Part shown: positions 1 to 64,000 of the stretch, one piece after another
Position numbering within the stretch: the stretch's first letter is position 1
How the letters are laid out: the number at the start of each line of letters is the position of its first letter
Virus record (IMG/VR): IMGVR_UViG_3300034062_005626
DNA from: a virus
Lineage: Duplodnaviria > Caudoviricetes
Length of the DNA stretch: 64,000 bases
Direction: 5' to 3' (one strand)
Notes under the pieces: generated by a model
The model's input: only the letters and a program-made list of their open reading frames with translations
Databases searched by the model: none
Told to the model about the DNA's origin: nothing
Made by a program: the position numbers and the translations under genes

Positions 1-2
1 AC

Positions 3-566
3 ATGGGTCCACCTCATTTTTCAAATGACGCTTACGCTTACGCAAAACGTATGGTTGATGTCCAAATACGTGCATATAAAGAACAATACGGTTTAAATTA
101 TAAATCAGTTATACCTACTAATATTTATGGCCCAAACGATAATTATGACATCAAAAATGGTCACGTAATTCCTTCACTAATTCATAAATGTTATTTAGCA
201 AGAGAACATAAAACACCACTAACTATTTGGGGTAGTGGGAATCCACTAAGAGAGTTTATTTTTAGTAGAGATGTTGCTAAATTAACCGAGTGGGTTCTTT
301 TTAACTATGACGAAAACGAACCAATAATACTTTCTACCTCGGACGAGATTTCAATAAAAGAAGTTGTGGGTATAATAGTTGAAATTATGAATTTTAAAGG
401 TGAAGTTAAGTTTGATACAACAAAACCTGACGGACAATATAGAAAACCTTCAGACAACTCCAAAATTAAAAGTTATTTACCTGACTTTAATTTTACAAAC
501 CTTTTTGATGGATTAAAAGAAACTATTGAATATTTTGAAAAATACTATAATGTTGTAAGAAAATAA
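3..566 (+). CDS. fcl: GDP-L-fucose synthase (SDR epimerase/reductase), 5'-truncated at window edge
   Basis: YAYAK catalytic YxxxK, PTNIYGPNDNY, HVIPSLIHK and WGSGNPLREF motifs typical of WcaG/Fcl. Confidence 0.9.
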   Translation: MGPPHFSNDAYAYAKRMVDVQIRAYKEQYGLNYKSVIPTNIYGPNDNYDIKNGHVIPSLIHKCYLAREHKTPLTIWGSGNPLREFIFSRDVAKLTEWVLFNYDENEPIILSTSDEISIKEVVGIIVEIMNFKGEVKFDTTKPDGQYRKPSDNSKIKSYLPDFNFTNLFDGLKETIEYFEKYYNVVRK

Positions 567-570
567 TCAA

Positions 571-1305
571 ATGACAAGAAAAAAAATAACAACAGAAGAA
601 CCTGTAATTCCACAAACATTTTCAAAAAAAGATTTCATAAATGCAACAATCAAAAGAAAACAAAAAAGTAAATTTTTATCTGACAACCAAAAAGACTACT
701 ACGATATTTTATTAAGTAATCAAATTACAATCTGTTCAGGACCTGCGGGTGTTGGTAAAAGTTACATTTCTATGAAAGCAGCTGTCGATTTATTAATTGA
801 CCCATCGAACTCATATGAAAAAATAATTATTGTAAGACCTGCAGTTGAGGCTGAAGAAAAATTGGGTTCCTTACCCGGTAATTTAGAAGAGAAATTAGAC
901 CCTTATATTTTTCCATCTTATTATTTATTAAATAAAATTATTGGTAAGGATGCCAGAGAAAAACTAAAAGAGTCGGAAATAATTGAAGTTTTTGCTTTAG
1001 CATATATGAGAGGTATGAATATTGATAATTCTATTTTAATATTTGAGGAAGCTCAAAACGCAACTCCAAATCAAATTAAATTACTATTGACAAGAATCGG
1101 TTTTAATAGTAAATTTTTCATATCTGGTGACTTGGAGCAAACTGACAGATATAAGGATAAAAAACAATCAGGACTATACGACGCCCTTCAAAGATTTCAA
1201 AATGTAAACGATATTGGAATTTATGATTTTAGAAATGCAAAAAACGTAAGAAACCCATTAATTGGTAAAATTTTAGAAAGATACGATGAAGAAAATAGGA
1301 ATTGA
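571..1305 (+). CDS. phoH: PhoH-family ATPase
   Basis: GPAGVGKS Walker A, RPAVEAEEKLGSLPG, AYMRG, EEAQN, GDLEQTD, VRNPLI PhoH motifs. Confidence 0.95.
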   Translation: MTRKKITTEEPVIPQTFSKKDFINATIKRKQKSKFLSDNQKDYYDILLSNQITICSGPAGVGKSYISMKAAVDLLIDPSNSYEKIIIVRPAVEAEEKLGSLPGNLEEKLDPYIFPSYYLLNKIIGKDAREKLKESEIIEVFALAYMRGMNIDNSILIFEEAQNATPNQIKLLLTRIGFNSKFFISGDLEQTDRYKDKKQSGLYDALQRFQNVNDIGIYDFRNAKNVRNPLIGKILERYDEENRN

Positions 1306-1933
1306 AGTTAATGGCGTGTTAAGAAATACCTTGGGTAAAATTCAACAAACTTATGAAAAGTTTTTGATTGAAAACAACTCAACAGAAAAAACTTATATTT
1401 TGGATGAGTCAGGTAATACTGAATCAATTATACAGGAAGAAGAGTTTGAATACGAGGTGTTAGGTAATATTGACAGCCTTAATTTATTAAACCATTTTAA
1501 GTTTAAGTCTGATGATGAACTTTATGAGTTTTTATATCAAGAATTTGCGATGCAAATATTTGGTCATGCTGAATCTTCAGAGATGCACACATTTCATACC
1601 TTAAATGACATTTATTTAAAATATCGAAGTACAAATGATATTGTAATTATATCTGATGAAATTGGTAAATCTAAACCGGCCACATTATTTTTTTTATCAA
1701 AGTTTGGTTGTCAAATTGAAAAAATTAAATTTTATTCAGACACCACTAAAAACTCAATTTGGGATGAGGTTGATGTTTTAGTTAGTGCAAATCCAAGTTT
1801 AATTGAAGACCATCCAGAAAACAAAGTTGTTATAAAGTTCAATACTCAGTATAACAAAACAAATAAATCTGAACACGAAATCAGTTCACTTAAAGAATTA
1901 GATGAATGTTTACAAAAATTAGGAATATGTTAG
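1286..1933 (+). CDS. HAD-fold 5'(3')-nucleotidase-like protein with degenerate motif I
   Basis: N-terminal IGIEVNGVLRN resembles HAD DxDGVL, but the Asp residues are replaced; overall layout resembles phage 5'-nucleotidases. Confidence 0.5.
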   Translation: MKKIGIEVNGVLRNTLGKIQQTYEKFLIENNSTEKTYILDESGNTESIIQEEEFEYEVLGNIDSLNLLNHFKFKSDDELYEFLYQEFAMQIFGHAESSEMHTFHTLNDIYLKYRSTNDIVIISDEIGKSKPATLFFLSKFGCQIEKIKFYSDTTKNSIWDEVDVLVSANPSLIEDHPENKVVIKFNTQYNKTNKSEHEISSLKELDECLQKLGIC

Positions 1934-2211
1934 AATTTTTAGGTGAAAGATATTATATCGACGTACAGGAGATAGAAAATAAAATTGCAATTGCCAACCC
2001 CACTTTAGAATCAACTGAAGTTGATGGTCAAATTGAACCACACATAAGTGTTTCAAAATGGGAAGTATATAAAAATTTAGTAGATGTTATATTATCCGAA
2101 AGAGAAGAGCTTGATGAAAATTTAGGTATACATAGTGCCAAAAATTTATCAATCCCTTTTAAATTCGCATTCAATACTTTACTAATAAACAACATAATAA
2201 AAAAGTTATAA
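1927..2211 (+). CDS. hypothetical protein (start moved to ATG 1927)
   Basis: ORF tiles between neighbours; ATG at 1927 overlaps the upstream stop. Confidence 0.7.
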   Translation: MLEFLGERYYIDVQEIENKIAIANPTLESTEVDGQIEPHISVSKWEVYKNLVDVILSEREELDENLGIHSAKNLSIPFKFAFNTLLINNIIKKL

Positions 2212-2215
2212 TAAA

Positions 2216-3280
2216 ATGGAATTAGACAAAATTAAAAAAATTGAAACGTCAGTTGAAAAACTTGGAAATAAAACCGCAAGAATTTATTTTTTAGTTCAAG
2301 ACACAAAAGGAAACCCAAAGGCGGGTGTTTCTTACATTTATCAAATGGCAATGTCCTTGTTGAAAAAAGGATTTAACGTAAAAATGATTCACGAAACAAA
2401 TGATTACCAAGGAGTTGGTGATTGGTTAGGTAAAGAATATATGGAAATTGAACATATCGCAATTGAAGGTCAGAATCTTCCTATTTCACCTGAAGATTTT
2501 GTTGTTATTCCTGAATTGTACGCGCACGTTATGGAGCAACTTAAAAATTATCCATGTGGTAAATTGGTGTTGTGTCAAGCATATGATTACATGTTAGAAA
2601 CTTTACCTCCAGGTATTTCATGGGCTAATTATGGATTTTTAAAAAGTATTAGTACTTCTGAATTTCAAAAAGAATATATCAAATCAGTTTTTAAAAATGT
2701 AAGTGTTGACGTTGTTGAACCTCTTATCTCTGAAGTATTCAGTAAAAAAGACAAACCATCAAAGCCAATTGTTTCTATTCACTGTAGAGAACCAAGAGAC
2801 ACTGCAAAAATTATCAAAAGTTTCTATTTGAAATATCCTCAGTATCGTTGGTTTACTTTTAGAGACATGAAAAACATTAGTCAAACAGACTTTTCAAAGT
2901 TTTTAAAAGAATCTTTTGTTTCGGTTTGGGTTGATAGAGAGTCTGGATTTGGTACATTCCCAATCGAAAGTATGATTTCAAACACTCCAGTAATTGGTGT
3001 GGTTCCTAATTTAAAACCTGATTGGATGAATGAAAATAACGGTATTTGGACATATTCTTTTAACGAAATTATAGACGTTTTAGCAAATTTTGCACAAAAT
3101 TGGTTAGAAGACAACATCAACGAAGAGTTGTATACTAAAATGTCTGAAACAGGTGAAAAATATCAAAATAAAGAATTATTTGATAATAAAATTGAATCTT
3201 TGTTTGTTGATTATTTCAACGTAAGAAAAGAAATGTTTAGTCAACAATTAGAAAAATTAAAAATAACTGAAGAAAAATAA
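2216..3280 (+). CDS. GT-B (GT4-like) glycosyltransferase
   Basis: GGV-like N-terminal loop (KAGVSYIY), VVIPE, and ESGFGTFPIESM resembling the EX7E donor-binding motif. Confidence 0.7.
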   Translation: MELDKIKKIETSVEKLGNKTARIYFLVQDTKGNPKAGVSYIYQMAMSLLKKGFNVKMIHETNDYQGVGDWLGKEYMEIEHIAIEGQNLPISPEDFVVIPELYAHVMEQLKNYPCGKLVLCQAYDYMLETLPPGISWANYGFLKSISTSEFQKEYIKSVFKNVSVDVVEPLISEVFSKKDKPSKPIVSIHCREPRDTAKIIKSFYLKYPQYRWFTFRDMKNISQTDFSKFLKESFVSVWVDRESGFGTFPIESMISNTPVIGVVPNLKPDWMNENNGIWTYSFNEIIDVLANFAQNWLEDNINEELYTKMSETGEKYQNKELFDNKIESLFVDYFNVRKEMFSQQLEKLKITEEK

Positions 3281-3284
3281 TATT

Positions 3285-4097
3285 ATGGAAAACTTAGAAA
3301 AATTAGATGTATCGGTAATTCTACCAATTGATTCGGCAAATAATATCATGTTCGAAGATTTATTCAACAGAGCAATTACATCGATTCAAACACAAACCAA
3401 ACCTATTAATGAATTAGTAATTGTTCATTCAGGTGAAGAGTTATTAAAAAATAAATTAGATAATTACGACTTTAGTGGTCTAACAGTTACTATGGTAGAA
3501 AATCAAAATGAATTTGATTTTTGTTCTCAAGTAAATATTGGTGTAAAACATGCCAAAAGTACTTGGATTTCTATTTTAGAATTTGATGATGAATATTCTA
3601 CAATTTGGTTTAAAAATTTTGATAGATATAGTAAATCATATTCTGAAGTTGATGCATTTTTACCTATTGTTGTTGATACTGACGAAAAAGGAGTTTTTGT
3701 TGGGTTTACTAATGAAGCCACATTCGCAGTAAGTATGAACTCAGAAATTGGTTACTTAAATAATGATACACTTTTAAATTATCAAAATTTTCAATCAAGT
3801 GGAATTGTTATTAAAAAGTCAGTTTATGAAGAAAACGGCGGGCTTAAATCAAGTATGAAATTAACTTTTGTATATGAGTTCTTATTAAGATTAACTTACA
3901 ATTCTGTTAAAATTATGACAATTCCAAGAATTGGTTATAAACACATGAATTTAAGACCAGGTTCTATATTTTGGAATTATAAAAATGGGGAAAGTAAGAT
4001 TACAGATGATGAGGTTTCTTTTTGGATTGAATCAGCAAAAAAAGAACATTTTTTTACAACTGATAGGAACATAAAATACGAACCACAAAATGTATAA
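3285..4097 (+). CDS. GT-A (GT2-like) glycosyltransferase
   Basis: VSVILP start, NIGVKHAKSTWISILEFDD (DxD-like), FVYEFLLRL. Confidence 0.75.
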   Translation: MENLEKLDVSVILPIDSANNIMFEDLFNRAITSIQTQTKPINELVIVHSGEELLKNKLDNYDFSGLTVTMVENQNEFDFCSQVNIGVKHAKSTWISILEFDDEYSTIWFKNFDRYSKSYSEVDAFLPIVVDTDEKGVFVGFTNEATFAVSMNSEIGYLNNDTLLNYQNFQSSGIVIKKSVYEENGGLKSSMKLTFVYEFLLRLTYNSVKIMTIPRIGYKHMNLRPGSIFWNYKNGESKITDDEVSFWIESAKKEHFFTTDRNIKYEPQNV

Positions 4098-4840
4098 TGT
4101 TTTTAGAGGAGTCAAACCCTGAACATTTAGACGAAAAGAAAAAGACAGAAAAAAAAAGTAAAAATTATTTTGATGTGAGAGAGGAAGAGGCGGTGAAAGA
4201 TTATATCACCGCCGAAACTCAAATAGAAAAAGAAGAGATTTATAATAAATTTCTTAAAGAACCGTTAGATAAGATGATTGAATCAATCATAAGACGCTAC
4301 AAACTTTATAGAAAAGATATGGAGTATCGAGATTTACATACTGATACACATTCTTTTTTAATGACAAAGGTTGATAAATTTAAACCAGCCAAAAACAAAA
4401 AAGCATATTCTTATTTTGGTACGATTTGTAAGAACTATTTGATGGGTCAAATACAAAAAGACCAAAAAGAAACAAATAGAAAAGTGTCTTATGAAGATAT
4501 TTCACAAGCATTGGAGAACAGACCTGACATGGTTTATTATTTAGAGTTTGAAAAAATTGATGCTGAAAAAATAATAGATATATTTTTAAAAGACTTAAAA
4601 GACCACGTTAAAACTACATCAATGGCAGATGGAGAATTTAAACTTGGAAATGCCTTGATTGAGTTATTTGAAAATTATGGTAATATTTTTATTGGAAATG
4701 ACAACAATAAGTTTAATAAAAATATAGTTTTACTTTCACTTCGAGAAATGACAAATTTATCAACAAAAGAAATAAGAACATATCTAAAAAAATATAAAAT
4801 TCTTTATTTGAATACTATTAGAAGAATAAATAATAATTAA
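4097..4840 (+). CDS. putative phage sigma factor (gp55-like late sigma)
   Basis: KFKPAKNKKAYSYFGTICKNYL resembles sigma-70 region 2.3/2.4; helical, size similar to T4-like late sigmas. Confidence 0.55.
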   Translation: MFLEESNPEHLDEKKKTEKKSKNYFDVREEEAVKDYITAETQIEKEEIYNKFLKEPLDKMIESIIRRYKLYRKDMEYRDLHTDTHSFLMTKVDKFKPAKNKKAYSYFGTICKNYLMGQIQKDQKETNRKVSYEDISQALENRPDMVYYLEFEKIDAEKIIDIFLKDLKDHVKTTSMADGEFKLGNALIELFENYGNIFIGNDNNKFNKNIVLLSLREMTNLSTKEIRTYLKKYKILYLNTIRRINNN

Positions 4841-4860
4841 AATTTATCTATTTATTGAGT

Positions 4861-5235
4861 ATGGATAGAAAGAGAAAAAAAGAAATCGCGTTAAACAAAG
4901 ATTCAGTATTAGGTTTAATGCAAGAGATATACAACGAATTAGTTGAACAAAGGTCAACGGCCATTAGGATTCAAAATAAAATGTTAGCTCTTCTTAAAGA
5001 TGCTGAAGATATGACTGTTATTGGTCCTGTTATAAAAGAACAACAAAAAATCATCAACGACACTATTGAAAAAAAGTTGAGTCTTTCTAAACTTCAATCT
5101 ACAATTTGGGAAAAATCTAACAGTTCTAAAGAAGAAAATTTTTCATTGTCTGATATGGATGAAACAGTTCTTCAAAGTTTAATTCAAAAAGACATTAGTC
5201 AAAATAACGACAATAATTTTACACTTGAAAAATAA
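4861..5235 (+). CDS. hypothetical coiled-coil protein (ATG 4861 preferred to TTG 4855)
   Basis: ORF; TATTTAT motif 5 nt upstream of the ATG. Confidence 0.7.
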   Translation: MDRKRKKEIALNKDSVLGLMQEIYNELVEQRSTAIRIQNKMLALLKDAEDMTVIGPVIKEQQKIINDTIEKKLSLSKLQSTIWEKSNSSKEENFSLSDMDETVLQSLIQKDISQNNDNNFTLEK

Positions 5236-7223
5236 TGGCAAATTTAGACATCAATCAAGGGTATTCACAAGCTAAAAGTAAAATTAGTGCTTACCAAACT
5301 GTAAAACAAAGTAAGGAAGACGACAAAAAACAACAAAAAGAAAAAACAAAGGCTAGTACTGATAAGAAAAAAAGCGAAGTTCAAAAATCAATCAATGATT
5401 TAAAAAAAGGTGGTCAAGACAAAAAAAATCAAATAAAAAATGAAATAAAAAGTCAGTTAGAACAACTTTTAGAGTTATTCAAAGCAACTCTACCAAGTGG
5501 TGGTGGGTCATCTTTAAAACTTTTAACTAACGTTTTTTTACAAGCGGCAACAAACACAAAATCAAAAATACAAGAAACATTAGTAAGTGAAATAGTTTCA
5601 ACAATTGGTTGTTCTGAAGAACAATCATATGGTAGTGTCGCTAACCAACCAATTTATATAAAAGTTAATCAAGTGGATTTATTTAAAATATTAAAAAATT
5701 CACCTGATGACGAAAATTTCAAATATCAATACGAAAAAAATACAACAAATAATGGTTCATTCCCATATGCAATGAATCAACAACTTTATAAAAGATTACA
5801 AAACCCATCACAATCCTTTTTGCAAGATAATACGGGAGGTAATGGTCAAACATATCAAGGAGCATCACAGTCCCAAATTTTTGATATACAATACGTACAA
5901 AATTATTTAGGTCCAAACAACTTACAAGTTACTGGTGATTTTTTCAAAGTAACCTTAAATAATCAAGCTAATAATAGAACGTCAGTTACTGATTTTTTAC
6001 AAGATTATTATAGTAGTATAGACATTATGCCTTTTGATAATTTATCAGTAAACTTAAAAAATTTACTTACAGGTTCTTTTGATTTTTCTGCCGGTTTAAG
6101 TAGTGATGAATTAAAAGAGCAGAGCAAATTTATGACTGTTTTAAAAAGAATCATGGGAATTTGCGAAGACCCGAACAAAAAAATTGATGTCGCGGGGACA
6201 TCAAAACTTAGTGACGTTGATGAAATAGATGATTCTTTTTTTGATGTTACAAACCAAGAATTATTGGTTATTGAGCAAGAAGTTAATAATACCATTGATG
6301 GGGTCGTTGAATTTGAAGGTTGTGAAGGAATTAAATTACCAATAGACGTTTTAGCGGATAGGAAATCTCAAGATGAAATTATTAATGAAAATTCAAACAA
6401 TTCTAAAATAGAAAAATTTGAAAAATCATTAGAAGATATTGCAAATGACCCGAAATGGAAATCTTTGATTCCTGGTCTTGGTTTAGATTTAAACTTATTA
6501 GCTTCACTTCAAAGTAATATTATTTTAGGTCTTCCAAGGATGATTTTAAAAACAATATTATCACCTAAAGTTATGTTAGGTTTTTTAATAATGGTTAAAG
6601 CGATAAAAAATGAAATATCAGAAAAATTAGACGACTTGTTTGATGATTTAACAAACTTCATGAAAACTTTCAAAAAGTTTATTTTGAATTTTATGAAAAA
6701 AATTACATCTATTTTTGTTGAAGAATTGTTTAAGATTCTAAAAAAACAAATTAAAGTTTTGGTCGAAACAATTTTATTGGAGGTCGTTAAGGAAGCAAAA
6801 AATAAACAAATTCGTATGTATGCATCGATAGTGTATATTTTATTAGTTGTTGGTCAGGCGGTTGTGGATTTTAGAAATTGTAAAAGTGTTATAGACGAAA
6901 TATTGAAACTTTTAAATTTAGGTCTTTCACAATTAAGTTTAGGGTTGCCTCAGTTTATATTGGCAGGGTCATCACTACTAGGTGGGGTTTCTGATACAAG
7001 AGCATTTTCAAATGTAATTGAAAACCTTCAAAAACAAGGATTACCCACAGGAGCCGCACCCGATGGTGGACCTAACCTTATGAATATGTCCATGATGTCA
7101 ATGGTCAAGGGTATGAATCAAGAACAAGCTGAAAACGGAAAAACGGAAGTTTTTATTCCACCATTGACTATAACCCCAGCCGGCATTACATTACCATCAA
7201 AAGGATTTGGAAAATCATACTAA
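5235..7223 (+). CDS. hypothetical protein, probably virion/baseplate-associated
   Basis: 662-aa ORF translationally coupled to neighbours, directly upstream of the gp5-like gene. Confidence 0.6.
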   Translation: MANLDINQGYSQAKSKISAYQTVKQSKEDDKKQQKEKTKASTDKKKSEVQKSINDLKKGGQDKKNQIKNEIKSQLEQLLELFKATLPSGGGSSLKLLTNVFLQAATNTKSKIQETLVSEIVSTIGCSEEQSYGSVANQPIYIKVNQVDLFKILKNSPDDENFKYQYEKNTTNNGSFPYAMNQQLYKRLQNPSQSFLQDNTGGNGQTYQGASQSQIFDIQYVQNYLGPNNLQVTGDFFKVTLNNQANNRTSVTDFLQDYYSSIDIMPFDNLSVNLKNLLTGSFDFSAGLSSDELKEQSKFMTVLKRIMGICEDPNKKIDVAGTSKLSDVDEIDDSFFDVTNQELLVIEQEVNNTIDGVVEFEGCEGIKLPIDVLADRKSQDEIINENSNNSKIEKFEKSLEDIANDPKWKSLIPGLGLDLNLLASLQSNIILGLPRMILKTILSPKVMLGFLIMVKAIKNEISEKLDDLFDDLTNFMKTFKKFILNFMKKITSIFVEELFKILKKQIKVLVETILLEVVKEAKNKQIRMYASIVYILLVVGQAVVDFRNCKSVIDEILKLLNLGLSQLSLGLPQFILAGSSLLGGVSDTRAFSNVIENLQKQGLPTGAAPDGGPNLMNMSMMSMVKGMNQEQAENGKTEVFIPPLTITPAGITLPSKGFGKSY

Positions 7224-7428
7224 AATATCACCCGAAAAAGTTTTGGAAGTTTTATCTGAGTATAAAAAAAGACCCAATAAAGAATTAATTGAGGTTTTGG
7301 GGTTCTTATATCAAGATTTTGAAAAAACAAAGGATTTAATACTCAAATTAACTCATCATTTGGACACAACTGAAGATAGTTATAACAAAATTTTAGAAGA
7401 AATAAACAAAAGAACAAATAATATATAA
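7207..7428 (+). CDS. small hypothetical coiled-coil protein (TTG start)
   Basis: ORF tiles between neighbours; stop overlaps the next ATG. Confidence 0.6.
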   Translation: MENHTKISPEKVLEVLSEYKKRPNKELIEVLGFLYQDFEKTKDLILKLTHHLDTTEDSYNKILEEINKRTNNI

Positions 7429-9017
7429 TGCCTGAAAACCAACCTTTAGAGGATAGTCAGATAATATTTTTTGGTGTCTGTGTTGACAATCAAGACCCAT
7501 TAATGCTTGGAAGAATACGATGTAAGCCCATACAAGAAAATATTCAAGCAATGGAAAGGGCAAAACAAGGGTTTGACGAAAATAGTAAAAGTACTTTGAA
7601 TGGTCCTTGGGGTGAAAAAGACCCTTTTATATTTTTACCTTTTTTACCTTATTTTGTTAATCAAGTTCCAAAAGTAGATGAGGCAGTTATGATTATTTAC
7701 TTTAATAATAAACTAACTAAAGGTAAAAATAGATTTTATATTCTTGCACCATACTCATCACCAACAACAATTTTTAAAGAAGACTATAGGTCTTTTAGAA
7801 CCCATACAGATATGGGTAATTCTAATTCAAGAGTAAATTTACCAAATATTAAAGACCCGTACTCTAAAACATACCCGAATAATAATAATACCGGAGTATT
7901 TCCTGAACCTGAAGATATATCAATTAATGGAAGAGGAACTTCCGATATGATAATAAAAAATAATGATTTATTATTAAGAGCAGGAAAACACAAACCATTT
8001 AAAACAGGTGAAATACCAGATTATGATGATAATAGAGCCTTTGTTCAATTATCAAAATTTACAAGTAAATTAAAATATGGTACACCCAAGTCTTATATTA
8101 GATTACAAAGAAATGAACAACAAATAAAATATCTTTTAGAGTATGATGTTTATAACCCTGAAAGTGCTCCACAAGTTTTTCAAGGGGATGTAACAATCTA
8201 TCAACTACCTGATAGAGAATCTAAGGCGACAAAAACAAACCAATTTGAGTGGGACACTGAAATAACAGGAACAACTTTATCTAAAGTAAGAATTATAAAA
8301 ATTGATTCACCATTGGGTATTGATGATTTTGCGAAGTTTGTTTCAGACCAAGTTGTAGCACTAAAAGATAATCCAAGTATTTTAATATCAAATATACCAA
8401 CTAACGCTAATGTAGGTTCAAATAATAATTCAAGTAACGAACTACAATTTCCTTTTTATTATAGACCCTCAAAAAGAATTAGAAATATCATAAAATCACT
8501 ACCCGACCAAAATAACATAACCGATTTTACAAATATGAATCAGTTATTATCAAAAGTATTAATAACTACAACAGATATTAGTCCTGGTTATGGTTTGGTA
8601 TTAGACAGAAAGGTTAGTCCTGAATTACCATTTTTACCATCAAGAGAAGTTTTTACACCAATTGATACTGAAGAAATAGATAATACTGTTGGGTTGATTG
8701 GGGCGTCTCAGTTATATTTACTTTCACATGATTCAGAAAATTCACAAGGTAAAATTACTTTATCAGGTTCTGTTGGAGGGATTAGTCCTGAACAAGTTTT
8801 TGATGAAATAGAACCTAAAACATCATCAATGGTTAGAGGAGAAGAATTGTTGGAACTTTTGGAATCAATTGTTGGGTTTTTAGTTAGTCACGTACATCCG
8901 TACCCGTTATTACCACCATCTGGAGTTTCTTATGATGGTACAAGTATAGACGAATTGACCAAAAAAATGTTAGAAGCATATCAAAAAGTTTTAAACAGTA
9001 ATATTCGGATTAACTAA
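7428..9017 (+). CDS. baseplate hub/spike protein, gp5/VgrG-like N-terminal OB fold
   Basis: FGVCVDNQDPLMLGRIRCK and VPKVDEAVMI motifs of Gp5-N OB domain; C-terminal HVHPY spike-type motif. Confidence 0.75.
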   Translation: MPENQPLEDSQIIFFGVCVDNQDPLMLGRIRCKPIQENIQAMERAKQGFDENSKSTLNGPWGEKDPFIFLPFLPYFVNQVPKVDEAVMIIYFNNKLTKGKNRFYILAPYSSPTTIFKEDYRSFRTHTDMGNSNSRVNLPNIKDPYSKTYPNNNNTGVFPEPEDISINGRGTSDMIIKNNDLLLRAGKHKPFKTGEIPDYDDNRAFVQLSKFTSKLKYGTPKSYIRLQRNEQQIKYLLEYDVYNPESAPQVFQGDVTIYQLPDRESKATKTNQFEWDTEITGTTLSKVRIIKIDSPLGIDDFAKFVSDQVVALKDNPSILISNIPTNANVGSNNNSSNELQFPFYYRPSKRIRNIIKSLPDQNNITDFTNMNQLLSKVLITTTDISPGYGLVLDRKVSPELPFLPSREVFTPIDTEEIDNTVGLIGASQLYLLSHDSENSQGKITLSGSVGGISPEQVFDEIEPKTSSMVRGEELLELLESIVGFLVSHVHPYPLLPPSGVSYDGTSIDELTKKMLEAYQKVLNSNIRIN

Positions 9018-9040
9018 CTATTTATATATAAAATAGTTTA

Positions 9041-10522
9041 ATGTCAATTTACAGGTCATATTTCGATAAAAGTAATACTCTAATACAAAATAGTTACACC
9101 AACACAGGTAGAAACCCTATTGTTGAGTTGTTCTACGGTCGTGTTGATAATTTTAATGCGCCAATAGGGTTTAGTAGATATATTTTTGACTTAGATTTAA
9201 CAGATTTACAGTCAAGAATTTCAGATAAAATTATCACTTCAGGATGTGGAACAAACTTTACCCACACTTTAAGAATGACAAATACGTCATATTTTGATGA
9301 AAATCTTTTAAATTCAACAACATCACAAGGAAGAAGAAGAGCAACATCTTTTGACTTAGTTCTATTTAGAATACCAAAAACTTTAGGAAACTCAGGTGTT
9401 CCTCAAAATTGGGACAGTGGTGTTGGATATGATTACTATGATTATCAAGTAACAAACTTAAATGATAGGTCATATTCGCAAAGAGCGTCCAATTGGTTCG
9501 AAACAACAACGGTAAGTGGTTGGAGTGTTAATGGTATATATGATAATACCAACTCAAAAATTGGTTCATTATCGGGATTAAATTATTCGGCATTAACAAT
9601 CGTAGCAACACAACATTTTGAATTTGGTAATGAAGATATTGAATTTAACATGACAAATGAAATAAATAACATTTTAAATGGTACATTAACAGGTGTCACA
9701 GGATGGGGAATTGCATTTTATCCTAATGTTGAAAATATTAGTGGTTTAACTGAAAATTATTCAGTAGGGTTTTTCTCCCCTCACACTCAAACTTTTTATG
9801 AACCGTTTTTAGAAACTAATTATAACGATTTAATTATTGATGATAGAAACAAATTTTATTCAGGTAATAATAATGAATTGTATTTGTATGTGTATGAAAA
9901 CGGAAATGCTGTTAATTTAGATAATTTACCAACGGTTGATATATTTGACTTGAATGGTGTTGCAGTACCAGGGTTTACGGGATTATCTACTTGCCAAGTA
10001 ACTAAAGGAGTTTACAAGTGTTCGGTAAACAATCTAACAGCATCGACAATACCTTGTTTATATTATGATGTTTGGAAGGGATTGTCAGTAAGTTCTACGT
10101 CAATTTCTAACGTGACTTTAGAATTTGCATTATTGGCTAAAAATGGAAACTTCCAAATAGGTTCTGTTACTCAACAACCAAAAATTTATGGTTTCGAATT
10201 TAATGGGATTAGACAAAACGAAAAAGTATTAAATACTGATATAAGAAAAGTCAACGTAATTATAAAACAAGCGTATTCAACAAACACACCACTAACAACA
10301 GTAGAGGCATATTATAGAATTTATGTAAGAGAAGGTGCAAGTACTGAGGTTCAAGTACAAGATTGGACAAGAGTCAATGAAGTTCCTGATGGGTTTTATT
10401 TTATTTTTGACACCACAGATAAAATACCAAATGAATATTTTGTTGATATTAAAGTTGTAAGTGATAGAAATGTTGATACTTATAAAAGAGAATTACAGTT
10501 TCAAATTGTAAATAAAAAATAA
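9041..10522 (+). CDS. putative virion structural protein (beta-rich)
   Basis: 493-aa Thr/Asn/Gly-rich ORF with late motif upstream, next to baseplate genes. Confidence 0.55.
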   Translation: MSIYRSYFDKSNTLIQNSYTNTGRNPIVELFYGRVDNFNAPIGFSRYIFDLDLTDLQSRISDKIITSGCGTNFTHTLRMTNTSYFDENLLNSTTSQGRRRATSFDLVLFRIPKTLGNSGVPQNWDSGVGYDYYDYQVTNLNDRSYSQRASNWFETTTVSGWSVNGIYDNTNSKIGSLSGLNYSALTIVATQHFEFGNEDIEFNMTNEINNILNGTLTGVTGWGIAFYPNVENISGLTENYSVGFFSPHTQTFYEPFLETNYNDLIIDDRNKFYSGNNNELYLYVYENGNAVNLDNLPTVDIFDLNGVAVPGFTGLSTCQVTKGVYKCSVNNLTASTIPCLYYDVWKGLSVSSTSISNVTLEFALLAKNGNFQIGSVTQQPKIYGFEFNGIRQNEKVLNTDIRKVNVIIKQAYSTNTPLTTVEAYYRIYVREGASTEVQVQDWTRVNEVPDGFYFIFDTTDKIPNEYFVDIKVVSDRNVDTYKRELQFQIVNKK

Positions 10523-10542
10523 ACGTATATTTATAAAATAAA

Positions 10543-10725
10543 ATGGCAACTACAAGCGCAAATACCGAAGTCACAATATGTGAATATATATGTACAACAG
10601 GAGGAACAGGGAGTTCTGTTGTTGTTGTGAAACCACCACACCCTAATTATAGTGATGTAACAGGAGGAACTGTTGTTCAGTTGAATATGGTAACTATTGG
10701 TGGATTTAACGGATTAAATTCTTAA
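10543..10725 (+). CDS. small hypothetical late protein
   Basis: 60-aa ORF with TATTTAT upstream and A-rich start context. Confidence 0.6.
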   Translation: MATTSANTEVTICEYICTTGGTGSSVVVVKPPHPNYSDVTGGTVVQLNMVTIGGFNGLNS

Positions 10726-10729
10726 AAAA

Positions 10730-11197
10730 ATGAAAAATTTAGATTATATTATTAAAAAAGTAATTAGAGAGACACAAGAAGAAAATTCTTCAAGATATAT
10801 GTTCTTTTCTAATTTACAACAAATGAGAAGACAATGTGATATGTTGTTAGAGATGGACCATTCTATGATAGAAAACATTTTAGAAAATGGTCACGATTGG
10901 GCTCAAGACCATATTGCCGAAGCAAAAAATAACATGGACCAAGTATTTGACTTTTTAATGAATGAAACTAAAAAAGACAATATGAACATGTCTATGAATT
11001 TTGACAACGAAGATATAATGATGTCAGAAGGTAGAAAAAAAACCGGAACTAAATTATGTGCTCGTGGTAAGGCATCTGCAAAGGCAAAGTATGACGTGTA
11101 CCCCTCAGCTTACGCAAATGGCCACGCAATACAAGTATGTAAAGGTAAAGTAAAAGGGTTAGACGGTAAAAAAAGGTGTTCACCACCTTATTGTTAA
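10730..11197 (+). CDS. leader-bearing protein with basic Cys-rich C-terminal domain (AKAKYDVYPSAYA)
   Basis: Leader MKNLDYIIKKVIRE; C-terminal basic domain with 4 Cys of a kind seen in T4-like phages. Confidence 0.7.
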   Translation: MKNLDYIIKKVIRETQEENSSRYMFFSNLQQMRRQCDMLLEMDHSMIENILENGHDWAQDHIAEAKNNMDQVFDFLMNETKKDNMNMSMNFDNEDIMMSEGRKKTGTKLCARGKASAKAKYDVYPSAYANGHAIQVCKGKVKGLDGKKRCSPPYC

Positions 11198-11907
11198 ATA
11201 TTATTCAATATACGATTAATAATAATATCTAAGGACTCATTTTGGGTCCTTTTCTTTTTTGGTTTGTATGAAGTCATAATAGGTTTTTGACCTTTACCTG
11301 TTTGTGTGTCTTTGGACTCCGCCTTTCTTTTTTGTTGACAAGCCGCTCTTTTTTCTGAATCACTCATTTTACCCGCAACTCCAGCTGCTCTACATTTTGG
11401 GTATGCCCCTTTATTTGTATCAGGTCTACCACAAGGAGGATGTTTACCGTCGACTTTTCTACAAATATTAACCCATGGACCTTTTGGTTGGGATGAACCT
11501 TTTGGTTTTTTCTTTTTACCAAACCATACGGCCAAATCTTCATTAAGTGTAATTTTATCTAATTCTACCCATTCTTTTATGGGTACTATTTTTTTGTTTC
11601 TACCTGGTGTAGGATTGATTGGACCGCCTTCTTCATCACTAGGACGTGTATGTGTTTTATTATATTTATTTATTTTTTTTGATTTTTGTTCTAATCTTTT
11701 AATTTTATTTTTACTTGATTCCATAGAACCGTCGTAACTATCATATTCTAAATCAGCATTGTAATATTTTGATACTTTTTTAGTAAATGGGCCAAGTTCA
11801 TCATCATCCCAATCCATTTCACCCATTGTGAGAGGGCCATTATAATAACCTCCATATCTACTTGTACTGGCCTCTAATAATATTTTCTTTACAATTTTTT
11901 TAATCAT
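11194..11907 (-). CDS. leader-bearing protein with basic Cys-rich domain (WVNIC..PCGR..YPKC)
   Basis: Leader MIKKIVKKILLE; LNE|DLAVWF then a Lys/Cys-rich domain. Confidence 0.75.
   Translation of the reverse strand: MIKKIVKKILLEASTSRYGGYYNGPLTMGEMDWDDDELGPFTKKVSKYYNADLEYDSYDGSMESSKNKIKRLEQKSKKINKYNKTHTRPSDEEGGPINPTPGRNKKIVPIKEWVELDKITLNEDLAVWFGKKKKPKGSSQPKGPWVNICRKVDGKHPPCGRPDTNKGAYPKCRAAGVAGKMSDSEKRAACQQKRKAESKDTQTGKGQKPIMTSYKPKKKRTQNESLDIIINRILNNI
11231..11260 (+). terminator. probable intrinsic terminator embedded in antisense CDS
   Basis: AAGGACTC-ATTTT-GGGTCCTT hairpin followed by T-rich tract, about 35 nt after the stop of 10730..11197. Confidence 0.5.
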
Positions 11908-11930
11908 ATTAATAAATATTTGTTTAATAA

Positions 11931-11958
11931 AAAAAGGTCAGATTAATCTGACCTTTTT
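11931..11958. terminator. bidirectional intrinsic terminator after major capsid gene
   Basis: Perfect inverted repeat AAAAAGGTCAGAT-TA-ATCTGACCTTTTT. Confidence 0.85.
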
Positions 11959-11980
11959 CTTATATTAACCTTTAAATTGA

Positions 11981-13852
11981 TTATCTCAATTCGTTTAAGT
12001 CAAATGAACGAACTCCATCAACTGTGATACGTCCGTAGAAACGGTTATTAACCATTTTCTTAGCGTATCTTGTCATAATACCTTTGATAGGTGTAAAGTT
12101 GAATGGGTTGTACATTGTAGGTGTTAATTGTAGAGGTACATATGGTGCGTAAACGTAACCTGTATCTAACAATGACGTTCCTTTGTGTCCTAACAATACT
12201 TGGTTTGCTGGGAAGTAAGGGTCACGGTATACTTGGTAACGACCTGCTAATGTACCAACTCTTTCAATACCCATATTGTATTGGTCTTGCTCAGGAGATG
12301 CGTTAGATACGTGGAAGTATTCTAAGTCATCAAAGATTGCAGAAACCTCAGAAGAAACAACAATCCAGTTTGCTCCACCTCTCAAAGTAGATTTGTGGAT
12401 TTGTGCAGACAATTGGTTGATTGCCGTAATTAAAGTTTGGTTCCAGTCTTTTTGAGTATAAGAAGTTGTGTTAGACAATCTTCTCCATCCGTTGTAATCC
12501 CAACGTAAGTTCCAAGCCGCTCCTTTACGTAAGTCACGAAGAATTTCACGGTCAATCTCTGCAGCCACTTGCTCAGATAATAAAGCTGTTAATTCAGCCT
12601 CAGCGTCGATGTTATGGAATGCAGAAACGTCTTGTGCCAATTCAGGAGACCATTGTGCTCTTAGTTTTCTTTCTGTAACTGATACAGTAACTGACTCAAG
12701 GTCAAAAGAAACCTCACCAATTTGGTCTTCAAATTCTAATTCTTTGTAACGTCTCCAAGCGGCCATAATAATTGTGTTACCTTGAGTTCCTGACCAAGAA
12801 GATGCGGTTAAAGTTGCTCCTGAATATCCGTCGATTGTAGCTGCGTTAGTACAAGAAACACATACGGGTACTTGTGCGTCGATTTCTAAGTAGATAAATC
12901 CTGTTTGAGAACAAACGTTGTCATAGTAACCACCATTACCACCTGTAGATGATGTACCAAAAGGGGCTTGTGTTAAAGTTGAAGTAGGTCCTACGATTCC
13001 TTGTCCATACTTCTGAGTAACAACTCTATAAAGTAGTGGTGTGAAAGTAGACGTACCAAGGTTTGAAGCCGCTGTAGAATTTGGAGTATAAAGTACAAGA
13101 TTAGATAAGAAGGATTCTGTATCCATTTCTTGTCCATCAGGTCCAATAAGTTTTCCAAGACCAGCATTTGTAAATCCAGATAATGCAACTAAGATTTTTC
13201 TGTATTCTAAGTTACTAGATGTTGTATAAGCTGAAGCAACTAATGCTCCGCCAGACCAAGCAACTGTAGGTGTAAAACCTGTTACAGTTACGAATTGACC
13301 TTTTGAGTAATCAAACAAACCTGCTGGGTTTAATCCTGGTTCTGCTCCTTCATAAAATAAATCATAAAGATTTTTTTGGTACGTTGAATTGTAGTCACCA
13401 GTTCCTGTTGAGTATCCAGCTTGTGTGTTAGTGGACGGGTTACTTGGCGAACCAATAGGTGCATAATGGTCACCTGAAACAACTCCTACAGTGTTTGTAA
13501 TAACACCACCAGAATATCCTTGGATTTTAGGGATAAAGTAGAACAATTTACCGATAGGTAAGTTCATTGCTTGTACCGATACTAAATCATTAGCCAATAA
13601 TTTAGAGAATACACGTCTAACGATAGGGAAAACTACAGTTTCGAAAGAACCTGAACTATCTGAAGACGCAGCTTCGTTAATTAGGTGAGACGCTTGGTTT
13701 TCATATAACTGTGCCATGTTCTCTTTGATGTGTCCTTTAAGACCGTCTAGGAATCCTAATCTATCCCATTTGTTAATTGTATCTTCTTTGATAACTTTAA
13801 GGTGTTTTAACCCGATGTTACCAACAAGACCTGATTCTAATAATGCTCCCAT
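11981..13852 (-). CDS. major capsid protein (T4 gp23-like)
   Basis: VFPIVRRVF..L.ANDLVSVQAMNLPIG, ERKLRAQWSPELAQD, DAEAELTALLSEQVAAEIDREI, YVYAPYVPL, KGIMTRYA. Confidence 0.97.
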   Translation of the reverse strand: MGALLESGLVGNIGLKHLKVIKEDTINKWDRLGFLDGLKGHIKENMAQLYENQASHLINEAASSDSSGSFETVVFPIVRRVFSKLLANDLVSVQAMNLPIGKLFYFIPKIQGYSGGVITNTVGVVSGDHYAPIGSPSNPSTNTQAGYSTGTGDYNSTYQKNLYDLFYEGAEPGLNPAGLFDYSKGQFVTVTGFTPTVAWSGGALVASAYTTSSNLEYRKILVALSGFTNAGLGKLIGPDGQEMDTESFLSNLVLYTPNSTAASNLGTSTFTPLLYRVVTQKYGQGIVGPTSTLTQAPFGTSSTGGNGGYYDNVCSQTGFIYLEIDAQVPVCVSCTNAATIDGYSGATLTASSWSGTQGNTIIMAAWRRYKELEFEDQIGEVSFDLESVTVSVTERKLRAQWSPELAQDVSAFHNIDAEAELTALLSEQVAAEIDREILRDLRKGAAWNLRWDYNGWRRLSNTTSYTQKDWNQTLITAINQLSAQIHKSTLRGGANWIVVSSEVSAIFDDLEYFHVSNASPEQDQYNMGIERVGTLAGRYQVYRDPYFPANQVLLGHKGTSLLDTGYVYAPYVPLQLTPTMYNPFNFTPIKGIMTRYAKKMVNNRFYGRITVDGVRSFDLNELR

Positions 13853-13885
13853 TTTTTAATTTTTTTTAGAGTTTATTTTTATTTT

Positions 13886-15298
13886 TTATTTTATTTTGTT
13901 CATTAAATCCTTCATTCTCATAAATTGAGGATTTTCATAAGCTTTAGATTCAATCAAGTTTGATGCTGAACCATTACTTGGAGTTTTAACAACTTTTTGT
14001 GCAATTGATTCGTTCATCATAGAACTTGGTGACTCACCAATTTCTTCTTTGATTGTTCTGTAAAGTGATTTTGATTCTTTCAAAGATTCAACAGTGTCAA
14101 ATCTTCTTAAGATGTTGATTTTTTCTTGTTTTGTTGTTGAGTGTTCTGTAAACAATCTAGTAGCGTAAGCCAAATTAGAATTGAAAATTGCAACTTCATT
14201 TAATTTATTTCTAAAAAAGTCTAATGCTTTTCTATACTCTTCATTTTTTTCTCTTAAAGATTCCAATTCACGAGATTCAAACGTTAAATTTCTGTTTGGT
14301 GTGATTCCCTTTCTTAAACCTCTACCTTTTTTAGAACCATTTCCATAAGTTCTAGCAGCTTCAGTTGCTTCAACGTCATCATCTTCCTCTTCGTCCATCC
14401 ATCCGTCTGAAATTTCATCTTCGCCTGTTTCAGTAACACCGTGTTTCAATTTTGAAGGATAAATATTGGTTTTAAGTTTTCCAATTTTACCTTTCGCTTT
14501 AAACGCCTCAACAACATTTTCAAGTGATTCTTGGTCGATTTCATAAACTTCTTCATCCATGCCCATATCTTCGTTATAGTCCATTTCATCCATGTACGTT
14601 TCATCCATGCCCATTTCTTCGTTATAGTCCATTTCATCCATGTACGTTTCATCCATGCCCATTTCTTCGTTATAGTCCATTTCATCCATGTACGTTTCAT
14701 CCATGCCCATATCTTCGTTATAGTCCATTTCATTCGACATCGAATCGTCTTCAAAAACCAACTCATATGTTGTATTTTCAGCCATGTTTTCGACAGGTTG
14801 TTCTGTTGGCATTTCAGGTTCGTCAACTTCCATACTGATTAGATATTCGGTATTTGCTTTACCGTCTTTCAAGTGAACATAGTTTCCATCTTTTTGAATG
14901 ATAAAACCGTCCTCATCTCCCATCGCTTTGAAAACTTTCATAACGTCGGACATTGGTGATTTTGTCATATCAAGTGGAGGTAGTTCTTCAGTTGGACCTT
15001 CAGGAGCTCCTTCCATACCATTATCAGTACTTGGTGCCGGTAGTGCTTCCACTTCCTCTTCACCTGATACTTCTACTTCTTCTCCTTCTTCTTCTGAACC
15101 TTGTGGTTGTTCACCACCTTGTGCTTGTTCTTTTAAGGATTTTTTGGAACCCATTATAGATTCCCTTACTAATTCGCCGATTTCTTGTTTCATGGTTGAA
15201 GCAAGTATTCCTTTTGCATTTTCACTAATCGCCTCTTCGATAGACTTCATTTGTAATAAAGCCTCCTCTACTAACGATTCTGATTTTCTGTTACTCAT
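13886..15298 (-). CDS. prohead core scaffolding protein (gp22-like)
   Basis: Acidic, coiled-coil, between protease and MCP; many (I/L/V/M)-x-E sites; C-terminal NEVAIFNSNLAYATRLF segment. Confidence 0.8.
   Translation of the reverse strand: MSNRKSESLVEEALLQMKSIEEAISENAKGILASTMKQEIGELVRESIMGSKKSLKEQAQGGEQPQGSEEEGEEVEVSGEEEVEALPAPSTDNGMEGAPEGPTEELPPLDMTKSPMSDVMKVFKAMGDEDGFIIQKDGNYVHLKDGKANTEYLISMEVDEPEMPTEQPVENMAENTTYELVFEDDSMSNEMDYNEDMGMDETYMDEMDYNEEMGMDETYMDEMDYNEEMGMDETYMDEMDYNEDMGMDEEVYEIDQESLENVVEAFKAKGKIGKLKTNIYPSKLKHGVTETGEDEISDGWMDEEEDDDVEATEAARTYGNGSKKGRGLRKGITPNRNLTFESRELESLREKNEEYRKALDFFRNKLNEVAIFNSNLAYATRLFTEHSTTKQEKINILRRFDTVESLKESKSLYRTIKEEIGESPSSMMNESIAQKVVKTPSNGSASNLIESKAYENPQFMRMKDLMNKIK
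14552..14733 (-). repeat. 48-bp tandem repeat (about 3.8 copies) encoding EMDYNE(D/E)MGMDETYMD
   Basis: Units start at 14552, 14600, 14648, 14696; nearly identical. Confidence 0.95.
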
Positions 15299-15393
15299 TT
15301 AAAAAAGCATATAATTTTGCGTTTATTTTTATAATAAATATATCTATATTCCAAAAAGTTTGTTTTTTATATGAAAAACCGTTAAAAAATAAA

Positions 15394-15416
15394 AAAGGTC
15401 CCTTTTGGGGACCTTT
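15394..15416 (-). terminator. intrinsic terminator
   Basis: AAAGGTCCC...GGGACCTTT hairpin flanked by A/T tracts downstream of 15438..15647. Confidence 0.75.
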
Positions 15417-15437
15417 ATAAAAATGTTAAGAATTTTT

Positions 15438-15647
15438 TTATTCAATAACTTCGTCAATTTTACTTTCAACTATTGCAGTGATTCTCCAATCCATTGAGTA
15501 ACTTTCATAAGCTTTAGTTACTTTAGCCTCAACGTCTGTTGGTGAAAAACCTTTAACCAATTTTTCTTCTCTCATTTTTTTGATTTTACCTGTGTTGTCA
15601 TCAACCATATCAGTTGTGATTTTTGCTACAAAATACTTTTCGTCCAT
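15438..15647 (-). CDS. small hypothetical protein in head module
   Basis: 69-aa ORF tiling between protease and scaffold. Confidence 0.8.
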   Translation of the reverse strand: MDEKYFVAKITTDMVDDNTGKIKKMREEKLVKGFSPTDVEAKVTKAYESYSMDWRITAIVESKIDEVIE

Positions 15648-15659
15648 AATTTAATTTTT

Positions 15660-16370
15660 TTACTTTCCTAAATAATCGGACAATCTTTTCATTAAGTCAA
15701 CAGATTTTTCTAATCCACCACCACTAACTGAAGTATTATCATGTTCTGCCAATTTTTCTTCATATCTTGGTCTATCTTCAGCGTTCAAATAAAGATAAGC
15801 TCCTGGTGTAGATGGTGATGATACAAGGTCAAAACAAATTAATTCAAAATCCTCCTGTACCTCATTTTGGTCTCCTTTTTTTACTAAAGACCCGACCCCA
15901 CGAGAAGATACTCCCATAGTGACTCCTTGTCTCATAAGATTTGCTGCAACATCTCCCTTAGATGTTACAATTCCTCTTTCGTGAAAACCGGGACTTGTTA
16001 ATAATTTAATTTTTCCCATCAATACATTTCCTTCCCACCACGTTTCAGTTATAAGGTGAGAAACTCTATCTAAATCCACTAAAGAAGATTCGGGGTGATT
16101 TAATTCAGAAATTGACATTCCTTTTTTAATGACCTCTTGATATTTTTCAGCCTCTCTTTTTAATATTTTTTCAGGGTATACTCTACCGTTTCTATTTGGA
16201 ACTCCCCATTTTTGAAGTGTTGCATAAAAAACAAACGGTTTAGAATGGTCTAACTGACCATAAGATTCTCTAATCAAATTTTGGTTTCTTGGTTCATTTG
16301 GATTTATAATACCAGCATCCCATTCAACTAGAATCCCTTTACCCGTGTCTTTTGGTCCTAAAATTTTCAT
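15660..16370 (-). CDS. prohead core protease (T4 gp21-like)
   Basis: NRNGRVYP, ELNHPES (catalytic His), GVSSRGVGS (catalytic Ser), FDLVSSPSTPGA. Confidence 0.95.
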   Translation of the reverse strand: MKILGPKDTGKGILVEWDAGIINPNEPRNQNLIRESYGQLDHSKPFVFYATLQKWGVPNRNGRVYPEKILKREAEKYQEVIKKGMSISELNHPESSLVDLDRVSHLITETWWEGNVLMGKIKLLTSPGFHERGIVTSKGDVAANLMRQGVTMGVSSRGVGSLVKKGDQNEVQEDFELICFDLVSSPSTPGAYLYLNAEDRPRYEEKLAEHDNTSVSGGGLEKSVDLMKRLSDYLGK

Positions 16371-16390
16371 AATATTTTTATTGATAAATA

Positions 16391-16840
16391 TTATATTTCT
16401 TCTATTTGTGCTGATTTAGTTTTACTTAATGTGAAATAAAGTGAATTTTTTAAGTCATCCACATATATTGATTGGAAAATATTTTTTATTTTTGACCTTA
16501 AAAGAATTGATTTGAAATCGTATGATTGGTTGTGAATAAACAATGTAATTTCTAAATTCAAAAAACTTTTTTTATTTTTTTGTAATCCACTTGTTCTTAA
16601 ATCTAAGTCAACTATACACTTCTTTTCAAAAATTTTGTGGTCAACAACTTCTAACAGTGTGTGTAGAATTTGTCTTTTTATACTACCTGTAATTGATGTC
16701 CAATTACTGTAATCATCTTTTGGTTCGACCCATGTTTGTAAAATTAAATAAATTGATTTGAAATTTTTGGAATCGACTGTTCCGTACTGACATTTTGCAT
16801 CATCAAAAATGTTTAATTTTGATGTTTTTCCTTTCTTCAT
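16391..16840 (-). CDS. hypothetical protein
   Basis: 149-aa ORF divergent from bS21. Confidence 0.75.
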   Translation of the reverse strand: MKKGKTSKLNIFDDAKCQYGTVDSKNFKSIYLILQTWVEPKDDYSNWTSITGSIKRQILHTLLEVVDHKIFEKKCIVDLDLRTSGLQKNKKSFLNLEITLFIHNQSYDFKSILLRSKIKNIFQSIYVDDLKNSLYFTLSKTKSAQIEEI

Positions 16841-16944
16841 TGTTCATATGTAAGAGGTTTATTTTTTTTAATTATAACAATTATAAAAGAATTTGTCAAA
16901 ACATAAAAAAATTAGTATATTTATTTTAAAAAAAGAAAAAAAAT

Positions 16945-17136
16945 ATGATTATTATCGAAGTTAAAAAAAATAATATTGAGCAAGCATTAAAACAATATAA
17001 ACTCAAGATATACAAAACAAAACAACTTGAGCATTTAAGAGACAGACAAGAATTTGAGAAAAAGTCCGTTAAGTCGAGAAAGAAAAAAATAAAGGCGGTT
17101 TATATACAAAAAATTAAAAATCAACTTTCTTCTTGA
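16945..17136 (+). CDS. rpsU: ribosomal protein bS21
   Basis: MIIIEVK..NIEQALKQYKLK...LRDRQEFEKKSVKSRKK..KAVYIQ matches the Bacteroidota bS21 pattern. Confidence 0.9.
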   Translation: MIIIEVKKNNIEQALKQYKLKIYKTKQLEHLRDRQEFEKKSVKSRKKKIKAVYIQKIKNQLSS

Positions 17137-17369
17137 TTTTTATTATCCTTTTTTTTGTTGGTAAAAAAATCTACGGATGTCAATCCTAAAGTCCCAAACG
17201 CTAATAATCCAATTGTTTCTATTAAAATTTCAGGAGCCTCATATCTTCCACAACTAAATAAAGAAACGAATAAAGATATTATTAAAGAAAAAGTACATAA
17301 TAGACCAATAAATCTTTTAGAGGATATGCCACCGTTTGCCCCCTCCATCATGTTTTTAAAAAATTTCAT
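17121..17369 (-). CDS. two-TM membrane protein, possible holin
   Basis: Two hydrophobic segments after ISSKR, charged C-tail. Confidence 0.5.
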   Translation of the reverse strand: MKFFKNMMEGANGGISSKRFIGLLCTFSLIISLFVSLFSCGRYEAPEILIETIGLLAFGTLGLTSVDFFTNKKKDNKNQEES

Positions 17370-18106
17370 TATAAACCTTCTTGGAGTTGTCTTAACTTAT
17401 AGTAATTGTAAAAATCAACAGGTGAGTTTTGTATTTTGGTTACAGTTTTTTCAATTGTATTTTTTAAATCACTTTCAGTAGACTCGTTTATTTTTACTTT
17501 TAAGTTTTCAATAATACATTCCTTTAAGTTTTCCATTCTATTTTCTAACTCAGTTTTAGATAGAGAAACTATTTCTTTAATATCATTTTTTTCACTTTCT
17601 GACAAATTAGTAATTTCATCATTAAGTTTTGAGTTTGCAACTTTCAACATAGTCTCTAAAGGTAAGTTGATAGATTCTTTGATGGTTACTTCTTTTTTAG
17701 GTGTAGATAAAGTTTTAGATATTTGTTTTTTTGATTCTAAAATATTTTCAAGATTTTTAATAGAATTGTTATAAATCACATTATCGATTGTTTCGTAAAT
17801 ATTTTTTACATCCCCATGTAAATTGATTCTATTAATCCATGAATTAATTCTACTTAATTCTTTATTATTATTTTCAACCAAAATTTGTGAGTACTCTACA
17901 GACTCATTAATATAGTCATTAACTAAGTCTACTGATATACCTTTATTTTCTGTCAAATCATTATAGATATAATAAAGTTCCGCAATGTCTTTATTTTCCA
18001 AAACAATCTTTTTGAATTGATTGCTGAAAAATTTAAACTCATCCTTACCATATAAGTTAATGAAAGTTTCGTCTATTTTAGTTTTTATTTCACCAAAAGT
18101 TGCCAT
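17369..18106 (-). CDS. hypothetical head-module protein
   Basis: 245-aa helical ORF downstream of portal with multiple INE/IKE/LSE sites. Confidence 0.75.
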   Translation of the reverse strand: MATFGEIKTKIDETFINLYGKDEFKFFSNQFKKIVLENKDIAELYYIYNDLTENKGISVDLVNDYINESVEYSQILVENNNKELSRINSWINRINLHGDVKNIYETIDNVIYNNSIKNLENILESKKQISKTLSTPKKEVTIKESINLPLETMLKVANSKLNDEITNLSESEKNDIKEIVSLSKTELENRMENLKECIIENLKVKINESTESDLKNTIEKTVTKIQNSPVDFYNYYKLRQLQEGL

Positions 18107-18128
18107 ATCTATTTTTTTAGATAAATAC

Positions 18129-19958
18129 TTACTTGTTTAATAATTTATTTATTTTGTCATCAATTTCATTGATAGATAATCTACCTTTTGATAAATCTAA
18201 TGTATTATCTCTATCAAAAAGTGTGTTTTCCAAAATTAAATTTAAATCATTTCTGTTAAAATTTTCAGGAGTTACTGCCCCACCTTCTGCGGGTGGTGGT
18301 GGTGGTGCTCCACCTCCAGCTTCAGGAGGTGCTCCTCCTTCTTCAGGTGGCATTCCTCCACCTTCAGGTGCTGCTCCACCTTCAGCAGGTGCTCCACCTG
18401 CTGACGCTTCATCTTTTTTACCATAAAGTGAATCAAGAGTATCGAATAAACCTGTTTTAGTTATAACTTCTGCTGTTTTACCAAGTTCTGCAGATACAGC
18501 TCTTTCAATTCTTTGTTGTTGTAAATCAAGTCTAATTTCATCATCAGAAAATCCAAGAATATGTTTTTTGGCCCATGATGCCGATACAGGGGCAACACTA
18601 TCTTGAATTGGCGCAACCGCATCTTTAAATAATGTTATTTTTTCTTTCCATAATTCTATACCTAATAAATCAGATTGTTTAGATGGGTTGGTTAATCCAA
18701 GTGTAAAATTGGTTAATTCATCTTCGAACCCTAATAGAAACAAATGAATGATTGCGATTTTATTTAATTCTGCAATCATAGATTTTTGAATCCTATTGAT
18801 TGTTCTAGCAAATCTAATATCTAATAGTGATAAATTTTTACCATCACCAACAGCCTCTTCAAATCCTAAATACGCTTTAGGTATTCTTAATGCCGTAACA
18901 AGTTTCTTTTGGATATATTCAATATCAGCAATTTCCGCTAAGTTTTTAGCCCCATCTAATGTTTCAATAGGATTAGTTGCTGCTGGGTCTCTAACAGGGA
19001 TAAAATAATCTTGGTCTACCGCCATTTGATTAAATCTCATGTCAACATTTCCTGTTTTTTGGTCTACAATTTGGTCTCTTTTGAATTTATTAGCAACTCT
19101 TTGTACGTAAGCATCCACATCTTTGTCATCCATATTACCCACAAATACTTTAAACACCCGTCTTTCAGGTGCTCTTGACACTCGGTAAATTAACATCGCA
19201 TCTTCAGATAAAAGTAATTGTTTCCAAATACGACGAGCTTTTTCTAACATTGATGTACCATACGGTAATTTTCTATCGTCACCTAATATTCTAAAGTGAC
19301 CTATCTCCCATGTGTTAAATTCCATGTTTTTTTCTTTCCATGTGAATTTAAGAGCGTCATTTTCAATTTCTGCTGAATATTTTTCAGGTTGAAATTTCAT
19401 CCCTTTTTCTAATCTTTCTATTTGGATATTGGGTAATTGTTGACAACCTACAACTCCTCTTTCGGGGTCTAATTTTAAATAAACAAAATTATCACCAAAC
19501 TTACAAGTGTTTCTAATCCACATTGGTAAGTTTGTATTAATATCCAATTTGTTATTAAACAAATCGGTTAAAACTGATTTAATTCTTTTTGATTCAGAAT
19601 AGATTTGTAAAATGTGCCCGTCTTTATCAGGTGTTGTCGACTCTTCAGCATAAATGTCTAATGCTGCTGAAATTTCGGGGGTATATTCCATGGATTCATA
19701 ATCATAATATGATGCCATTCTTGTTGGTTCATAATAAACCGCCTGTTGATAAAGATTACTTTCTACTTTTTGCCACTGTTGACCAATATACATGGTCTGT
19801 TGAGCTTGAAGTTTTTCTTTTTCAAATTCTTGTTTGTTTGGTGTTTTTAATAATTCTTTTTTATCGAATTTAAAAACGGGTGATTGTTGGTCAATTGTTG
19901 AATTAGGTCCAAAAACTCTACCTAATCTTTGCCAAACTGTATATTTTTCTTCTGCCAT
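18129..19958 (-). CDS. portal protein (T4 gp20-like)
   Basis: YESMEYTPEISAALDIYAEE, PYGTSMLEKARRIWKQL, YRVSRAPERRVF, EYIQKKLVTALRIP; Gly/Pro-rich C-tail. Confidence 0.95.
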   Translation of the reverse strand: MAEEKYTVWQRLGRVFGPNSTIDQQSPVFKFDKKELLKTPNKQEFEKEKLQAQQTMYIGQQWQKVESNLYQQAVYYEPTRMASYYDYESMEYTPEISAALDIYAEESTTPDKDGHILQIYSESKRIKSVLTDLFNNKLDINTNLPMWIRNTCKFGDNFVYLKLDPERGVVGCQQLPNIQIERLEKGMKFQPEKYSAEIENDALKFTWKEKNMEFNTWEIGHFRILGDDRKLPYGTSMLEKARRIWKQLLLSEDAMLIYRVSRAPERRVFKVFVGNMDDKDVDAYVQRVANKFKRDQIVDQKTGNVDMRFNQMAVDQDYFIPVRDPAATNPIETLDGAKNLAEIADIEYIQKKLVTALRIPKAYLGFEEAVGDGKNLSLLDIRFARTINRIQKSMIAELNKIAIIHLFLLGFEDELTNFTLGLTNPSKQSDLLGIELWKEKITLFKDAVAPIQDSVAPVSASWAKKHILGFSDDEIRLDLQQQRIERAVSAELGKTAEVITKTGLFDTLDSLYGKKDEASAGGAPAEGGAAPEGGGMPPEEGGAPPEAGGGAPPPPPAEGGAVTPENFNRNDLNLILENTLFDRDNTLDLSKGRLSINEIDDKINKLLNK

Positions 19959-19991
19959 TTTATTTTTTAAAATAGTTCATTTTATAATATT

Positions 19992-21767
19992 CTAAACTCT
20001 TCTTCCTCCAAATAACCAAGAATAATTTTCATAGTCACTTTTAGTTGGTCCAGTATATGTTCTATTACTATACATATCATTTTGAACCGGAATTGATGGA
20101 TTAAAATTTTGTGACGAATCTTTAAACATAGTTTTGTCTGTTGTCCAAGATTCAATCATCGCTTTTGCTTGTTCTGTTGCCTTTTCTAATTTAGAAAAAG
20201 ATGACTCCCCAACATAAATAGCCATTGCCATTGCCATAATTAAATCGTCGTGTTGACCTTTTTGGTGGTCAGGTCTTCCGTTTACATAAACAAAAGTATT
20301 AAGTTCATTAAAAAGTCTTTGGGACCTAACTGCGAACCCAAACCTTAAAGCTTCTTCGAACGCTTGAACAATTAAAACTCGTTTTGAGTTAAAATTTATT
20401 CCTGGTATTTTATCTTCTTGTTTTGGGTCCCATTTCCATTTGTCCGCGGGATTTACACCATCAACATACAAATTTTTATATCCAAGTTCTTGAAGTTTTC
20501 TAGAAGTTGCAACACCCATACCACCTGTAATATCGGTTACAATAAATGCGTTATACATTATTGCCCATTTATATGCTATTTCCGCCACAATATCAGGTGG
20601 AACTTTTGCAATATATTCTAAGACTTGTTCTCTTTCATCAAAATCAATTATAATAAAAGTTGTAAAATCTTCACTGTCCCCTCTCGAAACGTCCATTCCC
20701 ATAATATATCTATGACCAACAATCGGTTCTTTCCATTGCCAAAGAACACCACCCATAAATTTGTTTTCAGGTTCTTTAATATGGTTTTCTTTTATTTTTT
20801 TCATAGTTTCAGGAGGAATAACATTATCCCCTGACCCTAAAAAGTTACATTCTAATTCTTGTGATATTTTACGTTTATCAAATTTTAATTTTTTTGACAT
20901 CGCCTCAAACCACGATGAATATGCCTTGTATCCGTTTTCAATTTTTTGTTTAATATCCTCAAAATCCCTATCCGATACTTTTATATTTGAATAATCGATA
21001 GTAATTTCATCATCCTTATAGTCAGCTCTATTTAACATGTAATGTATTATATCATCACACTTGATTAGTTTTAAGTCTTTGGAGTATCTAGGGTCTCTAA
21101 ACCAAAACATCTCAGTAATTTTAAAGTCATTCATTCCTTTTACTGCCTGAGTATAAATTGAGTAGTAAATTGGGTCGAATCCGTTGGGTGTTGAAATAAC
21201 AATTACTTTACCACCCGTTGAAAGGGATGCCATACACGCTGACCAAAAATCTTCATCAGCATCAATGTATGCCGCCTCATCAAAAATAAGAATAGTTGGT
21301 GTATACCCACGAAGTGCATCTTTTGATGTTGCAACGGCTTTAACTTCACAACCGTTTGTTAATTTAAAATGTCTTGCTGCATTTTTTTCAGAAGAAAATC
21401 CAACACCTAACCAATTTGGCCATTGTTCAACAAATGAACGTACTTTGTTTGCCATCTCAACAGCAGTATCAAGTTTGTTTGCAATAATTAGAATTTTTTC
21501 AGGTTTTGATTTTTTTGCAAAAACTAATCTTTTTGATGCCCATGCAGATGTTACGGTCGATACACCCGCTTGACGATATTTAAGTGCTATATTTTCTTCA
21601 GCAGTATCGTAATCTTTTACCAAAGTGACTTGGTCATTAAATAGTTCTAGCGGTACGTATTTTGATTGTGTGTTGTCGTAAGTTTGCAAATATGTTTTTA
21701 GTGCGTAAGGTGTGTCGTTTACACATTTAGCATATTCTAATAATATTTGTTCTTTTGAAAGCGACAT
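19992..21767 (-). CDS. terminase large subunit (gp17-like)
   Basis: LKYRQAGVST, ILIFDEAA Walker B, ISTPNG motif C, MGMDVSRGDSED and HDDLIMA nuclease motifs. Confidence 0.95.
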   Translation of the reverse strand: MSLSKEQILLEYAKCVNDTPYALKTYLQTYDNTQSKYVPLELFNDQVTLVKDYDTAEENIALKYRQAGVSTVTSAWASKRLVFAKKSKPEKILIIANKLDTAVEMANKVRSFVEQWPNWLGVGFSSEKNAARHFKLTNGCEVKAVATSKDALRGYTPTILIFDEAAYIDADEDFWSACMASLSTGGKVIVISTPNGFDPIYYSIYTQAVKGMNDFKITEMFWFRDPRYSKDLKLIKCDDIIHYMLNRADYKDDEITIDYSNIKVSDRDFEDIKQKIENGYKAYSSWFEAMSKKLKFDKRKISQELECNFLGSGDNVIPPETMKKIKENHIKEPENKFMGGVLWQWKEPIVGHRYIMGMDVSRGDSEDFTTFIIIDFDEREQVLEYIAKVPPDIVAEIAYKWAIMYNAFIVTDITGGMGVATSRKLQELGYKNLYVDGVNPADKWKWDPKQEDKIPGINFNSKRVLIVQAFEEALRFGFAVRSQRLFNELNTFVYVNGRPDHQKGQHDDLIMAMAMAIYVGESSFSKLEKATEQAKAMIESWTTDKTMFKDSSQNFNPSIPVQNDMYSNRTYTGPTKSDYENYSWLFGGRRV

Positions 21768-21773
21768 TCATTT

Positions 21774-22406
21774 TTAAATTCTACTTCTAAAATTTCTTAA
21801 AAGTTCTCCTTTTGTAAAGTGAGTTGGTATATGTTTTTGTACTATTGATAAAATACTTTCTTCTAATTTTTTTACATCATCCTCTTCAACTCTTTTTGGT
21901 AGACCTTTGTGTTTTGTGGATGCAAAATCTTCTAATTCTTTTTTAGACATTTCTTTTGCCATGTTTTGAACTTTTTTAGAAACCTTGGATTTTGGAGTAT
22001 CCCCTTTTTTAACAGAAAGAGCTAATCCCATAATTTTTTGTTGTTGTCTAGAGACCGCTTTTTCTTCAAGTTCTCCTTCAATCGACATTCCGTCATATTC
22101 ATCACCAAATCCATCATCTGAACCAGGTCCAGAATAATTATCACCCGTTTCATATGGGTCGTTTCCTGCCATTCTATTTAATGCGAAGTCATCTTCTTCA
22201 AGTTCTTCTTCATAAGTAACAAATGATTTACCGGCAGATTTGGCCTTAGCCTCTTCAGGGGAACCTTTTTTAACATTAAGTGTCCCTTCTTGCTCCATAA
22301 TTCTACGGTATAAAGAAGATAATTGTTTTTCTGATAGATTTTCTAATGTTTTAATAGAAAACCCTTCATGAAGTAATTTTTGAAGTTTATAATTCATGTG
22401 TTTCAT
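21774..22406 (-). CDS. leader-bearing protein with DUF3008-like domain
   Basis: EKAVSRQQQKIMGLALSVKKG...MSKKELEDFASTKHKGLP matches the DUF3008 pattern. Confidence 0.7.
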   Translation of the reverse strand: MKHMNYKLQKLLHEGFSIKTLENLSEKQLSSLYRRIMEQEGTLNVKKGSPEEAKAKSAGKSFVTYEEELEEDDFALNRMAGNDPYETGDNYSGPGSDDGFGDEYDGMSIEGELEEKAVSRQQQKIMGLALSVKKGDTPKSKVSKKVQNMAKEMSKKELEDFASTKHKGLPKRVEEDDVKKLEESILSIVQKHIPTHFTKGELLRNFRSRI

Positions 22407-22806
22407 TTAGCATCAAATTTTTTTCCCAATTTAATACGACATCTCTTTCGTATAATTTACTTTCAACATTTTCAATACTTTCTCCGTATTGAAAAACTAA
22501 TCGTTTCTTTTTATATACAATTATTTCATCTGAATCCGATTTTTCCCATCCTAATGAAATAACGCCATCAACAGCATCATAAACACAAAAAAAGTCTGAA
22601 TTTTGAACTAATTCTAATTCTATGTCTGAGTTTTTTAAAATACCAACTTTTTTGATAAATTCAATTTTTGGTGGTTGTGGTCGGCCAGCTGCCGGTTCAA
22701 TATCCCAATCTTCACCATACGAGTCATCAACGTCTGAAAAAATAAATTCATAAATATTGTCTCCTCTAAAGTTTGGTCCTAACTCATTTATATAAATTAA
22801 ATTCAT
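22387..22806 (-). CDS. hypothetical protein
   Basis: 139-aa ORF overlapping both neighbours. Confidence 0.75.
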   Translation of the reverse strand: MNLIYINELGPNFRGDNIYEFIFSDVDDSYGEDWDIEPAAGRPQPPKIEFIKKVGILKNSDIELELVQNSDFFCVYDAVDGVISLGWEKSDSDEIIVYKKKRLVFQYGESIENVESKLYERDVVLNWEKNLMLNETHEL

Positions 22807-24116
22807 ATAATATTTCCTCTTGTGTCTATTTTAATTTGTTTACCTTTTTTATTAAAAATTAAATTATCTAAATTTGTTTTACCTACAAATTGTGCTCCTT
22901 CAGATAAAAGTCTATTTGCTCTTTCCAACTGACGATTAGTTTCTGATAAATTTTGCAACTCTTGTTTTACTTTTATCTGTGTTAATTTGTTTTTAATATA
23001 ATCTTTTTGTTTTTTTTCTTCTAAAATTGGAGCTTCTTCTTTTGTTACTACAAAATATTTTTTCAAAACATTTTCAACTCTTGATTCTCCAAAAACATTT
23101 TCTGTTGGCTCTTGTGGCATTGGTTCTTCACCACCCATAGGAGCTCCGCCCATTGGTTCTCCTCCAAATTCCTCACCACCAAAATTGACATCTTCTTCAC
23201 CACTAAAATCTAAACTTTCTGGTCCTTCATCGCCGTACATATCAATTTCTTCAAATTTAGATAAAATGTCTTCTTTATCATCCTCGTCCAACTTTTCTAA
23301 ATCTAAAGCCGATAAAACCATGTTTATAACATATTTAATATCCTGTGAATCCAATCCGTCTTCATCTTGATTGTTATATGCTCTTAATTTTTGTGATAAT
23401 TTACCTGTAAGTCTTTGAATAGTTTTGAATCCTCCACCTTCTTCAGTCTCACCGCCCATTGGTTCTCCACCCATAGGCTCACCGCCCATTGGTTCTCCAC
23501 CCATAGGCTCACCACCCATTTGTTCTCCACCCATCATTTCATCACCCATAGGTTCTCCTCCCATAGGTTCTCCACCCATCATTTCATCACCCATTGGCTC
23601 ACCACCTTCTTCAGGTGCTGGTGGTGCAGGAGTTTCTTCAGGAGCAGGAGCAGGTGACGATTCAGGTGCTGGCGGTGCAGGTGCAGGTGCTGGCGCTGCG
23701 TCAGGAGTTGGTTCCGTTGCGGGTTTAGGTGTTTTTAAAACAAATTTTTTTTTTGAAGCGGTTTGCTCGCCAATTAAAGGAATCTCCTCGTCATTCTCAT
23801 GAATACGATTTAATTCTTTAGCGTGAAGATTCAACTTTTTCATCGCCTGAGAATACGAATCAAAATATTTTCTTTGTCTAATTGGGTCTGAATAATCTAA
23901 AACAGATTCATTAATCCCTTTTTTAATTATATAACCTAACTTTTCTTTAACAATACCGTAAGTGTAACCATCGGCTAATTGAATGGTATAGTTCAAAGTT
24001 TCGTTTTCGTTAAGTTGTGATTTTGGTTTTTCATTATAATGTGCAATTTCTAAGATACGTCTAATTTTGTCCATACCTTCTAATTTTTCACTTCCAAGTG
24101 GTTTCAAATCTGCCAT
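22803..24116 (-). CDS. acidic low-complexity prohead core/internal protein
   Basis: Pro/Ala linker, GGEPM repeats, many x-x-E sites, late motif upstream. Confidence 0.65.
   Translation of the reverse strand: MADLKPLGSEKLEGMDKIRRILEIAHYNEKPKSQLNENETLNYTIQLADGYTYGIVKEKLGYIIKKGINESVLDYSDPIRQRKYFDSYSQAMKKLNLHAKELNRIHENDEEIPLIGEQTASKKKFVLKTPKPATEPTPDAAPAPAPAPPAPESSPAPAPEETPAPPAPEEGGEPMGDEMMGGEPMGGEPMGDEMMGGEQMGGEPMGGEPMGGEPMGGEPMGGETEEGGGFKTIQRLTGKLSQKLRAYNNQDEDGLDSQDIKYVINMVLSALDLEKLDEDDKEDILSKFEEIDMYGDEGPESLDFSGEEDVNFGGEEFGGEPMGGAPMGGEEPMPQEPTENVFGESRVENVLKKYFVVTKEEAPILEEKKQKDYIKNKLTQIKVKQELQNLSETNRQLERANRLLSEGAQFVGKTNLDNLIFNKKGKQIKIDTRGNII
23449..23604 (-). repeat. 15-bp-period imperfect repeat encoding (M)GGEPM units
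   Basis: About 10 consecutive pentapeptide units MGGEP/MGDEM. Confidence 0.85.
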
Positions 24117-24211
24117 TTTGTGTTTTTCTTAATATGTTATTTTTAATATAAATATCCAAAAGGATAGTTTAACTCAATAATAAATATATTGTTAATAGAT
24201 AAATTGACTAA

Positions 24212-24985
24212 TTATTCAATATTTAAGTTTTCTAATGATAATTTTTTATCAGTAATCTTGTTTTTGAAGTCTTCAAGTTTTTTTATATAACCTGTTCTTC
24301 TTAAAAACTTAAACACCAAATTTTCATATGAATACTCCCCTTCTTTTGTTAATCCACAAGTTCTGTATTTTCTTAACTTTTCTTTATATTTCTTAACAAG
24401 GTCAATTGCGTCTTTTAAATCTTCATCTTCTGCGTTTTCTAAAACACCATCTATAATATCCATCCATTGTTGTGCCTTTTCTTTAATCTTTTTCTCATCG
24501 ACTTCAAAATTTTCTTTTTCTGGTTTTCTAATCCATGTATCAGAAACCAAAGAATAAGACCCCATACTTTTTTCTTTTTCGTTTGAGTCTTGAATAAAAA
24601 CTTCAACTTCATAACCTTTAATTCTAATGTCATGAGATGCGTTAAACAATGTTTTTTTTAGGTGAAAAAGTTCTTCATATAATTCTTTATTTTCACCGGC
24701 TTCATTAAAATCATATAATAAATGAACGTCAAAATCAGAAAACTCAGACCAATTATAACCAGTTAAAGAACCAATTAGTATAATGTCTTGAATAAAAATG
24801 TCTTGGTCGATTGTTTTTAAAAAAACGTCAGCAACTTGTAAAAGTTTTTTTCTAATTTCAGGTTTTAATTTATAGAATTGGGCGTCTTTGTTACCCATAT
24901 ATTTTTCATTGGGTAATTCCCAAACTTCAGGATTAAGTTTGTCTTGTAAATAAAAGCTGTTTATAACTTTTTTAAATTCCTTCAT
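24212..24985 (-). CDS. DNA polymerase beta-superfamily nucleotidyltransferase
   Basis: LIGSLTGYNWSEFSDFDVH (GS + DxD) and YEVEVF third acidic residue. Confidence 0.8.
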   Translation of the reverse strand: MKEFKKVINSFYLQDKLNPEVWELPNEKYMGNKDAQFYKLKPEIRKKLLQVADVFLKTIDQDIFIQDIILIGSLTGYNWSEFSDFDVHLLYDFNEAGENKELYEELFHLKKTLFNASHDIRIKGYEVEVFIQDSNEKEKSMGSYSLVSDTWIRKPEKENFEVDEKKIKEKAQQWMDIIDGVLENAEDEDLKDAIDLVKKYKEKLRKYRTCGLTKEGEYSYENLVFKFLRRTGYIKKLEDFKNKITDKKLSLENLNIE

Positions 24986-25013
24986 ATTAATAAATACATT
25001 ATCAATATGATTT

Positions 25014-25256
25014 TCAAAGTTTTTTGTATTTGAATTTTTTTGCTATGTTTTGATTGAAATATTTTCCTTGGGAGTCAGATAATCTAAATTGAGAATATAT
25101 TGAATGTGGAACTTCTTCATATTCATATAACATTTCGTTGTTAAAAGTGATTTTTAATGTTTTATTTTCAATATCATATTCACTTCTTTTTAAATTAGAA
25201 GATGTTATTTCACAAATAATTTTGTTTCCTTCTATGTCTGTTCTAGTTATTGCCAT
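25014..25256 (-). CDS. KTSC-domain protein (start moved to ATG 25256)
   Basis: SSNLKRSEYD...LKITF...YEYEEVP..Y......SQGKYFNQNI KTSC signature. Confidence 0.9.
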   Translation of the reverse strand: MAITRTDIEGNKIICEITSSNLKRSEYDIENKTLKITFNNEMLYEYEEVPHSIYSQFRLSDSQGKYFNQNIAKKFKYKKL

Positions 25257-25315
25257 GTTAATATATTTTTCAAAAAAATAGTAAAAATTATAAAAGTAGT
25301 AAACACACAAATAAA

Positions 25316-25337
25316 AAATCCACCCGAAGGTGGATTT
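25316..25337 (-). terminator. intrinsic terminator after dnaK
   Basis: AAATCCACC-CGAA-GGTGGATTT hairpin (UUCG loop on minus strand) with T-tract. Confidence 0.85.
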
Positions 25338-25358
25338 AAAATTTACAATCTTGGGAGA

Positions 25359-27215
25359 TTATTTTACCTCTTCAAAATCTACATTTGTAACTTCTTCTTC
25401 ATTATCAGAACTTTCTGAAGCTTGGTTATACAAATTTTGACTTATTTTTTGAAACTCGTTATTTACCTCATCCATTAACGATTTAATATTTTCAATATTT
25501 TTTTCGTTATATGCAGTTTTTAGATTTTCAATTTTAGAAGTGATATTTTCTTTATCTTCATCTGAAATTTTATTTTTTAAATCTTCCAAAGACTTTGAAA
25601 CTTGAAAAATCATAGAATCTGCCGAATTTAATGTGTCAGCATCCTCTTTTAATTTTTTGTCAATTTCGGCATTTTGTTCTGCATCCATTTTCATTTTTTC
25701 AATTTCTTCTTTGGATAATCCTGATGAAGACTCAATTCTAATTGATTGAGTTTTATTTGTTGCTTTGTCTAATGCTGATACATTTATAATACCATTAGCG
25801 TCAATGTCAAAAGTAACTTCAATTTGAGGAACACCTCTTCTTGATGGTGGGAATCCGTCCAAATGGAACTTTCCGATAGTTTTATTGTCTTTAGCCATAG
25901 ACCTTTCTCCTTGCAATACATGAATTTCTACGGAAGGTTGATTATCGACTGCGGTTGAAAATACTTCAGATTTTTTTGTTGGGATTGTTGTGTTTGCACT
26001 TATTAGTTTAGTAAAAACACCCCCCATAGTTTCAATACCCAAAGATAGTGGTGTTACGTCCAATAATAATACATCTGTCACATCCCCACCTAATACACCA
26101 CCTTGGATTGCTGCCCCTAACGCAACCACCTCATCAGGGTTTACACCTTTTGATGGGTCTTTACCAAAAAACTTCTTAACCGCCTCTTGAATTGCGGGGA
26201 TTCTAGTTGAACCACCGACCAAAATAATTTCGTCAATATCTGAAGGTTTTAATCCCGCATTTTTAAGTGCTGATTCACATGGTTTGATAGTACGTTTTAC
26301 TAAATCTTCAGTTAATTGGTCAAATTTAGATTTTGTAATTTTTAAAACTAAATGTTTTGGTCCTGTTGAATCGGCAGTAAGATAAGGTAGATTGATGTCA
26401 GTTGAAGGTGAAGATGACAACTCAATTTTAGCTTTTTCTGCTGATTCTTTTAATCTTTGAATCGCCATAGGGTCTTTTGTGATGTCGATACTTGTTTCGT
26501 TTTTAAATTCACTAACCATGTAATCAATTAAAACTTGGTCAAAATCATCTCCACCTAAATGAGTATCTCCGTCTGTAGATAAAACTTCAAATACACCGTC
26601 ACCAAGTTCCAAAATCGAAACGTCATGAGTACCACCTCCACAGTCAAAAACAACAATTTTCATTTCTTTTGACATTTTATCTAATCCGTATGCTAAAGCC
26701 GCTGCGGTTGGTTCGTTTATAATTCTTCTAACCGTTAATCCCGCAATTTCACCAGCTTCTTTTGTTGCTTGTCTTTGAGCGTCATTAAAATATGCGGGTA
26801 CGGTGATGACCGCCTCAGTTACTTTTTCACCTAAGTAGTCTTCAGCTGTTTGTTTCATTTTTTGTAAAATAGTTGCTGAAATTTCTTGAGGTGAAAATTT
26901 CTTATCGTCAATAAGAACTCTTGGATTATTTTTTTCACTCACAACTTTATAAGGTACTTTTTTGATTTCACTTTTTGTTTCATCAAAACTTGTACCCATA
27001 AATCTTTTAATTGAGTATATTGTTTTTTCAGGATTTGTCACCGCCTGTCTTTTTGCGGGGTCTCCAATTTTTCTCTCACCGTCTTTAACAAATCCAACAA
27101 CTGATGGTGTTGTTCTTTTTCCTTCGCTGTTTGTAATTACTACCGGCTCACGACCTTCCATTACTGCTACACAAGAATTAGTTGTTCCTAAGTCTATACC
27201 AATAATTTTTCCCAT
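25359..27215 (-). CDS. dnaK: Hsp70 chaperone DnaK
   Basis: [37 protein letters not shown] linker, DNQPSV, DFEEVK tail. Confidence 0.98.
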
Positions 27216-27290
27216 TTTTTGTTTAACATTTTTTATAGTTTATTTTTTTTGTTTATTTTATTCAACAAATTTGTGCCACAATTAAAAGTA

Positions 27291-27335
27291 TGACAAAATG
27301 TCAGTATCGTCAACATATGTCAAGACATAATGTCA
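27291..27335. promoter_or_regulatory. candidate operator array TGACA-N3-TGTCA between divergent dnaK and clpC
   Basis: Perfect inverted repeat 27291-27303, imperfect copy 27323-27335, additional YGTCA half-sites at 27308 and 27318. Confidence 0.5.
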
Positions 27336-27394
27336 AAAATGTATTTTTTAATTGATTATTAATAAAGTTAGTTATACTTTTTAAAAAAAACAAT

Positions 27395-29437
27395 ATGATT
27401 GAATCAGCAGACAACAACGAAAAAGACAAAGGAAAAAAAACTGAAACCACAGGTAAAACACCCGTGTTGGATAATTTTTCAAGAGATTTAATAAAAGCGG
27501 CAGAAGAGGGTAAATTGGACCCTATTATTGGAAGAGAACAAGAAATTAACAGGATTGCACAAATTCTATCAAGAAGAAAAAAGAATAACCCAATTATTAT
27601 TGGTGAACCTGGTTGTGGAAAAACTGCTATTGTGGAAGGATTAGCCAAAAAAATATTTGAAGGGGATTGTCCTCAGAATTTAGTTAGTAAAAGAATTGTC
27701 TCTTTAGATTTAACCTCTGTAGTTGCAGGAACAAAGTATAGAGGTCAGTTTGAAGAAAGAATGAAAGTTATAATTGAAGAATTATACGCAAATCCTGACA
27801 TCATTATTTTTATAGATGAAATCCACACTATGATTGGTGCCGGAAATGCATCAGGTTCCATGGATGCGTCAAATATATTTAAACCAGCGTTGTCAAGAGG
27901 AGAAATTCAATGTATTGGTGCAACCACATTAGAAGAATATAGAAAAAATATTGAAAAGGATGGGGCTCTTGAAAGAAGGTTTCAAAAAGTTGTTGTAGAC
28001 CCATCAACCAAAGAAGAAACTTTAGAAATACTAAAACAATCCAAAGACCGTTACGAAAAACACCATAAAGTTAGATATAGTGAAGATATTTTGAAACTAT
28101 GTGTTGAATTGGCCGATAGATATATTACCGACAGAGAATTTCCTGATAAGGCGTTTGATATACTTGATGAGGTTGGAGCAAGAAGTCAGGTGGAAATCAA
28201 ATTACCTGAATCTATTGAAAAACTAAAAAAAGAAGCTCAAGAAATAAAAGAACAAAAAATAGAAGTAATTAATAAACAAAGGTACGAAGAGGCTGCAAAT
28301 TTAAGAGATAGAGAAAGAAAAGTTTTATCAGAACTTCAAAAAGAAAAAGAAGATTTTGAAAAAAACAGAGACCTTTACCGAAAAGAAGTTACAGAAGAAA
28401 TTGTTTATGATGTTACTTCTTTGATGACAAAAATTCCTATTAATAAAATCACAACTGATGAATCAATTCAATTAGCATCATTACATGAAGTATTAAACAC
28501 AAGAGTAATTGGTCAAAATGAGGCGGTTTCCAAAATTGCAAGAGCAATACAAAGAAATAAAGTTGGTTTAAATGACCCTAAAAAACCAATATTTAGCGGA
28601 TTATTAATTGGTAATTCAGGTGTTGGTAAAACTGAATTAGCAAAACAGTTGGCAAAACATATGTTTAATAGTGAAGACGCACTTATTAGGTTGGATATGA
28701 GTGAATTTTCAGATAAAGTTGCAACATCAAAATTAACAGGAACATCACCAGGTTATGTTGGGTATGAAGATGGTTCACCATTTTTGAACAAAATTAAAAA
28801 CAAACCTTATTCTGTTATTTTATTGGATGAAATAGAAAAGGCTCACCCAGAAATTTTTAATGTATTTTTACAAATGTTAGATGAAGGGTTTTTAACCGAT
28901 GGTCACGGTAGAAAAATTAACTTTAAAAATTGTATTATCCTTATGACATCAAATGTTGGAACAAGAGTTGTTCAACAATTTGGTACAGGTGTTGGGTTTT
29001 CAACATCACATAAAGAAGAAACAAAAGATGAAGAAATAAAATCTTTATTGGAAAAAGAACTTTTTAAAAAGTTTGCACCTGAGTTTATCAATAGATTTGA
29101 TGATATTGTATACTTTAAAGACTTGAATGACAATGATTTAATGAAGATTTTGAATTTAGAACTTGAAAAATTATATACAAGAGTTTCAAATCTTGAATTT
29201 AATGTTGAAGTTGATGAATCACTAAAAAATCACTTAATTAAAGTGGGTACGGACACTAGATTTGGAGCTCGTATTTTGAAAAGAACGGTTCAAAAGTGGG
29301 TGGATGATGCGATTACAGAAAAAGTACTTTCAGATAAGCCAGATAAAAACTCTACATTTTTACTGTCGTATGATGAAAAAAATAATAAAACAGAAGTTAA
29401 AATAAAAAAACCAACAAAAAGAAAAGGTAAGGTTTAA
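27395..29437 (+). CDS. clpC: ClpC-type AAA+ unfoldase lacking the N-terminal repeat domain
   Basis: Two AAA modules (GEPGCGKT, GNSGVGKT), FIDEIH, LLDEIEKAH, short UVR-like M domain, VGF ClpP-docking loop. Confidence 0.9.
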   Translation: MIESADNNEKDKGKKTETTGKTPVLDNFSRDLIKAAEEGKLDPIIGREQEINRIAQILSRRKKNNPIIIGEPGCGKTAIVEGLAKKIFEGDCPQNLVSKRIVSLDLTSVVAGTKYRGQFEERMKVIIEELYANPDIIIFIDEIHTMIGAGNASGSMDASNIFKPALSRGEIQCIGATTLEEYRKNIEKDGALERRFQKVVVDPSTKEETLEILKQSKDRYEKHHKVRYSEDILKLCVELADRYITDREFPDKAFDILDEVGARSQVEIKLPESIEKLKKEAQEIKEQKIEVINKQRYEEAANLRDRERKVLSELQKEKEDFEKNRDLYRKEVTEEIVYDVTSLMTKIPINKITTDESIQLASLHEVLNTRVIGQNEAVSKIARAIQRNKVGLNDPKKPIFSGLLIGNSGVGKTELAKQLAKHMFNSEDALIRLDMSEFSDKVATSKLTGTSPGYVGYEDGSPFLNKIKNKPYSVILLDEIEKAHPEIFNVFLQMLDEGFLTDGHGRKINFKNCIILMTSNVGTRVVQQFGTGVGFSTSHKEETKDEEIKSLLEKELFKKFAPEFINRFDDIVYFKDLNDNDLMKILNLELEKLYTRVSNLEFNVEVDESLKNHLIKVGTDTRFGARILKRTVQKWVDDAITEKVLSDKPDKNSTFLLSYDEKNNKTEVKIKKPTKRKGKV

Positions 29438-29446
29438 TATTATTTA

Positions 29447-30100
29447 TTAGTATTTTCTTTCGCAAGCAAGTTTTTTTCCTTCATACGTAACCCCGTTATT
29501 TTTAAAATCTTTAGCTTTGGTAATTGCGTTTTGTATGTTATTTGAACCTTGGGTATATGTACCAGCTGGAAAATTTTTGTTAAAGCAAACAGAACCGACA
29601 CTTGTGTTAAAAATACTCACGTAAGCTCCGTCTTTTTTGAAAACATTAGGTTTTTTAGTTTTTTCAAAACCCTTACTCAATAACTCTTTAGTGAGTTCAG
29701 GGTCTGAAGAAAAGGTTGGGTCTTTTTTTGTTTGAATTTTTTTAAGAGCCTCATTATACGACACTTCCACCTGTTGGTAAAATTGACAATTCTTTAAAAG
29801 TTCAGGGGTTATGTTTAATGTACCACTATATAAAACCTTAGAATTATAATCAGTAATAGTCAATGATGCTTTATTTTTATTGTCTTGTGAGCGTATTGTT
29901 AAAATTAATGATACAATTGAACTTATGATTTTTTCTTTTTGAAGCATATATCTATATTTTCCACCTGTGTCTACAGATTTGTAACCCTTATTTTTTAAAC
30001 AACTTATTAATTGTGAGTCCAATGTATTTTTTTCTTCATTAATAACTCTTCTTACAATTTTAGCCAAATCTGACTCAGTTAATCTTACAATTCTTTTCAT
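29447..30100 (-). CDS. MKRIVRLTESDL-leader protein, cargo of unknown function (start moved to 30100)
   Basis: Leader MKRIVRLTESDLAKIVRRVINE shared with two other genes; late motif at 30121-30127. Confidence 0.85.
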   Translation of the reverse strand: MKRIVRLTESDLAKIVRRVINEEKNTLDSQLISCLKNKGYKSVDTGGKYRYMLQKEKIISSIVSLILTIRSQDNKNKASLTITDYNSKVLYSGTLNITPELLKNCQFYQQVEVSYNEALKKIQTKKDPTFSSDPELTKELLSKGFEKTKKPNVFKKDGAYVSIFNTSVGSVCFNKNFPAGTYTQGSNNIQNAITKAKDFKNNGVTYEGKKLACERKY

Positions 30101-30130
30101 AATTAATTTTATTATATACAATAAATATAT

Positions 30131-30138
30131 TATATTTG
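30131..30138 (+). promoter_or_regulatory. Bacteroidota -7 promoter element TATATTTG
   Basis: TAnnTTTG consensus 14 nt upstream of the peptidase ATG. Confidence 0.6.
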
Positions 30139-30152
30139 TAAAAAACAAAATA

Positions 30153-31214
30153 ATGGACCTACAAAAATTTAAAGAACTCCTTTCAGTACCATCGAAAACA
30201 TATCAAGAAGAAGATATGGTAGAATATATTTGTGATGAGTTGGAAAAAATTCATGGAGTTACGTTTTATCGTGATAATATGATGAACATATACGCAACAA
30301 AGGGTACATTAGAAGAAGGTGAATTTTATCCCATGTTTATTGCTCACACTGATACGGTTCACAACAAAATAGATAAGATTGTTGTTAAAGAAGAAAAATT
30401 AAAACGACCATACACTTTTGGTAAAAATTTTCACGATAATCTTGTTGACGTATTGAAAGCTTACGATGTTAATGATTTACCGACAGGCATTGGGGGTGAT
30501 GACAAATGTGGTATTTTTATTTGTTTAGAATTACTTAAACAATTAGACAAAGTAAAAATTGGTTTATTTGTAAGTGAAGAAACGGGTTGTCACGGTTCAT
30601 CAAAATGTGATGAAACTTTTTTGCAAGATGTAGGTTATATCACACAATACGATGCACCTGGCAACCATTTAATTACCGAGATTTGCTCGGGAGTTCGTTT
30701 ATTTGAACGGGATAGTGAATTTTTTACAAAAACATCAAAAGTTATTACCGAATCTTTTGGAAATGAAATGTTAGTTCAATCACATCCTTATACTGATATT
30801 TCACAGTTAAAGAAAAAAATTGATGTGTCTTGCATCAACATGTCTTGCGGTTATTACAATATGCATTCACCACAAGAGTTTATTTCAATTGAAGATGTAA
30901 AATGTGCAATTGAAGCTGGAAAAAACATGGTTAAAGAATTGGGGTTAAAAAAATATGAATATCAATATAAACCGATAGTTTATACACCTACAACCGTTAT
31001 GAACTCATTTGTTGAAGAATTTGATGATGATTTAGATATTTTTGAAGTACAAGAAATAGAAAGTCATCATCGTTTACAAACTATTGATGTATATGAGGAA
31101 AAAGATGGAATCACACTAACTGATGTTTACGATGATGGTTTTATGTTTATTCCTGATGAGGATTTGGCAAATTTATATGAAATTATTAGAGAAAGATTAA
31201 TTAAAAAATATTAA
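30153..31214 (+). CDS. M28/M20/M42-clan zinc peptidase
   Basis: AHTDTVH, GGDDKCG, EETGCHGS, GYYNMHS metal-ligand motifs. Confidence 0.85.
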   Translation: MDLQKFKELLSVPSKTYQEEDMVEYICDELEKIHGVTFYRDNMMNIYATKGTLEEGEFYPMFIAHTDTVHNKIDKIVVKEEKLKRPYTFGKNFHDNLVDVLKAYDVNDLPTGIGGDDKCGIFICLELLKQLDKVKIGLFVSEETGCHGSSKCDETFLQDVGYITQYDAPGNHLITEICSGVRLFERDSEFFTKTSKVITESFGNEMLVQSHPYTDISQLKKKIDVSCINMSCGYYNMHSPQEFISIEDVKCAIEAGKNMVKELGLKKYEYQYKPIVYTPTTVMNSFVEEFDDDLDIFEVQEIESHHRLQTIDVYEEKDGITLTDVYDDGFMFIPDEDLANLYEIIRERLIKKY

Positions 31215-32356
31215 TCAACATAAGGTATTAAGGGTTCGGTATTCAACATATTTAAAATATATTTTAATGGTGCCGAACCTTTTTTGAGTGGATTCCACGA
31301 ACTTCTTTTACGTATACCATAATTAACCATCAAACTATCTTTATCAACATTTAATATTCTTATTTCGTAGTCTCCTGGTATTTGTTTAAATGTGTTAAAT
31401 CCAATTTTATCATTTATAATATTAATTATTTGAAAGTATTTTTTCATTTTTTCTTCTCCACCCTCTTCAATCATACTTTCCAATTCTTCTTCTAATCCTT
31501 CCAAAACTCTTACACTTCTTTTATTAAATTCACTATAAAAAACATCAGCATCCCAAGCCTCATATTGAACTTCATAATATTCAGGAACGTGTGTTCTAAC
31601 TTCTTTTTCTATCGCCTTAAATAATATATCCATCAAACAATCGTCAGGTGTTCCATATCTTACAAATAACATAATCGCATCTCCCCAATTTAAAAAATAC
31701 TTCCAATAACAATTACTTGATTGGTTTTCGATTCCAACAACAGATAAACAATTACAATATATATCATCAATATATTTAGGTACTGCCGCGTCTGTTGCCA
31801 TTTCACTCGCATATGAATACGATTCAATTAAATCATCTTTTGTTCTATTACTTACAGATTCAATAAAGTCTGATATTTTATCTGACTCTTTATTTTTTTT
31901 CCATTCGATTTGGTCATTAACCACTTCAAATTCTTTTAATAAGTTTGGTTGATATATTTTTAATATGTTATATAAAACTTTTAATGATTCACCCTTTAAT
32001 CCGTCTAACACATATCCTTCATCCCAATCATCATTTGCTCTATCCCAATAATCCCATTCCCATGAACCTCTACGCATAGAATCTAAGTATCCCGCTTCAT
32101 ACCAACCGTCACTACCTTCTTCACCATAAGTTTCTTTGAAAAAAAATCTTAGATAGTCTTCTAATCCTTCATGGAAAGTAAAAGTTATACCATCATAACC
32201 TACTTCATAAAAGTCTGAATAATCTTCACCATCGCACCCATCAAAATCAGTATCATATGGGTCAATCTTTCTTTTGTTAAGAGCAAGAATTTTTTGATAG
32301 TCAGTTAATTCAACATCGTCATCCTCTTCTTCAAAAATTTTTGAAAATTTATTCAT
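31211..32356 (-). CDS. acidic hypothetical late protein
   Basis: 381-aa ORF; short leader MNKFSKIFE; palindromic late motif upstream. Confidence 0.75.
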   Translation of the reverse strand: MNKFSKIFEEEDDDVELTDYQKILALNKRKIDPYDTDFDGCDGEDYSDFYEVGYDGITFTFHEGLEDYLRFFFKETYGEEGSDGWYEAGYLDSMRRGSWEWDYWDRANDDWDEGYVLDGLKGESLKVLYNILKIYQPNLLKEFEVVNDQIEWKKNKESDKISDFIESVSNRTKDDLIESYSYASEMATDAAVPKYIDDIYCNCLSVVGIENQSSNCYWKYFLNWGDAIMLFVRYGTPDDCLMDILFKAIEKEVRTHVPEYYEVQYEAWDADVFYSEFNKRSVRVLEGLEEELESMIEEGGEEKMKKYFQIINIINDKIGFNTFKQIPGDYEIRILNVDKDSLMVNYGIRKRSSWNPLKKGSAPLKYILNMLNTEPLIPYVD

Positions 32357-32372
32357 ATATTTATAAATATAT
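32355..32372. promoter_or_regulatory. 18-bp perfect palindrome containing late motif (ATATATTTATAAATATAT)
   Basis: Self-complementary; contains TATTTAT on both strands. Confidence 0.6.
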
Positions 32373-32394
32373 TGTGAAATATAAATATTTGTAT

Positions 32395-32402
32395 TATATT
32401 TG
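32395..32402 (+). promoter_or_regulatory. Bacteroidota -7 element TATATTTG for tmRNA
   Basis: Consensus match with TTG 20 nt upstream; 37 nt before the mature 5' end. Confidence 0.55.
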
Positions 32403-32439
32403 TTTTATAGTTCTTTGAAAATAGTCATTTAAGATATAT

Positions 32440-32827
32440 GGGCCTATATTGGAATTGACGGGCGTTGGTTGAATAAAAGAAGCATGTCGGGACTGAATTA
32501 ATCTCGTTAAAAACTGATTCAAAAAACAACTGGCAATGTGCTAAACAACCTTGAGACTTTGGGACTTATCTCAACTCAAGAAGTTACTGTAGCTTAATTA
32601 AGATACGGAAACGGGGGGTCGGCAGACATATAACCTAGCAACAGAAGTCGTAGTTGTGGTGGATTACTATTGAACCCTAAATCGAATGGTGACCATTGGT
32701 TGTTGATTTACGATGGTGAAGAACAAATCAACTATTTTGGAATATTAGAAAATATTAACCTAAACGTGTAGTTGTCTTTTAGACAAAACGAGCCGGACGA
32801 GGGAGTCGGAGCCCTCTAGGTCCACCA
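32440..32827 (+). ncRNA. ssrA: tmRNA (388 nt)
   Basis: Acceptor stem GGGCCTA/TAGGTCC with G3:U70, A73 and encoded CCA; 5' GGAATTGACGG; PK1 (CGGGA/TCTCG, TGAATT/GATTCA); tag ORF 32532-32597; CCTAAACGTGTAG and GGAC 3' elements. Confidence 0.95.
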
Positions 32828-32830
32828 ACT

Positions 32831-32864
32831 AATCCCACTATTTAATTATGGTGGGATTTTTTTT
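32831..32864 (+). terminator. intrinsic terminator after tmRNA
   Basis: AATCCCACTAT...ATGGTGGGATT hairpin plus T-tract. Confidence 0.85.
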
Positions 32865-32883
32865 AATATTTTTTTCAAAAAAA

Positions 32884-32914
32884 TTTGGAGATATATAAAA
32901 AACGTGTATCTTTG
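32884..32914 (+). promoter_or_regulatory. Bacteroidota sigma-70 promoter TTTG-N19-TATCTTTG
   Basis: -33 TTTG at 32884-32887, 19-nt spacer, -7 at 32907-32914. Confidence 0.8.
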
Positions 32915-32953
32915 TATTGTAATCAGTTATTAACCATCTAAAAAATCAAAATT

Positions 32954-33550
32954 ATGAAAAAATTGTTTTTTGTCTCTACATTATTTATGTCTTTTTTCTT
33001 TTCATCTCAAGTTAAGTATACGTTAAAAAAGTACCCAATGTACTCTAAAATATGGGAAAAAAAATATGACAAAACTGAAAAAGATGAAGATGGGTTGCCT
33101 TTAATTGTTTTTTCACCAAAAGGTTACAACACGTTTGGAGACAATACCTCAACTTTTAAAAATGTAAGTCAAACTAAAGTACAATCATATTTGATTTCAG
33201 AATTAAATAAATTTAGAAAGGACTACAAAAAAAATTCGATTTCTAAGAGTGGTGTTTTAACAAGTAAAAGTATCAATGATGCAAAAAATATATCGACGGT
33301 TAAAGATTACAATATTTCTAAAGAAAAAAATGTCAAAATTGTTTACGACTTTATTCCTGTAGATTTTTTCTCTCGTGTGGACGTAAAAAAATATGAAATT
33401 GAAAAAATTATTGCAGAGTCTGTTTTCGATTGGTTTGTTGCAAACGATGAAGGAATGTCTTTGTTGTTGACTGAAAAAAGAAAAGAATTTGGACTTGGCG
33501 TTTATATTAGTGAAACCAAAGGAGTTACAATTGTGATTCGAGGAAAATAA
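32954..33550 (+). CDS. secreted protein with degenerate CAP/SCP-like domain
   Basis: Signal peptide MKKLFFVSTLFMSFFFSSQ; LISELNKFRKDY and DWF...LL...KEFGLG resemble CAP motifs. Confidence 0.45.
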   Translation: MKKLFFVSTLFMSFFFSSQVKYTLKKYPMYSKIWEKKYDKTEKDEDGLPLIVFSPKGYNTFGDNTSTFKNVSQTKVQSYLISELNKFRKDYKKNSISKSGVLTSKSINDAKNISTVKDYNISKEKNVKIVYDFIPVDFFSRVDVKKYEIEKIIAESVFDWFVANDEGMSLLLTEKRKEFGLGVYISETKGVTIVIRGK

Positions 33551-33577
33551 AAAAAGGGGTTAATAAACCCCTTTTTT
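33549..33577. terminator. bidirectional terminator between convergent genes
   Basis: AAAAAGGGGTT-AAT-AAACCCCTTTTT. Confidence 0.85.
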
Positions 33578-33606
33578 TATTTCTTATTACAACTTAAATG
33601 TTGGTA

Positions 33607-34155
33607 TTAAACTTCAAAAGCCGAAGCTAAGTCTTTTTGTGAAGACATACCACAAATTTTTTCTTGGAAAAATTGTCTAGTATCTGAAAATTTTGTAGTT
33701 CTTGCTGTTCCCGCAGTGGCAGGGAAACTGATTGCATCAAAAGTTATTTTCTTACTATCATAAAAAGTATAAAAAGTTCCAGTTGAACAATCAAAATATA
33801 TTGTTTTAGATATTGATTGACCAGCAATAGCTTTAGCTGACTCTGCTCCCGCCATATCACCAGTATCTACTTTAGAACCAGCCTTTGAACCATCTTTTCT
33901 AAAATAAAGTAAACCTGGCATAGTACATTGTGTGTTGCTGGTTTTTGTAACTTTTGCTCCTCCTTTAATAATTAAATTTACACTTGGAAGCCAAGATTCA
34001 ACAGGTTGATTACTATTATCCACAACTCTTCCAACTGGACTGTCCGCAATTCCAAAACCTAAATTTGCAGGAATAGTCATATCCTCACTTTCTTTAATCA
34101 CCCTTCTTACAATTCGAGCCAAATCTGACTCAGTTAATCTAACAATTCTTTTCAT
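33607..34155 (-). CDS. MKRIVRLTESDL-leader protein, cargo of unknown function
   Basis: Leader MKRIVRLTESDLARIVRRVIKE. Confidence 0.85.
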   Translation of the reverse strand: MKRIVRLTESDLARIVRRVIKESEDMTIPANLGFGIADSPVGRVVDNSNQPVESWLPSVNLIIKGGAKVTKTSNTQCTMPGLLYFRKDGSKAGSKVDTGDMAGAESAKAIAGQSISKTIYFDCSTGTFYTFYDSKKITFDAISFPATAGTARTTKFSDTRQFFQEKICGMSSQKDLASAFEV

Positions 34156-34172
34156 AATTTTTTTGTTATAAG

Positions 34173-34726
34173 TTAATTTTTTTATTATCTTTGTTTAATA
34201 AATATACATTCAATTATAAAAATTCATTTTATGTGAACTTTTTTAATTAATGTCTTTAAATGGTTTATTTTTTGGACTTTTCTCGGTTCTTCCGTATGAT
34301 GTTCCTTTTGTGTCCGCTGAAGAAACTTTTTCACTAGAATTAAATTGACCCAAGTGACGCTCAACCTCATCAACGATGTCATTTTGTTCATCATATAACC
34401 CACCAATGTTAGAACCATATGGTACATATTCCATATCTGTAGATATGTAAGCACCAATAGTTTTGTATCCAAGTTTTTTTACTGCAGCTAACGCCTCTTC
34501 ATAGTCCGTTTTATTTTTAATTGAGTAGACCGCTCTTTGAATTGCTCTTTCGTCAGTACCTAATCCAGACATTGCCTTAGTAATTGATTTAATTGCGTTT
34601 TCACCATTACCCTCACTAATAACCCGTCTAACAATACGTGCTAAGTCTGATTCTGTAAGTCTTATAATTCTTTTCATAATTTTTTAATTATTTTAATTTT
34701 TTTATTATCTTTGTTTAATAAATATA
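34173..34726. repeat. 34-bp identical direct repeat (34173-34206 and 34693-34726) containing late motif
   Basis: TTAATTTTTTTATTATCTTTGTTTAATAAATATA upstream of both tandem leader genes, 520-bp period. Confidence 0.9.
34243..34677 (-). CDS. MKRIIRLTESDL-leader protein with annexin-like repeat
   Basis: Leader then AIKSITKAMSGLGTDERAIQRAV, the annexin (A)MKGLGTDE signature. Confidence 0.7.
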   Translation of the reverse strand: MKRIIRLTESDLARIVRRVISEGNGENAIKSITKAMSGLGTDERAIQRAVYSIKNKTDYEEALAAVKKLGYKTIGAYISTDMEYVPYGSNIGGLYDEQNDIVDEVERHLGQFNSSEKVSSADTKGTSYGRTEKSPKNKPFKDIN

Positions 34727-34745
34727 TTGTAATTCAAAAAAAGTT

Positions 34746-35249
34746 ATGCAAACTTTTCTCCCCTATTCAGATTTTAGAAAATCATTAGAGTCTTTAGATA
34801 ATAAACGTCTTGGTAAACAACGTGTTGAGGCGTATCAAATTATATCTGCGATTACTGGTCGTACACGTAAAGATGGTAAACCTTATAAAGGATGGTTAAA
34901 TCACCCGTGTTCTGTCATGTGGAAAGATTATGTTAATGCTCTAAAACAATACTATAATGATTGTATTGATGTTTGGGTTGAACGTGGTTTTAAAAACACT
35001 ATGGAACACGAACATATTGAAGGTGATTTTGTTTTACCTCATTGGTTGGGTACAGAAGAGTTTCATTCTTCACATAGAGCAAACTTATTACGTAAAGATG
35101 GTGAATACTATTCAAAACATGGTTGGACTGAAAACCCTGATGACCCATACGTATGGATGGATGATAAAGGATTGTGGTATAAACAAATTGTTGGTAGTAA
35201 AGAAAGGGTATTTTTTACGCCTGATGTTCTACAATTGTGTAGTGAATAA
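34746..35249 (+). CDS. pyrimidine-dimer DNA glycosylase / endonuclease V family
   Basis: MQTFLP...LDNKRLGKQRVEAYQI, HPCSVMW, HSSHRANLLRKD, PYVW. Confidence 0.9.
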   Translation: MQTFLPYSDFRKSLESLDNKRLGKQRVEAYQIISAITGRTRKDGKPYKGWLNHPCSVMWKDYVNALKQYYNDCIDVWVERGFKNTMEHEHIEGDFVLPHWLGTEEFHSSHRANLLRKDGEYYSKHGWTENPDDPYVWMDDKGLWYKQIVGSKERVFFTPDVLQLCSE

Positions 35250-35294
35250 TATCGCCGTAAGTTTCAATCCAATTTATACAATTAATAAATACTT

Positions 35295-36236
35295 CTATAT
35301 AAGTTCCATAATTTTTCTATATACCTGTAATACGTTTGGATGACATTCAAAAGTTTTTTTATTTTCTAAACAATTCACTAAAGATGGTATACCTTGTATT
35401 GAACCCCACTCTTTTACCCCATGTTTCATGTCTGATGCGCACATCAAATCACAGCCCCCACTAATGTAATTATATTTGTAATTTTGACTACCATTTCTAT
35501 ATGGGGCTCTAAATTCAGGATTAATTGAACTACCTAATTGAATAATTTCACAATCTGTGGTTCCTGCTAAGTGTAATAAACCTGAATCCATTGTAACAAA
35601 ACATGAACTATAATTTATTAAATGCCATGTTTCGTCAATTGAAGTTTTATTCATTAAATTAATTCCTTTTTCTATTTCAAAGTCAAACACAGGTTTATCA
35701 ACATTTGAACCTCCAATTTCTGACGAGTTTTTTCCTATTGATACAACAAAAATTCCTTGTTCATTTAAAAGTTTTGTCAAGATTTTCCAATTATCAATCG
35801 ACCAAGTTCTTGAGTTCCAATTTTGAACAGGGTGAATTAAAACATATTTTCTTGGAAAATTTTTCATTATTGAAACTTTGTTTGGAATAAAATCCAACTT
35901 CATTTCTTCTTTTGTCAACATAAACCCCAAAGAAATTGCATGAATTTGTCTAATGTCCATTACATTATGTTTATTACAAACCCCATTTGGTTTGTAAAAA
36001 ACATCAAAAGAATTAAAAATTTCATATTCATTTTTTTCTTCATCAGTTATTGGGTTAAATAATTCACTATAAACTTTATCCACATATGGATTATTTAAAA
36101 ACAAATATGGGTGATGTGTAATCACCGAAATTTTTTGACCATAAGAATTATATAATTTTCTAATTGTAGGTGTTGAACATAATGTATCGCCTAAAGCTCT
36201 ACTTTCAGTTAAATCTAAACAAATTTTTTTCATCAA
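35295..36236 (-). CDS. GT9-family (heptosyltransferase-like) glycosyltransferase
   Basis: LGDTLCSTPTIRKL, LFLNNPYVDKV, SRTWSIDNW, DSGLLHLAG. Confidence 0.85.
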   Translation of the reverse strand: MMKKICLDLTESRALGDTLCSTPTIRKLYNSYGQKISVITHHPYLFLNNPYVDKVYSELFNPITDEEKNEYEIFNSFDVFYKPNGVCNKHNVMDIRQIHAISLGFMLTKEEMKLDFIPNKVSIMKNFPRKYVLIHPVQNWNSRTWSIDNWKILTKLLNEQGIFVVSIGKNSSEIGGSNVDKPVFDFEIEKGINLMNKTSIDETWHLINYSSCFVTMDSGLLHLAGTTDCEIIQLGSSINPEFRAPYRNGSQNYKYNYISGGCDLMCASDMKHGVKEWGSIQGIPSLVNCLENKKTFECHPNVLQVYRKIMELI

Positions 36237-36287
36237 TTAAAATATAGGATACTTCACAAATAATATGAATAAATTATTTTTTTAATT

Positions 36288-39197
36288 ATGAAATTAAAAT
36301 TAATGTATGTGGTTCCTCATTTATCAACAGGAGGAATGCCACAATTCGTATTAAAAAGAATTGAATCTTTATTGGAATATAAAAATGAAATTGAAGTTTT
36401 TCTTGTAGAATACTCACAATTTAGCGACACATATATTGTTCAAAGAAATAAGATAATAGAATTACTGGATGTTGGTCATTTTTTTTCATTAGGTTGGTTT
36501 ACAGAGCCTGAAAAAAAATATCAACTAATTGATATTATAAAAGAAAACAAGATTGATATTGTCCATATTGAAGAAATACCTGAAGGGTTTGAAAGTTTCA
36601 ATAAAATTCCTTTGGATATACTTAATCAACTTTATGATAATAATAGAACGTGGAAAATTGTTGAAAGTTGTCACAATATTTGGTTTGATGGTAATTCAAA
36701 TAAAAAGTTACATCCTGACTATTACTCTTTTGTTACTCCATACCATTTAAGCTCACAGTTTAATAAACTTAATACTCCAAAAAAAGTTTGGGAATACCCC
36801 ATAGAAAATAAAGTAAGTGATATATTAAAAGAGTATTCAATTTATGACAAATCACATAGAGTTCCAACATTAAAAAAAATAATTGAGAGGGAAAACTTAC
36901 AAATTTCTATGACAAAAACACACATTTTAAATGTGGGTCTTTGGACTGAAGGTAAAAATCAAAAAGAAGGTATTGAAGTCGCAAGATTACTTGAAAATAC
37001 ACACCCTGATTTACATTTTCATTTTATTGGAAATCAAGCATCAAATTTTGAAAACTATTGGGGTCCAATTATGAATAACTTACCAAAAAATGTTACAGTA
37101 TGGGGGGAAAGAGAAGATGTTGATACATTTATGAAAGCCTGTGATGTTTTGATGTTTAATTCAACTTGGGAATGTAACCCTTTGGTGGTTAGAGAGGCTA
37201 TTAACTATGGAATGAAGATAATGACAAGAAATCTTCCTCAATATATGGGAATGTTTGATGAATATATAACACCAATTAAATCAAACAACTACGAAGACAT
37301 CAAAAATACCTTACTTGAATTATTAAATTCAAATAAGACTTATGAAATAAATACAAAAAGAGATTTCAAAAAAGAATTATTAGATTTTTATAAAGAAGTT
37401 AATAACGTTTCAAAAACTTTAAACAATCCAATAACAAAAACATATAAGGTAAATAATCATTTTGTTGTTAATCCATTTATTGAAATATCGGGCGAAGAAG
37501 AAACGAACTTTGAAATAACTTTTATTGATGAAGGTGGAAATGTAATTTATCAAAATAATATACCCATAAATTCTTGGGTAAAATTGAATAGGGAATATTA
37601 CACAAAATGGACAATTAGAGTTAAAGAAGATAATAGTGTAATTTTTTCTAACATTTTAAATTTAGAAAATAGAAGAGTTTACATTTCTTTTGGTTCAAAA
37701 TCCCTTGGAGATTCTTTGGCTTGGATTCCGTACTGCGAAGAATTTAGAAAAAAACATAATTGCGAATTAATTGTGTCAACATTTTTAAATGATTTATTCA
37801 AAGACCAATACCCAAATATTGAATTTGTTGAGCCAGGTGAAACTGTATATGATATATATGCTCAATACCAACTTGGTTGGTTTTATAATGAAAATGGTGA
37901 ATTTGATTCAAATAAACATCCCTTTGATTTTAAAAAACAACCACTACAAAAAACGGCAACAGATATTTTAGGTTTAGATTATGTTGAAATTAGACCTGAA
38001 TTAAAATTGCCAAACATTACAAAAAAGAAAAAAGTGGGCATTGGGTTTCATTCAACAGCACAAGCAAAATATTGGAATAACCCTGATGGTTGGCAGGTGG
38101 TTATAGATTATTTAGATTCATTAGGTTATGAATGTATGATATACTCAAAAGAGGGTAATGGTTATATGAATAATTTTTATCCAAAAGGGGTTACGATTTA
38201 TAAAGGTGGAAACCTTCAAGAAGTAATTGATGATTTATCCGCCTGTGAGTTTTTTGTAGGTTTAGGTTCAGGATTATCTTGGTTGGCGTGGGCATGTAAA
38301 ATACCCGTAGTTTTGGTTTCAGGATTTAGTGAAAAATGGGCTGAGACAACCTTAGACACATATAGAGTTATAAATGAAAATGTATGTCATGGATGTTTTA
38401 ATAATGATAGATTAAATGCTGGAGATTGGAATTGGTGTCCGTTACATAAAGGAACTAACAGACAATTTGAATGTACAAAAGAAATAAGTTCTGATATGGT
38501 CATAAAAGAAATAAATAAAATAATTAACAAAGAAATGATAGAAGATAAACAATTTGATTGGGGTAAAAAAAGTGAATGGTATGTAAGTCAAGCAACAAAA
38601 GAAATTTTTGAAGATGATGCTTATGAAAGATTTTTTGAAGTTGAAGAGGGGGATATAGTTGTCGATTTGGGGGCATCGATTGGTCCTTTTACCTATAAAA
38701 TTTTACCTAAAAACCCAAAACAATGTTATGTTGTTGAACCTTTATCTTATCATATAAATGTTTTACATAAAAACGTAGGAGAAGATAATGTTAAAATTAT
38801 TCAAGGAGCAATTACGGATAAAAAGAATATAGAAATAACATGGGACGGTATAACAGAAAGTGTTCCTACATTTTCATTCAGAGAATTTTTAAATGAAAAT
38901 AAAATAAATAAAATAGATTTTTTAAAGTGTGATTGTGAAGGTGGTGAGTATGATGTATTTCAACCGTCCAATATAGATTTTTTAAAAACAATACCAAAAA
39001 TTGTAACAGAATTTCATTTAGTAAATGATGAAAACTTCCACGAATGTAAGTTTAGATGGTTCAGAGATAATATACTACCAAAATTTGAAAATTATAAAGT
39101 GTATTCTTACGATGGTGTTGATATAAAATGGGATTTATGGAATGACCATTTTATTGAATATTATAATGAAGTTATTATCTATATAGATAATAGATAA
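36288..39197 (+). CDS. tri-domain enzyme: GT4 + autotransporter O-heptosyltransferase (Aah/TibC-like) + FkbM methyltransferase
   Basis: VPHLSTGGMP and WECNPLVVRE (GT4); SKSLGDSLAWIPYCEEFRKKH, GLGSGLSWLAW and CHGC..WCP..EC (BAHT); DLGASIG, DFLKCDCEGGE (FkbM). Confidence 0.85.
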   Translation: MKLKLMYVVPHLSTGGMPQFVLKRIESLLEYKNEIEVFLVEYSQFSDTYIVQRNKIIELLDVGHFFSLGWFTEPEKKYQLIDIIKENKIDIVHIEEIPEGFESFNKIPLDILNQLYDNNRTWKIVESCHNIWFDGNSNKKLHPDYYSFVTPYHLSSQFNKLNTPKKVWEYPIENKVSDILKEYSIYDKSHRVPTLKKIIERENLQISMTKTHILNVGLWTEGKNQKEGIEVARLLENTHPDLHFHFIGNQASNFENYWGPIMNNLPKNVTVWGEREDVDTFMKACDVLMFNSTWECNPLVVREAINYGMKIMTRNLPQYMGMFDEYITPIKSNNYEDIKNTLLELLNSNKTYEINTKRDFKKELLDFYKEVNNVSKTLNNPITKTYKVNNHFVVNPFIEISGEEETNFEITFIDEGGNVIYQNNIPINSWVKLNREYYTKWTIRVKEDNSVIFSNILNLENRRVYISFGSKSLGDSLAWIPYCEEFRKKHNCELIVSTFLNDLFKDQYPNIEFVEPGETVYDIYAQYQLGWFYNENGEFDSNKHPFDFKKQPLQKTATDILGLDYVEIRPELKLPNITKKKKVGIGFHSTAQAKYWNNPDGWQVVIDYLDSLGYECMIYSKEGNGYMNNFYPKGVTIYKGGNLQEVIDDLSACEFFVGLGSGLSWLAWACKIPVVLVSGFSEKWAETTLDTYRVINENVCHGCFNNDRLNAGDWNWCPLHKGTNRQFECTKEISSDMVIKEINKIINKEMIEDKQFDWGKKSEWYVSQATKEIFEDDAYERFFEVEEGDIVVDLGASIGPFTYKILPKNPKQCYVVEPLSYHINVLHKNVGEDNVKIIQGAITDKKNIEITWDGITESVPTFSFREFLNENKINKIDFLKCDCEGGEYDVFQPSNIDFLKTIPKIVTEFHLVNDENFHECKFRWFRDNILPKFENYKVYSYDGVDIKWDLWNDHFIEYYNEVIIYIDNR

Positions 39198-39791
39198 TTA
39201 ACCACAAGGACCGATGGGTTCCCATGACCAAACTCTTCCATCCATATACCACCTATATATCATTGTCCCATCAACATAAAATCCTTCAGGGGCATAATTA
39301 CCACCACATCCACCATAAGGGTATAGTAAATTATTTGTAGAATCGAAACTATAAAACGATGCACTTCCATTACATGCAACGTCAAGGAACTTCCCATAGG
39401 AAAGGGACTTGTCATCACAAGTAGGGGTCGGTGTACAACTACCAAAAAATGACCAAGTCCATCCCATAGTAGTCTCTTGCCAATTATATATATTACCAAA
39501 AGTATCAACATAAAATCCCTCTGGCGCATAATTTAATACGTCGTCACAATAACCAAACTGAAACAATTGTTGAGTTGTCATATTAAAACTATAAAGACCT
39601 GACGATTCAGAACAAGCAATTCCGGGTATTGGCCCAAACTGATAACTTAAATCAACACACGATGTTGGGTCACTTCCAGGCCATCCGGGTATTTCTCTTG
39701 TATCTATTCCTCCTATATATTTTATACTTGAGGATGTAATTCCACCTATTTTAGTAATTAATTCAACATTTACGCCTGATACTGTTCCCAT
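39198..39791 (-). CDS. fibre-associated protein with two tandem Cys/aromatic repeats
   Basis: Two about 60-aa units each with NYAPEGFYVD and W-x-W..G-x-C. Confidence 0.65.
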   Translation of the reverse strand: MGTVSGVNVELITKIGGITSSSIKYIGGIDTREIPGWPGSDPTSCVDLSYQFGPIPGIACSESSGLYSFNMTTQQLFQFGYCDDVLNYAPEGFYVDTFGNIYNWQETTMGWTWSFFGSCTPTPTCDDKSLSYGKFLDVACNGSASFYSFDSTNNLLYPYGGCGGNYAPEGFYVDGTMIYRWYMDGRVWSWEPIGPCG

Positions 39792-39795
39792 GTTA

Positions 39796-42700
39796 TTATA
39801 TTTCTACCCAAGTATTATCAGGATTGAAATAAATTGTTTCAGTAGTCCCATCTAAACTATACCCTATGATTCTTATTATATCACCAGTTCCTGAAGGTGC
39901 TGTTGTTGTTATACCACCCGTGCTTGTTGAAACGTATAAAATATCTCCCGTGGTTGTAGAAAATCCTGCATCTCCTGAATTTCTAATATACCCTCTTATT
40001 AACATACCTTTTGACGGTTGCGTATCCAGTGCGAAGGCTAATAATCCTGTTGCTCCTGATGCTGCGTTCGCGTCAGTTGCAACCCAAGCTCCTGAACTAT
40101 TATAATAGTATAAATTACCTGCGGTTGTTGAACCCGTTCCAAAGGTTACTATGTCACCATATCCACTTACGGAAGTTGTTAATTCTGTTGTTGGGTCATG
40201 ATAAAATGAATAATCGCCATTAACATGTAATCTTCTTACGGGTACAATTGTACCGATTCCAACATTGTCAGTTGATGCATCAGCATAAAATAATCCATCT
40301 GTACCTCCTCCTTTAATTTGAAAATGAGATACGGCATTTTGAGTATTATTAAATATTGAAGTTCCCTCGTCTGTAAAAATTGCGTAATTAGTAGTTGCTC
40401 CCGCCGAACTAACTCTAACACCATAATTTTCTAAAGCATCATTTGATACAGAAACATTTAAACCGTATTTAACACTTGTGCTTGGTGATGCAGTACCATT
40501 AACAATAAAACTACCACCCGTTTGAGTATCAGAACCTAATGAATTTGTATTACTATTTGAAACTTTTATACCATTACTGTCACCGGTAGTACCATTAATT
40601 CTTGCTGAAAACGCATCGTTTGATATTGTTCCACCAAATACAGTGACATCATGACCTACAGTAGTATAACAATTACCAAAAACATTAAAAATAGTTCCAG
40701 TTTTACCCCCCACCCCATTTCCGTGGTCCCCAAATACGCTCCCCTCAATACCTAGTTGGTATGACGAATCTTTTAATGAATGATTTGTAATTCTAATACC
40801 TACATTTTCTCCATATATAGTACCATTACCTACTGTGACAACGGACCCGACATTTTCAACCGTTGCATCATATACTAAAATATCATGACCTGTTAAACCA
40901 GAAACAATAGCTTGCCCTTGACCTGTAACTTTTGAAACAGAATATCCAAAACTTTGACTGGTTTGTGTCGATGTAACATGTAATCCAAAAGTGTCGTTTC
41001 CTATTGAATCTAAAATAAATTGATGTCCCTGAACCGCCAATCTTTGAGTTCCTCCGTTGAATATTAAATTATTATCTGAAACTATACCTCCCGCACCATC
41101 TGAGCGTAAAACTTGGTATGTTGACCCACTAACACTTGGCGATGTTCCACTACTTCCTGACGTTCCATTTGTACCACTGGTGCCGTTAGTTCCTGAAGTT
41201 CCATTTGCCCCTGAACTACCTGATGTACCATTTGTTCCTGATGAGCCCGAAGTACCGTTAGTACCTGATGTTCCATTCGTTCCACTTGTTCCATTTGTTC
41301 CCGAACTACCTGATGTTCCGTTAGTTCCGTCTGTACCTGATGTTCCATTAGTACCACTTGAACCCGAGGTTCCATTAGTACCTGATGTACCGTTTGTACC
41401 GCTACTACCGCTTGTTCCGTTGGTTCCACTTGTACCATTAGTTCCACTCGTGCCGTTTGTGCCTGATGTTCCGTTTGTGCCGCTCGAACCTGAAGTGCCG
41501 TTAGTACCTGAGCTTCCACTAGTACCGTTAGTGCCAGATGTTCCGTTAGTACCACTACTTCCTGAAGTTCCATTTGTTCCTGACGTTCCATTTGTTCCCG
41601 ATGTTCCGGCAGCCGTTAATAAATTTGTCCCAACACCCGCAGCACAGGCTGTTATGTCTATAAAGGCACCTCTTGCAGAGCCCCCTTGTTCAAAAAATCT
41701 AACTCTATTTTGCCACACGTCAAAAGTAACTCCAGTACCTGATATTGACGTGTTTGTTGCAGGTTTGTTTAATAATATTTCTCCACCTTCATCACCAGCT
41801 TGATACAATACACTTAATTTTGTACCGTCAAAAGTTAAAAGAGATTCCGCAACTATTGCTCCCGAACCGTTTGAAGTTAATATTTGGTCATTTGACCCTG
41901 GTACTGTTGGTGATGTCCCGCTACTTCCTGATGTACCGTTTGTTCCTGAACTTCCACTCGTTCCGTTTGTCCCGCTCGTTCCATTTGTACCTGAGCTTCC
42001 ACTAGTGCCGTTAGTTCCTGACGAACCACTAGTTCCACTACTACCTGATGTTCCATTTGTACCCGAACTTCCACTAGTACCATTCGTCCCGCTAGTTCCA
42101 TTTGTACCTGAAGTTCCGTTAGTTCCTGATGTGCCATTCGTACCAGATGAACCACTAGTTCCGTTTGTACCACTACTACCGCTAGTTCCGTTAGTACCAC
42201 TAGTTCCGTTAGTACCACTCGAACCTGAAGTCCCATCTGTACCTGAACTACCGCTGGTACCGTTTGTTCCGTTAGTTCCCGATGTCCCATTTGTACCTGA
42301 GGTTCCGTTTGTGCCATTCGTTCCCGATGTACCATTTGTTCCTGACGTTCCATTCGTTCCCGATGTACCATTTGTTCCTGACGTTCCATTTGTTCCCGAT
42401 GTTCCATTTGTTCCGTTTGTACCTGATGTTCCATTCGTTCCTGAGGTTCCATTTGTTCCACTAGTACCGTTTGTTCCATTCGTTCCTGAGGTTCCATTCG
42501 TTCCGCTAGTACCGTTTGTTCCATTCGTTCCGCTAGTACCATTAGTTCCTGAAGTTCCATTGGTTCCGTTAGTGCCTGATGTACCATTCGTACCAGATGA
42601 ACCACTAGTTCCGTTTGTACCACTACTACCACTACTACCACTTGTGCCATTTGTACCGCTAGTTCCGTTTGTCCCTGATGTTCCATCCGTACCTGAACTA

Positions 42701-44805
42701 CCTGAAGTTCCGTTTGTCCCTGAAGACCCCGATGTGCCATTAGTACCATTTGTACCGCTAGTCCCATTTGTTCCTGAAGTTCCGTTGGTCCCACTACTTC
42801 CACTCGTACCATTTGTACCACTTGAACCCGAAGTTCCATTCGTACCGCTAGTACCATTAGTTCCACTCGAACCTGATGTCCCTGAAGAACCACTACTTCC
42901 ATTTGTTCCGTTTGTTCCTGAAGAGCCGCTAGTCCCATTTGTACCACTACTACCACTTGTACCATTTGTACCTGAAGAGCCGTTGGTTCCGTTAGTGCCG
43001 CTACTACCACTGGTCCCATTTGTACCCGATGTACCATTTGTTCCACTACTTCCTGACGTACCATTCGTACCACTAGTTCCATTTGTTCCCGAACTACCTG
43101 AAGTTCCGTTAGTGCCACTTGTTCCAGAAGACCCTGCAGGTCCTGGAGCACCCGCTAAATTAATGTCCCAAGTGGCATACGTACCCGTTCCTGTATTATT
43201 GGTACTTGAGATTACAAATGCCCCCGTAGATGAATTATAGGATGATATTGTACCTTCAAATCTATTGGATAAATTGTGAGCAACAATTACTGTTTGACCC
43301 ACAGTATATGAAAGTCCAGTACCTCCCGTTAAATTAACTGTCGTTGGGTGTACAGTTGGAATAGCTATTGATGTAGTGGATGTTGTTGAATAAATATCCC
43401 CGTCTTGACCGCTAGTGCCGTCAGTTCCTGAAGTACCACTACTTCCTGAAGTCCCGTTTGTTCCTGAACTACCTGAAGTTCCATTTGTCCCGTTTGTTCC
43501 CGAAGTACCATTCGTTCCGGATGAACCCGAAGTGCCGTTAGTACCACTTGTACCATTAGTTCCACTTGTTCCGTTAGTTCCTGATGTTCCATTAGTTCCA
43601 CTTGTACCATTAGTTCCACTTGTACCATTAGTACCGTTGGTTCCACTAGTCCCATTCGTTCCTGAAGTTCCGTTTGTGCCTGAGGAACCACTAGTACCAT
43701 TTGTTCCATTTGTCCCTGAAGACCCTGATGTTCCGTTAGTACCACTTGAACCGTTTGTCCCTGAAGAACCACTAGTTCCATTTGTACCACTAGAACCTGA
43801 AGAGCCGTCCGTTCCACTTGAACCCGAGGTTCCATTAGTGCCTGAAGACCCACTTGTTCCACTTGAACCTGAAGAACCGTTTGTTCCATTAGTACCGCTT
43901 GAACCCGATGTTCCATTTGTGCCCGATGTTCCATTTGTTCCCGATGTTCCATTTGTGCCCGATGTTCCATTAGTACCCGATGTTCCGTTAGTTCCGCTTG
44001 AACCCGATGTTCCGTTAGTACCCGATGTTCCGTTAGTTCCGCTTGAACCAGATGTCCCATTAGTACCTGAAGAACCACTAGTTCCATTAGTACCTGACGT
44101 TCCATTAGTTCCGCTACTACCACTTGAACCATCCGTACCATCGACTCCCGATATTCCACTTGTACCGTTTGTTCCTGATGTCCCACTACTACCTGAAGTG
44201 CCAGAACCTCCACCCGTAGTAAACCCTGTCACACTCACAGTTTGACCATCAGTTCTTGTTAGTTGTAAAGTTGTTGTTCCTGAATTATAGGTTCCACCTG
44301 TAACATATATGTCGGTAAATCCTGTTAAAAATCCATTAACATTAAAAGTCCCTCCTGTATTGTTTGTAAATGTTGCAACACCATTATTTGGATTATATGT
44401 TCCTCCTGTTACAAATATTTCTGGAGGTAATCCTAAATATGTTGACGCAGATATTGTAAATGCACTTAAAGATTGTGTGAATAATGTATTTCCACTCACA
44501 GTTCCACCACTTAATGGTAGATATTCACCTGTGGCTGAACCACTATTAAAAATACTCCAATCAGTTATAGTATTTGACCATGGAGCGACATTTAACTTAT
44601 AATAAGTTGTACCACCACTCACACCAACTACCATCCCCGCTCTTCTTCTTAAAGTTGGTATAGCGTTTAAATCACTTATAGTATTGACGTTTCTTAAACC
44701 ATCAATACCATAAATTGGGTCAATTACCGGATATACATCACTAGTGTCGCTTGGGGATATAAACCCAAAAACTTCAACACCACCTGATAGACTAAATGAA
44801 CTCAT
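39796..44805 (-). CDS. giant collagen-like (Gly-X-Y) fibre protein, 1669 aa
   Basis: N-terminal IPTLRRRAGMVV motif common in phage fibres; three Gly-X-Y tracts of GTN/GTS/GSS; beta-rich C-terminus. Confidence 0.8.
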   Translation of the reverse strand: MSSFSLSGGVEVFGFISPSDTSDVYPVIDPIYGIDGLRNVNTISDLNAIPTLRRRAGMVVGVSGGTTYYKLNVAPWSNTITDWSIFNSGSATGEYLPLSGGTVSGNTLFTQSLSAFTISASTYLGLPPEIFVTGGTYNPNNGVATFTNNTGGTFNVNGFLTGFTDIYVTGGTYNSGTTTLQLTRTDGQTVSVTGFTTGGGSGTSGSSGTSGTNGTSGISGVDGTDGSSGSSGTNGTSGTNGTSGSSGTNGTSGSSGTNGTSGTNGTSGSSGTNGTSGTNGTSGTNGTSGTNGTSGTNGTSGSSGTNGTNGSSGSSGTSGSSGTNGTSGSSGTDGSSGSSGTNGTSGSSGTNGSSGTNGTSGSSGTNGTNGTSGSSGTNGTSGTNGTSGTNGTNGTSGTNGTSGTNGTSGTNGTSGTNGTSGTNGTSGSSGTNGTSGTNGTNGTSGSSGTNGTSGSSGTSGTDGTSGQDGDIYSTTSTTSIAIPTVHPTTVNLTGGTGLSYTVGQTVIVAHNLSNRFEGTISSYNSSTGAFVISSTNNTGTGTYATWDINLAGAPGPAGSSGTSGTNGTSGSSGTNGTSGTNGTSGSSGTNGTSGTNGTSGSSGTNGTNGSSGTNGTSGSSGTNGTSGSSGTNGTNGSSGSSGTSGSSGTNGTSGTNGTSGSSGTNGTSGSSGTNGTSGTNGTSGTNGTNGTSGSSGTNGTSGSSGTDGTSGTNGTSGTNGTSGSSGSSGTNGTSGSSGTNGTSGTNGTNGTSGTNGTSGTNGTNGTSGTNGTSGTNGTNGTSGTNGTSGTNGTSGTNGTNGTSGTNGTSGTNGTSGTNGTSGTNGTSGTNGTNGTSGTNGTSGTNGTNGTSGSSGTDGTSGSSGTNGTSGTNGTSGSSGTNGTSGSSGTNGTSGTNGTSGTNGTSGTNGTSGSSGTNGTSGSSGTSGSSGTNGTSGSSGTNGTSGTNGTSGSSGTNGTSGSSGTSPTVPGSNDQILTSNGSGAIVAESLLTFDGTKLSVLYQAGDEGGEILLNKPATNTSISGTGVTFDVWQNRVRFFEQGGSARGAFIDITACAAGVGTNLLTAAGTSGTNGTSGTNGTSGSSGTNGTSGTNGTSGSSGTNGTSGSSGTNGTSGTNGTSGTNGTSGTNGTSGSSGTNGTSGTNGTSGSSGTNGTSGTDGTNGTSGSSGTNGTSGTNGTSGTNGTSGSSGTNGTSGSSGANGTSGTNGTSGTNGTSGSSGTSPSVSGSTYQVLRSDGAGGIVSDNNLIFNGGTQRLAVQGHQFILDSIGNDTFGLHVTSTQTSQSFGYSVSKVTGQGQAIVSGLTGHDILVYDATVENVGSVVTVGNGTIYGENVGIRITNHSLKDSSYQLGIEGSVFGDHGNGVGGKTGTIFNVFGNCYTTVGHDVTVFGGTISNDAFSARINGTTGDSNGIKVSNSNTNSLGSDTQTGGSFIVNGTASPSTSVKYGLNVSVSNDALENYGVRVSSAGATTNYAIFTDEGTSIFNNTQNAVSHFQIKGGGTDGLFYADASTDNVGIGTIVPVRRLHVNGDYSFYHDPTTELTTSVSGYGDIVTFGTGSTTAGNLYYYNSSGAWVATDANAASGATGLLAFALDTQPSKGMLIRGYIRNSGDAGFSTTTGDILYVSTSTGGITTTAPSGTGDIIRIIGYSLDGTTETIYFNPDNTWVEI
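41140..41607 (-). repeat. Gly-X-Y tract 3 (GTN/GTS/GSS)
   Basis: Gly at every third residue; 9-bp periodicity with varied wobble bases. Confidence 0.9.
41911..43153 (-). repeat. Gly-X-Y tract 2 (GTN/GTS/GSS)
   Basis: About 410 residues, uninterrupted triplets beginning GAPGPAGSS. Confidence 0.9.
43399..44205 (-). repeat. Gly-X-Y tract 1 (GTN/GTS/GSS)
   Basis: About 270 residues of triplets. Confidence 0.9.
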
Positions 44806-44806
44806 A

Positions 44807-45577
44807 TTAACTACACATCCATATATTCAAATTACTTGCGGCTTGATAGAATGTTCTATAAATATTGTAAACCACAGGGAATCCGTTTAAATCGTTTATT
44901 GTCACTTGTCCTATGTTATTCATAGGTACTACTAATCCATCACAACCATTCGTACTTGAAACAAATCCTGACGGTTGTTGTAATGAAGTAGGAATCAATA
45001 TATAACTATATGCAGAACCAAAACCAATACTTACGTAGTTGTTAATTGCTGGTGAAAGATATATAAATGTTAAATTACTAACCACCTGACCACTCGTCAC
45101 AGTAGTACCTGTAAATTTACCATAGTAAACACCCAAAGGTAATGGTGTAGGACTTGGTGTAGGAGTCGGTGTCGGTGTAGGTGTTGGAGTAGGTGTTGGA
45201 ACAATTACAGGTATTGTTCTTGGACCACAACAAAAATCAGTATTTGATATAGATTCTGTAATATTAATATAAAGTCTTTCTTTCAATGGTATTTGAATTG
45301 ACCCTTGACTATTTGTTACAAAAAAAGACCCTTCGTATCTTCCAACATCACTTGTGTTTCTTTTTGTAAATTGATAATATATCATTTCGTTTGTAGAATC
45401 ATAAGTACAATTACCTCTTGCAACTTTATAAATACCCGTTTCTTCATTGGTCATGTAAAACAAAATGGTGGAGCCACTCAAAGAAGAATCTTTAAGATTA
45501 AAACTTGTCCTTCCATTTTTGAAAATATCAAGACCTAAAACAGGTAAGGTTGCATTTTTTCTGATAAAAAACTCCAT
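44807..45577 (-). CDS. BppU-N-like virion protein with (PT)n linker (start moved to 45577)
   Basis: FFIRKNATLP..., YQFTKRNTSDVGRYEGSF resemble BppU N-terminal domain; PTPTPTPTPTPTPSPTP linker. Confidence 0.6.
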   Translation of the reverse strand: MEFFIRKNATLPVLGLDIFKNGRTSFNLKDSSLSGSTILFYMTNEETGIYKVARGNCTYDSTNEMIYYQFTKRNTSDVGRYEGSFFVTNSQGSIQIPLKERLYINITESISNTDFCCGPRTIPVIVPTPTPTPTPTPTPTPSPTPLPLGVYYGKFTGTTVTSGQVVSNLTFIYLSPAINNYVSIGFGSAYSYILIPTSLQQPSGFVSSTNGCDGLVVPMNNIGQVTINDLNGFPVVYNIYRTFYQAASNLNIWMCS

Positions 45578-45601
45578 ATTGATAAATAGTCCATACAAGA
45601 A

Positions 45602-45623
45602 AAGGTGTCCTCTCGGACACCTT
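45602..45623 (-). terminator. intrinsic terminator hairpin
   Basis: AAGGTGTCC-TCTC-GGACACCTT (GAGA loop on minus strand) followed by T-tract on minus strand. Confidence 0.7.
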
Positions 45624-45730
45624 CCTTAGATACGAAACACCCCCTTTTCTTTAAAAGTTTATGAAATCCATTTCTATTTAGATTTCTAATTGTTGTTTTT
45701 ATTTGATTGTGACAACAAACACAATATTTT

Positions 45731-48700
45731 TTAAAAGAATGTATTCATTACATTTAAGAATGAATCCTGAACAATTAAACTATCGTATCCTAGTTCAATC
45801 ATTTTATTTTTTTCTGTCTGTAATTCTCTTATAAATTTTATATCTGAAATATTATTTTGACTTATTAAAGATTCAATAATAAAATCAAATCTTTTTTCAA
45901 CTAATCTTTTTTCAACTAACATACTTGATTTCATTTCTTTTTGTTCTTTGATAATATTTTTAATTCTATTGTCTAAATTTGTTGTTCTACTATAAATATT
46001 TTCATTTTCATTAACTTGCAAAGTTATTTCCATAAATTCTATTGATGGTGAAACATTTGTTAATTGTTTTATGTAATCCAAACTTTTTCTAGATAATTTA
46101 TTTCTAAGTGTGGTATGACAACCAACAATTTTTTGTTTGTCTTTTTTTAATTGTGTTTTATCTATTGAGTCAGCAGAAATAGTTTTTCTATATAATGACA
46201 CATAAGTTTGATAATATTGTTCAATTATATTTTCACAACTTTTTAAATCAGAAAGTTTTTTTGGTTCTTTTTCAGGTCCAATTTTTGTTAATTCAAACTC
46301 AAAATTATTATTTTCCTTATTTGAAACTAATTTCAATCTTTCTGTTTTTAATTCATACCCATCTTTTTCAAGGGTAATAAAAACAATTTTATTATTTTCA
46401 GGTTCAGATTTTCTGTTTAATCCTCTTTTTATTTTTCCACCCTGAAAAGGTATTACACCCTCTATTGATTTTTTTGGGTTGTTTCTATCTTCAATGATTG
46501 CAAATTCCACACCATCGATTGTTTTATTATCTTGGTCAACAACTTTAAGTAAATTGAATTTAAAAAATGCGTCATTTTTGTCAAGTTTGATATAAAATTC
46601 ATTTTCACCTCTTTTTTTAATTTTTAATTTACCTTTTTCTGTGTCATACCCTTCATTTGATATTTCGTAATAAACTTCCGATGTTTCAAAATTTCTTGGT
46701 CTTCTGTCTAATTTAATAAAGTCCTCTACAGACCCTTTACCTGAAGTTAAAAGTTCTTTTTTACTACTATCTGAATAAACCATAATACTAGCATCAGACA
46801 AAGGCATATTATTTTCTGAGTCAGACGCAAGTATTGAGTATTGAAATTGTGTATTGATTGATACTTCAAAAATATTTGACGAAGACATGTCGTAAGAATC
46901 TGTTTTTATTCTACTTACTATTTTTTTTTCTTTTTTTCCATTGAATACACAAAGTTCAAATTCTTTTGGGGTTCCCTTTTTACCTTTAAAACTTGCAACA
47001 ATCTGAACTTTTGTTTTTTCTTCACAAGGTAAATCTTTATTTTTTTTAAATTTATCGTTATAAGGTATTACAAAATTTGATAATTTTCCATTATTGTCGG
47101 TTTTACTTCTTGCTATTATTTCATTGCCAATTAAAAAAGATACGTCAGCGTTAGAAATATTTTCACCATCTTCATCTAAAACTGTTACATCAACAACACA
47201 CACCTGTTCAGTTTTAACTATTCTTTTTGTTGCGACCTCCTTTTTATCTAAAGATTTAAACTTATAATTTTTTTGAATTTTTGTGTTTGAAGTTATTTCT
47301 AAATTTTCTGTTTCCGTTGAACCGTAGTCCATGTGAAAAAATTTTAATTTATACGAACCAATAGGTACGTTTAGAATTTCATAGTTCCCTTCACCATCAG
47401 AAATAGCCCCATAACTTTTACCTGCGGTTGATAATGTTACTTTTGCACCTGATAGAGGATTATCGGTTGAGTCTGTAATTTTACCAAAAACTGTTGCAGA
47501 ATTGTCATCCTCATTTAGATAATATTTTTCAAAATATTCCTTCATAAATAATTTTTTATCAGATAGAATTATAGTTACTTCTTTATCTTGATTGTCCATT
47601 TTGAAATTATAATTTTTCAATGATGAAAATTTATTATTGGTGTCAACTGTCAACAAATAATCACCTAATTCTATATTTTCAAATTCAAAATTTCCTTCGT
47701 AGTCAGATTCTGTTTTATAAGTTATATTTTTAATTGTTTTGTGTTGTAAAGTTATTTTAGCCGTTGTTGGTTTTAATTTATTAGCAATAGTAAGAGTTGA
47801 TAGTGTTTCATTATCAACAATATCTTTTAAACCATCAACAACTTTTGAATCTTTATTTTTTGATAATGTTGCTTTCACAAAACCTGTTAATGTTCCTGAT
47901 TTTAAAATTCCTTTGGTTCTATTTTGATTTGTCAAATCAGAATACACGTCAGTTACTCTTGGTCGTTCTGAGTTGTACTTTACCAAATCTTCTATTGTGT
48001 CAGTTTTTGTTTTTACTTTGTAAGTAGATTTTAACGAATCTTTTGAAATGGTTTCAAATTCACCATCGTAAACCGAACCATTTGCAAAAGTCATTTTTCC
48101 AATACCATCTATTTTTCCATCATAAAATTCTCCTTCATACACATCGCCATTTTCAAATGTAATTTTTCCTTCACCTTCAGGTTTTCCATTATCGAATGAA
48201 CCTTCGTATGTAAATGTGTCGTCATGAAAATTTGGTCTAAATGGTGATACGTAAATTTTACCAGCGGATTCCGATGAAATGTTATGTAATTTACCTTTAC
48301 CTTGGGGTTTACCATTTTCTACCTCACCTTCATAGTACCCTTCATCATTATCTATGATTGTTTTTCCTGAATCGGTTTGTGTTAATGGTTCTTCGTTGTT
48401 TGGGGTTTCAATCCATTCATTATCCTTAAAATAATAAACATAACCCGAACTATCTGTTTTTGTACCGGTAAAATGATTATCTTCATCCCATGTCCCTTCT
48501 AGAACCTCACCGTCGGGCCTAATAATTTTACCTGACAAAAAACGATTATTTTCATCAAAAATACCATCTTCAACCGCATTTGAACTTTTGTAAGTCCTTT
48601 GACCTTTATAAAGGTATTCATTTCCAAATTTATTAAGTTTAAAGTCACCTTGTTCTATACCAGAACCATTTTCTTTCTTACCTAATATAAGTTTACCATT

Positions 48701-48853
48701 TTGAAATCTACCACTCACTATTGTACCATCATCTTTGGTTAAAGTACCAACACCATTTTCGCAATCACCCACGCAAGTATCTTCTTTGAGTAATTGATAA
48801 AGACCAAGTATTTTTTTCTTTTCACTTTCAGATATGATGATTGCTTTTGACAT
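45731..48853 (-). CDS. leader-bearing multidomain protein: MORN repeats + carboxypeptidase-regulatory-like beta-sandwich repeats
   Basis: Leader MSKAIIISESEKKKILGLYQLLKE; YEGEVENGKPQGKG / YEGEFYDGKIDGIG MORN units; GKITDSTDNPLSGAKVTL..AISDGEGNYEILNVPIGSY. Confidence 0.8.
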   Translation of the reverse strand: MSKAIIISESEKKKILGLYQLLKEDTCVGDCENGVGTLTKDDGTIVSGRFQNGKLILGKKENGSGIEQGDFKLNKFGNEYLYKGQRTYKSSNAVEDGIFDENNRFLSGKIIRPDGEVLEGTWDEDNHFTGTKTDSSGYVYYFKDNEWIETPNNEEPLTQTDSGKTIIDNDEGYYEGEVENGKPQGKGKLHNISSESAGKIYVSPFRPNFHDDTFTYEGSFDNGKPEGEGKITFENGDVYEGEFYDGKIDGIGKMTFANGSVYDGEFETISKDSLKSTYKVKTKTDTIEDLVKYNSERPRVTDVYSDLTNQNRTKGILKSGTLTGFVKATLSKNKDSKVVDGLKDIVDNETLSTLTIANKLKPTTAKITLQHKTIKNITYKTESDYEGNFEFENIELGDYLLTVDTNNKFSSLKNYNFKMDNQDKEVTIILSDKKLFMKEYFEKYYLNEDDNSATVFGKITDSTDNPLSGAKVTLSTAGKSYGAISDGEGNYEILNVPIGSYKLKFFHMDYGSTETENLEITSNTKIQKNYKFKSLDKKEVATKRIVKTEQVCVVDVTVLDEDGENISNADVSFLIGNEIIARSKTDNNGKLSNFVIPYNDKFKKNKDLPCEEKTKVQIVASFKGKKGTPKEFELCVFNGKKEKKIVSRIKTDSYDMSSSNIFEVSINTQFQYSILASDSENNMPLSDASIMVYSDSSKKELLTSGKGSVEDFIKLDRRPRNFETSEVYYEISNEGYDTEKGKLKIKKRGENEFYIKLDKNDAFFKFNLLKVVDQDNKTIDGVEFAIIEDRNNPKKSIEGVIPFQGGKIKRGLNRKSEPENNKIVFITLEKDGYELKTERLKLVSNKENNNFEFELTKIGPEKEPKKLSDLKSCENIIEQYYQTYVSLYRKTISADSIDKTQLKKDKQKIVGCHTTLRNKLSRKSLDYIKQLTNVSPSIEFMEITLQVNENENIYSRTTNLDNRIKNIIKEQKEMKSSMLVEKRLVEKRFDFIIESLISQNNISDIKFIRELQTEKNKMIELGYDSLIVQDSFLNVMNTFF

Positions 48854-48880
48854 GTTACAATATAAATATTTTAAAATATA

Positions 48881-49744
48881 TTAAATGTGAGATACACCTA
48901 ATTTACCGTCGAATCTTGTGTTACAATCTTCCAAATAATTTTCAACAGTATCTTTTGATAAATTGGATAAATTCAAATCTCTTTTACAGAAATATAAGGT
49001 TCTACAAAATCCTCTATTCAAATCAATATTTTCTTTTTGGGTTTTTAAAGAATGAAAAAACTCTTTTGTTGGTTTTAACTTATATATTTCAATTTTATCT
49101 GCAAATGCGGTATTGATAAAACTTTTTGTAAAATATCGACCTAACTCTTGAGGAGGAACTTCAGTGGTCCAACCTTTTGATATTTTTTCTTTTACTTTTT
49201 CTTTAATTCTAACAGGTAATATTTCTAAACCTTTTTTTTCGTTAATTTTAAGAACGTTTATTGCTTCCTGTTCTTTTTTTTTTAGACCTTCTTCAGGTCT
49301 TACATTAACTTTTTTTTCTCTATCTTCAGGTTCTTTTTTGTTAAGGTCCATATTGGACAATTCTTTTTTATTAAAATCGCCTTTCACCAAAAACCAGTTT
49401 CCGTTAGTTGGTCTTGATACGGACCAAATTTCCATTTCACCTCTATCTTCTCGTATTAAACGTAAAACATTTATTAAACCAACTAATCTTACAGATTCAG
49501 TTAAATGTGCCAAATCTTTTGTAAAAAGGATTCTTACAACATTTTCGTGTGTATCAACAACCGCCCTTACAAACGCATCATCCTCGTCATATTTTTTTCT
49601 GTAATGGTCAATTCTATCCATTACATCTTCCATTTTAATTTTTACATCTTTATACTCAGCATTATCATCATCATATGATTGAAATTTGAAAGTATCTTTC
49701 CAATGTTTAAAATTGTCTTCTCCGAATTTAGTTCTTGGTTTCAT
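48881..49744 (-). CDS. hypothetical protein
   Basis: 287-aa ORF with palindromic late motif 49745-49756 immediately upstream. Confidence 0.75.
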   Translation of the reverse strand: MKPRTKFGEDNFKHWKDTFKFQSYDDDNAEYKDVKIKMEDVMDRIDHYRKKYDEDDAFVRAVVDTHENVVRILFTKDLAHLTESVRLVGLINVLRLIREDRGEMEIWSVSRPTNGNWFLVKGDFNKKELSNMDLNKKEPEDREKKVNVRPEEGLKKKEQEAINVLKINEKKGLEILPVRIKEKVKEKISKGWTTEVPPQELGRYFTKSFINTAFADKIEIYKLKPTKEFFHSLKTQKENIDLNRGFCRTLYFCKRDLNLSNLSKDTVENYLEDCNTRFDGKLGVSHI

Positions 49745-49747
49745 TAT

Positions 49748-52201
49748 TTATAAATATTTGTCAGCAAAATCTTTTGCACTTATTATGGTTTTATCTTCTA
49801 TTAATGTATTATCTAAATCATTAAGTTTTTTTACAACATCTTTAGCGTCATCTTCTTTTTCAAATCCATTTATGTTTGGTATTGTTTTAGGGTTTGCTTT
49901 CTTTATATCATTCAATGTTGCAGGTTCAGGTTTTTCATCTGTTGTGGCGGCATAATAAATTTTATATAAAACTGGGTCAGAAACATTGGTAGGGGCCACT
50001 TTAGCATAAAAATAAAATGGTTCATATGGTACTTTTTGAAACGAAAATTTGTAACTTTTACCATCTTGTGTTCCTAATTCACCGATAACCCGATATAAAT
50101 ATCCATTTTTATCTCTAACCGCACCATCTGTTATTGTGACATTTTCACTTATTTTTTCTACGTTTTTAGGATTTTTAAACACTTGTTTTACTTTATCAAG
50201 GTCTATGTTTAACGCATCCTCATTAACCGCTATATCTTTGTATACGACTAAAGATTTTTTAAATTTTTCTAAATCACTTTCTTTTAAACCGTTATATTTT
50301 AAAAATAATGTTTGGTTTTGGTTTTCTTTCATTACAAAATCATATAACCTCCCAAACGATTTAAAAATTCCTTGTGGTTCAGCAAACCCTTTTAATAATG
50401 CTTTTTGCTCCTCCTGCCCCATACTGCCCCACCATTCATCAAAAGCCTCATTTTTGGACATCACTAATTCGGATTTTGTTTTATCTGGGTCTTGACTTAA
50501 ATCTCTATGTGCACCTACTAAACCAGATTTTATTAAATTATATTCCCACTCAATATCAAAAGGTAATAAATCTGAAGTGTTAAATTCAGTGTATGCCTTT
50601 ACAATTTCATCCCATAATAACTCATAACCTGTTTTTTTTGTTTCAGATGAAATTCTATCTATTTCATTCTTTTCGAAACCAATCGCGATAAGGGTGTTTA
50701 TTGTTACAGGAACAATTATTAAAACCTTTTTAAAAACTATTAATTTTATATATTGCCATAAAAGATTTTGAAGAAATTTTTTCCATGAACCAAACCCTTT
50801 AGTCCCAAACATTTTACCTAATGTTTTAAAAGTCCTTATCTGACCAAAGAAAACTTCCATCCAAAAATTTCTCCAAGAAAACTCAAATGTTTTTATATAT
50901 TCTTTAATATTTTTAAATAACCCACTAATCCCATCTTTAAAGACACTTTTAACAAAATTTTTAAACTTTGTGAAATCTTCCATAAAAGAGCTAATTTGCT
51001 CTGCATTTTTAAGAACGCTCTCAGGGGTATTTGGGTATCTTGTTTTTAAATCTTGAAAATATTGTTTAAAAGATTCAGGTTTCCATTTTGGCATGATGTT
51101 GGAACCAGGTTCTCCATATATTAATGAATCTTCAATTGCTTTAACTAATTCCGTTTCACCTTCTTTTCTTAACTCAGCTAAAACTTCATCCCATATTTGT
51201 CTGGCATTTTTTTCAATACCATCAATTTGGTCAATATCGTATGCTATTGCCCTAACTAAAGATTGAAATTCTGTGGTTGGTGTTGTTGAGTTTTCTATTA
51301 CAATTTTTTCAGCTGGAAATGATTTTAATAAATTTAAGTTTTCGTCTAAAGACGCTTTTAACTCATCAAAAGTTTTTCCAATATTTTTAAATTTTTTAAT
51401 TAGGTTATTTAAAAATCTCCACTTACCACTAACTTTTTTTATATCCTCAATATTGGTTACAGGTTTTTCATCGTAAGTCAATCCCTTCTCTTTTTGCCAC
51501 CCATCAAGGTCAGTTTCTATTTTTTTGTCTAACCAGGTTTCTAAACGGTCAAAATTTTTATCACCTGATTTGAATGGTATTCCTTTCGCTTTCAACTCAT
51601 CTTCAAAATACCCTTTATAAAATTCTTTTAATTCTTTTTTATTTGGTTTTTTTGCACCCCCAAGATATTCATCGTCAATAAGTTTTTCCATTTCAAAATA
51701 TGAATCACTATAAGCCTGATACACTTTACCATCAGGGTTGTCAAAAACTTTATTTAACGCACTATCAACAGAATTTATAAACATTTGATTATTGTCTATA
51801 GAAGCCCCTCCTTTTGCATTTTGTACTTTTATTTTAAAATCATTAAATTTTTTATAAAAACTACTAGGGTTTGTACTTAAAGACCCCAATTTATCGGCTC
51901 TAGCAGCATTTGCAATCTCTGTTTTTTGATTTTTTAAACCTTGAGCCATATCATCTATTTCTTGAGCAGTTAATTTAACTACCTTAGACCCTTTCGGTAT
52001 TAAGTCATTCAATCCATTTAATAATTTTTTTACATCATCAACCGATTCAAATGCCTCATCCGCATGAATTAAAAGTTTTCCTAATTGTGTGATTGGAGGA
52101 CCTCCCTCATTTAAAATATGACTATTTGTGGGAAAATTTTCTTCTTTTAACCCCATTAAGGATTTTGCCCTATTAATTTCTAATATTAAATTATTATTCA
52201 T
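49748..52201 (-). CDS. large leader-bearing helical protein with hydrophobic segment (possible ejection protein)
   Basis: Leader MNNNLILEINRAKSLMGLKE...ILNE|G; hydrophobic VLIIVPVTINTLIAIGF. Confidence 0.65.
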   Translation of the reverse strand: MNNNLILEINRAKSLMGLKEENFPTNSHILNEGGPPITQLGKLLIHADEAFESVDDVKKLLNGLNDLIPKGSKVVKLTAQEIDDMAQGLKNQKTEIANAARADKLGSLSTNPSSFYKKFNDFKIKVQNAKGGASIDNNQMFINSVDSALNKVFDNPDGKVYQAYSDSYFEMEKLIDDEYLGGAKKPNKKELKEFYKGYFEDELKAKGIPFKSGDKNFDRLETWLDKKIETDLDGWQKEKGLTYDEKPVTNIEDIKKVSGKWRFLNNLIKKFKNIGKTFDELKASLDENLNLLKSFPAEKIVIENSTTPTTEFQSLVRAIAYDIDQIDGIEKNARQIWDEVLAELRKEGETELVKAIEDSLIYGEPGSNIMPKWKPESFKQYFQDLKTRYPNTPESVLKNAEQISSFMEDFTKFKNFVKSVFKDGISGLFKNIKEYIKTFEFSWRNFWMEVFFGQIRTFKTLGKMFGTKGFGSWKKFLQNLLWQYIKLIVFKKVLIIVPVTINTLIAIGFEKNEIDRISSETKKTGYELLWDEIVKAYTEFNTSDLLPFDIEWEYNLIKSGLVGAHRDLSQDPDKTKSELVMSKNEAFDEWWGSMGQEEQKALLKGFAEPQGIFKSFGRLYDFVMKENQNQTLFLKYNGLKESDLEKFKKSLVVYKDIAVNEDALNIDLDKVKQVFKNPKNVEKISENVTITDGAVRDKNGYLYRVIGELGTQDGKSYKFSFQKVPYEPFYFYAKVAPTNVSDPVLYKIYYAATTDEKPEPATLNDIKKANPKTIPNINGFEKEDDAKDVVKKLNDLDNTLIEDKTIISAKDFADKYL

Positions 52202-52237
52202 TTTTTTATATATAAATACATTTATAAAGTATAAATT

Positions 52238-54655
52238 TTATTTTTTGTTTAAAACAGTGTCAACTAATTGAAATTTTTTTACTTGGTCTTCCATGTTGTT
52301 ACCAAAATTCATATTCATCCAATAATCTACAACTTCCATACTGTCTTTTTTTTGCTCATCTGTTAAAGTATTAGGGTCCGGTTCTTTTTGTGTGTTTTCC
52401 CAGTTGTCGATTAAGTTTGATAATGCTAATTCTAATATTTTTTTATTTTCTTCTTCTTTATCTATTTTTAAATTTGTTATATTTTTTATAGTCGCCCCTT
52501 CTGTTAAATCATAAATTAAGGCCGACAATGTTTTGGAATCAACTTTTCCTGTCTGTTCTAATCCTTTATTTTTTTGATAAACTTCAACCATTGTTTTTGT
52601 AATATCATCAAAATAACCCCAATTTACTCTTGATTTGGCTCCACCTTCAGAAAATAGCCCACCTGTTATACTTTCTAAAGACAAGTTATTATTTATTAAA
52701 CCACTTTCTTTTTTTGTACCATTTTTATACTCAAATTTTAATTTAAAACTTGGGGATAAATTTATTTTTTTTGAAGTGACTTCTTTTTTTCCCATAGGTC
52801 TTATGGTGTCAACTACACGGTCACCAGGGATTGTGTTTATTATTTCTATTTTATTTATAGAACTAACATTAATTAACGTTAATTTTGAGTTTTGATAATT
52901 TCCTAATGTGCCCATGTTTTTAGCAACTAGTTTTGAAATTAAATTTGAAGATTTAGTTTTTCCCTTACTTCCATCGAAAAAATTTTCAATTTTATAATCA
53001 ATACCCATTAAAGGTACCCCCACAACTTGAGCCAACATAGACTGTAACATTTCAACTTCGATTTCATATGAATTTTTATATCTGTCACTCATGACAACAT
53101 TTTTTTGTAACATGGTTTCAAAAGTGCTCTTAAGTAAAAAATTAAATAATCTTTGTTTATCTAGTTGGATTTTTTTAGCTTCCTCCATTAATTTAATTTC
53201 TGCAAGTTTTTTACATTCTTCGGGCGAACTAGTAAAAGGTTGAGGGTTTAACTGTGTTATAAGTTCATTTTTTCTGTCATTGATAATCTTTTCGTACGCA
53301 ATATCCCCTTTGTATTTTTTTGTCTCTACTCCAATAATTTTAGTAAGCTCATCCCAATTAAAAGTTGCAGAGCATTTTCCTAAATTATTGTAAGCCCACC
53401 AATCATAACTATATGTAATACCCCAAATTTTATAAATGGTTCTCATAAAACTATTATTCCAGCCACTAGATTTTGCCACTTCATTCACTAAGTCTACTAC
53501 AAATTTTGCTCCTTTACTTTTTAAACCTGCTTGTAGAATTTTATTAAAATTTTTCTTTAATTTTGGTAAAATAACTTTTGGGTTTAATATATCTTTCATA
53601 AATTCTTTCTCAACAGAAGTTAATGTTTCTGGAGTTTGACTAATAAGTTTTTTTGATATTTCATTTAAAGCCTTTTTTTCTGTTCCTGCAATTTTTGCTA
53701 GTTTGGCAAAACTTTTAAACGAGTTTAATTCTGAGAATGGTATTAAAGCCATCGCAAACGTAAAACCCGCCAAATAAGGGTCTTCATCATAAAATTCATA
53801 AAGAGCTGCATCTATCATTTCTAATGCTGAACCAACCACAGGACCTGCGGGAGGAAAGAAATTTAACATTAAACTTATTATCGGTATAATTGTATGGTAC
53901 GCAGAAACGTATGAATCAAAATTAGGTTCACTAGATGATTTATATGTATCAACAACTTTTCTAACCACATCTCCCGATTCAATGTCACGGTTTAACATAG
54001 GTTGTTTAAATGCGTTTACAGTTTTTATGTTTGACACTGCAACAGGTATGTTTATTTGGGAACCTGGGTTTCCTGGTGAAGAACCAAAAAAACTATTTAA
54101 AAAATTCCAAGGGCCTCCATCAAAAAGGTCTATATTTTGTGTTAATTTAGGGTAGTTGAAATAAAAGTCTTGTAAAACAAAAGTGTTATATATATTTCTA
54201 CTTTGAATTTGTGTGTCATCAACACCAAGTCCCGACTGTTTTGTAGGGTATAATTGTTGATTTAATGTATCTATTAGATTTTGGTCAAACTTACTAAATT
54301 TCCATTCACCTCCTGATTTACCACCCAACACATTTACTTTAAAAAAAGAATCCAAGGTTGTGTATTGAATTTCATTAAACAAGAGATTTGTTAAATATCT
54401 CATGGCTGATAATGCCGCGTCATTGTACGCATCAGTTCCCGAATTGTAATTTGGACACCCCCAAACCCAATAACTTTTTGGTATTTTAAAAAAACCTAAT
54501 TGAAATAACAAAGATTTTACACTCGCAGCCTCTTTAGATTTACACCACTCAGATTCACTTAAAACTATTTCTCTATTCTCAATAATAGTTTTACTTCTAT
54601 CGAAATTAATAAGTGATAATTGCCTTAAAATTTCTTCATGTAAATTGTCTTTCAT
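52238..54655 (-). CDS. large leader-bearing protein with hydrophobic hairpin and C-terminal peptidoglycan-binding domain (possible ejection protein)
   Basis: Leader ..IVLSE|SE; IIPIISLMLNFFPPAGPVVGSAL / LAGFTFAMALIP; GYFDDITKTMVEVYQKNKGLEQTGKVDSKTLSAL (PG_binding_1 pattern). Confidence 0.7.
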   Translation of the reverse strand: MKDNLHEEILRQLSLINFDRSKTIIENREIVLSESEWCKSKEAASVKSLLFQLGFFKIPKSYWVWGCPNYNSGTDAYNDAALSAMRYLTNLLFNEIQYTTLDSFFKVNVLGGKSGGEWKFSKFDQNLIDTLNQQLYPTKQSGLGVDDTQIQSRNIYNTFVLQDFYFNYPKLTQNIDLFDGGPWNFLNSFFGSSPGNPGSQINIPVAVSNIKTVNAFKQPMLNRDIESGDVVRKVVDTYKSSSEPNFDSYVSAYHTIIPIISLMLNFFPPAGPVVGSALEMIDAALYEFYDEDPYLAGFTFAMALIPFSELNSFKSFAKLAKIAGTEKKALNEISKKLISQTPETLTSVEKEFMKDILNPKVILPKLKKNFNKILQAGLKSKGAKFVVDLVNEVAKSSGWNNSFMRTIYKIWGITYSYDWWAYNNLGKCSATFNWDELTKIIGVETKKYKGDIAYEKIINDRKNELITQLNPQPFTSSPEECKKLAEIKLMEEAKKIQLDKQRLFNFLLKSTFETMLQKNVVMSDRYKNSYEIEVEMLQSMLAQVVGVPLMGIDYKIENFFDGSKGKTKSSNLISKLVAKNMGTLGNYQNSKLTLINVSSINKIEIINTIPGDRVVDTIRPMGKKEVTSKKINLSPSFKLKFEYKNGTKKESGLINNNLSLESITGGLFSEGGAKSRVNWGYFDDITKTMVEVYQKNKGLEQTGKVDSKTLSALIYDLTEGATIKNITNLKIDKEEENKKILELALSNLIDNWENTQKEPDPNTLTDEQKKDSMEVVDYWMNMNFGNNMEDQVKKFQLVDTVLNKK

Positions 54656-54658
54656 AAT

Positions 54659-54979
54659 CTATGTTTTATATTTACCAGTTTTACCAAAAGTTCTTCCTGA
54701 AGACCATTTTTCACCGGCCTTATTCAACATGTTTCCCTTTCCTCTTGTTACTTTATCTTCTTTTTTACCACCTAAAGAATTTGCAGGTCCTCTAGCGACA
54801 CCTGTTTCCCATTTTTCTATCGAAGGGTAACCTGTTGATGCTCCACCTCCACCTGAAGCGGCGGCACCACCTTCCTCATCTTCTAAAATGTCAGATTCAT
54901 CAAGTTCAACTTCTTCATCTTTTTTTTCTAAAAGCATCAAACTTAAAATTCTATTTATATTTTCAACTAACACTTTCAT
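54659..54979 (-). CDS. small leader-bearing protein with basic W/RG repeats
   Basis: Leader MKVLVENINRILSLMLLE; KWETGVARG / VTRGKGN / KWSSGRTFG. Confidence 0.75.
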   Translation of the reverse strand: MKVLVENINRILSLMLLEKKDEEVELDESDILEDEEGGAAASGGGGASTGYPSIEKWETGVARGPANSLGGKKEDKVTRGKGNMLNKAGEKWSSGRTFGKTGKYKT

Positions 54980-55281
54980 TTAAATTGTTGTTTTGGGAGT
55001 TTTTTGGGGTATATAATATAATATTCATTAAGAAAACTAATTAGTTCATCTTCATTAGTTATATAATCATAGTCATCATTTTCCCACTCATCTATCTCAT
55101 CAGATATGGTTTCATATATGTTTAAATTTTTGGTTTTATCGTAACCAAACTCCTCAAAAAAACTATATTCAATAACATCTTCTCTAACAACTTCATCCTC
55201 ATCATCAATAAGTCTAAATTCAACATTAATCAAATTTTGAACTTTATCAATATGATGTGATATTACCTCGCAAACTTCCAT
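54976..55281 (-). CDS. acidic hypothetical protein
   Basis: 101-aa ORF coupled to neighbours. Confidence 0.75.
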   Translation of the reverse strand: MEVCEVISHHIDKVQNLINVEFRLIDDEDEVVREDVIEYSFFEEFGYDKTKNLNIYETISDEIDEWENDDYDYITNEDELISFLNEYYIIYPKKLPKQQFK

Positions 55282-55282
55282 T

Positions 55283-55753
55283 TTATTTGTTTATATAAAA
55301 ATTTATTACACGTTTTACAGATTCTTCTATATTATCAATTTTATTTTGTAAATCTTCATCGTCATCCACTAAGTCATCAAATTCTTCATCATCTTCTAAT
55401 TCAAAAACATCTACAGGTCCTTTTGATTTAAATCGGTATGCTGGTTTTTGATTATTAACGTTATAAAAAGTCATTGACTGTTGAGGTCCTCCTGATTCAA
55501 AATCATATGCCGGTTCAATTTCATCATAATTTAATGGTTTTGCCGTAATTTCATTTATTTTATGATTTTGATAAACTTTAACCGTATTGTTGTTTGTTAC
55601 AGTTACTCCGTTTAAGTCTTTTCTATCGTCATACACAGTCAACGGATACATATTACCATTAACATTTTGTGTTGCATATCCGTCATAAACTGAAGAATGT
55701 TGTCTTATAATATCTTGTTTTTCATTATCTGAAAGTTTAACTGGCCCTCTCAT
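55283..55753 (-). CDS. hypothetical protein with leader-like N-terminus
   Basis: VKLSDNEKQDIIRQH resembles the IISESEKKKIL leader of 45731..48853. Confidence 0.7.
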   Translation of the reverse strand: MRGPVKLSDNEKQDIIRQHSSVYDGYATQNVNGNMYPLTVYDDRKDLNGVTVTNNNTVKVYQNHKINEITAKPLNYDEIEPAYDFESGGPQQSMTFYNVNNQKPAYRFKSKGPVDVFELEDDEEFDDLVDDDEDLQNKIDNIEESVKRVINFYINK

Positions 55754-56433
55754 TCTATTTCTTTATTTAAAAATTTATTTGCTTCAGACATCCAAAACTG
55801 TTTGGCCGTTGTTGCTAATCTAACCATAGTTTTTTGTACGTCTTTTAGACTATATTTTATTTCTTTGTTATCGAGGTATTCCATAGAAGCTCTTATAAAC
55901 AAATTATAAATATCCTCTGAACGATTGATGAGTCTTTTAATAAGTATCTCTTTTTCCTTATCTGGTTTTATGTGATAACTTTGTAACTTGAAAAAGTCCT
56001 GTATATAATCAGGTCCCATCAATAAAAACTTACCCCCTTCCATTGCCATGTTGTGAGAACCAATTTGTCTTTCAAGTTCTAAAAACTCATAAACTTTTTC
56101 CAATTCTTTTTTAGAAAACACGGCGAGAAAATCACCTTTTGAAATTAAATCATCAAGATTTTTAAAGTCAATTTCTTGAATATTTTCAATCTTAGAATCT
56201 TTATCAAATATCCAAGCATCTGTCTCAGGTAATAAACTTAATTTACTAATAGGGTTTCCGTCTTCATCAAACCATTGAACATTATACATATATCCTAAAT
56301 CTTTTGGAGAAAATTTTGGTGCATTTCCAATTTCTAAAACTTCACCTTTAGTTCCCGGACCCAATGTTTCTCCATCCATATAGACAAGAACAATTCTATC
56401 CCCCTTTTTTAATTCAGGATTTAATTTACTCAT
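55750..56433 (-). CDS. DUF4314-like SH3-fold domain protein
   Basis: KKGDRIVLVYMDGETLGPGTKGEV..I...VQW.....LSLLPETD. Confidence 0.6.
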   Translation of the reverse strand: MSKLNPELKKGDRIVLVYMDGETLGPGTKGEVLEIGNAPKFSPKDLGYMYNVQWFDEDGNPISKLSLLPETDAWIFDKDSKIENIQEIDFKNLDDLISKGDFLAVFSKKELEKVYEFLELERQIGSHNMAMEGGKFLLMGPDYIQDFFKLQSYHIKPDKEKEILIKRLINRSEDIYNLFIRASMEYLDNKEIKYSLKDVQKTMVRLATTAKQFWMSEANKFLNKEIE

Positions 56434-56470
56434 AACAATAAATACTTAGCTCAGTGTAATACTACAAAAT

Positions 56471-58927
56471 CTATTTTAGAATTTGAATATATCCATAGTA
56501 TTCTTTGATTTCGTCAGTTTCAGGAACCCCAAATCTCATTACCCAAGTATATACACCATCTTGACATCTTACATTATTATATGTTCCATCCCATTTTGAT
56601 TTACTATCAAAACTTTCCCACACGGTTTCACCCCATCTATTGTATATTAAAAAGTGAAATTGGTGTATATCAACTCCCGAAGTAATAATAGGTTGAAAGT
56701 ACTGATTATATTGGTCATTATCAGGAGTGAATGTATTTGGAATATAAAAAATTTCATTTGGACATAACTCCACGGTCACTATAAAGTTTTCAGGATTAGA
56801 TACACAACCATTATCCCATCTAACAACTTGAAATTGAAATATACCATCTTGATTCCAAGTTATGTTTAGATTTTGTGATTGTGTTGTATCGCCAAAATGG
56901 TACCACTCGTTATATCCTCCACTTGCTGAGTTTGCTCCGAATACATCTGTAATAGTATCTCCTTGACATATCTGATGGTACTCAGTGTTTTCACCAACAG
57001 TACCATTTGTTACAGGTATTAAATTTGGTCTTGGATAAACTTGAACTTGAATTGAATCAAAAAACCAACATCCAGATTGATTATAAGTGTAAGAAACAGT
57101 ATCAACACCAATAAACCCATTATCAGGACAATATTCACCTCCCCATACATTTAACCCTGCGAAAATACCGTTTGGAGGTGTTGCAATTAAATTAATACAA
57201 TTATCATATTCACAAAAAGGACCAACAGGTGTTATTTGAGGTAAAATGTTTAAAACATAAACGGTAAAAGTTTGTGGTTGACTTTGACACCCAAGTTGAT
57301 TTTCACCAATTACAGTTAATAAGTTTGTGTATAATCCACTACTAACACCATTTACATCTAAATTAATTTGGTTGGTTCCTTGTCCTTGAGAAATATTTCC
57401 AACTAATGTTGACCAATTATATGTTAAATTTAGTGTTGGACTAGAAACGTTATATTGATTTAGTAATGAATTAAAACACACTGTATCAGAACCCGTAATA
57501 GGATTGATTATAACTTGTGGTGGGTCATTTAAAACTGTTGTTTGAGTTGCAGGACAATTATTGGCATCAATTACCAAAACGGAATAATTACCTGAACAAA
57601 GATTTGTCGCGTTTTGAGTATTTTGGCTATTAGACCATAAAAAAGTATATGGTGCAATACCATCAATTGGATTTACAACCGCCGAACCATTACAATACCC
57701 AAAACATGTTGGATTGGTTGGTGTTATTGTTGGTGATAGTAATGCTGCCGGGTCAATCAAAGTCGCAGACCCGTTGAAGTTGCAGTTATTTGCATCTGTT
57801 AAAGTAAAATTATATGTACCTTCACATAAATTATTTAAAGTTAAATTATTACCTAATCCATTCCAATTTATTATAAATGGACCAACCCCACCAACAGGTA
57901 CAACGGTTGCAGAACCATTACAACTATCATTACAAAGGGGATTTGTTACTACAATGTTTGGTGTTGGTAAAACTGGTGTAGGTACTACATGTATTGTGTC
58001 AGGACCTAACCCAACTCCTTGTTGATTACAAGTAGACCAACCCGCATTGCAAGGTCCATATTCTAATTTACAAGTATAATAAGCTCCACCAATAGGAGGG
58101 GTTACTGTAATACTTTGACCTGTACCAATAGATACGGGATTTCCAACTTGATACCAAGTTAATACAGGTAGAACTACAGGTCCTGATGGTGTATATCGTC
58201 TTGCATCATTAACTGTGGTCCATTGTGTTGAATTTCGACCTGCAACCGTAACCGCTTGAGTTCCTGTAAGATTATGAATACCCTGAACCGCGGTTCCTTG
58301 AGCCCATTGAGGACAATTTGGTTTATTTGCAATATAGTTTTCGATTACATTTGTAGACTCGTATAATACGATATGAAAAGTACCTTGTAAATTGGTGCAC
58401 GAATACATAGGAACACCAACCCAACTAACCACTAACTTTCTACATGGCGCAACTCCTTGAACTTGATACCTAATTTGACCTCCAATACCAGGATTCCAAT
58501 CTTGCCAAGGACCCATTATACAGTTTTTAGGAACTGCGGCATTTGGTGTTGGGATTGCTAGTGATGCAAACGTTCCTGGTTGAACCCCAGCACCTAACGA
58601 AACCCACCCATTTGACCCAATTCTAAATTGAGTAAAAATTTGACCATAGTAACAAAAAGTGAAACCAATATTAAATACTCCTGATTGTGAGTCGTCAGTT
58701 AATTGAACCAAAGTTCCATTATTTGTTTGAGGAACATATGTAATTTGAGATACATTATAGTTTGATGTTCCATTTGGGTTTGAACCTTGACCACATTGTG
58801 AAAGGTCTGCAGTTAAAGTGGTTTGAGTTACACCACAAGGAAGATTTAAGTCAGGCCCAATAAAAGGACAATACTGCGAAAACGTGATAAATGTGATAAG
58901 GGAAAATATTAATGTAATGAACTTCAT
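56471..58927 (-). CDS. T9SS substrate: signal peptide, SprB repeats, type B (gliding motility-associated) C-terminal domain
   Basis: MKFITLIFSLITFITFSQ; two NPxC...CNGSA.V.P.GG..P...W...NLC.G.Y.....DANNC units; FYIPNTFTPDND..N, IYNRWG, WDGTY, DGVYTW. Confidence 0.9.
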   Translation of the reverse strand: MKFITLIFSLITFITFSQYCPFIGPDLNLPCGVTQTTLTADLSQCGQGSNPNGTSNYNVSQITYVPQTNNGTLVQLTDDSQSGVFNIGFTFCYYGQIFTQFRIGSNGWVSLGAGVQPGTFASLAIPTPNAAVPKNCIMGPWQDWNPGIGGQIRYQVQGVAPCRKLVVSWVGVPMYSCTNLQGTFHIVLYESTNVIENYIANKPNCPQWAQGTAVQGIHNLTGTQAVTVAGRNSTQWTTVNDARRYTPSGPVVLPVLTWYQVGNPVSIGTGQSITVTPPIGGAYYTCKLEYGPCNAGWSTCNQQGVGLGPDTIHVVPTPVLPTPNIVVTNPLCNDSCNGSATVVPVGGVGPFIINWNGLGNNLTLNNLCEGTYNFTLTDANNCNFNGSATLIDPAALLSPTITPTNPTCFGYCNGSAVVNPIDGIAPYTFLWSNSQNTQNATNLCSGNYSVLVIDANNCPATQTTVLNDPPQVIINPITGSDTVCFNSLLNQYNVSSPTLNLTYNWSTLVGNISQGQGTNQINLDVNGVSSGLYTNLLTVIGENQLGCQSQPQTFTVYVLNILPQITPVGPFCEYDNCINLIATPPNGIFAGLNVWGGEYCPDNGFIGVDTVSYTYNQSGCWFFDSIQVQVYPRPNLIPVTNGTVGENTEYHQICQGDTITDVFGANSASGGYNEWYHFGDTTQSQNLNITWNQDGIFQFQVVRWDNGCVSNPENFIVTVELCPNEIFYIPNTFTPDNDQYNQYFQPIITSGVDIHQFHFLIYNRWGETVWESFDSKSKWDGTYNNVRCQDGVYTWVMRFGVPETDEIKEYYGYIQILK

Positions 58928-58933
58928 AGTTTT

Positions 58934-58945
58934 TATTTATAAATA
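58934..58945. promoter_or_regulatory. palindromic late motif TATTTATAAATA
   Basis: Upstream of the T9SS substrate gene. Confidence 0.55.
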
Positions 58946-59028
58946 GATTTTATGTTATATTAAAAAATAGACAATTTTCTTTTACAGTCAATTTTTTATT
59001 ATATCGTGTATCTGTATATTTATTTTAT

Positions 59029-59709
59029 ATGACGAAGTTAAAGTTACTTGGTAGTCTTGTTGATACAATAAAAGAACAAGGGTTGGGTAGATACTCAGGC
59101 TTTTATGTTGCAACACCTCCAATTGAGGGTGAGGAGCCAATAGGTTATGATTATGATGAAAATGAACCGCTGACAGTGTCAGATGTTGAAAATTTTGGAG
59201 AGGTGACTGATGAGGAGGTAGAAGAAATTTCAAAACTTGACACTTTTCCGGCAAAAGGAAAATGTAAAGAATGGTCACACTTATCTAAAAATGGTAAAAA
59301 AAATGGTGAGTTAAGTTCTTCTGAATTACAGACTTTAAAACATCATACAGAGCACCAACTAAGTGTTGAAGCCGCAAAAAACTTTGACAAATTAGAAGAT
59401 AAATTTATACAAAAGTATGGTAGAAAAATAAATAATTTTACCGATTCATATAGGCCATATTTGGTTCAATGGGATAAATTTGATTGGAATAAATGTATAA
59501 AAACCGGAAAACCTATAAAAAAAGAAACTGAAAATATTACTATTTCTTATCCTGGCACATCTAATCACGGTTGGGGTGAGGCTGTTGATATTTTTGACTC
59601 AGATTGGCAAAAATTCGCTAAAGAACACGGAAAAAAATATGGTTGGTGTTGGGGGGAAAACAAAAGTGAATCTTGGCACTTTACTTATGATTTAAGTTAT
59701 TGTTCTTAA
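59029..59709 (+). CDS. leader-bearing M15 (VanY-like D,D-carboxypeptidase / endolysin-type) zinc peptidase
   Basis: DSYRPYLVQ, PGTSNHGWGEAVDI (SxHx6D), ESWHF; leader MTKLKLLGSLVDTIKE. Confidence 0.9.
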   Translation: MTKLKLLGSLVDTIKEQGLGRYSGFYVATPPIEGEEPIGYDYDENEPLTVSDVENFGEVTDEEVEEISKLDTFPAKGKCKEWSHLSKNGKKNGELSSSELQTLKHHTEHQLSVEAAKNFDKLEDKFIQKYGRKINNFTDSYRPYLVQWDKFDWNKCIKTGKPIKKETENITISYPGTSNHGWGEAVDIFDSDWQKFAKEHGKKYGWCWGENKSESWHFTYDLSYCS

Positions 59710-59712
59710 AAA

Positions 59713-59743
59713 TTTGTAGATTAATAAAAAAAGTTTATTTTTG
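59713..59743 (+). promoter_or_regulatory. Bacteroidota sigma-70 promoter TTTG-N19-TATTTTTG
   Basis: -33 at 59713-59716, 19-nt spacer, -7 at 59736-59743. Confidence 0.75.
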
Positions 59744-59760
59744 TATAAATAAATTAATCT

Positions 59761-60081
59761 ATGAAAACGACACCACAAGAAGAAGCTGAAGTTTATAAAA
59801 ACTACCCAAAAAAACGTCTAAAAAAAGTAATCGCCACTTATAAGTTTTTTAAACTTTTAAATGACGATACTTTAAATTTTGTTTTTTCTTTTTTAACCGT
59901 TATTGTTCCTCAAATTTTAATTTTTGGTTTCAGTTTTGGTATTTTATTATTTTCAGTTTTATTTCACTTTTTTGTTTGTTGGTTATACATGGTGAAATAT
60001 AAAAATATCAAATTAGTTACTGATGAGGAAAAAGAAGAAATCGTTGTAATTCTTAAAATTTTAAAAGATTACCTAAATTAA
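59761..60081 (+). CDS. small membrane protein
   Basis: Long hydrophobic segment(s) at about aa 38-78. Confidence 0.7.
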   Translation: MKTTPQEEAEVYKNYPKKRLKKVIATYKFFKLLNDDTLNFVFSFLTVIVPQILIFGFSFGILLFSVLFHFFVCWLYMVKYKNIKLVTDEEKEEIVVILKILKDYLN

Positions 60082-60755
60082 TAGAAATATCTTTCATCCA
60101 TTCCACCTCTTCTTCTTGAGGCCTTTTTATCTTCAAGAAAATCTTTTGATGCTCTACCTTTGAAATACATTATTACACCTAATACTGCAATATAAAATGC
60201 AAATGGACCACAATGTCTTGAACATCCAGAACTTTGAACGATGTCATATACCATGTCTAAAAATTTGAAATCGACGTGACCTGGAATTTGAGATATAAAT
60301 GCTAAACCTGCAACACCCAATAAACCTACACCACCAAAGATATTTGCTCTTGCTATAATTGATTTAATTCTATCAAATTTTCCTTCAAATAGGTAAGATT
60401 CAGATACTACTCCAATAATATCTTCAATTTTTTCTGATGCCTTTTCTTCTCTATCTGATAGTTCTTCGTCTACACTATTTTCCAATTCATCTACAACTCT
60501 ATCAATATTAATTCGTGAAGCCATTCTTGATAAATCACTTAGTTCATCATCGTCCATTTCAGGGGCAATCATCTCTCCAAATAATTTAGATACTTCTTTT
60601 GCCGCTCCCATAATGTCAAAATAACCACCTCTATCTTTGAAATCCATTTTCATAGACATTTCATCTTCCATTTCGTCTTTTGCCTCACGTACCATTTTTT
60701 TAATTAATCGGCTTAATTGAGCCTCATTTAATGTAAATTCAATTCTTCTTTTCAT
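60078..60755 (-). CDS. leader-bearing two-TM membrane protein
   Basis: Leader MKRRIEFTLNEAQLSRLIKKMVRE; hydrophobic IFGGVGLLGVAGLAFI and FAFYIAVLGVIMYF. Confidence 0.75.
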   Translation of the reverse strand: MKRRIEFTLNEAQLSRLIKKMVREAKDEMEDEMSMKMDFKDRGGYFDIMGAAKEVSKLFGEMIAPEMDDDELSDLSRMASRINIDRVVDELENSVDEELSDREEKASEKIEDIIGVVSESYLFEGKFDRIKSIIARANIFGGVGLLGVAGLAFISQIPGHVDFKFLDMVYDIVQSSGCSRHCGPFAFYIAVLGVIMYFKGRASKDFLEDKKASRRRGGMDERYFY

Positions 60756-60759
60756 TTTT

Positions 60760-61254
60760 TTATTTTAAAAATCTTAGTTTATATATTGTCGAGTTTATTA
60801 ACTCAATTATTGTATCAATTTGATTTTGTAAATATGAATCCTCACAACAATCTCTTAAGTTGTCAACTTGTTTACATAAATTTTTCATGTATTCACAAGT
60901 TTTTTCAGTACTTTGCCAATCTTGTATTTCCATTGTTTCATAACCTTTTACAATACCATATTTTCCTTGGTAAGATTCAATTAAACCATCAACCAATGCA
61001 TCCACACCTTCATAATAGTTTTGTGTTGCTTTATGTTCTGAATAAGATTGTGTTTGTAAATGTAGTGTGTGTACTTGTGTTTGCGAATGTAAAAGAATTG
61101 AGGCTAATTTTGCGAAATCACCTGAAACACCCTCGTCACCCATTGACTCATCTTCCATTTCAAAATCTTGCGTTTCAAAATCTTCCATTTCTTGTTCACT
61201 CATAAGATTTTTTATGTTGAACTTTCTATTTAATAGTTGTTTTTTTGTAATCAT
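60760..61254 (-). CDS. leader-bearing ferritin/Dps-like four-helix protein (DUF5856-like)
   Basis: HSQTQVHTLHLQTQSYSEHKA..YYEGVDALVDGLIESYQGKYG; LQNQIDTI. Confidence 0.75.
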   Translation of the reverse strand: MITKKQLLNRKFNIKNLMSEQEMEDFETQDFEMEDESMGDEGVSGDFAKLASILLHSQTQVHTLHLQTQSYSEHKATQNYYEGVDALVDGLIESYQGKYGIVKGYETMEIQDWQSTEKTCEYMKNLCKQVDNLRDCCEDSYLQNQIDTIIELINSTIYKLRFLK

Positions 61255-61268
61255 ATTTTTTTTATTTT

Positions 61269-61282
61269 ATATTTATAAATAT
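61269..61282. promoter_or_regulatory. palindromic late motif ATATTTATAAATAT shared by divergent genes
   Basis: Perfect palindrome in a 26-bp intergenic gap between two divergent leader genes. Confidence 0.65.
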
Positions 61283-61901
61283 GTCGTTATTAAAAGAAGT
61301 GTATAGAATCCAAAAATTGATGAATATAACTGAATCAATAAATATGTCCAATTCTATATTTGAAAAGTTTGACATTGATGAGTTTAAAAATTTTCCACCT
61401 CCATCGGATGATAGTTCAGAAACAAAAAAAGAAATTGAGTTTTTAAAAAGCATTGATTTGAAACAAAAATTCGTTCAAAAAAAAGATGACATTGAAGGTA
61501 ATTTTATTGAACTATTAAAAAAACATGGAATTAATGAAAAAAAACTTGTTAATAAATTATCCAAGGATGTAAGAAAAATAATTTTAGAACTCAAATTATT
61601 TTATAAAAGACCAAGACCTTTTAGGTTGGATAGTAAATTGAATGATAGATTATTAAAATCAATGGAAGGTTTTGCATACCCATCAGGTCATTCAACACAA
61701 TCACATTTATTATATTATGTTTTATCTGAACTATATCCAAATTTGAAAACAGAATTATTGAAAGTAACTGAAGATATTGTTTTTTCTAGACAAATGGCAA
61801 AAGCACATTACCCTTCAGATATTAAATTTGGAAAAAAACTTGCAAAATCTTTGTTTGATTATTTGAAAAAAAACAAATTGATTAAATTAAATCAGGAATA
61901 A
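61281..61901 (+). CDS. leader-bearing PAP2/class A acid phosphatase (vanadium haloperoxidase fold)
   Basis: K..YKRPRP, YPSGHST, SRQMAKAHYPSD catalytic motifs; leader MSLLKEVYRIQKLMNITE. Confidence 0.9.
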   Translation: MSLLKEVYRIQKLMNITESINMSNSIFEKFDIDEFKNFPPPSDDSSETKKEIEFLKSIDLKQKFVQKKDDIEGNFIELLKKHGINEKKLVNKLSKDVRKIILELKLFYKRPRPFRLDSKLNDRLLKSMEGFAYPSGHSTQSHLLYYVLSELYPNLKTELLKVTEDIVFSRQMAKAHYPSDIKFGKKLAKSLFDYLKKNKLIKLNQE

Positions 61902-62430
61902 TTTTTTCTTCAACAAAATATTCAACTTCATCAATAAGTTGACCTAGTTCATCGGTTAGAAACGCCTCTTCATCACCTTGTGGTTTTGAAGATGGGTCAT
62001 TTGCATCATAAGTTAAAAAGTCACCAGTGTCCTCAACAAAATCTAACATACCCAAGGTTTTGTCTTCATCAACCACAATACACCCTATCCATTCTCTATT
62101 ATCCCACATTACAGTTCCAAACAACATTTTAACTCCCATGTCCTCTTCATCGTAGTCAAATTGAAATGAAAAAATGCTTTTATCGGCCAACTCTGTTTCC
62201 CAAGTTTCACCTGATTTATCATCAATTTCCTGATTATCATTTGGCTCATCAGGTACGAACTCGCCCCTTTGACCCGATTTCAAATGTTCAGAATATTTGT
62301 TTAATGTTGATTTTTCTTGTGATGTTAAATTTTCATAACCCACTTTACTCATTTTATCTAAAATATCGTCAATTACCGGTATGTTTTCCAATAAAATTTT
62401 ATATTGTGATTCTGTGATAATAAATTTCAT
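61882..62430 (-). CDS. leader-bearing protein with DUF6576-like helical motif
   Basis: Leader MKFIITESQYKILLE then IDDILDKMSKVGYENLTSQEKSTL. Confidence 0.65.
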   Translation of the reverse strand: MKFIITESQYKILLENIPVIDDILDKMSKVGYENLTSQEKSTLNKYSEHLKSGQRGEFVPDEPNDNQEIDDKSGETWETELADKSIFSFQFDYDEEDMGVKMLFGTVMWDNREWIGCIVVDEDKTLGMLDFVEDTGDFLTYDANDPSSKPQGDEEAFLTDELGQLIDEVEYFVEEKIIPDLI

Positions 62431-62469
62431 AATTATAAATAGTTTCTTTTTTTATTTTTGATAAATTAT

Positions 62470-62477
62470 TATATTTG
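62470..62477 (+). promoter_or_regulatory. Bacteroidota -7 element TATATTTG
   Basis: Consensus match just upstream of the uvrC-like ATG. Confidence 0.55.
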
Positions 62478-62482
62478 TAATA

Positions 62483-63757
62483 ATGTTGACCCAAAAACTC
62501 CAAAATATTCCAAAATCAAGCGGTTGTTACCTTTTTAAAGACAAAAAAGGTCAAATTATCTATGTTGGTAAAGCAAAACACCTCCCAAATAGGGTAAAAT
62601 CGTACTTTTCGGGTAATAAACACTCAGATAAGACTAAATTATTGGTAGAAAACGTTGCAGATGTAGATTTTTTGACCACATTAGACGAAAATTCCGCCCT
62701 TGTACTTGAAAATGACCTAATTAAGACCCACAAACCTAAATTTAACATCAAATTGAAGGATGATAGGTCAAAAAAGTGGTATATTACCTTATCTGATGGT
62801 AATTTTCCACGTTTAGAGGTTAAAAATGACACTAATTTAGACTCAACACCTCTTTTAGAAGTCCCAAGTAGTAATTTGGCGTATGAAATCTATGATACTA
62901 TCCACGACATCTTTAATTTACGTTCTTGTTCTTATGATTTATCACCTGAAAATGTGGAAAATGGTAAGTTTTCTTCTTGTTTAGAGTATCATATGAGTCG
63001 TTGCGACGCCCCATGCATTGCAAATACCAACAAATTTGTTTATAAATCTATTGTTGACGACGTTAAACAGTTATTATCATTTAATTTTGACACTATTAGA
63101 CGTAAACTAACACGTCAAATGAACTATTTTAGTTCAAAATTAGAGTTTGAACAAGCAAATACCATGAAATTTAGATTGGATGCTCTTGATAAGTATGAAA
63201 AATGTGTAGAATCAACAAGAATTGGTGGTTATTTGGTGATTGCAGATGACTTTAAGACTCGTTTCGGGTTAAAATTTACCCCAATCGACATAGAAATGTA
63301 CGATAATTCCCATACCATGGGTGATTGTCAGGTCGCAGGACTTGTTAGATACACAAATGGTAAGAAAAACAAGAGTGAATACCGTAAATTCAACATCAAA
63401 ACTGTTATTGGTCCTGATGATTACGCTTCATTTGATGAGGTTTTACGTAGAAGGTTTACAAGATTACTCAAAGAACGTAAAACTTTACCTAATTTGGTTA
63501 TTATCGATGGGGGTAAAGGTCAATTATCCGTAGCAAAGAGGGTATTTGAGGAACTTTCACTACTTGATAGGGTTGATTTAGTCTCTATTAGTAAGAACTC
63601 GTCTCACAAGTCAGAAAATTTACATTTTGTTGATGGTAAAAGTATAAAATTTGAGAGAAATAAGTTTTTTAATTTGTTAGCATCTATTCAAGATGAGGTT
63701 CACAGATTTGCAATTACTTTTCACCGTCAAAAACGTAGTAAATCTGTTATTAGATAA
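62483..63757 (+). CDS. uvrC: UvrC-like excinuclease lacking C-terminal HhH domain
   Basis: GCY...IIYVGKAK.L..RVKSYF GIY-YIG, 4-Cys cluster, UVR domain, MYDNSH, IDGGKGQL, IQDEVHRFAI. Confidence 0.9.
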   Translation: MLTQKLQNIPKSSGCYLFKDKKGQIIYVGKAKHLPNRVKSYFSGNKHSDKTKLLVENVADVDFLTTLDENSALVLENDLIKTHKPKFNIKLKDDRSKKWYITLSDGNFPRLEVKNDTNLDSTPLLEVPSSNLAYEIYDTIHDIFNLRSCSYDLSPENVENGKFSSCLEYHMSRCDAPCIANTNKFVYKSIVDDVKQLLSFNFDTIRRKLTRQMNYFSSKLEFEQANTMKFRLDALDKYEKCVESTRIGGYLVIADDFKTRFGLKFTPIDIEMYDNSHTMGDCQVAGLVRYTNGKKNKSEYRKFNIKTVIGPDDYASFDEVLRRRFTRLLKERKTLPNLVIIDGGKGQLSVAKRVFEELSLLDRVDLVSISKNSSHKSENLHFVDGKSIKFERNKFFNLLASIQDEVHRFAITFHRQKRSKSVIR

Positions 63758-63998
63758 ATTTATTGTTATAATAGCTTGCAATCCAATCGGCCTTTAATAA
63801 AGGTTCTTGATTTAATATTGAGTCAACACTCAAATAATACATTTCAGTTTCGTAATAAGTCTCTTTATTATATAAATAATTGTCTATGTATTCTTCAACA
63901 GCATCTATAACATCAGTTTTTTCCCCATTTAAAGTTGCTGATATTAGTTTTACTTTGTTGTCGATATAATAAGTTTCACCATCTTCCCAACCTAATTT
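63750..63998 (-). CDS. 3' end of a hypothetical gene truncated by the window edge (not in ORF track)
   Basis: 83 open codons KLGWEDGETYY...YYNNKFI* on minus strand, stop at 63750-63752. Confidence 0.65.
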   Translation of the reverse strand, partial: KLGWEDGETYYIDNKVKLISATLNGEKTDVIDAVEEYIDNYLYNKETYYETEMYYLSVDSILNQEPLLKADWIASYYNNKFI

Positions 63999-64000
63999 CA

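Follow-up and report, generated by a model that had tools for sequence, protein, structure and literature searches.

An N-terminal leader family on unrelated late proteins of a T4-related jumbo phage, a candidate expanded counterpart of the T4 capsid-targeting sequence

In this work, we describe a family of N-terminal amphipathic leaders that is carried by at least 16 unrelated late proteins encoded in 64,000 nt of phage DNA (IMGVR_UViG_3300034062_005626; Duplodnaviria; Caudoviricetes), the whole stretch that was analysed and that we call the window. The family is real and comprises three classes with the consensus sequences MKKIVRLTESDLxRIVKRVIxE (class A), ...SEsEKxRILxLH...YLxE (class B), and EEIxRIKxLMxLxE (class C). 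The leader helices are 12-30 residues long, and all three classes end in hydrophobic-hydrophobic-x-Glu. Sequence comparison and the analogy to phage T4 make it fairly probable that the leader corresponds to the T4 capsid-targeting sequence (CTS) in an expanded and lengthened form, and that the cargo proteins would be packaged, cleaved, and injected. The source phage is a member of a clade of T4-related jumbo phages that is abundant and uncultured, in which the genomes of relatives have sizes of 220-412 kb and the hosts are probably freshwater Bacteroidota. The tag has no Pfam family and no description in the searchable literature.

Results

A common leader joins unrelated protein families

All 16 N-termini that had been quoted in the earlier note are present in the sequence at the starts given there. 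The presence of (I/L/V/M)-x-E within the first 35 residues, by which they had been recognized, did not hold up as a diagnostic: it is found in 16/16 candidates, yet also in 29 of the 42 other N-termini of the window, including those of DnaK, the ClpC-like protein and one glycosyltransferase, and in 40% of internal 35-mers. In contrast, the stricter pattern h..hh.E separates the leader candidates from the remaining N-termini (11/16 candidates as compared to 3/42 other N-termini and 7% of internal 35-mers). The leader profiles of classes A, B and C had no match on DnaK, the ClpC-like protein, UvrC, or the glycosyltransferases, nor on portal or TerL.

For the linkage analysis, 40-mers from 1170 proteins of the window and its relatives, belonging to 182 body families, were compared. 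The N-terminal 40-mers gave 432 cross-family pairs that joined 97 of the 182 families, whereas internal and C-terminal control 40-mers gave 9-11 pairs joining 13-15 families. The biggest leader component consists of 172 proteins from 71 families. The class-A profile matches 38 body families, the class-B profile 30, and the class-C profile 6, with nearly all matches located at residue 1. Among the 18 leader proteins of the window, the bodies show no mutual similarity (blastp, E<0.01). Profile or ortholog evidence backs 15 of the 16 quoted examples, the exception being the gene at 31211-32356, with a start (MNKFSKIFE) that is conserved solely within its own orthologs. A profile search of 1.84 billion library proteins retrieved 9125 diverged cluster representatives with the leader, and 48 of the 150 best library matches carry a second copy at an internal or C-terminal position. 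When 50,697 GenBank phage records, T-even phages included, were searched with the leader by tblastn, nothing was found.

Sec and lipoprotein signal peptides of Bacteroidota also cause N-terminal similarity across families, but these form small clusters separate from the leader component. Whereas signal peptides have uncharged cores, the leaders are charged and amphipathic (muH 0.70 as compared to 0.30 +/- 0.15 for shuffles). A signal peptide was rejected as an identity of the leader: its longest uncharged runs comprise 2-7 residues, those of genuine signal peptides from the same loci 13-17.

The leader genes of the window

In the following, genes are on the minus strand unless the plus strand is given. 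Three paralogs carry the canonical 22-residue class-A leader ending at Glu22. The first, 29447..30100 (class-A profile 1e-11), has its true start at the ATG at 30100 with TATTTAT at -27, and encodes an ORFan cargo for which Pfam and Atlas gave no lead. The second, 33607..34155 (3e-12), also has an ORFan cargo, without a tblastn match in GenBank phages and without a usable fold match in Atlas. The cargo of the third, 34243..34677, contains a GxGTDE motif; in its AF2 model (pLDDT 77) the predicted leader helix spans residues 9-21 with a break at 22-24, and the top matches of the model in the PDB are weak and mostly annexins.

Other class-A leaders are shorter or variant. The gene 10730..11197 (plus strand) has the short leader MKNLDYIIKKVIRE with Glu14 as the putative P1 residue and a body with a Cys-rich C-terminal domain (PHROG 27331); the class-A profile matches 31/34 orthologs, and some orthologs bear the full 22-aa leader instead. 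Directly after the gene for the major capsid protein (MCP), 11194..11907 (TATTTAT at -11) encodes a very basic protein (K+R 51, D+E 29) with the short leader MIKKIVKKILLE ending at Glu12; its C-terminus forms an amphipathic helix, and in some orthologs a full class-A helix is found at this end. Two successive helices (..LQKLLHE14 and LSEKQLSSLYRRIME38) precede the DUF3008 body (Pfam) of 21774..22406, and the class-A profile matches residues 24-41 of the orthologs with values down to 2e-6. A variant leader (..LNEAQLSRLIKKMVRE24; class-A profile 3e-7) is present in 60078..60755, where hydropathy indicates one hydrophobic segment in the cargo. Finally, 61882..62430 has a short leader (MKFIITESQYKILLE15; class-A profile 2e-4; TATTTAT at -11) on a DUF6576 cargo; N-terminal class-A matches were obtained for 11/15 orthologs, and relatives carry full-length class-A leaders on the same body.

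Class B is represented by 45731..48853 (..ISESEKKKILGLYQLLKE24; class-B profile 5.6e-8; TATTTAT at -15), with a 1040-aa cargo that contains MORN, CarboxypepD_reg, and Ig-like domains (Pfam). An additional class-B-like start (MRGPVKLSDNEKQDIIRQHS) that was absent from the earlier list is found in 55283..55753, for which the class-B profile matches 10/14 orthologs (best value 3e-4); a clear Glu site is not evident in this start.

Class-C leaders are found on cargoes of very different size. The leader of 49748..52201 (..LEINRAKSLMGLKE20, ILNE32; class-C profile 9e-7; TATTTAT at -17) precedes an 817-aa cargo, and this N-terminus links to other families. The class-C-like leader of 52238..54655 (EEILRQLSLINFDRSKTIIE26), which is also found on two further body families, precedes an 805-aa cargo with PG_binding_1 (Pfam); here, the site that had been proposed, IVLSE, gives way to a conserved candidate, h-x-E↓N/Q, at about residue 26 (arrows mark putative cuts). 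The leader of 54659..54979 (..ENINRILSLMLLE18) is followed by a small acidic cargo; the class-C profile gives 1e-3 for this protein and 8e-11 in orthologs, which keep EDIxRIxxLMxLxE. On the plus strand, 61281..61901 (..EVYRIQKLMNITE18; class-C profile 3e-10; TATTTAT at -11) encodes a PAP2-type phosphatase cargo (Pfam PAP2) that is predicted to be soluble as judged from the absence of a TM segment in the hydropathy analysis; EEIxRIKxLMxLxE is kept in 11 orthologs.

For 59029..59709 (plus strand; ..LGSLVDTIKE16; TATTTAT at -12), which encodes a VanY-type peptidase cargo (Pfam VanY), the leader link rests on another member of the body family that has a class-C leader, and one close ortholog was seen. 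In 60760..61254 (MITKK...LMSE20; TATTTAT at -27), the cargo is DUF5856 (Pfam); MITKK and h-x-E↓Q/E are kept in 15 orthologs, and a variable acidic linker precedes the conserved body. The weak candidate 31211..32356 has TATTTAT at -13 and -31, and its 9-aa start is followed by an acidic run; this start is kept in 13 orthologs, the downstream residues equally so, and a cross-family link was not found.

Of the cargo labels that had been given from the sequence, Pfam recovers PAP2, VanY, MORN, and PG_binding; the protein called ferritin-like corresponds to DUF5856 (Pfam), and the annexin-like label is weakly suggested. One tagged cargo (817-1040 aa) with Ig-like/beta-sandwich domains is of a kind that is also compatible with a surface-exposed protein.

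The leaders end at a conserved glutamate

The class-A genes were retrieved via residues 1-12 alone, so that Glu22 was not selected for. In spite of this, 123 of the 131 proteins obtained have Glu at residue 22 with VI, VL, or II just ahead (P4-P3), and the 131 bodies represent 105 unrelated clusters. The three paralogs of the window show the same boundary at the nucleotide level: identity drops from 50-60/66 in the leader to about 17/54 right past Glu22, and for 29447 and 33607 from 60/66 identical nt to about 30% identity. In the 34243 family (about 60 homologs), the leader is kept in all members and followed by a variable linker of 0-30 aa and then the cargo. In the basic protein adjacent to the MCP, the leader varies between 7 and 14 aa, and hhxE↓A(N/D/T)S..RYxGxYNGPL is constant (120 best of more than 3600 homologs). 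Another head-module family also has leaders of variable length and keeps the boundary ..E↓APIDYEGPERM. As far as can be judged from sequence, the boundary of hydrophobic P3/P4 residues and Glu matches the specificity of gp21-type proteases.

The phage encodes a T4-type head module with the corresponding protease

The T4-type head module includes gp23 MCP, S77 protease, gp20 portal, and TerL; the head genes for which coordinates are given here are on the minus strand. The MCP (11981..13852; gp23 family, Pfam Gp23 6e-73) aligns to the T4 gp23 structures. Its N-terminal propeptide region contains the sites VIKE23, HIKE44, LYE50, and LINE60↓A, the last of which had been placed correctly (E60/A61). 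IKE44↓N has the same spacing to a conserved motif as T4 E65↓A66, and LINE60↓A lies 8 residues ahead of that motif. The prohead protease (15660..16370; S77/T4 gp21 family, Pfam Peptidase_S77 1.3e-23; TATTTAT at -20) matches the T4 gp21 structure 5JBL (7e-15) and has a conserved GIL(V/I)E near its N-terminus (compare T4 LIE-9). An S77 protease is present in 9/10 large leader-bearing records; in one leader-bearing record that is 93% complete, an S77 match was not found.

Between protease and MCP, at the position of T4 gp22, 13886..15298 encodes a putative scaffold/core protein (24% acidic); this identity is based on synteny since the Pfam search gave no match. Scaffold and protease had been described as full of cleavage sites. 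For the putative scaffold this is correct, with 28 [ILVM]xE sites as compared to 17.2 +/- 3.4 in shuffles (z 3.2), but the protease has 6 as compared to 5.2 expected. A small protein of the head module that is encoded between the portal and protease genes (17369..18106; TATTTAT at -21), possibly a core protein by its position, contains 15 such sites as compared to 8.1 +/- 2.1 in shuffles (z 3.2). In control proteins, h-x-E is not enriched.

Leader and head genes also share their upstream region. In agreement with the earlier note, TATTTAT is found in sense orientation 11-49 nt upstream of 11 of the 16 quoted genes, and the remaining five belong to gene runs in which a TATTTAT-bearing gene precedes them. 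TATTTAT also precedes the protease, the putative scaffold, and tail genes, and it is present upstream of 103/143 class-A genes outside the window. It is a late-type promoter motif common to leader and head genes.

In the relatives, class-A genes sit in islands of small ORFans, 16 of them in one 292-kb relative that is 99% complete. Most cargoes are fast-evolving ORFans of 70-200 aa in hyperplastic islands. The ClpC-like AAA+ protein (27395-29437 in the window) is kept in 5/5 leader-rich relatives (41-85% identity), and co-occurrence can therefore not single out the protease. HSP70 is absent from 5/5 leader-rich relatives, one of them 99% complete.

Discussion

The T4 CTS consists of about 10 aa and is present on the internal proteins IPI, IPII, and IPIII; the CTS and the Alt propeptides are removed by gp21 (PMC9958956, PMC9026906, PMC3012670). 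[quoted passage not shown] The leaders described here resemble this system in several respects: they are N-terminal tags on unrelated, fast-evolving proteins and end in hydrophobic-x-Glu, an S77/gp21-type protease is encoded, the propeptide region of the MCP contains the same motif, and the cargo genes are late and clustered in variable islands that are similar to the T-even internal-protein locus, a hyperplastic stretch of small fast-evolving ORFans. There are also clear differences: the leaders comprise 12-30 residues and are two to three times longer than the CTS, their basic amphipathic part is preceded by an acidic patch, L-T-E-S-D-L, that is invariant, they fall into at least three classes, internal and C-terminal copies occur, and at least 16 genes are tagged in 64 kb (16 class-A genes in one relative) as compared to a handful in T4. 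Neither inspection by eye nor tblastn, T-even phages included, detected sequence similarity between the leader (22-30 aa) and the T4 CTS (10 aa), and from this we conclude that the tag is analogous to the T4 CTS rather than a member of the same sequence family.

The phiKZ-like giant phages also have large heads with many proteins from which N-terminal propeptides are removed after Glu. In SPN3US, the prohead protease gp245 cuts after A-x-E, and some propeptides have 20-24 residues (PMC10052503). However, P3 is Ala, Ser, or Gly in SPN3US and Ile, Leu, or Val in the leaders, the SPN3US propeptides are mostly 111-254 residues long and lack a single portable sequence common to them, and the MCP and protease of our phage match T4 gp23 and gp21 directly.

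Since the leader terminates in the motif at which the phage's own head protease is predicted to cut, the tagged proteins are probably loaded into the head and trimmed there. The leader helix would bind to some part of the prohead core, and the tagged protein would thereby be built into the prohead during assembly; the S77 protease would then cut after Glu, freeing the cargo from the core to stay in the head with the DNA, and the cargo may be delivered into the host during infection. The T4-style address tag proposed in the earlier note agrees with the data in all sequence-level predictions that were tested for such a tag. Three features fit a simple removable tag less well: the internal and C-terminal copies, which a cut past Glu would leave attached, the Ig-like/beta-sandwich cargo, and the class-B-like start of 55283 with its lack of a clear Glu site. 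In T4, Alt is processed at both ends.

The internal and C-terminal copies are also the starting point for a different explanation that we regard as unlikely, in which the helix stays on the protein, serves for docking or oligomerisation, and joins the variable proteins to a common partner, such as a site on the virion surface or baseplate, each other in coiled coils, or another late assembly, with the terminal Glu as helix-end structure. Variable tail-fibre domains are attached in this way through conserved N-terminal anchors. The amphipathic pattern of the helix is heptad-like, and the gene for the large Ig-like/CarboxypepD_reg/MORN cargo comes directly after a gene for a collagen-repeat fibre. 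However, an anchor does not predict hydrophobic P3/P4 residues and Glu at the leader/linker boundary (123/131). That most cargoes are 70-200-aa ORFans in hyperplastic islands also speaks against this explanation. Moreover, in two head-module families the leader is reduced to 7-10 residues, too short for a docking helix, and h-x-E↓ still abuts the conserved mature start.

It is less probable still, and in our view quite improbable, that a different phage enzyme or a chaperone recognizes the leader as its tag, with the ClpC-like AAA+ unfoldase, DnaK, or a modifying enzyme of a RiPP-like system as candidates. The basic-hydrophobic pattern is like that of chaperone-binding motifs, and the ClpC-like gene, kept in all five leader-rich relatives, adjoins leader genes in the window. 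Work cited in a passage of PMC10052503 reports that T4 propeptides recruit chaperonin. On the other hand, HSP70 is missing in five of five leader-rich relatives, an unsystematic inspection of the window and the loci viewed revealed no modifying enzyme beside the leader islands, and both the conserved h-x-E boundary and the matching ends of the head-protein propeptides would be left unexplained.

Finally, 50-60 of the 66 leader nt agree in the three paralogs of the window, which also have an upstream block with TATTTAT in common, and T4-type phages are described as having mobile regulatory cassettes (PMC2839356). Nevertheless, it is highly improbable that the conserved 5' ends mainly represent cassettes for recombination at the DNA level (promoter and first codons) and encode a functionless peptide, as identical leader residues of different families use the same codon in 60% of cases (50% expected from codon usage) and a different one in the other 40%, close to this expectation, M1, L7, E9, and E22 are invariant in 28 leaders (36-88% identity to the first), and the peptide is kept in the 9125 diverged cluster representatives. 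These sequence patterns indicate that selection acts on the leaders at the peptide level, and cargo exchange may occur by cassette shuffling.

Returning to the packaging tag, it is tempting to speculate, though we consider this rather doubtful, that the class-A helix, together with the related helices of classes B and C, acts as a load-and-cut module irrespective of its position, whether N-terminal, interdomain, or C-terminal. With this module, dozens of fast-evolving effectors would fill the heads of the freshwater jumbo clade, some cargoes would be polyproteins that are cut in the capsid, and the helices, bundled among themselves or with the scaffold, would make up a protein body inside the head for which T4 has no counterpart. 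If this were true, sequence alone could reveal which proteins are injected by thousands of uncultured phages (about 9000 protein clusters).

Results

A leader shared by proteins with unrelated bodies

Many late proteins of the phage had been proposed to begin with a capsid-targeting leader that ends in (I/L/V/M)-x-E, and all 16 N-termini quoted for this in the earlier note are indeed present in the window at the starts named there. The loose motif itself is not diagnostic: within the first 35 residues it occurs in 16 of 16 candidates, but also in 29 of the 42 other N-termini, and it is found in 40% of internal 35-mers. The note had named an equal frequency at the N-termini of early genes as a ground for refutation, and by this criterion the loose motif fails: it is present in those of DnaK (full length, 25359-27215, minus strand), of a ClpC-like protein (27395-29437, plus strand; a two-ring ClpC/ClpB-like AAA+ protein without Clp_N) and of one glycosyltransferase. 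The stricter pattern h..hh.E (h, hydrophobic residue) separates the groups, with 11 of 16 candidates against 3 of 42 other N-termini and 7% of internal 35-mers.

For a motif-independent test, genes were called in the window and in 110 related loci, the proteins were clustered on residues 46 to the end into 182 body families, and the similarity of short segments between different families was counted. N-terminal 40-mers yielded 432 cross-family pairs involving 97 of the 182 families, whereas the control segments (residues 46-85, 86-125 and the C-terminal 40) gave 9, 11 and 9 family pairs, respectively, with 13-15 families; a smaller earlier run agreed with this. The largest component of N-termini, with 172 proteins of 71 families, has a leader that is charged and amphipathic. 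Genuine signal peptides fall into small components of their own, in which the uncharged cores have 13-17 residues. As had been claimed, the bodies of the 18 leader proteins of the window are mutually unrelated in blastp. The leader is not a signal peptide, as it has no hydrophobic core, and a compositional artefact of the AT-rich genome (about 30% GC in the window) is ruled out by the invariant L7, E9 and E22 together with the control segments.

Three classes of leaders

A profile made from three window paralogs alone was too narrow and found no further matches; the working profiles were therefore built from diverse relatives. They define three classes: (i) Class A, MKKIVRLTESDLxRIVKRVIxE, has 99 profile matches in 38 body families, 84 of them starting in the first 12 residues. 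(ii) Class B, MKKLYFLxEsEKxRILNLHExATKxQYLxE with shorter forms, has 58 matches in 30 families. (iii) Class C, ..EEIxRIKxLMxLxE with variants such as LRLINFDRSKTxLEQ, has 23 matches in 6 families; the matches to classes B and C are all N-terminal. Together the three profiles cover 74 of 226 body families. When 28 class-A leaders from many different body families are aligned without gaps, M1, L7, E9 and E22 are invariant. For the leader consensus the helical hydrophobic moment is 0.70 (0.30 +/- 0.15 in shuffles), and in the AlphaFold2 model of the 34243-34677 product (pLDDT 77) the leader is helical over residues 9-21 and broken at 22-24.

On profile, cross-family or ortholog evidence, the window genes starting at 10730, 11194, 21774 (second helix), 29447, 33607, 34243, 60078 and 61882 belong to class A, 45731 and additionally 55283 to class B, and 49748, 52238, 54659, 60760 and 61281 to class C or a C-like type, to which 59029 is assigned via another member of its VanY family; 31211, with the start MNKFSKIFE, is a weak candidate. 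Short and long forms can stand in for each other in a single orthologous family: in orthologs of 10730-11197 the leader has either 14 residues or the full 22. Moreover, class-B and class-C leaders alternate on one body family (families 32 and 46). The gene beside that for the terminase (21774-22406, minus strand) encodes a DUF3008 protein in which one leader-like helix, ending at Glu14, is followed by another, ending at Glu38; both are kept in its orthologs.

The boundary at the glutamate

Class-A genes were fetched from IMG/VR, from at least 114 stretches, by a DNA pattern for residues 1-12 only. Among the matches listed, residue 22 is Glu in 123 of 131 unique proteins, after VI, VL or II, and is followed mostly by Q, N, E, S or D. 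By their bodies, these 131 proteins fall into 105 blastp clusters with a median of 146 aa, and a Pfam domain is present in 3 of the 105. Since selection acted on residues 1-12 only, the conservation of Glu22 is the key non-circular result. The boundary is also visible elsewhere: The three window paralogs agree at 50-60 of 66 nucleotides in the leader as compared to 16-17 of the 54 that follow. The 34243 protein has about 60 homologs in which the leader is invariant; it is followed by a linker (0-30 residues, with many A, T, G, P and Q) and then by the conserved cargo. In the best 120 of more than 3600 homologs of the very basic 11194-11907 protein, whose gene adjoins the major capsid protein (MCP) gene, the leader has 7-14 residues, and hhxE is constant directly before A(N/D/T)S..RYxGxYNGPL. 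In a second head-module family of the relatives, diverse leaders all end in E followed by APIDYEGPERM.

The head module and its cleavage-type sites

According to Pfam, the head module is of the T4 type. On the minus strand it encodes a large terminase (19992-21767), a gp20-type portal (18129-19958), an S77/gp21-type prohead protease (15660-16370), by its position an acidic putative scaffold of 470 aa (13886-15298), and a gp23-type MCP of 623 aa (11981-13852); protease and MCP also align to the solved structures of T4 gp21 and gp23. About 200 residues lie between the two T4-aligned parts of the MCP (query 105-304), as compared to about 45 in gp23 (126-172), indicating a large insertion domain.

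The MCP N-terminus holds VIKE23, HIKE44, LYE50 and LINE60-A, the last as reported before. The spacing of IKE44-N from the conserved motif equals that of T4 E65-A66, and LINE60-A is nearer to the motif; the predicted cut may fall at either site or at both. Scaffold and protease had been described as full of such sites. This holds for the scaffold (28 [ILVM]-x-E versus 17.2 +/- 3.4 expected) but not for the protease; a 245-aa protein between portal and protease is enriched as well (15 versus 8.1 +/- 2.1), and the MCP, portal, terminase, DnaK, the ClpC-like protein and one glycosyltransferase are not. [quoted passage not shown] Between two leader genes lies an M42/M20-type aminopeptidase-like gene (30153-31214, plus strand; Pfam 1e-5) with synteny kept in relatives (family 15); it is tempting to speculate that its product could shorten or recycle the Glu-rich fragments left from propeptides and scaffold.

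The TATTTAT motif

TATTTAT is not over-represented across the window (59 matches versus 45 +/- 7 expected); what is informative is solely where it stands upstream of genes. Around half of its copies (31 sites, for example 16384-16390, 11912-11918 and 61270-61276) are in sense orientation and precede a start codon by 11-49 nt. They precede about half of the window genes, of the head, tail and leader groups, including those for the protease, the putative scaffold, tail proteins and 11 of 16 leader proteins. Outside the window, 103 of 143 class-A genes have the motif no more than 60 nt upstream. TATTTAT is a candidate late-promoter element, unlike the T4 late element TATAAATA.

Distribution, host and cargo

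MCPs at least 73% identical to that of the window are encoded by more than 595 IMG/VR contigs. The 817-aa protein encoded at 49748-52201 found no relatives as an anchor for related loci, and UvrC was used as an alternative. Records of relatives reach 292 kb when found via MCP or UvrC, and 412 kb among the leader-bearing ones. The 292-kb record, 99% complete, has 16 class-A matches, ten of them in one 12-kb island; a 273-kb record has 12, and those retrieved by the leader alone (274-412 kb) have 7-14 each. The S77 protease is present in 9 of 10 large leader-bearing records. In a library of 1.84 billion cluster representatives, class A has 9125 matches at E <= 0.001 and 582 at E <= 1e-10, almost all of the 9125 without a known domain; the match starts at residue 1 in 138 of the best 150 of these 9125.

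The leader is absent from Pfam, GenBank phages gave no match to tagged protein or bare leader at tblastn sensitivity, and the searchable literature contains no paper on its sequence. Flavobacterium phage immuto, whose MCP (42% identity) is the closest among cultured phages, has no class-A leader. Like this relationship, phage genes with signal peptides and with a CHU_C (type IX secretion) domain point to a host among the Bacteroidota: The 56471-58927 product (minus strand) has a signal peptide of the Bacteroidota type together with SprB and PKD repeats, and its C-terminal domain is of the CHU_C type IX secretion kind. Relatives have several paralogous signal-peptide proteins beside the MCP (families 25 and 30). 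The 1669-aa protein encoded at 39796-44805 (minus strand), with collagen triple-helix repeats (Pfam 9e-115), is probably a fibre; the 40-44 kb block that includes its gene has 44% GC versus about 30% elsewhere in the window.

For two cargoes, the ESM Atlas gave no usable lead. The 34243-34677 cargo, previously called annexin-like, has a GxGTDE motif after the leader, and the top PDB matches of its AlphaFold2 model are mostly annexins (47-63 residues, rmsd 2.5-3.0 A, 27-34% identity); none reaches E <= 0.001, and Pfam finds no annexin domain, so the resemblance is suggestive only.

Discussion

[quoted passage not shown] The internal proteins of T-even phages are a diverse anti-restriction set with the CTS as the sole common part (PMC9958956, PMC9026906, PMC3012670). 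Since all that this model leads one to expect at the sequence level is found here, we read the leaders, with moderate confidence, as an expanded, longer, multi-class analogue of the T4 CTS. The likeness is one of inferred function: The leader has no detectable sequence similarity to the CTS and is for this reason not a member of its sequence family. The principle of the tag is already known from T4, and the advance is one of scale and variety rather than of kind. New features are the sequence of the leader, its length, which includes an invariant acidic patch, its division into three classes, the presence of copies inside proteins and at their C-termini, and an extent of about 9000 clusters.

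These extra copies do not fit the model smoothly. Among the best 150 of the 9125 library hits, 48 have a second class-A module, internal or C-terminal, and the family of the MCP-adjacent 11194 protein ends in a leader-related helix. Some internal copies retain an MKK start, which suggests fused tandem genes; the two-copy proteins (N-terminal plus internal or C-terminal; P0121-P0162 among the library hits, L009:5165-5905 and L024:6089-6919) are possibly polyproteins or double-tagged cargoes. None of these additional helices would be removed by cutting after the Glu, as one would expect if the leader were a docking or bundling helix. As T4 Alt is processed at both ends, the extra copies are not fatal to the cleavage model, and we regard the docking or bundling explanation as unlikely, yet as a serious rival. 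Even less probable is a tag for a chaperone or enzyme; the ClpC-like AAA+ protein is kept in 5 of 5 leader-rich relatives (41-85% identity), but HSP70 is absent from 5 of 5 leader-rich relatives, and a tag for the phage-encoded DnaK was rejected on this ground. Finally, that the conserved 5' ends are a pure DNA cassette is hardly credible in light of the codon data, as identical leader residues share the same codon in 60% of cases versus 50% expected from codon usage; the conservation acts at the peptide level.

A phage first counters the defences of its host with the proteins that it injects along with its DNA, and in uncultured phages such proteins are very hard to recognise. If the CTS-like leader does mark proteins packaged into the head, a single short profile would suffice to name the candidate injected proteins of a freshwater phage clade that is very abundant. 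Such a list would offer a wealth of candidates for anti-defence and host takeover, and the tag itself would provide a longer, possibly position-independent signal for loading foreign proteins into capsids.

Follow-up and report, generated by a model that had tools for sequence, protein, structure and literature searches.

Leader genes and their surroundings

The window, a 64-kb stretch of DNA, belongs to a large freshwater T4-type phage with a genome of roughly 290 kb and a predicted host in Bacteroidota. Its head module is in T4 order and includes TerL, a portal protein (Portal_T4), a gp21-type protease, a scaffold-like protein and a gp23-type capsid protein (Gp23). The prohead protease is of the T4 gp21 type (Peptidase_S77; 15660..16370, minus strand; Pfam 1.3e-23; PHROG 'head maturation protease' 6.7e-43). 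Within 11981..15298, also on the minus strand, are an acidic scaffold-like protein of 470 aa (13886-15298) and the gp23-type major capsid protein (11981-13852). The latter has a predicted maturation site, ...HLINE|AASS, and its LINE|AA is presumably placed where T4 gp23 is matured.

Three minus-strand genes, with ATGs at 30100, 34155 and 34677, start with a common 22-residue N-terminus, MKRI(V/I)RLTESDLA(K/R)IVRRVI-x-E, which we call the leader. A six-frame search found exactly three copies in the window, all in these genes. The coordinates and strand given in the earlier note were correct, and the 39-mer that it quoted is the start of the 30100 gene. Leader gene 1 (29447..30100; leader codons 30035-30100) encodes 217 aa; alignment to the other leaders places its true start at the ATG at 30100. 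Its cargo, the part behind the leader, belongs to family L11 and has a homologue in only one of the related contigs (L003). Leader gene 2 (33607..34155; leader codons 34090-34155) encodes 182 aa, and its L5 cargo is predicted to be beta-rich, with no known fold. Leader gene 3 (34243..34677; leader codons 34612-34677) encodes 144 aa, and its L0 cargo is predicted to be all-helical and weakly annexin-like. The cargoes (195, 160 and 122 aa without the leader) matched no Pfam or PHROG family. The three genes adjoin the phage ClpC and DnaK genes.

A short motif, ATATTTAT, is found upstream of the scaffold, protease, fibre and leader genes. It is not present before the ClpC, DnaK, M42, g198 or glycosylase genes, neighbors that look early. 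This motif, which they have in common with head and fibre genes, suggests that the three leader genes are late genes.

The earlier note reported a repeated block upstream of the tandem pair, and an identical 34-bp block is indeed present at 34173..34206 and 34693..34726, 520 bp apart (0 expected in 100 shuffles). Read on the minus strand, the first copy consists of the ATATTTAT late-type motif and a 5' UTR, and the second of the late-type motif and the UTR of leader gene 3. The plus strand of the second copy contains a TATCTTTG box (34706-34713), 33 nt before the ATG (34746) of a divergent pyrimidine-dimer glycosylase gene. This is a host-type -7 promoter box for that divergent neighbor. In the first copy the same box (34186-34193) is an orphan, directed at the 3' end of leader gene 3. 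The repeat may be a two-faced promoter piece, with the late motif on one strand and the host-type -7 box on the other, that was copied when a second leader gene came into the slot. The block is absent at the 30100 gene, where only the short ATATTTAT motif is in common.

The leader DNA of all three genes had been described as nearly identical. This is so for the 30100 and 34155 leaders (60/66 nt; three synonymous and two amino-acid differences), but the 34677 leader matches either one at only 50/66 nt, with 9-11 synonymous differences, and its longest run in common with the 34155 leader is 12 nt. The peptides are 19-20/22 identical and end in VINE, VIKE and VISE (residues 19-22). Over 66 nt, the tandem leaders (34155 and 34677) differ by 11 synonymous but only two amino-acid changes. 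Because this adjacent pair has diverged to 50/66 with so many synonymous changes, the leader peptide itself must be under selection. Protein-level selection accounts for the likeness of the two, and the suggestion that they are a recent DNA duplicate is not borne out. The leader is also unchanged even where cargo homologues are only 28-54% identical.

Constant heads and exchanged cargo

We compared 80 related contigs, in which 79 leader genes were counted. Cargo varies between constant backbone genes in three slots around ClpC, and at least 25 BLAST-distinct cargo families occur there. ClpC is 82-100% identical among these relatives, yet other cargo genes stand at the same places, so cargo content is not identical across relatives. 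DnaK is itself an occupant of a variable slot, present in a minority of relatives only. The cargoes in the window are unrelated, as proposed: the best BLASTP E values between them are 0.94-6.8, their predicted architectures differ (beta-rich versus all-helical), and they lack the detectable homology that would indicate whole-gene duplication.

The earlier note also proposed that cargo genes could be inserted, deleted or swapped, and each kind of change has a counterpart among the relatives, in replaced cargo bodies and in a 706-bp insertion/deletion cassette (29425..30130, minus strand). The cassette consists of leader gene 1 and its own promoter (ATATTTAT at about 30121-30128). In seven relatives (L004, L005, L006, L077, L010, L022 and L040) homology ends at 29424/5 and restarts cleanly at 30130/1, and nothing but a host-type promoter, that of the M42 peptidase gene, occupies the empty site. 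The cassette has no flanking repeat, and therefore its insertion was not head-to-head recombination.

The leader DNA tracks genome lineage rather than cargo. For example, head DNA can be near-identical although the cargoes are unrelated (L5 and L0 genes, 64/66 nt) and divergent on the same cargo family (52/66 nt between two L0 genes). Leaders on different cargoes have a synonymous-codon difference of 0.276 if they are of one locus and of 0.401 +/- 0.028 if they are of different loci, and none of 5000 random draws was as low as the within-locus value. Synonymous sites in the leader are unsaturated between unrelated cargoes of one lineage but saturated for the same cargo across lineages. In addition, the head in L004 is chimeric, with its junction within the leader. 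Because leader DNA tracks lineage and not cargo, and because chimeric heads are found, we conclude that recombination exchanges the heads. Since conservation of the leader itself lengthens BLAST alignments, some breakpoints that seem to lie at the leader mark the end of constraint and not recombination.

Comparison of the relatives shows a locus that evolves with a constant head and exchanged cargo. Of the proposal that promoter, UTR and leader act as a portable head, the constant head with exchangeable cargo stands, whereas recent duplication of the tandem leaders does not. Within a genome lineage the heads are kept uniform and swapped, by what looks like homologous recombination or gene conversion, and at least three slots around ClpC have seen replacement, insertion or deletion of the cargo bodies that follow the heads.

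Exchange often involves a convergent module, in which an early gene for an exported protein faces at least one late leader gene and a second conserved head lies at the opposite side. In slot C of the window this left head (32831..32976, plus strand) comprises a tmRNA terminator, a host-type promoter (TTTG ... TATCTTTG), a 5' UTR and the first ~23 nt of a signal-peptide gene. Unrelated genes in L004, L010 and L077 have heads that match it at 93-96% identity, and the similarity fades after about 20 coding nt. The partner gene that follows, g198 (32954..33550, plus strand; 198 aa, MKKLFFVSTLFMSFFFSSQ...), has a predicted N-terminal signal peptide, is convergent with leader gene 2, and matched neither Pfam nor PHROG. 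Between these two convergent genes is a hairpin (33545..33582) that resembles a bidirectional intrinsic terminator, with an A-run, a GGGG/CCCC stem and a T-run (dG -19.2 kcal/mol, z -5.8; 0/200 shuffles fold as well). Replacement in slot C is bounded by conserved heads at about 32976 and about 34619. The module body replaced there consists of the early exported-protein gene, the common bidirectional terminator and at least one late leader gene.

A homologue of g198 (64% identical) is again convergent with an L5 homologue in an unrelated context (L226), where the pair is kept at 64% and 50% identity. Across modules the partner genes are heterogeneous (rhomboid, DUF2927, CAP, unknown). The exchanged unit could be a matched pair, in which a late leader protein, packed in the head and released on entry, is accompanied by an early exported or membrane protein that recognizes or neutralizes that class of protein. 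The whole would then be a polymorphic arsenal, similar to effector/immunity systems, whose two-gene cassettes are shuffled between a pair of conserved heads in inverted orientation. We consider this idea doubtful, and offer it as speculation. As an example, the early partner might act in the envelope to block proteins that superinfecting relatives eject, in the way that the gp5 lysozyme is blocked by T4 Spackle.

A candidate capsid-targeting leader

Among 132 unique leaders from IMG/VR, the motif begins at Met1 in 118, position 20 is I, L or V in all 132, and position 22 is Glu in 119. From position 23 on, no residue exceeds 26%, and the residue after the presumed cut is mostly Q, N, S or E. 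Leader copies also occur internally, between domains of longer metagenomic proteins, as in polyproteins cut by proteases. The leader is predicted to form a single basic amphipathic helix (residues 9-24). A tblastn search with it against 50,697 phage records gave no match. The hydrophobic-x-Glu end of the leader resembles the predicted maturation site of the capsid protein. Four of the leader-bearing records are at least 96% complete (relatives G002, G003, G006 and G007), and each of them has Peptidase_S77.

We think it probable that the leader is a capsid-targeting sequence, removed by a protease, on packaged late proteins, and that conserved heads recombine while cargo turns over. Targeting, cleavage and ejection are all predictions. 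The 22-residue leader would dock the protein to the core of the assembling prohead, and the gp21-type prohead protease (15660..16370), presumed to be the enzyme that removes the leader, would cut after hydrophobic-x-Glu (VI-x-E, position 22). Inside the head, the cargo domains, unrelated to one another, would stay behind and probably leave with the DNA. Several N-terminal leaders recur in a complete relative, where about 60 of the 356 ORFs begin with one or another of them. If every such protein were packaged the load would be very large, which speaks against packaging. The residues that mostly follow the presumed cut, and the length of the leader and its limited likeness to that of T4, also count against this reading.

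Other explanations for the leader assign it a different role. It might be a recognition tag for another machine, either a modifying enzyme, for instance one of the radical-SAM type, or the phage chaperones ClpC and DnaK, and not a capsid-sorting signal. The position of the leader genes beside ClpC and DnaK fits such a tag, and a short helix so strongly conserved suggests a single, specific binding partner. However, radical-SAM genes are absent from three of the four near-complete leader-bearing genomes, the leader genes of complete relative G002 are spread over 10-268 kb and are mostly far from ClpC, and DnaK comes and goes among relatives. The sharp drop in conservation after hydrophobic-x-Glu fits a protease site, and we regard the tag as unlikely. 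It is equally unlikely, in our view, that the leader is kept on the mature protein as an amphipathic helix for oligomerisation or for targeting to a membrane or assembly site, the proteins acting unpackaged in the infected cell. The predicted helix would suit this role. Against it are the position of the motif at the exact N-terminus in most leaders, the conservation of Glu22 along with hydrophobic position 20, the polyprotein-like internal copies and the late-type promoter motif.

Two further explanations deny either the recombination or the peptide. The leader genes could be ordinary paralogues, whole-gene duplicates whose C-terminal parts have diverged past recognition, with no recombination between head and cargo. 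True paralogues do form tandem arrays in some relatives (3-4 genes of families L1, L2 and L0 in L047, L045 and L041). However, the window's cargoes differ in length and predicted architecture and have no BLASTP similarity, chimeric heads exist, and the saturation pattern of leader synonymous sites runs by lineage, all of which makes this explanation very improbable. Alternatively, the 5' coding sequence might be conserved as nucleic acid, for instance for translation initiation or as an mRNA element, and not as a peptide. The upstream block is conserved as DNA, and Bacteroidota are not known to make strong use of Shine-Dalgarno sequences, which counts for this possibility. It seems close to refuted by the synonymous/non-synonymous pattern, as the amino acids are kept through the 11 synonymous versus two replacement changes of the tandem pair and likewise in 132 divergent copies.

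If the leader is indeed a capsid-loading tag, an abundant lineage of lake phages has a large, fast-turning set of proteins delivered alongside its DNA. Such a set would be a natural library of candidate anti-defense or take-over factors for Bacteroidota hosts, and the 22-residue tag could be used to load foreign proteins into such heads. To our knowledge, earlier work left the mechanism by which T-even ip loci diversify largely inferred. The comparison here provides DNA-level evidence for diversification, with heads evolving in concert and cargo replaced behind them.

Relation to known systems

Among known systems, the T-even Ip loci and PeSL shuffling come closest, and several others are similar in part. 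The earlier note called the array integron-like. As in integrons, variable gene arrays lie at a fixed place with a recurring sequence at cassette borders. However, tyrosine integrase (PF00589) is absent in all four near-complete relatives, a resolvase was found in only one of them, and none of the 18 window ORFs run against Pfam matched a recombinase. No attI or attC-like sites were found, the sole recurrent border sequences being the promoter/leader heads. Most cassettes have their own promoter, every array starts with a gene that has a promoter block to itself, and exchange looks like homologous recombination or gene conversion. The term is thus an analogy only.

The giant phages phiKZ, 201phi2-1 and SPN3US contain many head-internal proteins with N-terminal propeptides, removed after Glu by a T4-related prohead protease, but these propeptides, by our reading of the papers, are not one near-invariant tag common to unrelated cargoes (PMC5694885, PMC10052503). 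Both the phage lineage and the cleavage motif (A/S/G-x-E in those phages) differ from ours. Polymorphic toxin/immunity cassettes likewise combine a constant N-terminal trafficking part with a variable C-terminal part, and an adjacent small partner gene travels along, as in the g198-L5 pair. Here no toxin domain is recognized, the partner is exported, early, convergent and not co-transcribed, and cognate binding is hypothetical, its sole support being that the g198-L5 pair occurs in two contexts.

As in PeSL shuffling, close relatives differ by insertion, deletion or replacement of genes whose borders carry short conserved regulatory sequences, and a direct repeat flanks a single gene (here the 34-bp block). 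The slot-C replacement has such borders in its conserved heads; the L11 cassette is an exception. PeSLs combine a sigma-70-type early promoter with a stem-loop terminator. The heads here consist instead of a late-type motif, an opposite-strand host-type -7 box and a coding leader. A stem-loop is absent from the repeated block, and the terminator hairpin is internal to the module.

The internal proteins of T-even phages (IPI/II/III, Alt and the polymorphic ip loci) carry a capsid-targeting sequence cut by gp21 (Mullaney & Black 1996; Repoila et al. 1994; PMC3012670, PMC9026906, PMC12373910). They have the leader alone in common, and their genes lie in variable hotspots (PMC3012670, PMC9026906, PMC12373910). 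Our phage is similar in its T4-type head module with a gp21-family protease, in its unrelated small proteins with only an N-terminal leader ending (I/L)-x-E in common, and in its ORFan cargoes, encoded in variable hotspots between conserved genes. Here the leader genes are known from sequence, and packaging, cleavage and an anti-defense role are candidate functions. The leader is 22 aa long versus 10 in T4 and, by inspection, agrees with the T4 sequence (MKTYQEFIAE) only in that it begins with MK and ends in I-x-E. A single genome has several classes of leader and dozens of genes tagged with them. Lastly, leader genes here commonly have an early gene for an exported protein as their partner, a regular pairing that is absent from the T4 picture and that provides a concrete, testable hypothesis.

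Leader genes, cargoes and promoters in the window

The true starts of the three minus-strand leader genes (29447-30100, 217 aa; 33607-34155, 182 aa; 34243-34677, 144 aa) are the ATGs at 30100, 34155 and 34677. All three proteins begin with MKRI(V/I)RLTESDLA(K/R)IVRRVI-x-E, and a six-frame search found exactly three copies of this leader in the 64-kb window. The earlier note had described the leader DNA of all three genes as nearly identical. This is so for the genes at 30100 and 34155, which agree at 60 of 66 nt (three synonymous and two replacement differences), but it was overstated for the other two pairs. The leader at 34677 agrees with either of the others at 50/66 nt, with 9-11 synonymous differences, and its longest run in common with the 34155 leader is 12 nt. 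Thus, the leaders of the tandem pair are alike because the peptide is selected, and not because of a recent DNA copy.

As the note had also claimed, the cargoes (the protein bodies after the leader) are unrelated: BLASTP among the three window proteins gives no similarity beyond the leader. In AlphaFold models of the 182-aa and 144-aa proteins, the leader forms a helix (residues 9-24); the domain behind it is beta-rich in the former and all-helical in the latter. A fold search with the 182-aa model gave no match in PDB or AFDB clusters. Most top PDB rows for the 144-aa model are annexins, at non-significant E values (0.2-1) and a TM of about 0.3, weakly suggesting that this cargo might be annexin-repeat-like. 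The leader alone gave only generic single-helix matches in a structure-atlas search, tblastn found it in no cultured-phage record, and a literature search found no mention of the motif LTESDL.

All three leader genes have the motif ATATTTAT upstream, as do the scaffold, protease, fibre and other structural genes. In the window it is not upstream of the genes for ClpC, DnaK, the M42 peptidase, the glycosylase or g198, a 198-aa exported partner (32954-33550, plus strand) that is convergent with the 182-aa leader gene. In the complete relative G002, ATATTTAT is strand-biased with the genes (81 vs 30 copies) and lies no more than 90 nt upstream of the ATG in 63 of 356 ORFs. We infer that it is a late-promoter element, like TATAAATA of T4.

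The identical 34-bp block reported upstream of the tandem pair is real. Its copies, at 34173-34206 and 34693-34726, are spaced 520 bp apart, and no such repeat is expected by chance; the gene at 30100 lacks the block. The plus strand of the block holds TATCTTTG, which fits TAnnTTTG, the -7 promoter consensus of Bacteroidota; in the copy at 34693-34726 this box precedes the ATG of the divergent glycosylase gene by 33 nt. The same box precedes g198, and the M42 gene is preceded by TATATTTG. With the late motif on one strand and a host-type -7 box on the other, the block is a two-faced promoter piece, which accounts for its clade-wide conservation at heads (promoter, 5' UTR and leader) that face a plus-strand gene. 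The box in the copy at 34173-34206 is an orphan, with nothing but the 3' end of the 144-aa gene in front of it; this copy is therefore the product of a DNA-level head duplication. In L001, a 98%-identical strain, the two copies differ at two positions, so their perfect identity in the window is strain-specific.

The orphan box (34186-34193, plus strand) is oriented into the 144-aa leader gene from its 3' side and, if active early, would yield RNA antisense to that gene. Cultured and reference phage records gave only one blastn match to the region (60 bp, 84%, window 32899-32958), from Prevotella Lak megaphages. It falls in the promoter and 5' UTR upstream of g198 and fits a shared Bacteroidota-type promoter region.

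Variable slots and the exchange of cargo

Eighty related contigs were collected with ClpC as the anchor and placed in the same orientation, ORFs were called and proteins were clustered. The constant backbone has the order g437, g257, g80, [slot A], ClpC, [slot B], M42 peptidase, g381, (tmRNA), [slot C], glycosylase. The slots contain 79 leader genes (38 non-redundant loci), singly or in arrays of up to four, with 25 BLAST-distinct cargo families; further same-strand occupants carry other leader classes. Variable cargo between conserved heads, as the earlier note had anticipated, is thus what syntenic alignment reveals, and neither a constant content and order of cargo nor homology among the cargoes is found.

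Other genes in this region vary as well. DnaK, encoded at 25359-27215 (minus strand) in the window, occupies slot A in only about a dozen of the related contigs (80 in all); its place in the rest is taken by unrelated small genes. The tmRNA (32440-32827, plus strand; Rfam RF00023, 75.7 bits) is directly followed by a terminator hairpin (32831-32858). Between the tmRNA and the next gene, L001, L004, L010 and others have a GIY-YIG/NUMOD3-like homing-endonuclease gene of about 300 aa that the window lacks (a 935-bp difference from L001). In seven loci (L066-L070, L073 and L079; ClpC at about 10001-12504) the ClpC reading frame is split or about 500 bp longer, with a 392-aa ORF between the halves in L066; the interruption may be an intron, an intein or an endonuclease insertion.

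Breakpoints were compared in relatives with 94-98% identical flanks. The leader gene at 30100 and its promoter (29425-30130, 706 bp) are missing from L004, L005, L006, L077 and others, where the empty site has the M42 promoter only. No flanking repeat is visible at this cassette, and we reject flanking direct repeats for it. In slot C, the window stays similar to L004, L010 and L077 across the terminator of the tmRNA, the promoter of g198 and roughly the first 20 nt of coding sequence; the likeness ends at about 32976 and restarts inside a leader or where one ends (about 34619, or 34090-34226). These limits indicate that the replaced segment is the body of the convergent module between two conserved heads. 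This module also contains a strong bidirectional terminator hairpin (33545-33582). Homing-endonuclease-like genes (GIY-YIG/NUMOD3-like and LAGLIDADG) are common beside the tmRNA gene in slot C of relatives, and could promote local exchange there.

Constraint on the leader means that crossovers cannot be located from alignment ends alone, and incongruence between head and cargo is stronger evidence of exchange. The L077 gene with L0 cargo (the family of the window 144-aa protein) has its UTR and 64 of 66 leader nt in common with the window gene for the 182-aa, L5-cargo protein, whereas the two L0-cargo genes agree at only 52/66 leader nt. The L3-cargo gene of L004 has a UTR and first ~45 leader nt of the window type, and its last ~20 leader nt and cargo are as in the L3 gene of L010. 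A multi-nucleotide leader variant, TENDL for TESDL, is common to different cargo genes of one lineage. Synonymous-codon difference between leaders on different cargoes is 0.276 within a locus, compared to 0.401 +/- 0.028 in random between-locus sets, none of which (0/5000) was as low. In diverged genomes, leaders that carry the same cargo differ by 0.44, as much as those on different cargoes (0.42). Together, these values indicate that heads follow the genome lineage and not the cargo, a pattern of concerted evolution via recombination or gene conversion.

The portable cassette head proposed in the earlier note therefore keeps its comparative support, in incongruent heads and swapped cargo, but is recast as a set of heads evolving in concert. 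Its integron-like array is not supported: no integrase was found in four relatives, attC-like sites are lacking, and promoters are part of the cassettes themselves. The comparison supports conserved heads that evolve in concert while the cargo bodies behind them are swapped, often as two-gene modules.

Slot leader genes are usually preceded by a plus-strand gene of 140-250 aa with a host-type promoter and a Flavobacteria-style signal peptide or membrane segments. These partners are heterogeneous (rhomboid domain, DUF2927, CAP or unknown). Some partner and cargo families recur together (c30 with L3, c35 with L4, c40 with L1, c39 with L0), and these pairs are seen in different slots too. The pair of g198 and the 182-aa protein is also seen elsewhere: within a lengthy leader-gene array in an unrelated context, the two again lie tail-to-tail, with the partner 64% and the cargo 50% identical. 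Retention of the pair in a second context indicates co-mobility, and we hypothesize that partner and cargo are functionally linked.

The phage and the putative cleavage of the leader

The window (31% G+C) is part of a large AT-rich phage, and its head module follows the T4 gene order: large terminase (19992-21767), gp20-type portal (18129-19958), gp21-type prohead protease (Peptidase_S77; 15660-16370), an acidic 470-aa scaffold-like protein (13886-15298, minus strand) and gp23-type capsid protein (11981-13852). The capsid protein contains HLINE|AASS, presumably at the position equivalent to the maturation site of T4 gp23. Among cultured phages, the closest capsid proteins (~42% identical) are those of Flavobacterium and Microcystis phages. 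IMG/VR holds hundreds of related contigs, the longest 292 kb, and the runs containing this stretch are lake or freshwater metagenomes from 2016-2024. Moraphages, known from metagenomes, have Flavobacteriia as predicted hosts, and the paper describing them does not mention N-terminal leaders (PMC12619734). The window phage matches them in habitat and gene set (ClpA/C-type ATPase, peptidase, sometimes DnaK, T4-type head; PMC12619734), and probably belongs to this lineage.

Protein searches seeded with the 182-aa sequence gave both full-length homologues and many proteins alike in the leader only; the leader is essentially invariant in an alignment whose cargo is 28-54% identical. A degenerate DNA pattern for leader residues 6-16 matched more than 116 IMG/VR stretches. 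Residues were tallied at unconstrained positions of the 132 unique leaders among the matches listed. In this set, 118 start at Met1, I, L or V occupies position 20 in all 132 and Glu occupies position 22 in 119, and from position 23 onward the top residue reaches at most 26%. T4 gp21 cleaves after (L/I)-x-E, and the internal proteins of T4 carry their capsid-targeting sequence as a 10-residue propeptide (PMC9026906). Conservation of the leader stops exactly at hydrophobic-x-Glu, as predicted for a gp21-type cleavage site, and each of the four leader-bearing records of 96% completeness or more encodes the prohead protease. By analogy with T4, a capsid-targeting role is a well-motivated candidate function for the leader, with putative packaging and cleavage. 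Reading the leader as a radical-SAM tag is unsupported, since the enzyme is missing from three of four genomes.

The scaffold-like protein is extremely acidic and repeats a 16-residue acidic unit (...MDETYMDEMDYNEEMG...) about four times in tandem. We speculate that these units could be multivalent docking sites for basic leaders. A co-fold of this protein with residues 1-45 of the 182-aa protein scored 0.00, which speaks neither for nor against binding. Six metagenomic proteins (P0006, P0007, P0008, P0011, P0012 and P0023) have a second, internal leader motif (..ESDL.RIV.R.I.E) between two domains and resemble protease-cut polyproteins. The internal copy in P0006 still starts with MKRIIRLTESDL, as though two tandem genes had fused.

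A genome-wide census was made on G002 (99% complete, 292 kb). At least 13 genes with this leader are spread across that genome. Other recurrent N-terminal classes are MKIIITE.QY, MNLQENIRRI / MR.LI.HILKEE, ..FIISE.EK.RIL..H and LLEEI.RF.RM, and the two largest N-terminal similarity groups comprise about 60 of the 356 ORFs. Genes with other recurrent leaders form long consecutive runs (loci L095-L109), for example at 223-258 kb.

Comparison with known systems

The leader system of the window works like the ip loci of T-even phages. A gp21-family protease, the leader logic and unrelated cargoes are all found here, as in the T4-type capsid-targeting system, although the window leader is not related in sequence to the T4 capsid-targeting sequence. 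Exchange in the slots works like the modular shuffling of T4-type phages mediated by PeSLs (PMC2839356), but the promoter and stem-loop composite is not what is repeated in the window. What is new here is a leader family of 22 aa, evidence at the DNA level that heads are exchanged, a promoter block that is two-faced, and the pairing with exported partners.

What the first reader, a model, noticed from the sequence alone, without database searches (positions are those of the whole stretch)
32440..32827. Phage tmRNA with a 21-codon non-standard tag next to a phage ClpC, DnaK and peptidase
Seen: the resume codon 10 nt after PK1 (GGC at 32532) opens GNVLNNLETLGLISTQEVTVA-stop. Known: bacterial tags are usually about 10 aa and end in (L/Y)AA for ClpXP; Bacteroidota tags are of the GE..YALAA type. 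Inference: the phage rescues stalled ribosomes with a private tag that may avoid host ClpXP or be read by the phage N-domain-less ClpC (27395..29437). With DnaK, the M28-like peptidase and bS21, this would be a phage-owned translation-rescue and proteolysis circuit. No SmpB is in this window.
Basis: partly seen in the sequence, partly recalled or inferred. Interest (0 to 1): 0.7.

Follow-up and report, generated by a model that had tools for sequence, protein, structure and literature searches.

The report
Phage tmRNA with own 21-residue tag
A large T4-like freshwater phage of Bacteroidota carries its own ribosome-rescue RNA (tmRNA), which writes a conserved 21-residue tag unlike the 9-residue tag published for Bacteroides; phage tmRNAs are already known, and which protease reads this tag (the phage's own ClpC is one candidate) is still untested.

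Summary
Rfam places a full-length tmRNA at exactly 32440-32827 (75.7 bits, cut-off 47). ARAGORN misses it. It has the G3:U acceptor pair, an encoded CCA end, PK1, and its own promoter-like boxes and terminator.

The 21-codon frame from GGC 32532 to TAA 32595 is confirmed by comparison. More than 140 related viral contigs keep a 21-22 codon frame. Several codons vary only synonymously, the stop sits at codon 22 as TAA, TAG or TGA, and both other frames are closed. All intact tags read end in V-A (one I-A; one has lost its stop and reads on by one residue). The published Bacteroides tag is GETNYALAA.

The window's tRNA-like part has an 8-base T-loop. An exact-pattern scan found no bacterial tmRNA with it.

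Three near-complete relatives (93-99% by CheckV) show no SmpB or ClpP, so host partners are needed.

The ClpC without an N-domain lies upstream of the tmRNA wherever there is enough flank. It keeps a G-x-G-F ClpP-docking motif in 158 of 158 homologues. But it is a separate transcription unit, and near-identical ClpCs (protein) go with different tag alleles. A private ClpC-read tag therefore remains a hypothesis.

This scan has already reported the same tmRNA family on other DNA (e1-5340802, e1-5335751).

The parts
32371..32402 (+). Promoter-like boxes: ATTG (32371-32374), 20 bases, then TATATTTG (32395-32402). This resembles the Bacteroidota -33/-7 arrangement.
   Evidence: Read. The same layout is kept upstream of most related tmRNAs. 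TAnnTTTG is not enriched in the window as a whole (122 matches against 115 expected), so this is an inference.
32410..32418 (+). Leader motif GTTCTTTGA (boxA-like), between the promoter boxes and the mature 5' end.
Evidence: It is kept, or changed at one or two bases, in most relatives.
32440..32827 (+). One-piece tmRNA gene, 388 nt.
   Evidence: Rfam RF00023, 75.7 bits, E 1.4e-27. RNAalifold on 25 relatives gives 45 pairs, 14 of them with compensatory changes, and G3:U in 25 of 25.
32488..32521 (+). Pseudoknot PK1.
   Evidence: Rfam alignment. Stem 1 covaries as C-G, A-U and G-C (columns 51/69). Stem 2 shows double compensatory changes in L012, L008 and L021.
32532..32597 (+). Tag reading frame: resume codon GGC, 21 codons, stop TAA.
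   Evidence: There are 20 unique 66-nt versions, with no internal stop in this frame and stops in 20 of 20 in each other frame. The share of differing codon pairs that are synonymous is 0.41, against 0.13 and 0.00.
32583..32612 (+). Helix 5, with the stop codon in its loop.
   Evidence: columns 147-154 pair with 169-176. The GCT-to-GCC change at codon 21 is matched by a change on the 3' side.
32799..32816 (+). T-arm: 5-bp stem GAGGG/CCCUC around an 8-base loop AGUCGGAG.
   Evidence: The stem covaries in relatives while the loop is kept. Rfam's consensus has 7 loop bases here.
32831..32866 (+). Intrinsic terminator: an 11-pair hairpin followed by a T run, 4 bases after the CCA.
   Evidence: A hairpin plus T run follows the CCA in most relatives, in several of them with a different stem sequence.
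27395..29437 (+). ClpC-type unfoldase without an N-domain. It keeps the M-domain and a GVGF ClpP-docking motif at residues 532-535.
   Evidence: The G-x-G-F motif is kept in 158 of 158 phage homologues.
25359..27215 (-). DnaK (Hsp70), divergent from clpC.
   Evidence: PF00012, 865.7 bits.
30153..31214 (+). Zinc peptidase-like gene with weak M42/M20 matches; subfamily unclear.
   Evidence: A TATATTTG box lies just upstream.
16945..17136 (+). Phage bS21.
   Evidence: PF01165, 43.6 bits.

Best explanation
This is a working phage-encoded one-piece tmRNA, transcribed as its own unit (promoter-like boxes, short leader, terminator). The phage encodes no SmpB, so host SmpB must deliver it, and by inference host AlaRS charges it (G3:U pair, ACCA end) and host EF-Tu carries it. 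On a stalled ribosome, translation resumes at GGC 32532. The nascent chain receives the charged alanine plus 21 residues that end in ...E-V-T-V-A. The tag is conserved as a peptide along its whole length, so some protein reads it. Across the clade there is an N-terminal hydrophobic block (G-N-V-L-x-x-hydrophobic-x-x-hydrophobic-G-L-hydrophobic), a short variable linker, and a C-terminal V-A. The most likely reader is an AAA+ protease, so the tag is probably a phage-specific degradation tag. This would let the phage keep ribosomes recycling while host mRNA decays, and dispose of the truncated products. Shown: the gene, its structure, the frame, the peptide-level selection, and the lack of SmpB and ClpP in relatives.
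For: The Rfam match covers the whole model. Among 25 relatives, 14 base pairs show compensatory changes and G3:U is invariant. In the tag frame, codon 3 is GTA/GTT/GTG, codon 4 is CTA/CTT/TTA/TTG, codon 11 is GGT/GGA/GGG, and codons 12 and 18 also vary only synonymously. The stop at codon 22 is TAA, TAG or TGA. The other two frames are closed in 20 of 20 versions. About 30 further variants of 21-22 residues occur in a second, more distant set; all but one end in V-A and one ends in I-A. Three more tmRNAs from that set, read by hand, give 21-22 residue tags that also end in V-A. The Rfam alignment shows a 31-nt insertion in the tag region relative to the consensus. The window is a phage: T4-like portal, terminase, prohead protease and major head protein. 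The host phylum is inferred from a type IX secretion CHU_C plus SprB gene. SmpB and ClpP are absent from nine relatives, three of them 93-99% complete. Contigs from four freshwater metatranscriptome libraries lie only inside 32439-32773, and one 166-nt contig matches without a mismatch. The native Bacteroides tag GETNYALAA drives strong degradation (bioRxiv 10.1101/2025.03.18.644028). Phage tmRNAs are an established class (PMC4131195, PMC7162821, PMC9004378).
Against: No experiment shows charging, tagging or degradation. The 8-base T-loop departs from the tRNA/tmRNA norm and could impair SmpB, EF-Tu or modification-enzyme contacts; the case for function rests on conservation and on selection on the tag among copies with this loop. 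Host identity is inferred, not shown.
Confidence: 0.7

Rival explanations
1. Private circuit. The tag is read specifically by the phage's N-domain-less ClpC, which docks on host ClpP. Tagged products then bypass host ClpXP and pass through a phage-controlled protease.
For: clpC lies 2.0-7.4 kb upstream of the tmRNA, on the same strand, in 52 of 52 loci of the first set that show a tmRNA (none with at least 6.5 kb of downstream flank lacks it) and in 64 of 80 loci of the second set. The ClpP-docking G-x-G-F motif is kept in 158 of 158 phage ClpCs although the phage has no ClpP, so the unfoldase probably feeds a protease. The N-domain is missing. From my own knowledge, ClpA without its N-domain still degrades ssrA-tagged substrates. 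The tag ends in V-A, not A-A.
Against: The linkage is conserved gene order within one clade and is not independent evidence. The tmRNA has its own promoter-like boxes and terminator, and genes on the opposite strand lie between it and clpC. The DnaK/ClpC intergenic region carries different motifs from the tmRNA promoter. ClpCs 99-100% identical in protein go with different tag alleles and different tRNA-like parts (L042 and L115 against the window). No rule is known for ClpC to read a C-terminal V-A.
Confidence: 0.15
2. Rescue without destruction. The phage tag is not a degron, or is a weak one. It frees ribosomes while sparing the products, or it gives them another fate such as sequestration or chaperone binding through the hydrophobic block.
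For: The C-terminus differs from the LAA type that ClpX reads (and my own knowledge of ClpX specificity). DnaK and ClpC sit nearby. The N-terminal block is hydrophobic, like chaperone-binding segments.
Against: A tag that only needs to be inert would not be held constant as a peptide over 21 residues across more than 140 contigs. Nonpolar C-termini are typical protease signals (my own knowledge).
Confidence: 0.1
3. Decoy. The RNA mainly soaks up host SmpB or competes with host tmRNA to shut down host trans-translation. A tRNA-like-only fragment in mycobacteriophage DS6A has been suggested to act this way (PMC4131195).
For: There is no phage SmpB. The T-loop is odd. The DS6A precedent is cited.
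Against: The message part is complete, and its reading frame is under peptide-level selection even among copies with the 8-base T-loop. This requires translation.
Confidence: 0.03
4. A different resume codon gives a short tag. One option is the 8-residue tag that ARAGORN calls in relatives, from an in-frame GCA at codon 14. The other is the +1 frame GCA-ATG-TGC-stop.
For: ARAGORN reports 8-residue tags starting A-T-E in L042 and L047. In the first 21 relatives the +1 frame stop was conserved.
Against: Codon 14 is TCA in the window, AGA in another allele, and GCA in only some. Codons 2-13 vary mostly synonymously or conservatively. In the other alleles the +1 frame no longer gives the three-codon tag; it runs to a different, later stop. 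GGC lies 10 nt after PK1, which is the usual spacing.
Confidence: 0.02

Closest known systems
One-piece bacterial tmRNA (SsrA, Rfam RF00023), Bacteroidota type with tag GETNYALAA
   Same: Overall architecture: a tRNA-like part with G3:U and CCA, PK1, a resume codon about 10 nt after PK1, the stop codon in the helix 5 loop, and further pseudoknots. The first tag residue is Gly (GGN), as in Bacteroides.
   Different: The tag has 21 residues rather than 9 and ends T-V-A rather than L-A-A. The T-loop has 8 bases. The gene sits in a phage with no SmpB gene. An exact-pattern scan of one genome from each of 185,579 species gave only a chance hit, which is not a tmRNA.
Known phage tmRNAs: Bxz1-type mycobacteriophages, Bacillus phage G, huge phages, two-piece tmRNA of phage Melnitz (PMC4131195, PMC7162821, PMC9004378)
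   Same: A complete tmRNA carried by a large lytic-type phage. The proposed roles are to maintain the hijacked translation machinery and to tag proteins for recycling.
   Different: This is a different clade, of freshwater T4-like phages with Bacteroidota-type genes, with its own tag family. The published surveys used ARAGORN, which misses this gene and six of eight relatives tested. Some huge phages also carry SmpB; this clade does not.
Mycoplasma/Mesoplasma ssrA tags, read by Lon (Gur and Sauer 2008, recalled from my own knowledge; listed in the results only as a term hit in other papers)
   Same: A long tag that does not end in LAA and is read along much of its length. It is the precedent for a tag and its protease changing together.
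   Different: Those are cellular systems in genomes that lost ClpXP. Here the host is expected to keep its own tmRNA and ClpXP, and the phage adds a second tag.
E. coli ssrA tag with the SspB adaptor (my own knowledge)
   Same: A two-part layout: an upstream block plus a C-terminal protease signal, separated by a linker.
   Different: There is no sequence likeness, and no adaptor has been identified here.
ClpC of Firmicutes (S. aureus 6em9, B. subtilis 3j3s)
   Same: Two AAA+ modules, an M-domain and a ClpP-docking loop; E 2e-196 over residues 149-805.
   Different: The N-terminal adaptor and phospho-arginine binding domain is absent, and the phage carries no ClpP.

Membership tests
tmRNA (SsrA, RF00023), one-piece | Covariance-model score above the curated cut-off, over the full length | tested here: met
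   75.7 bits against 47, model positions 1-374.
tmRNA (SsrA, RF00023), one-piece | Acceptor stem with a G3:U pair and an A-CCA 3' end (alanine identity) | tested here: met
   GGGCCUA pairs with UAGGUCC, followed by ACCA. G3:U is present in 25 of 25 relatives although position 4 covaries.
tmRNA (SsrA, RF00023), one-piece | T-arm next to the acceptor stem (typical form: 5-bp stem and 7-base UUCGAnn loop) | tested here: inconclusive
   The stem is present and covaries, but the loop has 8 bases (AGUCGGAG). Sister alleles in the same phage clade have the usual 7-base loop. I treat the loop form as typical, not defining.
tmRNA (SsrA, RF00023), one-piece | PK1 followed by an open tag frame whose stop lies in the helix 5 loop | tested here: met
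tmRNA (SsrA, RF00023), one-piece | Alanylation, SmpB binding and trans-translation activity | not testable with these tools
   No SmpB in nine relatives; host factors would be needed.
Canonical ClpXP-type ssrA degradation tag | About 9-11 residues ending in (L/Y/V)-A-A | tested here: not met
   21 residues ending T-V-A. Across the clade the tags read end in V-A (one I-A; one has lost its stop and adds one residue). It is therefore not filed as a canonical tag.
ClpC-type class I Clp/Hsp100 unfoldase | Two AAA+ modules, an M-domain and a ClpP-docking (I/L/V)-G-F loop | tested here: met
   Pfam AAA, AAA_lid_9, AAA_2 and ClpB_D2-small. Alignment to S. aureus ClpC residues 149-805. GVGF at residues 532-535, and G-x-G-F in 158 of 158 homologues.
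ClpC-type class I Clp/Hsp100 unfoldase | N-terminal Clp_N adaptor-binding domain | tested here: not met
   There is no Clp_N hit. The alignment starts at ClpC residue 149. Only 179 nt lie between clpC and the divergent dnaK.
Self-contained phage rescue-and-proteolysis module | The phage supplies the protease chamber and the delivery protein | tested here: not met
   No ClpP and no SmpB in relatives that are 93-99% complete.
Self-contained phage rescue-and-proteolysis module | The parts are co-transcribed, or co-occur beyond shared ancestry | tested here: inconclusive
   Synteny is near universal, but only within one clade. The transcription units are separate. Two ClpC loci, L170 and L174, show no tmRNA within 5.5 and 3.3 kb.

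The most novel reading that the evidence does not exclude
A whole clade of freshwater Bacteroidota jumbo phages runs a second, orthogonal tagging channel in the infected cell. The phage tmRNA uses host SmpB and ribosomes but writes a two-part tag ending in V-A. The host ClpXP ignores this tag, and the phage's N-domain-less ClpC, docked on host ClpP, reads it. In this way the phage decides which rescued products are destroyed. The 8-base T-loop version of the tRNA-like part would be an allele that escapes the Seg-like homing endonuclease found next to the canonical allele.
Probability: 0.12. Interest if true: 0.8.

Novelty: new variant of a known kind. Interest (0 to 1): 0.55.

Why it matters
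Phage tmRNAs have been listed in surveys, but their purpose is unclear. This clade offers unusually clean comparative evidence that a phage tag is translated and read as a peptide. The tag differs in length and in C-terminus from the tag published for Bacteroides. That makes a concrete question testable: does a virus install its own degradation code, and which protease reads it? There are also practical points. ARAGORN-based surveys miss or mis-read this family, so phage tmRNA counts are underestimates. A tag orthogonal to the host's would be a useful tool in Bacteroidota. The 8-base T-loop is a natural test of what the tRNA-like part can tolerate.

Tried and rejected
- ARAGORN on the window found nothing. 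It also misses relatives with canonical T-loops, so the odd loop alone does not explain the miss.
- blastn of the tmRNA against 50,697 deposited phage genomes found no match.
- The window's own assembly is not held, so the genome itself could not be searched. The nearest held record, G001, gave no Rfam hit because the gene is cut at the end of that contig.
- TAnnTTTG is not enriched in the window as a whole (122 matches against 115 expected), so I did not use it as evidence for the host.
- The genome-collection scan for the 8-base T-arm gave one hit, in coding DNA of a 72% G+C Paraconexibacter contig. Rfam does not call it a tmRNA, so it is chance.
- Metatranscriptome contigs do not cover the flanks or the last 55 nt of the gene. 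Contigs cannot show RNA ends or strand, so this says nothing about processing.
- No window ORF ends in V-A, so no natural protein looks like a model for the tag.
- Complex prediction was not used. The tag is shorter than the 30 residues the tool asks for, and a ClpC hexamer exceeds its size limit.
- A Bacteroidota genome handle could not be obtained, so host-phylum tags were taken from one paper rather than measured.
It was replaced by nhmmer plus Rfam on five loci.

Full report
WHAT IS THERE. Rfam's tmRNA model matches window 32440-32827 on the + strand over its whole length: 75.7 bits against a gathering score of 47, E 1.4e-27. ARAGORN finds nothing in the window. The sequence shows the following.
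- A 7-bp acceptor stem with the G3:U alanine identity pair, and an encoded ACCA end.
- PK1 at 32488-32521.
- Ten unpaired bases, then GGC at 32532.
- Twenty-one sense codons, then TAA at 32595-32597 in the loop of helix 5.
- A T-arm whose 5-bp stem (32799-32803 with 32812-32816) encloses eight bases, AGUCGGAG, where Rfam's consensus has seven.
- Relative to the Rfam consensus, a 31-nt insertion in the tag-coding stretch.

IS IT A PHAGE GENE? Yes.
- The window encodes a T4-like portal, large terminase, prohead protease and major head protein, plus a collagen-like tail fibre.
- The nearest held record is an IMG/VR fragment. Related records reach 272-292 kb at 93-99% CheckV completeness.
- A gene with SprB repeats and a CHU_C type IX secretion signal points to a Bacteroidota host. 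This is an inference; earlier notes of this scan reached the same view.
- The tmRNA is a separate transcription unit. It has ATTG, 20 bases, then TATATTTG; then a roughly 37-nt leader that holds GTTCTTTGA; then the gene; then an 11-pair hairpin with a T run four bases after the CCA. This layout is kept in relatives, several of which have a different terminator stem, so the function appears conserved rather than the sequence alone.

RELATIVES AND STRUCTURE.
- Two pattern scans of IMG/VR gave 34 loci. Two scans with the neighbouring ClpC gave 160 more, out of 416 and at least 599 matching contigs.
- RNAalifold on 25 diverse copies predicts 45 pairs, 14 with compensatory changes, in the acceptor stem, helix 2, PK1, helix 5, a later hairpin and the T-stem. 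G3:U is kept in all 25.
- The family is strikingly modular. L115 has the window's body and tag but a canonical tRNA-like part (GGGGGCG acceptor, 7-base UUCGAGU loop). L042, whose ClpC protein is 100% identical to the window's, has the window's later pseudoknots but another tag allele and a canonical tRNA-like part.
- The 8-base loop occurs with four covarying T-stems and three covarying acceptor stems. It is therefore a maintained variant, not an error.
- An exact-pattern scan of one genome from each of 185,579 bacterial and archaeal species found only a chance hit in coding DNA.

THE READING FRAME.
- In the first ClpC set, 81 tags could be read, giving 20 distinct 66-nt versions. None has an internal stop in the GGC frame; all 20 have stops in each of the other two frames.
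- Among codon pairs that differ, 41% are synonymous in the GGC frame, against 13% and 0% in the others.
- Codon 3 is GTA, GTT or GTG. Codon 4 is CTA, CTT, TTA or TTG. Codon 11 is GGT, GGA or GGG. Codons 12 and 18 also change only synonymously. Codon 22 is TAA, TAG or TGA.
- The second, more distant set adds about 30 peptide variants of 21-22 residues. A few divergent copies read by hand, one of them starting with GAC, fit the same pattern.
- Across the clade the pattern is G-N-[VIL]-[LI]-x-K-[ML]-x-x-hydrophobic-G-L-hydrophobic-R-x-x-E-x-x-V-A. The window's allele departs from it at positions 6 (N) and 14 (S).
- All tags read end in V-A, apart from one I-A and one copy (L077) that has lost its stop codon and so adds one residue after V-A.

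THE TWO ALTERNATIVE FRAMES FAIL.
- The +1 frame, GCA-ATG-TGC-stop, looked conserved in the first 21 copies. In the other alleles it no longer gives that three-codon tag; it runs to a different, later stop.
- ARAGORN detects two relatives and calls an 8-residue tag from an in-frame GCA at codon 14. That codon is TCA in the window and AGA in another allele. The thirteen codons before it show the synonymous pattern of coding sequence.

WHAT THE TAG IS NOT, AND WHAT THE PHAGE LACKS.
- The native Bacteroides tag is GETNYALAA and is a strong degron there (bioRxiv 10.1101/2025.03.18.644028). The phage tag shares only the first Gly.
- SmpB (PF01668) and ClpP (PF00574) give no match in nine related records, three of them 93%, 96% and 99% complete. 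The same searches score above the family cut-off in every named control genome in which they ring (10 and 12 of 14).
- The RNA must therefore use host SmpB, and any Clp proteolysis must use host ClpP.

THE ClpC QUESTION.
- The 680-residue protein aligns to S. aureus ClpC residues 149-805 (E 2e-196). It lacks the N-domain and keeps the M-domain.
- Its ClpP-docking motif G-V-G-F is kept as G-[VIML]-G-F in 158 of 158 phage homologues, while the residues around it vary. In a phage without ClpP, this argues that the unfoldase docks on host ClpP and acts as a protease component.
- clpC precedes the tmRNA on the same strand by 2.0-7.4 kb. This holds in 52 of 52 loci of the first set that show a tmRNA (none with at least 6.5 kb of downstream flank lacks it) and in 64 of 80 loci of the second set. 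Most of the remaining loci are cut short, and two (L170, L174) show no tmRNA within 5.5 and 3.3 kb.
- This is gene order inherited within one clade. It cannot show a functional tie.
- Against a tight module: the units are transcribed separately; genes on the opposite strand lie between them; the dnaK-clpC intergenic region carries its own repeated ATGTCA motif rather than the tmRNA's boxes; and ClpCs near-identical in protein go with different tag alleles. If ClpC reads the tag, it can only be through the conserved positions.

EXPRESSION. Contigs from four freshwater metatranscriptome libraries, from four studies, lie only within 32439-32773 at 90-100% likeness. One 166-nt contig is identical to the window over 32620-32773. 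This is consistent with a stable RNA. It is not proof, because such libraries can hold DNA and contigs show neither ends nor strand.

MECHANISM PROPOSED.
- Shown: a structurally intact tmRNA whose tag frame is translated and selected as a peptide; dependence on host SmpB and ClpP.
- Inferred: host AlaRS charges it, and host SmpB and EF-Tu deliver it to stalled ribosomes, which should be plentiful if host mRNA decays during infection. The nascent chain gains Ala plus 21 residues. The conserved hydrophobic block and the V-A end act as a two-part signal for an AAA+ protease.
- The reader of the tag is open. Candidates are host ClpXP, Lon, FtsH or a tail-specific protease, and the phage ClpC with host ClpP. 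I put the last, as the specific reader, at about 15%.

COMPARISON WITH WHAT IS KNOWN.
- Phage tmRNAs are established. Examples are Bxz1-type mycobacteriophages and Bacillus phage G (PMC4131195), huge phages (PMC7162821), and 2.3% of 18,146 phage genomes by ARAGORN, including the two-piece tmRNA of Melnitz (PMC9004378).
- A long tag that does not end in LAA and is tied to a change of protease has a cellular precedent in Mycoplasma Lon (my own knowledge).
- What is different here: a clade-wide, phage-only tag family of 21-22 residues ending in V-A, with strong comparative proof of translation; an 8-base T-loop allele; modular exchange of the tRNA-like part, the tag and the body; and detectors that miss it or mis-read its tag.
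- This scan has already reported the same family on other DNA (e1-5340802, e1-5335751). My tests agree with those notes.

VERDICT. This is a new variant of a known kind. Interest is moderate (0.55), because the private-protease idea is testable but unproven.

Noticed in passing
L042:9290-10117 (+); also L115, L059, L047, L048, L098, L116, L062, L101: A 275-residue Seg-like homing endonuclease candidate starts about 45 nt after the tmRNA. Its Pfam hits are weak (GIY-YIG 20.9 bits, NUMOD3 20.4 bits). It is present in 9 of 26 loci with a canonical 7-base T-loop and in 0 of 35 with the 8-base loop (Fisher p = 0.0002, loci not independent). The window lacks it. The 8-base-loop tRNA-like part might be an endonuclease-free or endonuclease-resistant allele.
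   Followed up: partly
window 32440-32827 against L115:3666-4053 and L042:8859-9245: The tmRNA is a recombination mosaic. The tRNA-like ends, the tag allele and the pseudoknot body are exchanged independently among phages whose ClpC proteins are 99-100% identical.
   Followed up: partly
window 32410-32418: A boxA-like motif GTTCTTTGA sits in the leader between the promoter-like boxes and the mature 5' end. It is kept in most relatives.
   Followed up: partly
window 27298-27335: Three ATGTCA repeats (at 27298, 27317 and 27330) lie in the 179-nt divergent dnaK-clpC intergenic region. They may be an operator shared by the two chaperone genes. They differ from the tmRNA promoter boxes.
   Followed up: no
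L168:16365-16758 (-), L157:18060-18281 (-): GOLLD RNA (RF02032, 298 and 184 bits) and several tRNAs lie 1.6-3.3 kb downstream of the tmRNA in more distant relatives. None was found in this window.
   Followed up: no
L042:8859-9244, L047:8944-9348: Where ARAGORN does detect this family, it reports an 8-residue tag taken from an internal in-frame GCA codon. Automated annotations of these phages would therefore carry a wrong tag.
   Followed up: yes
window about 32660-32740: The window's tmRNA has 388 nt, against 395-420 in most relatives. It lacks about 30 nt of the third or fourth pseudoknot region. L042, L115 and L112 share this short form.
   Followed up: no
window 30120-30152: The peptidase-like gene at 30153 has a TATATTTG box just upstream, like the tmRNA, so the two may belong to the same promoter class. 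clpC does not have this box.
   Followed up: no
L077:14155-14560: One relative has TAT in place of the tag stop codon, so its tag runs one residue further (...V-A-Y). It is a single contig and may be an error or a decaying copy.
   Followed up: no
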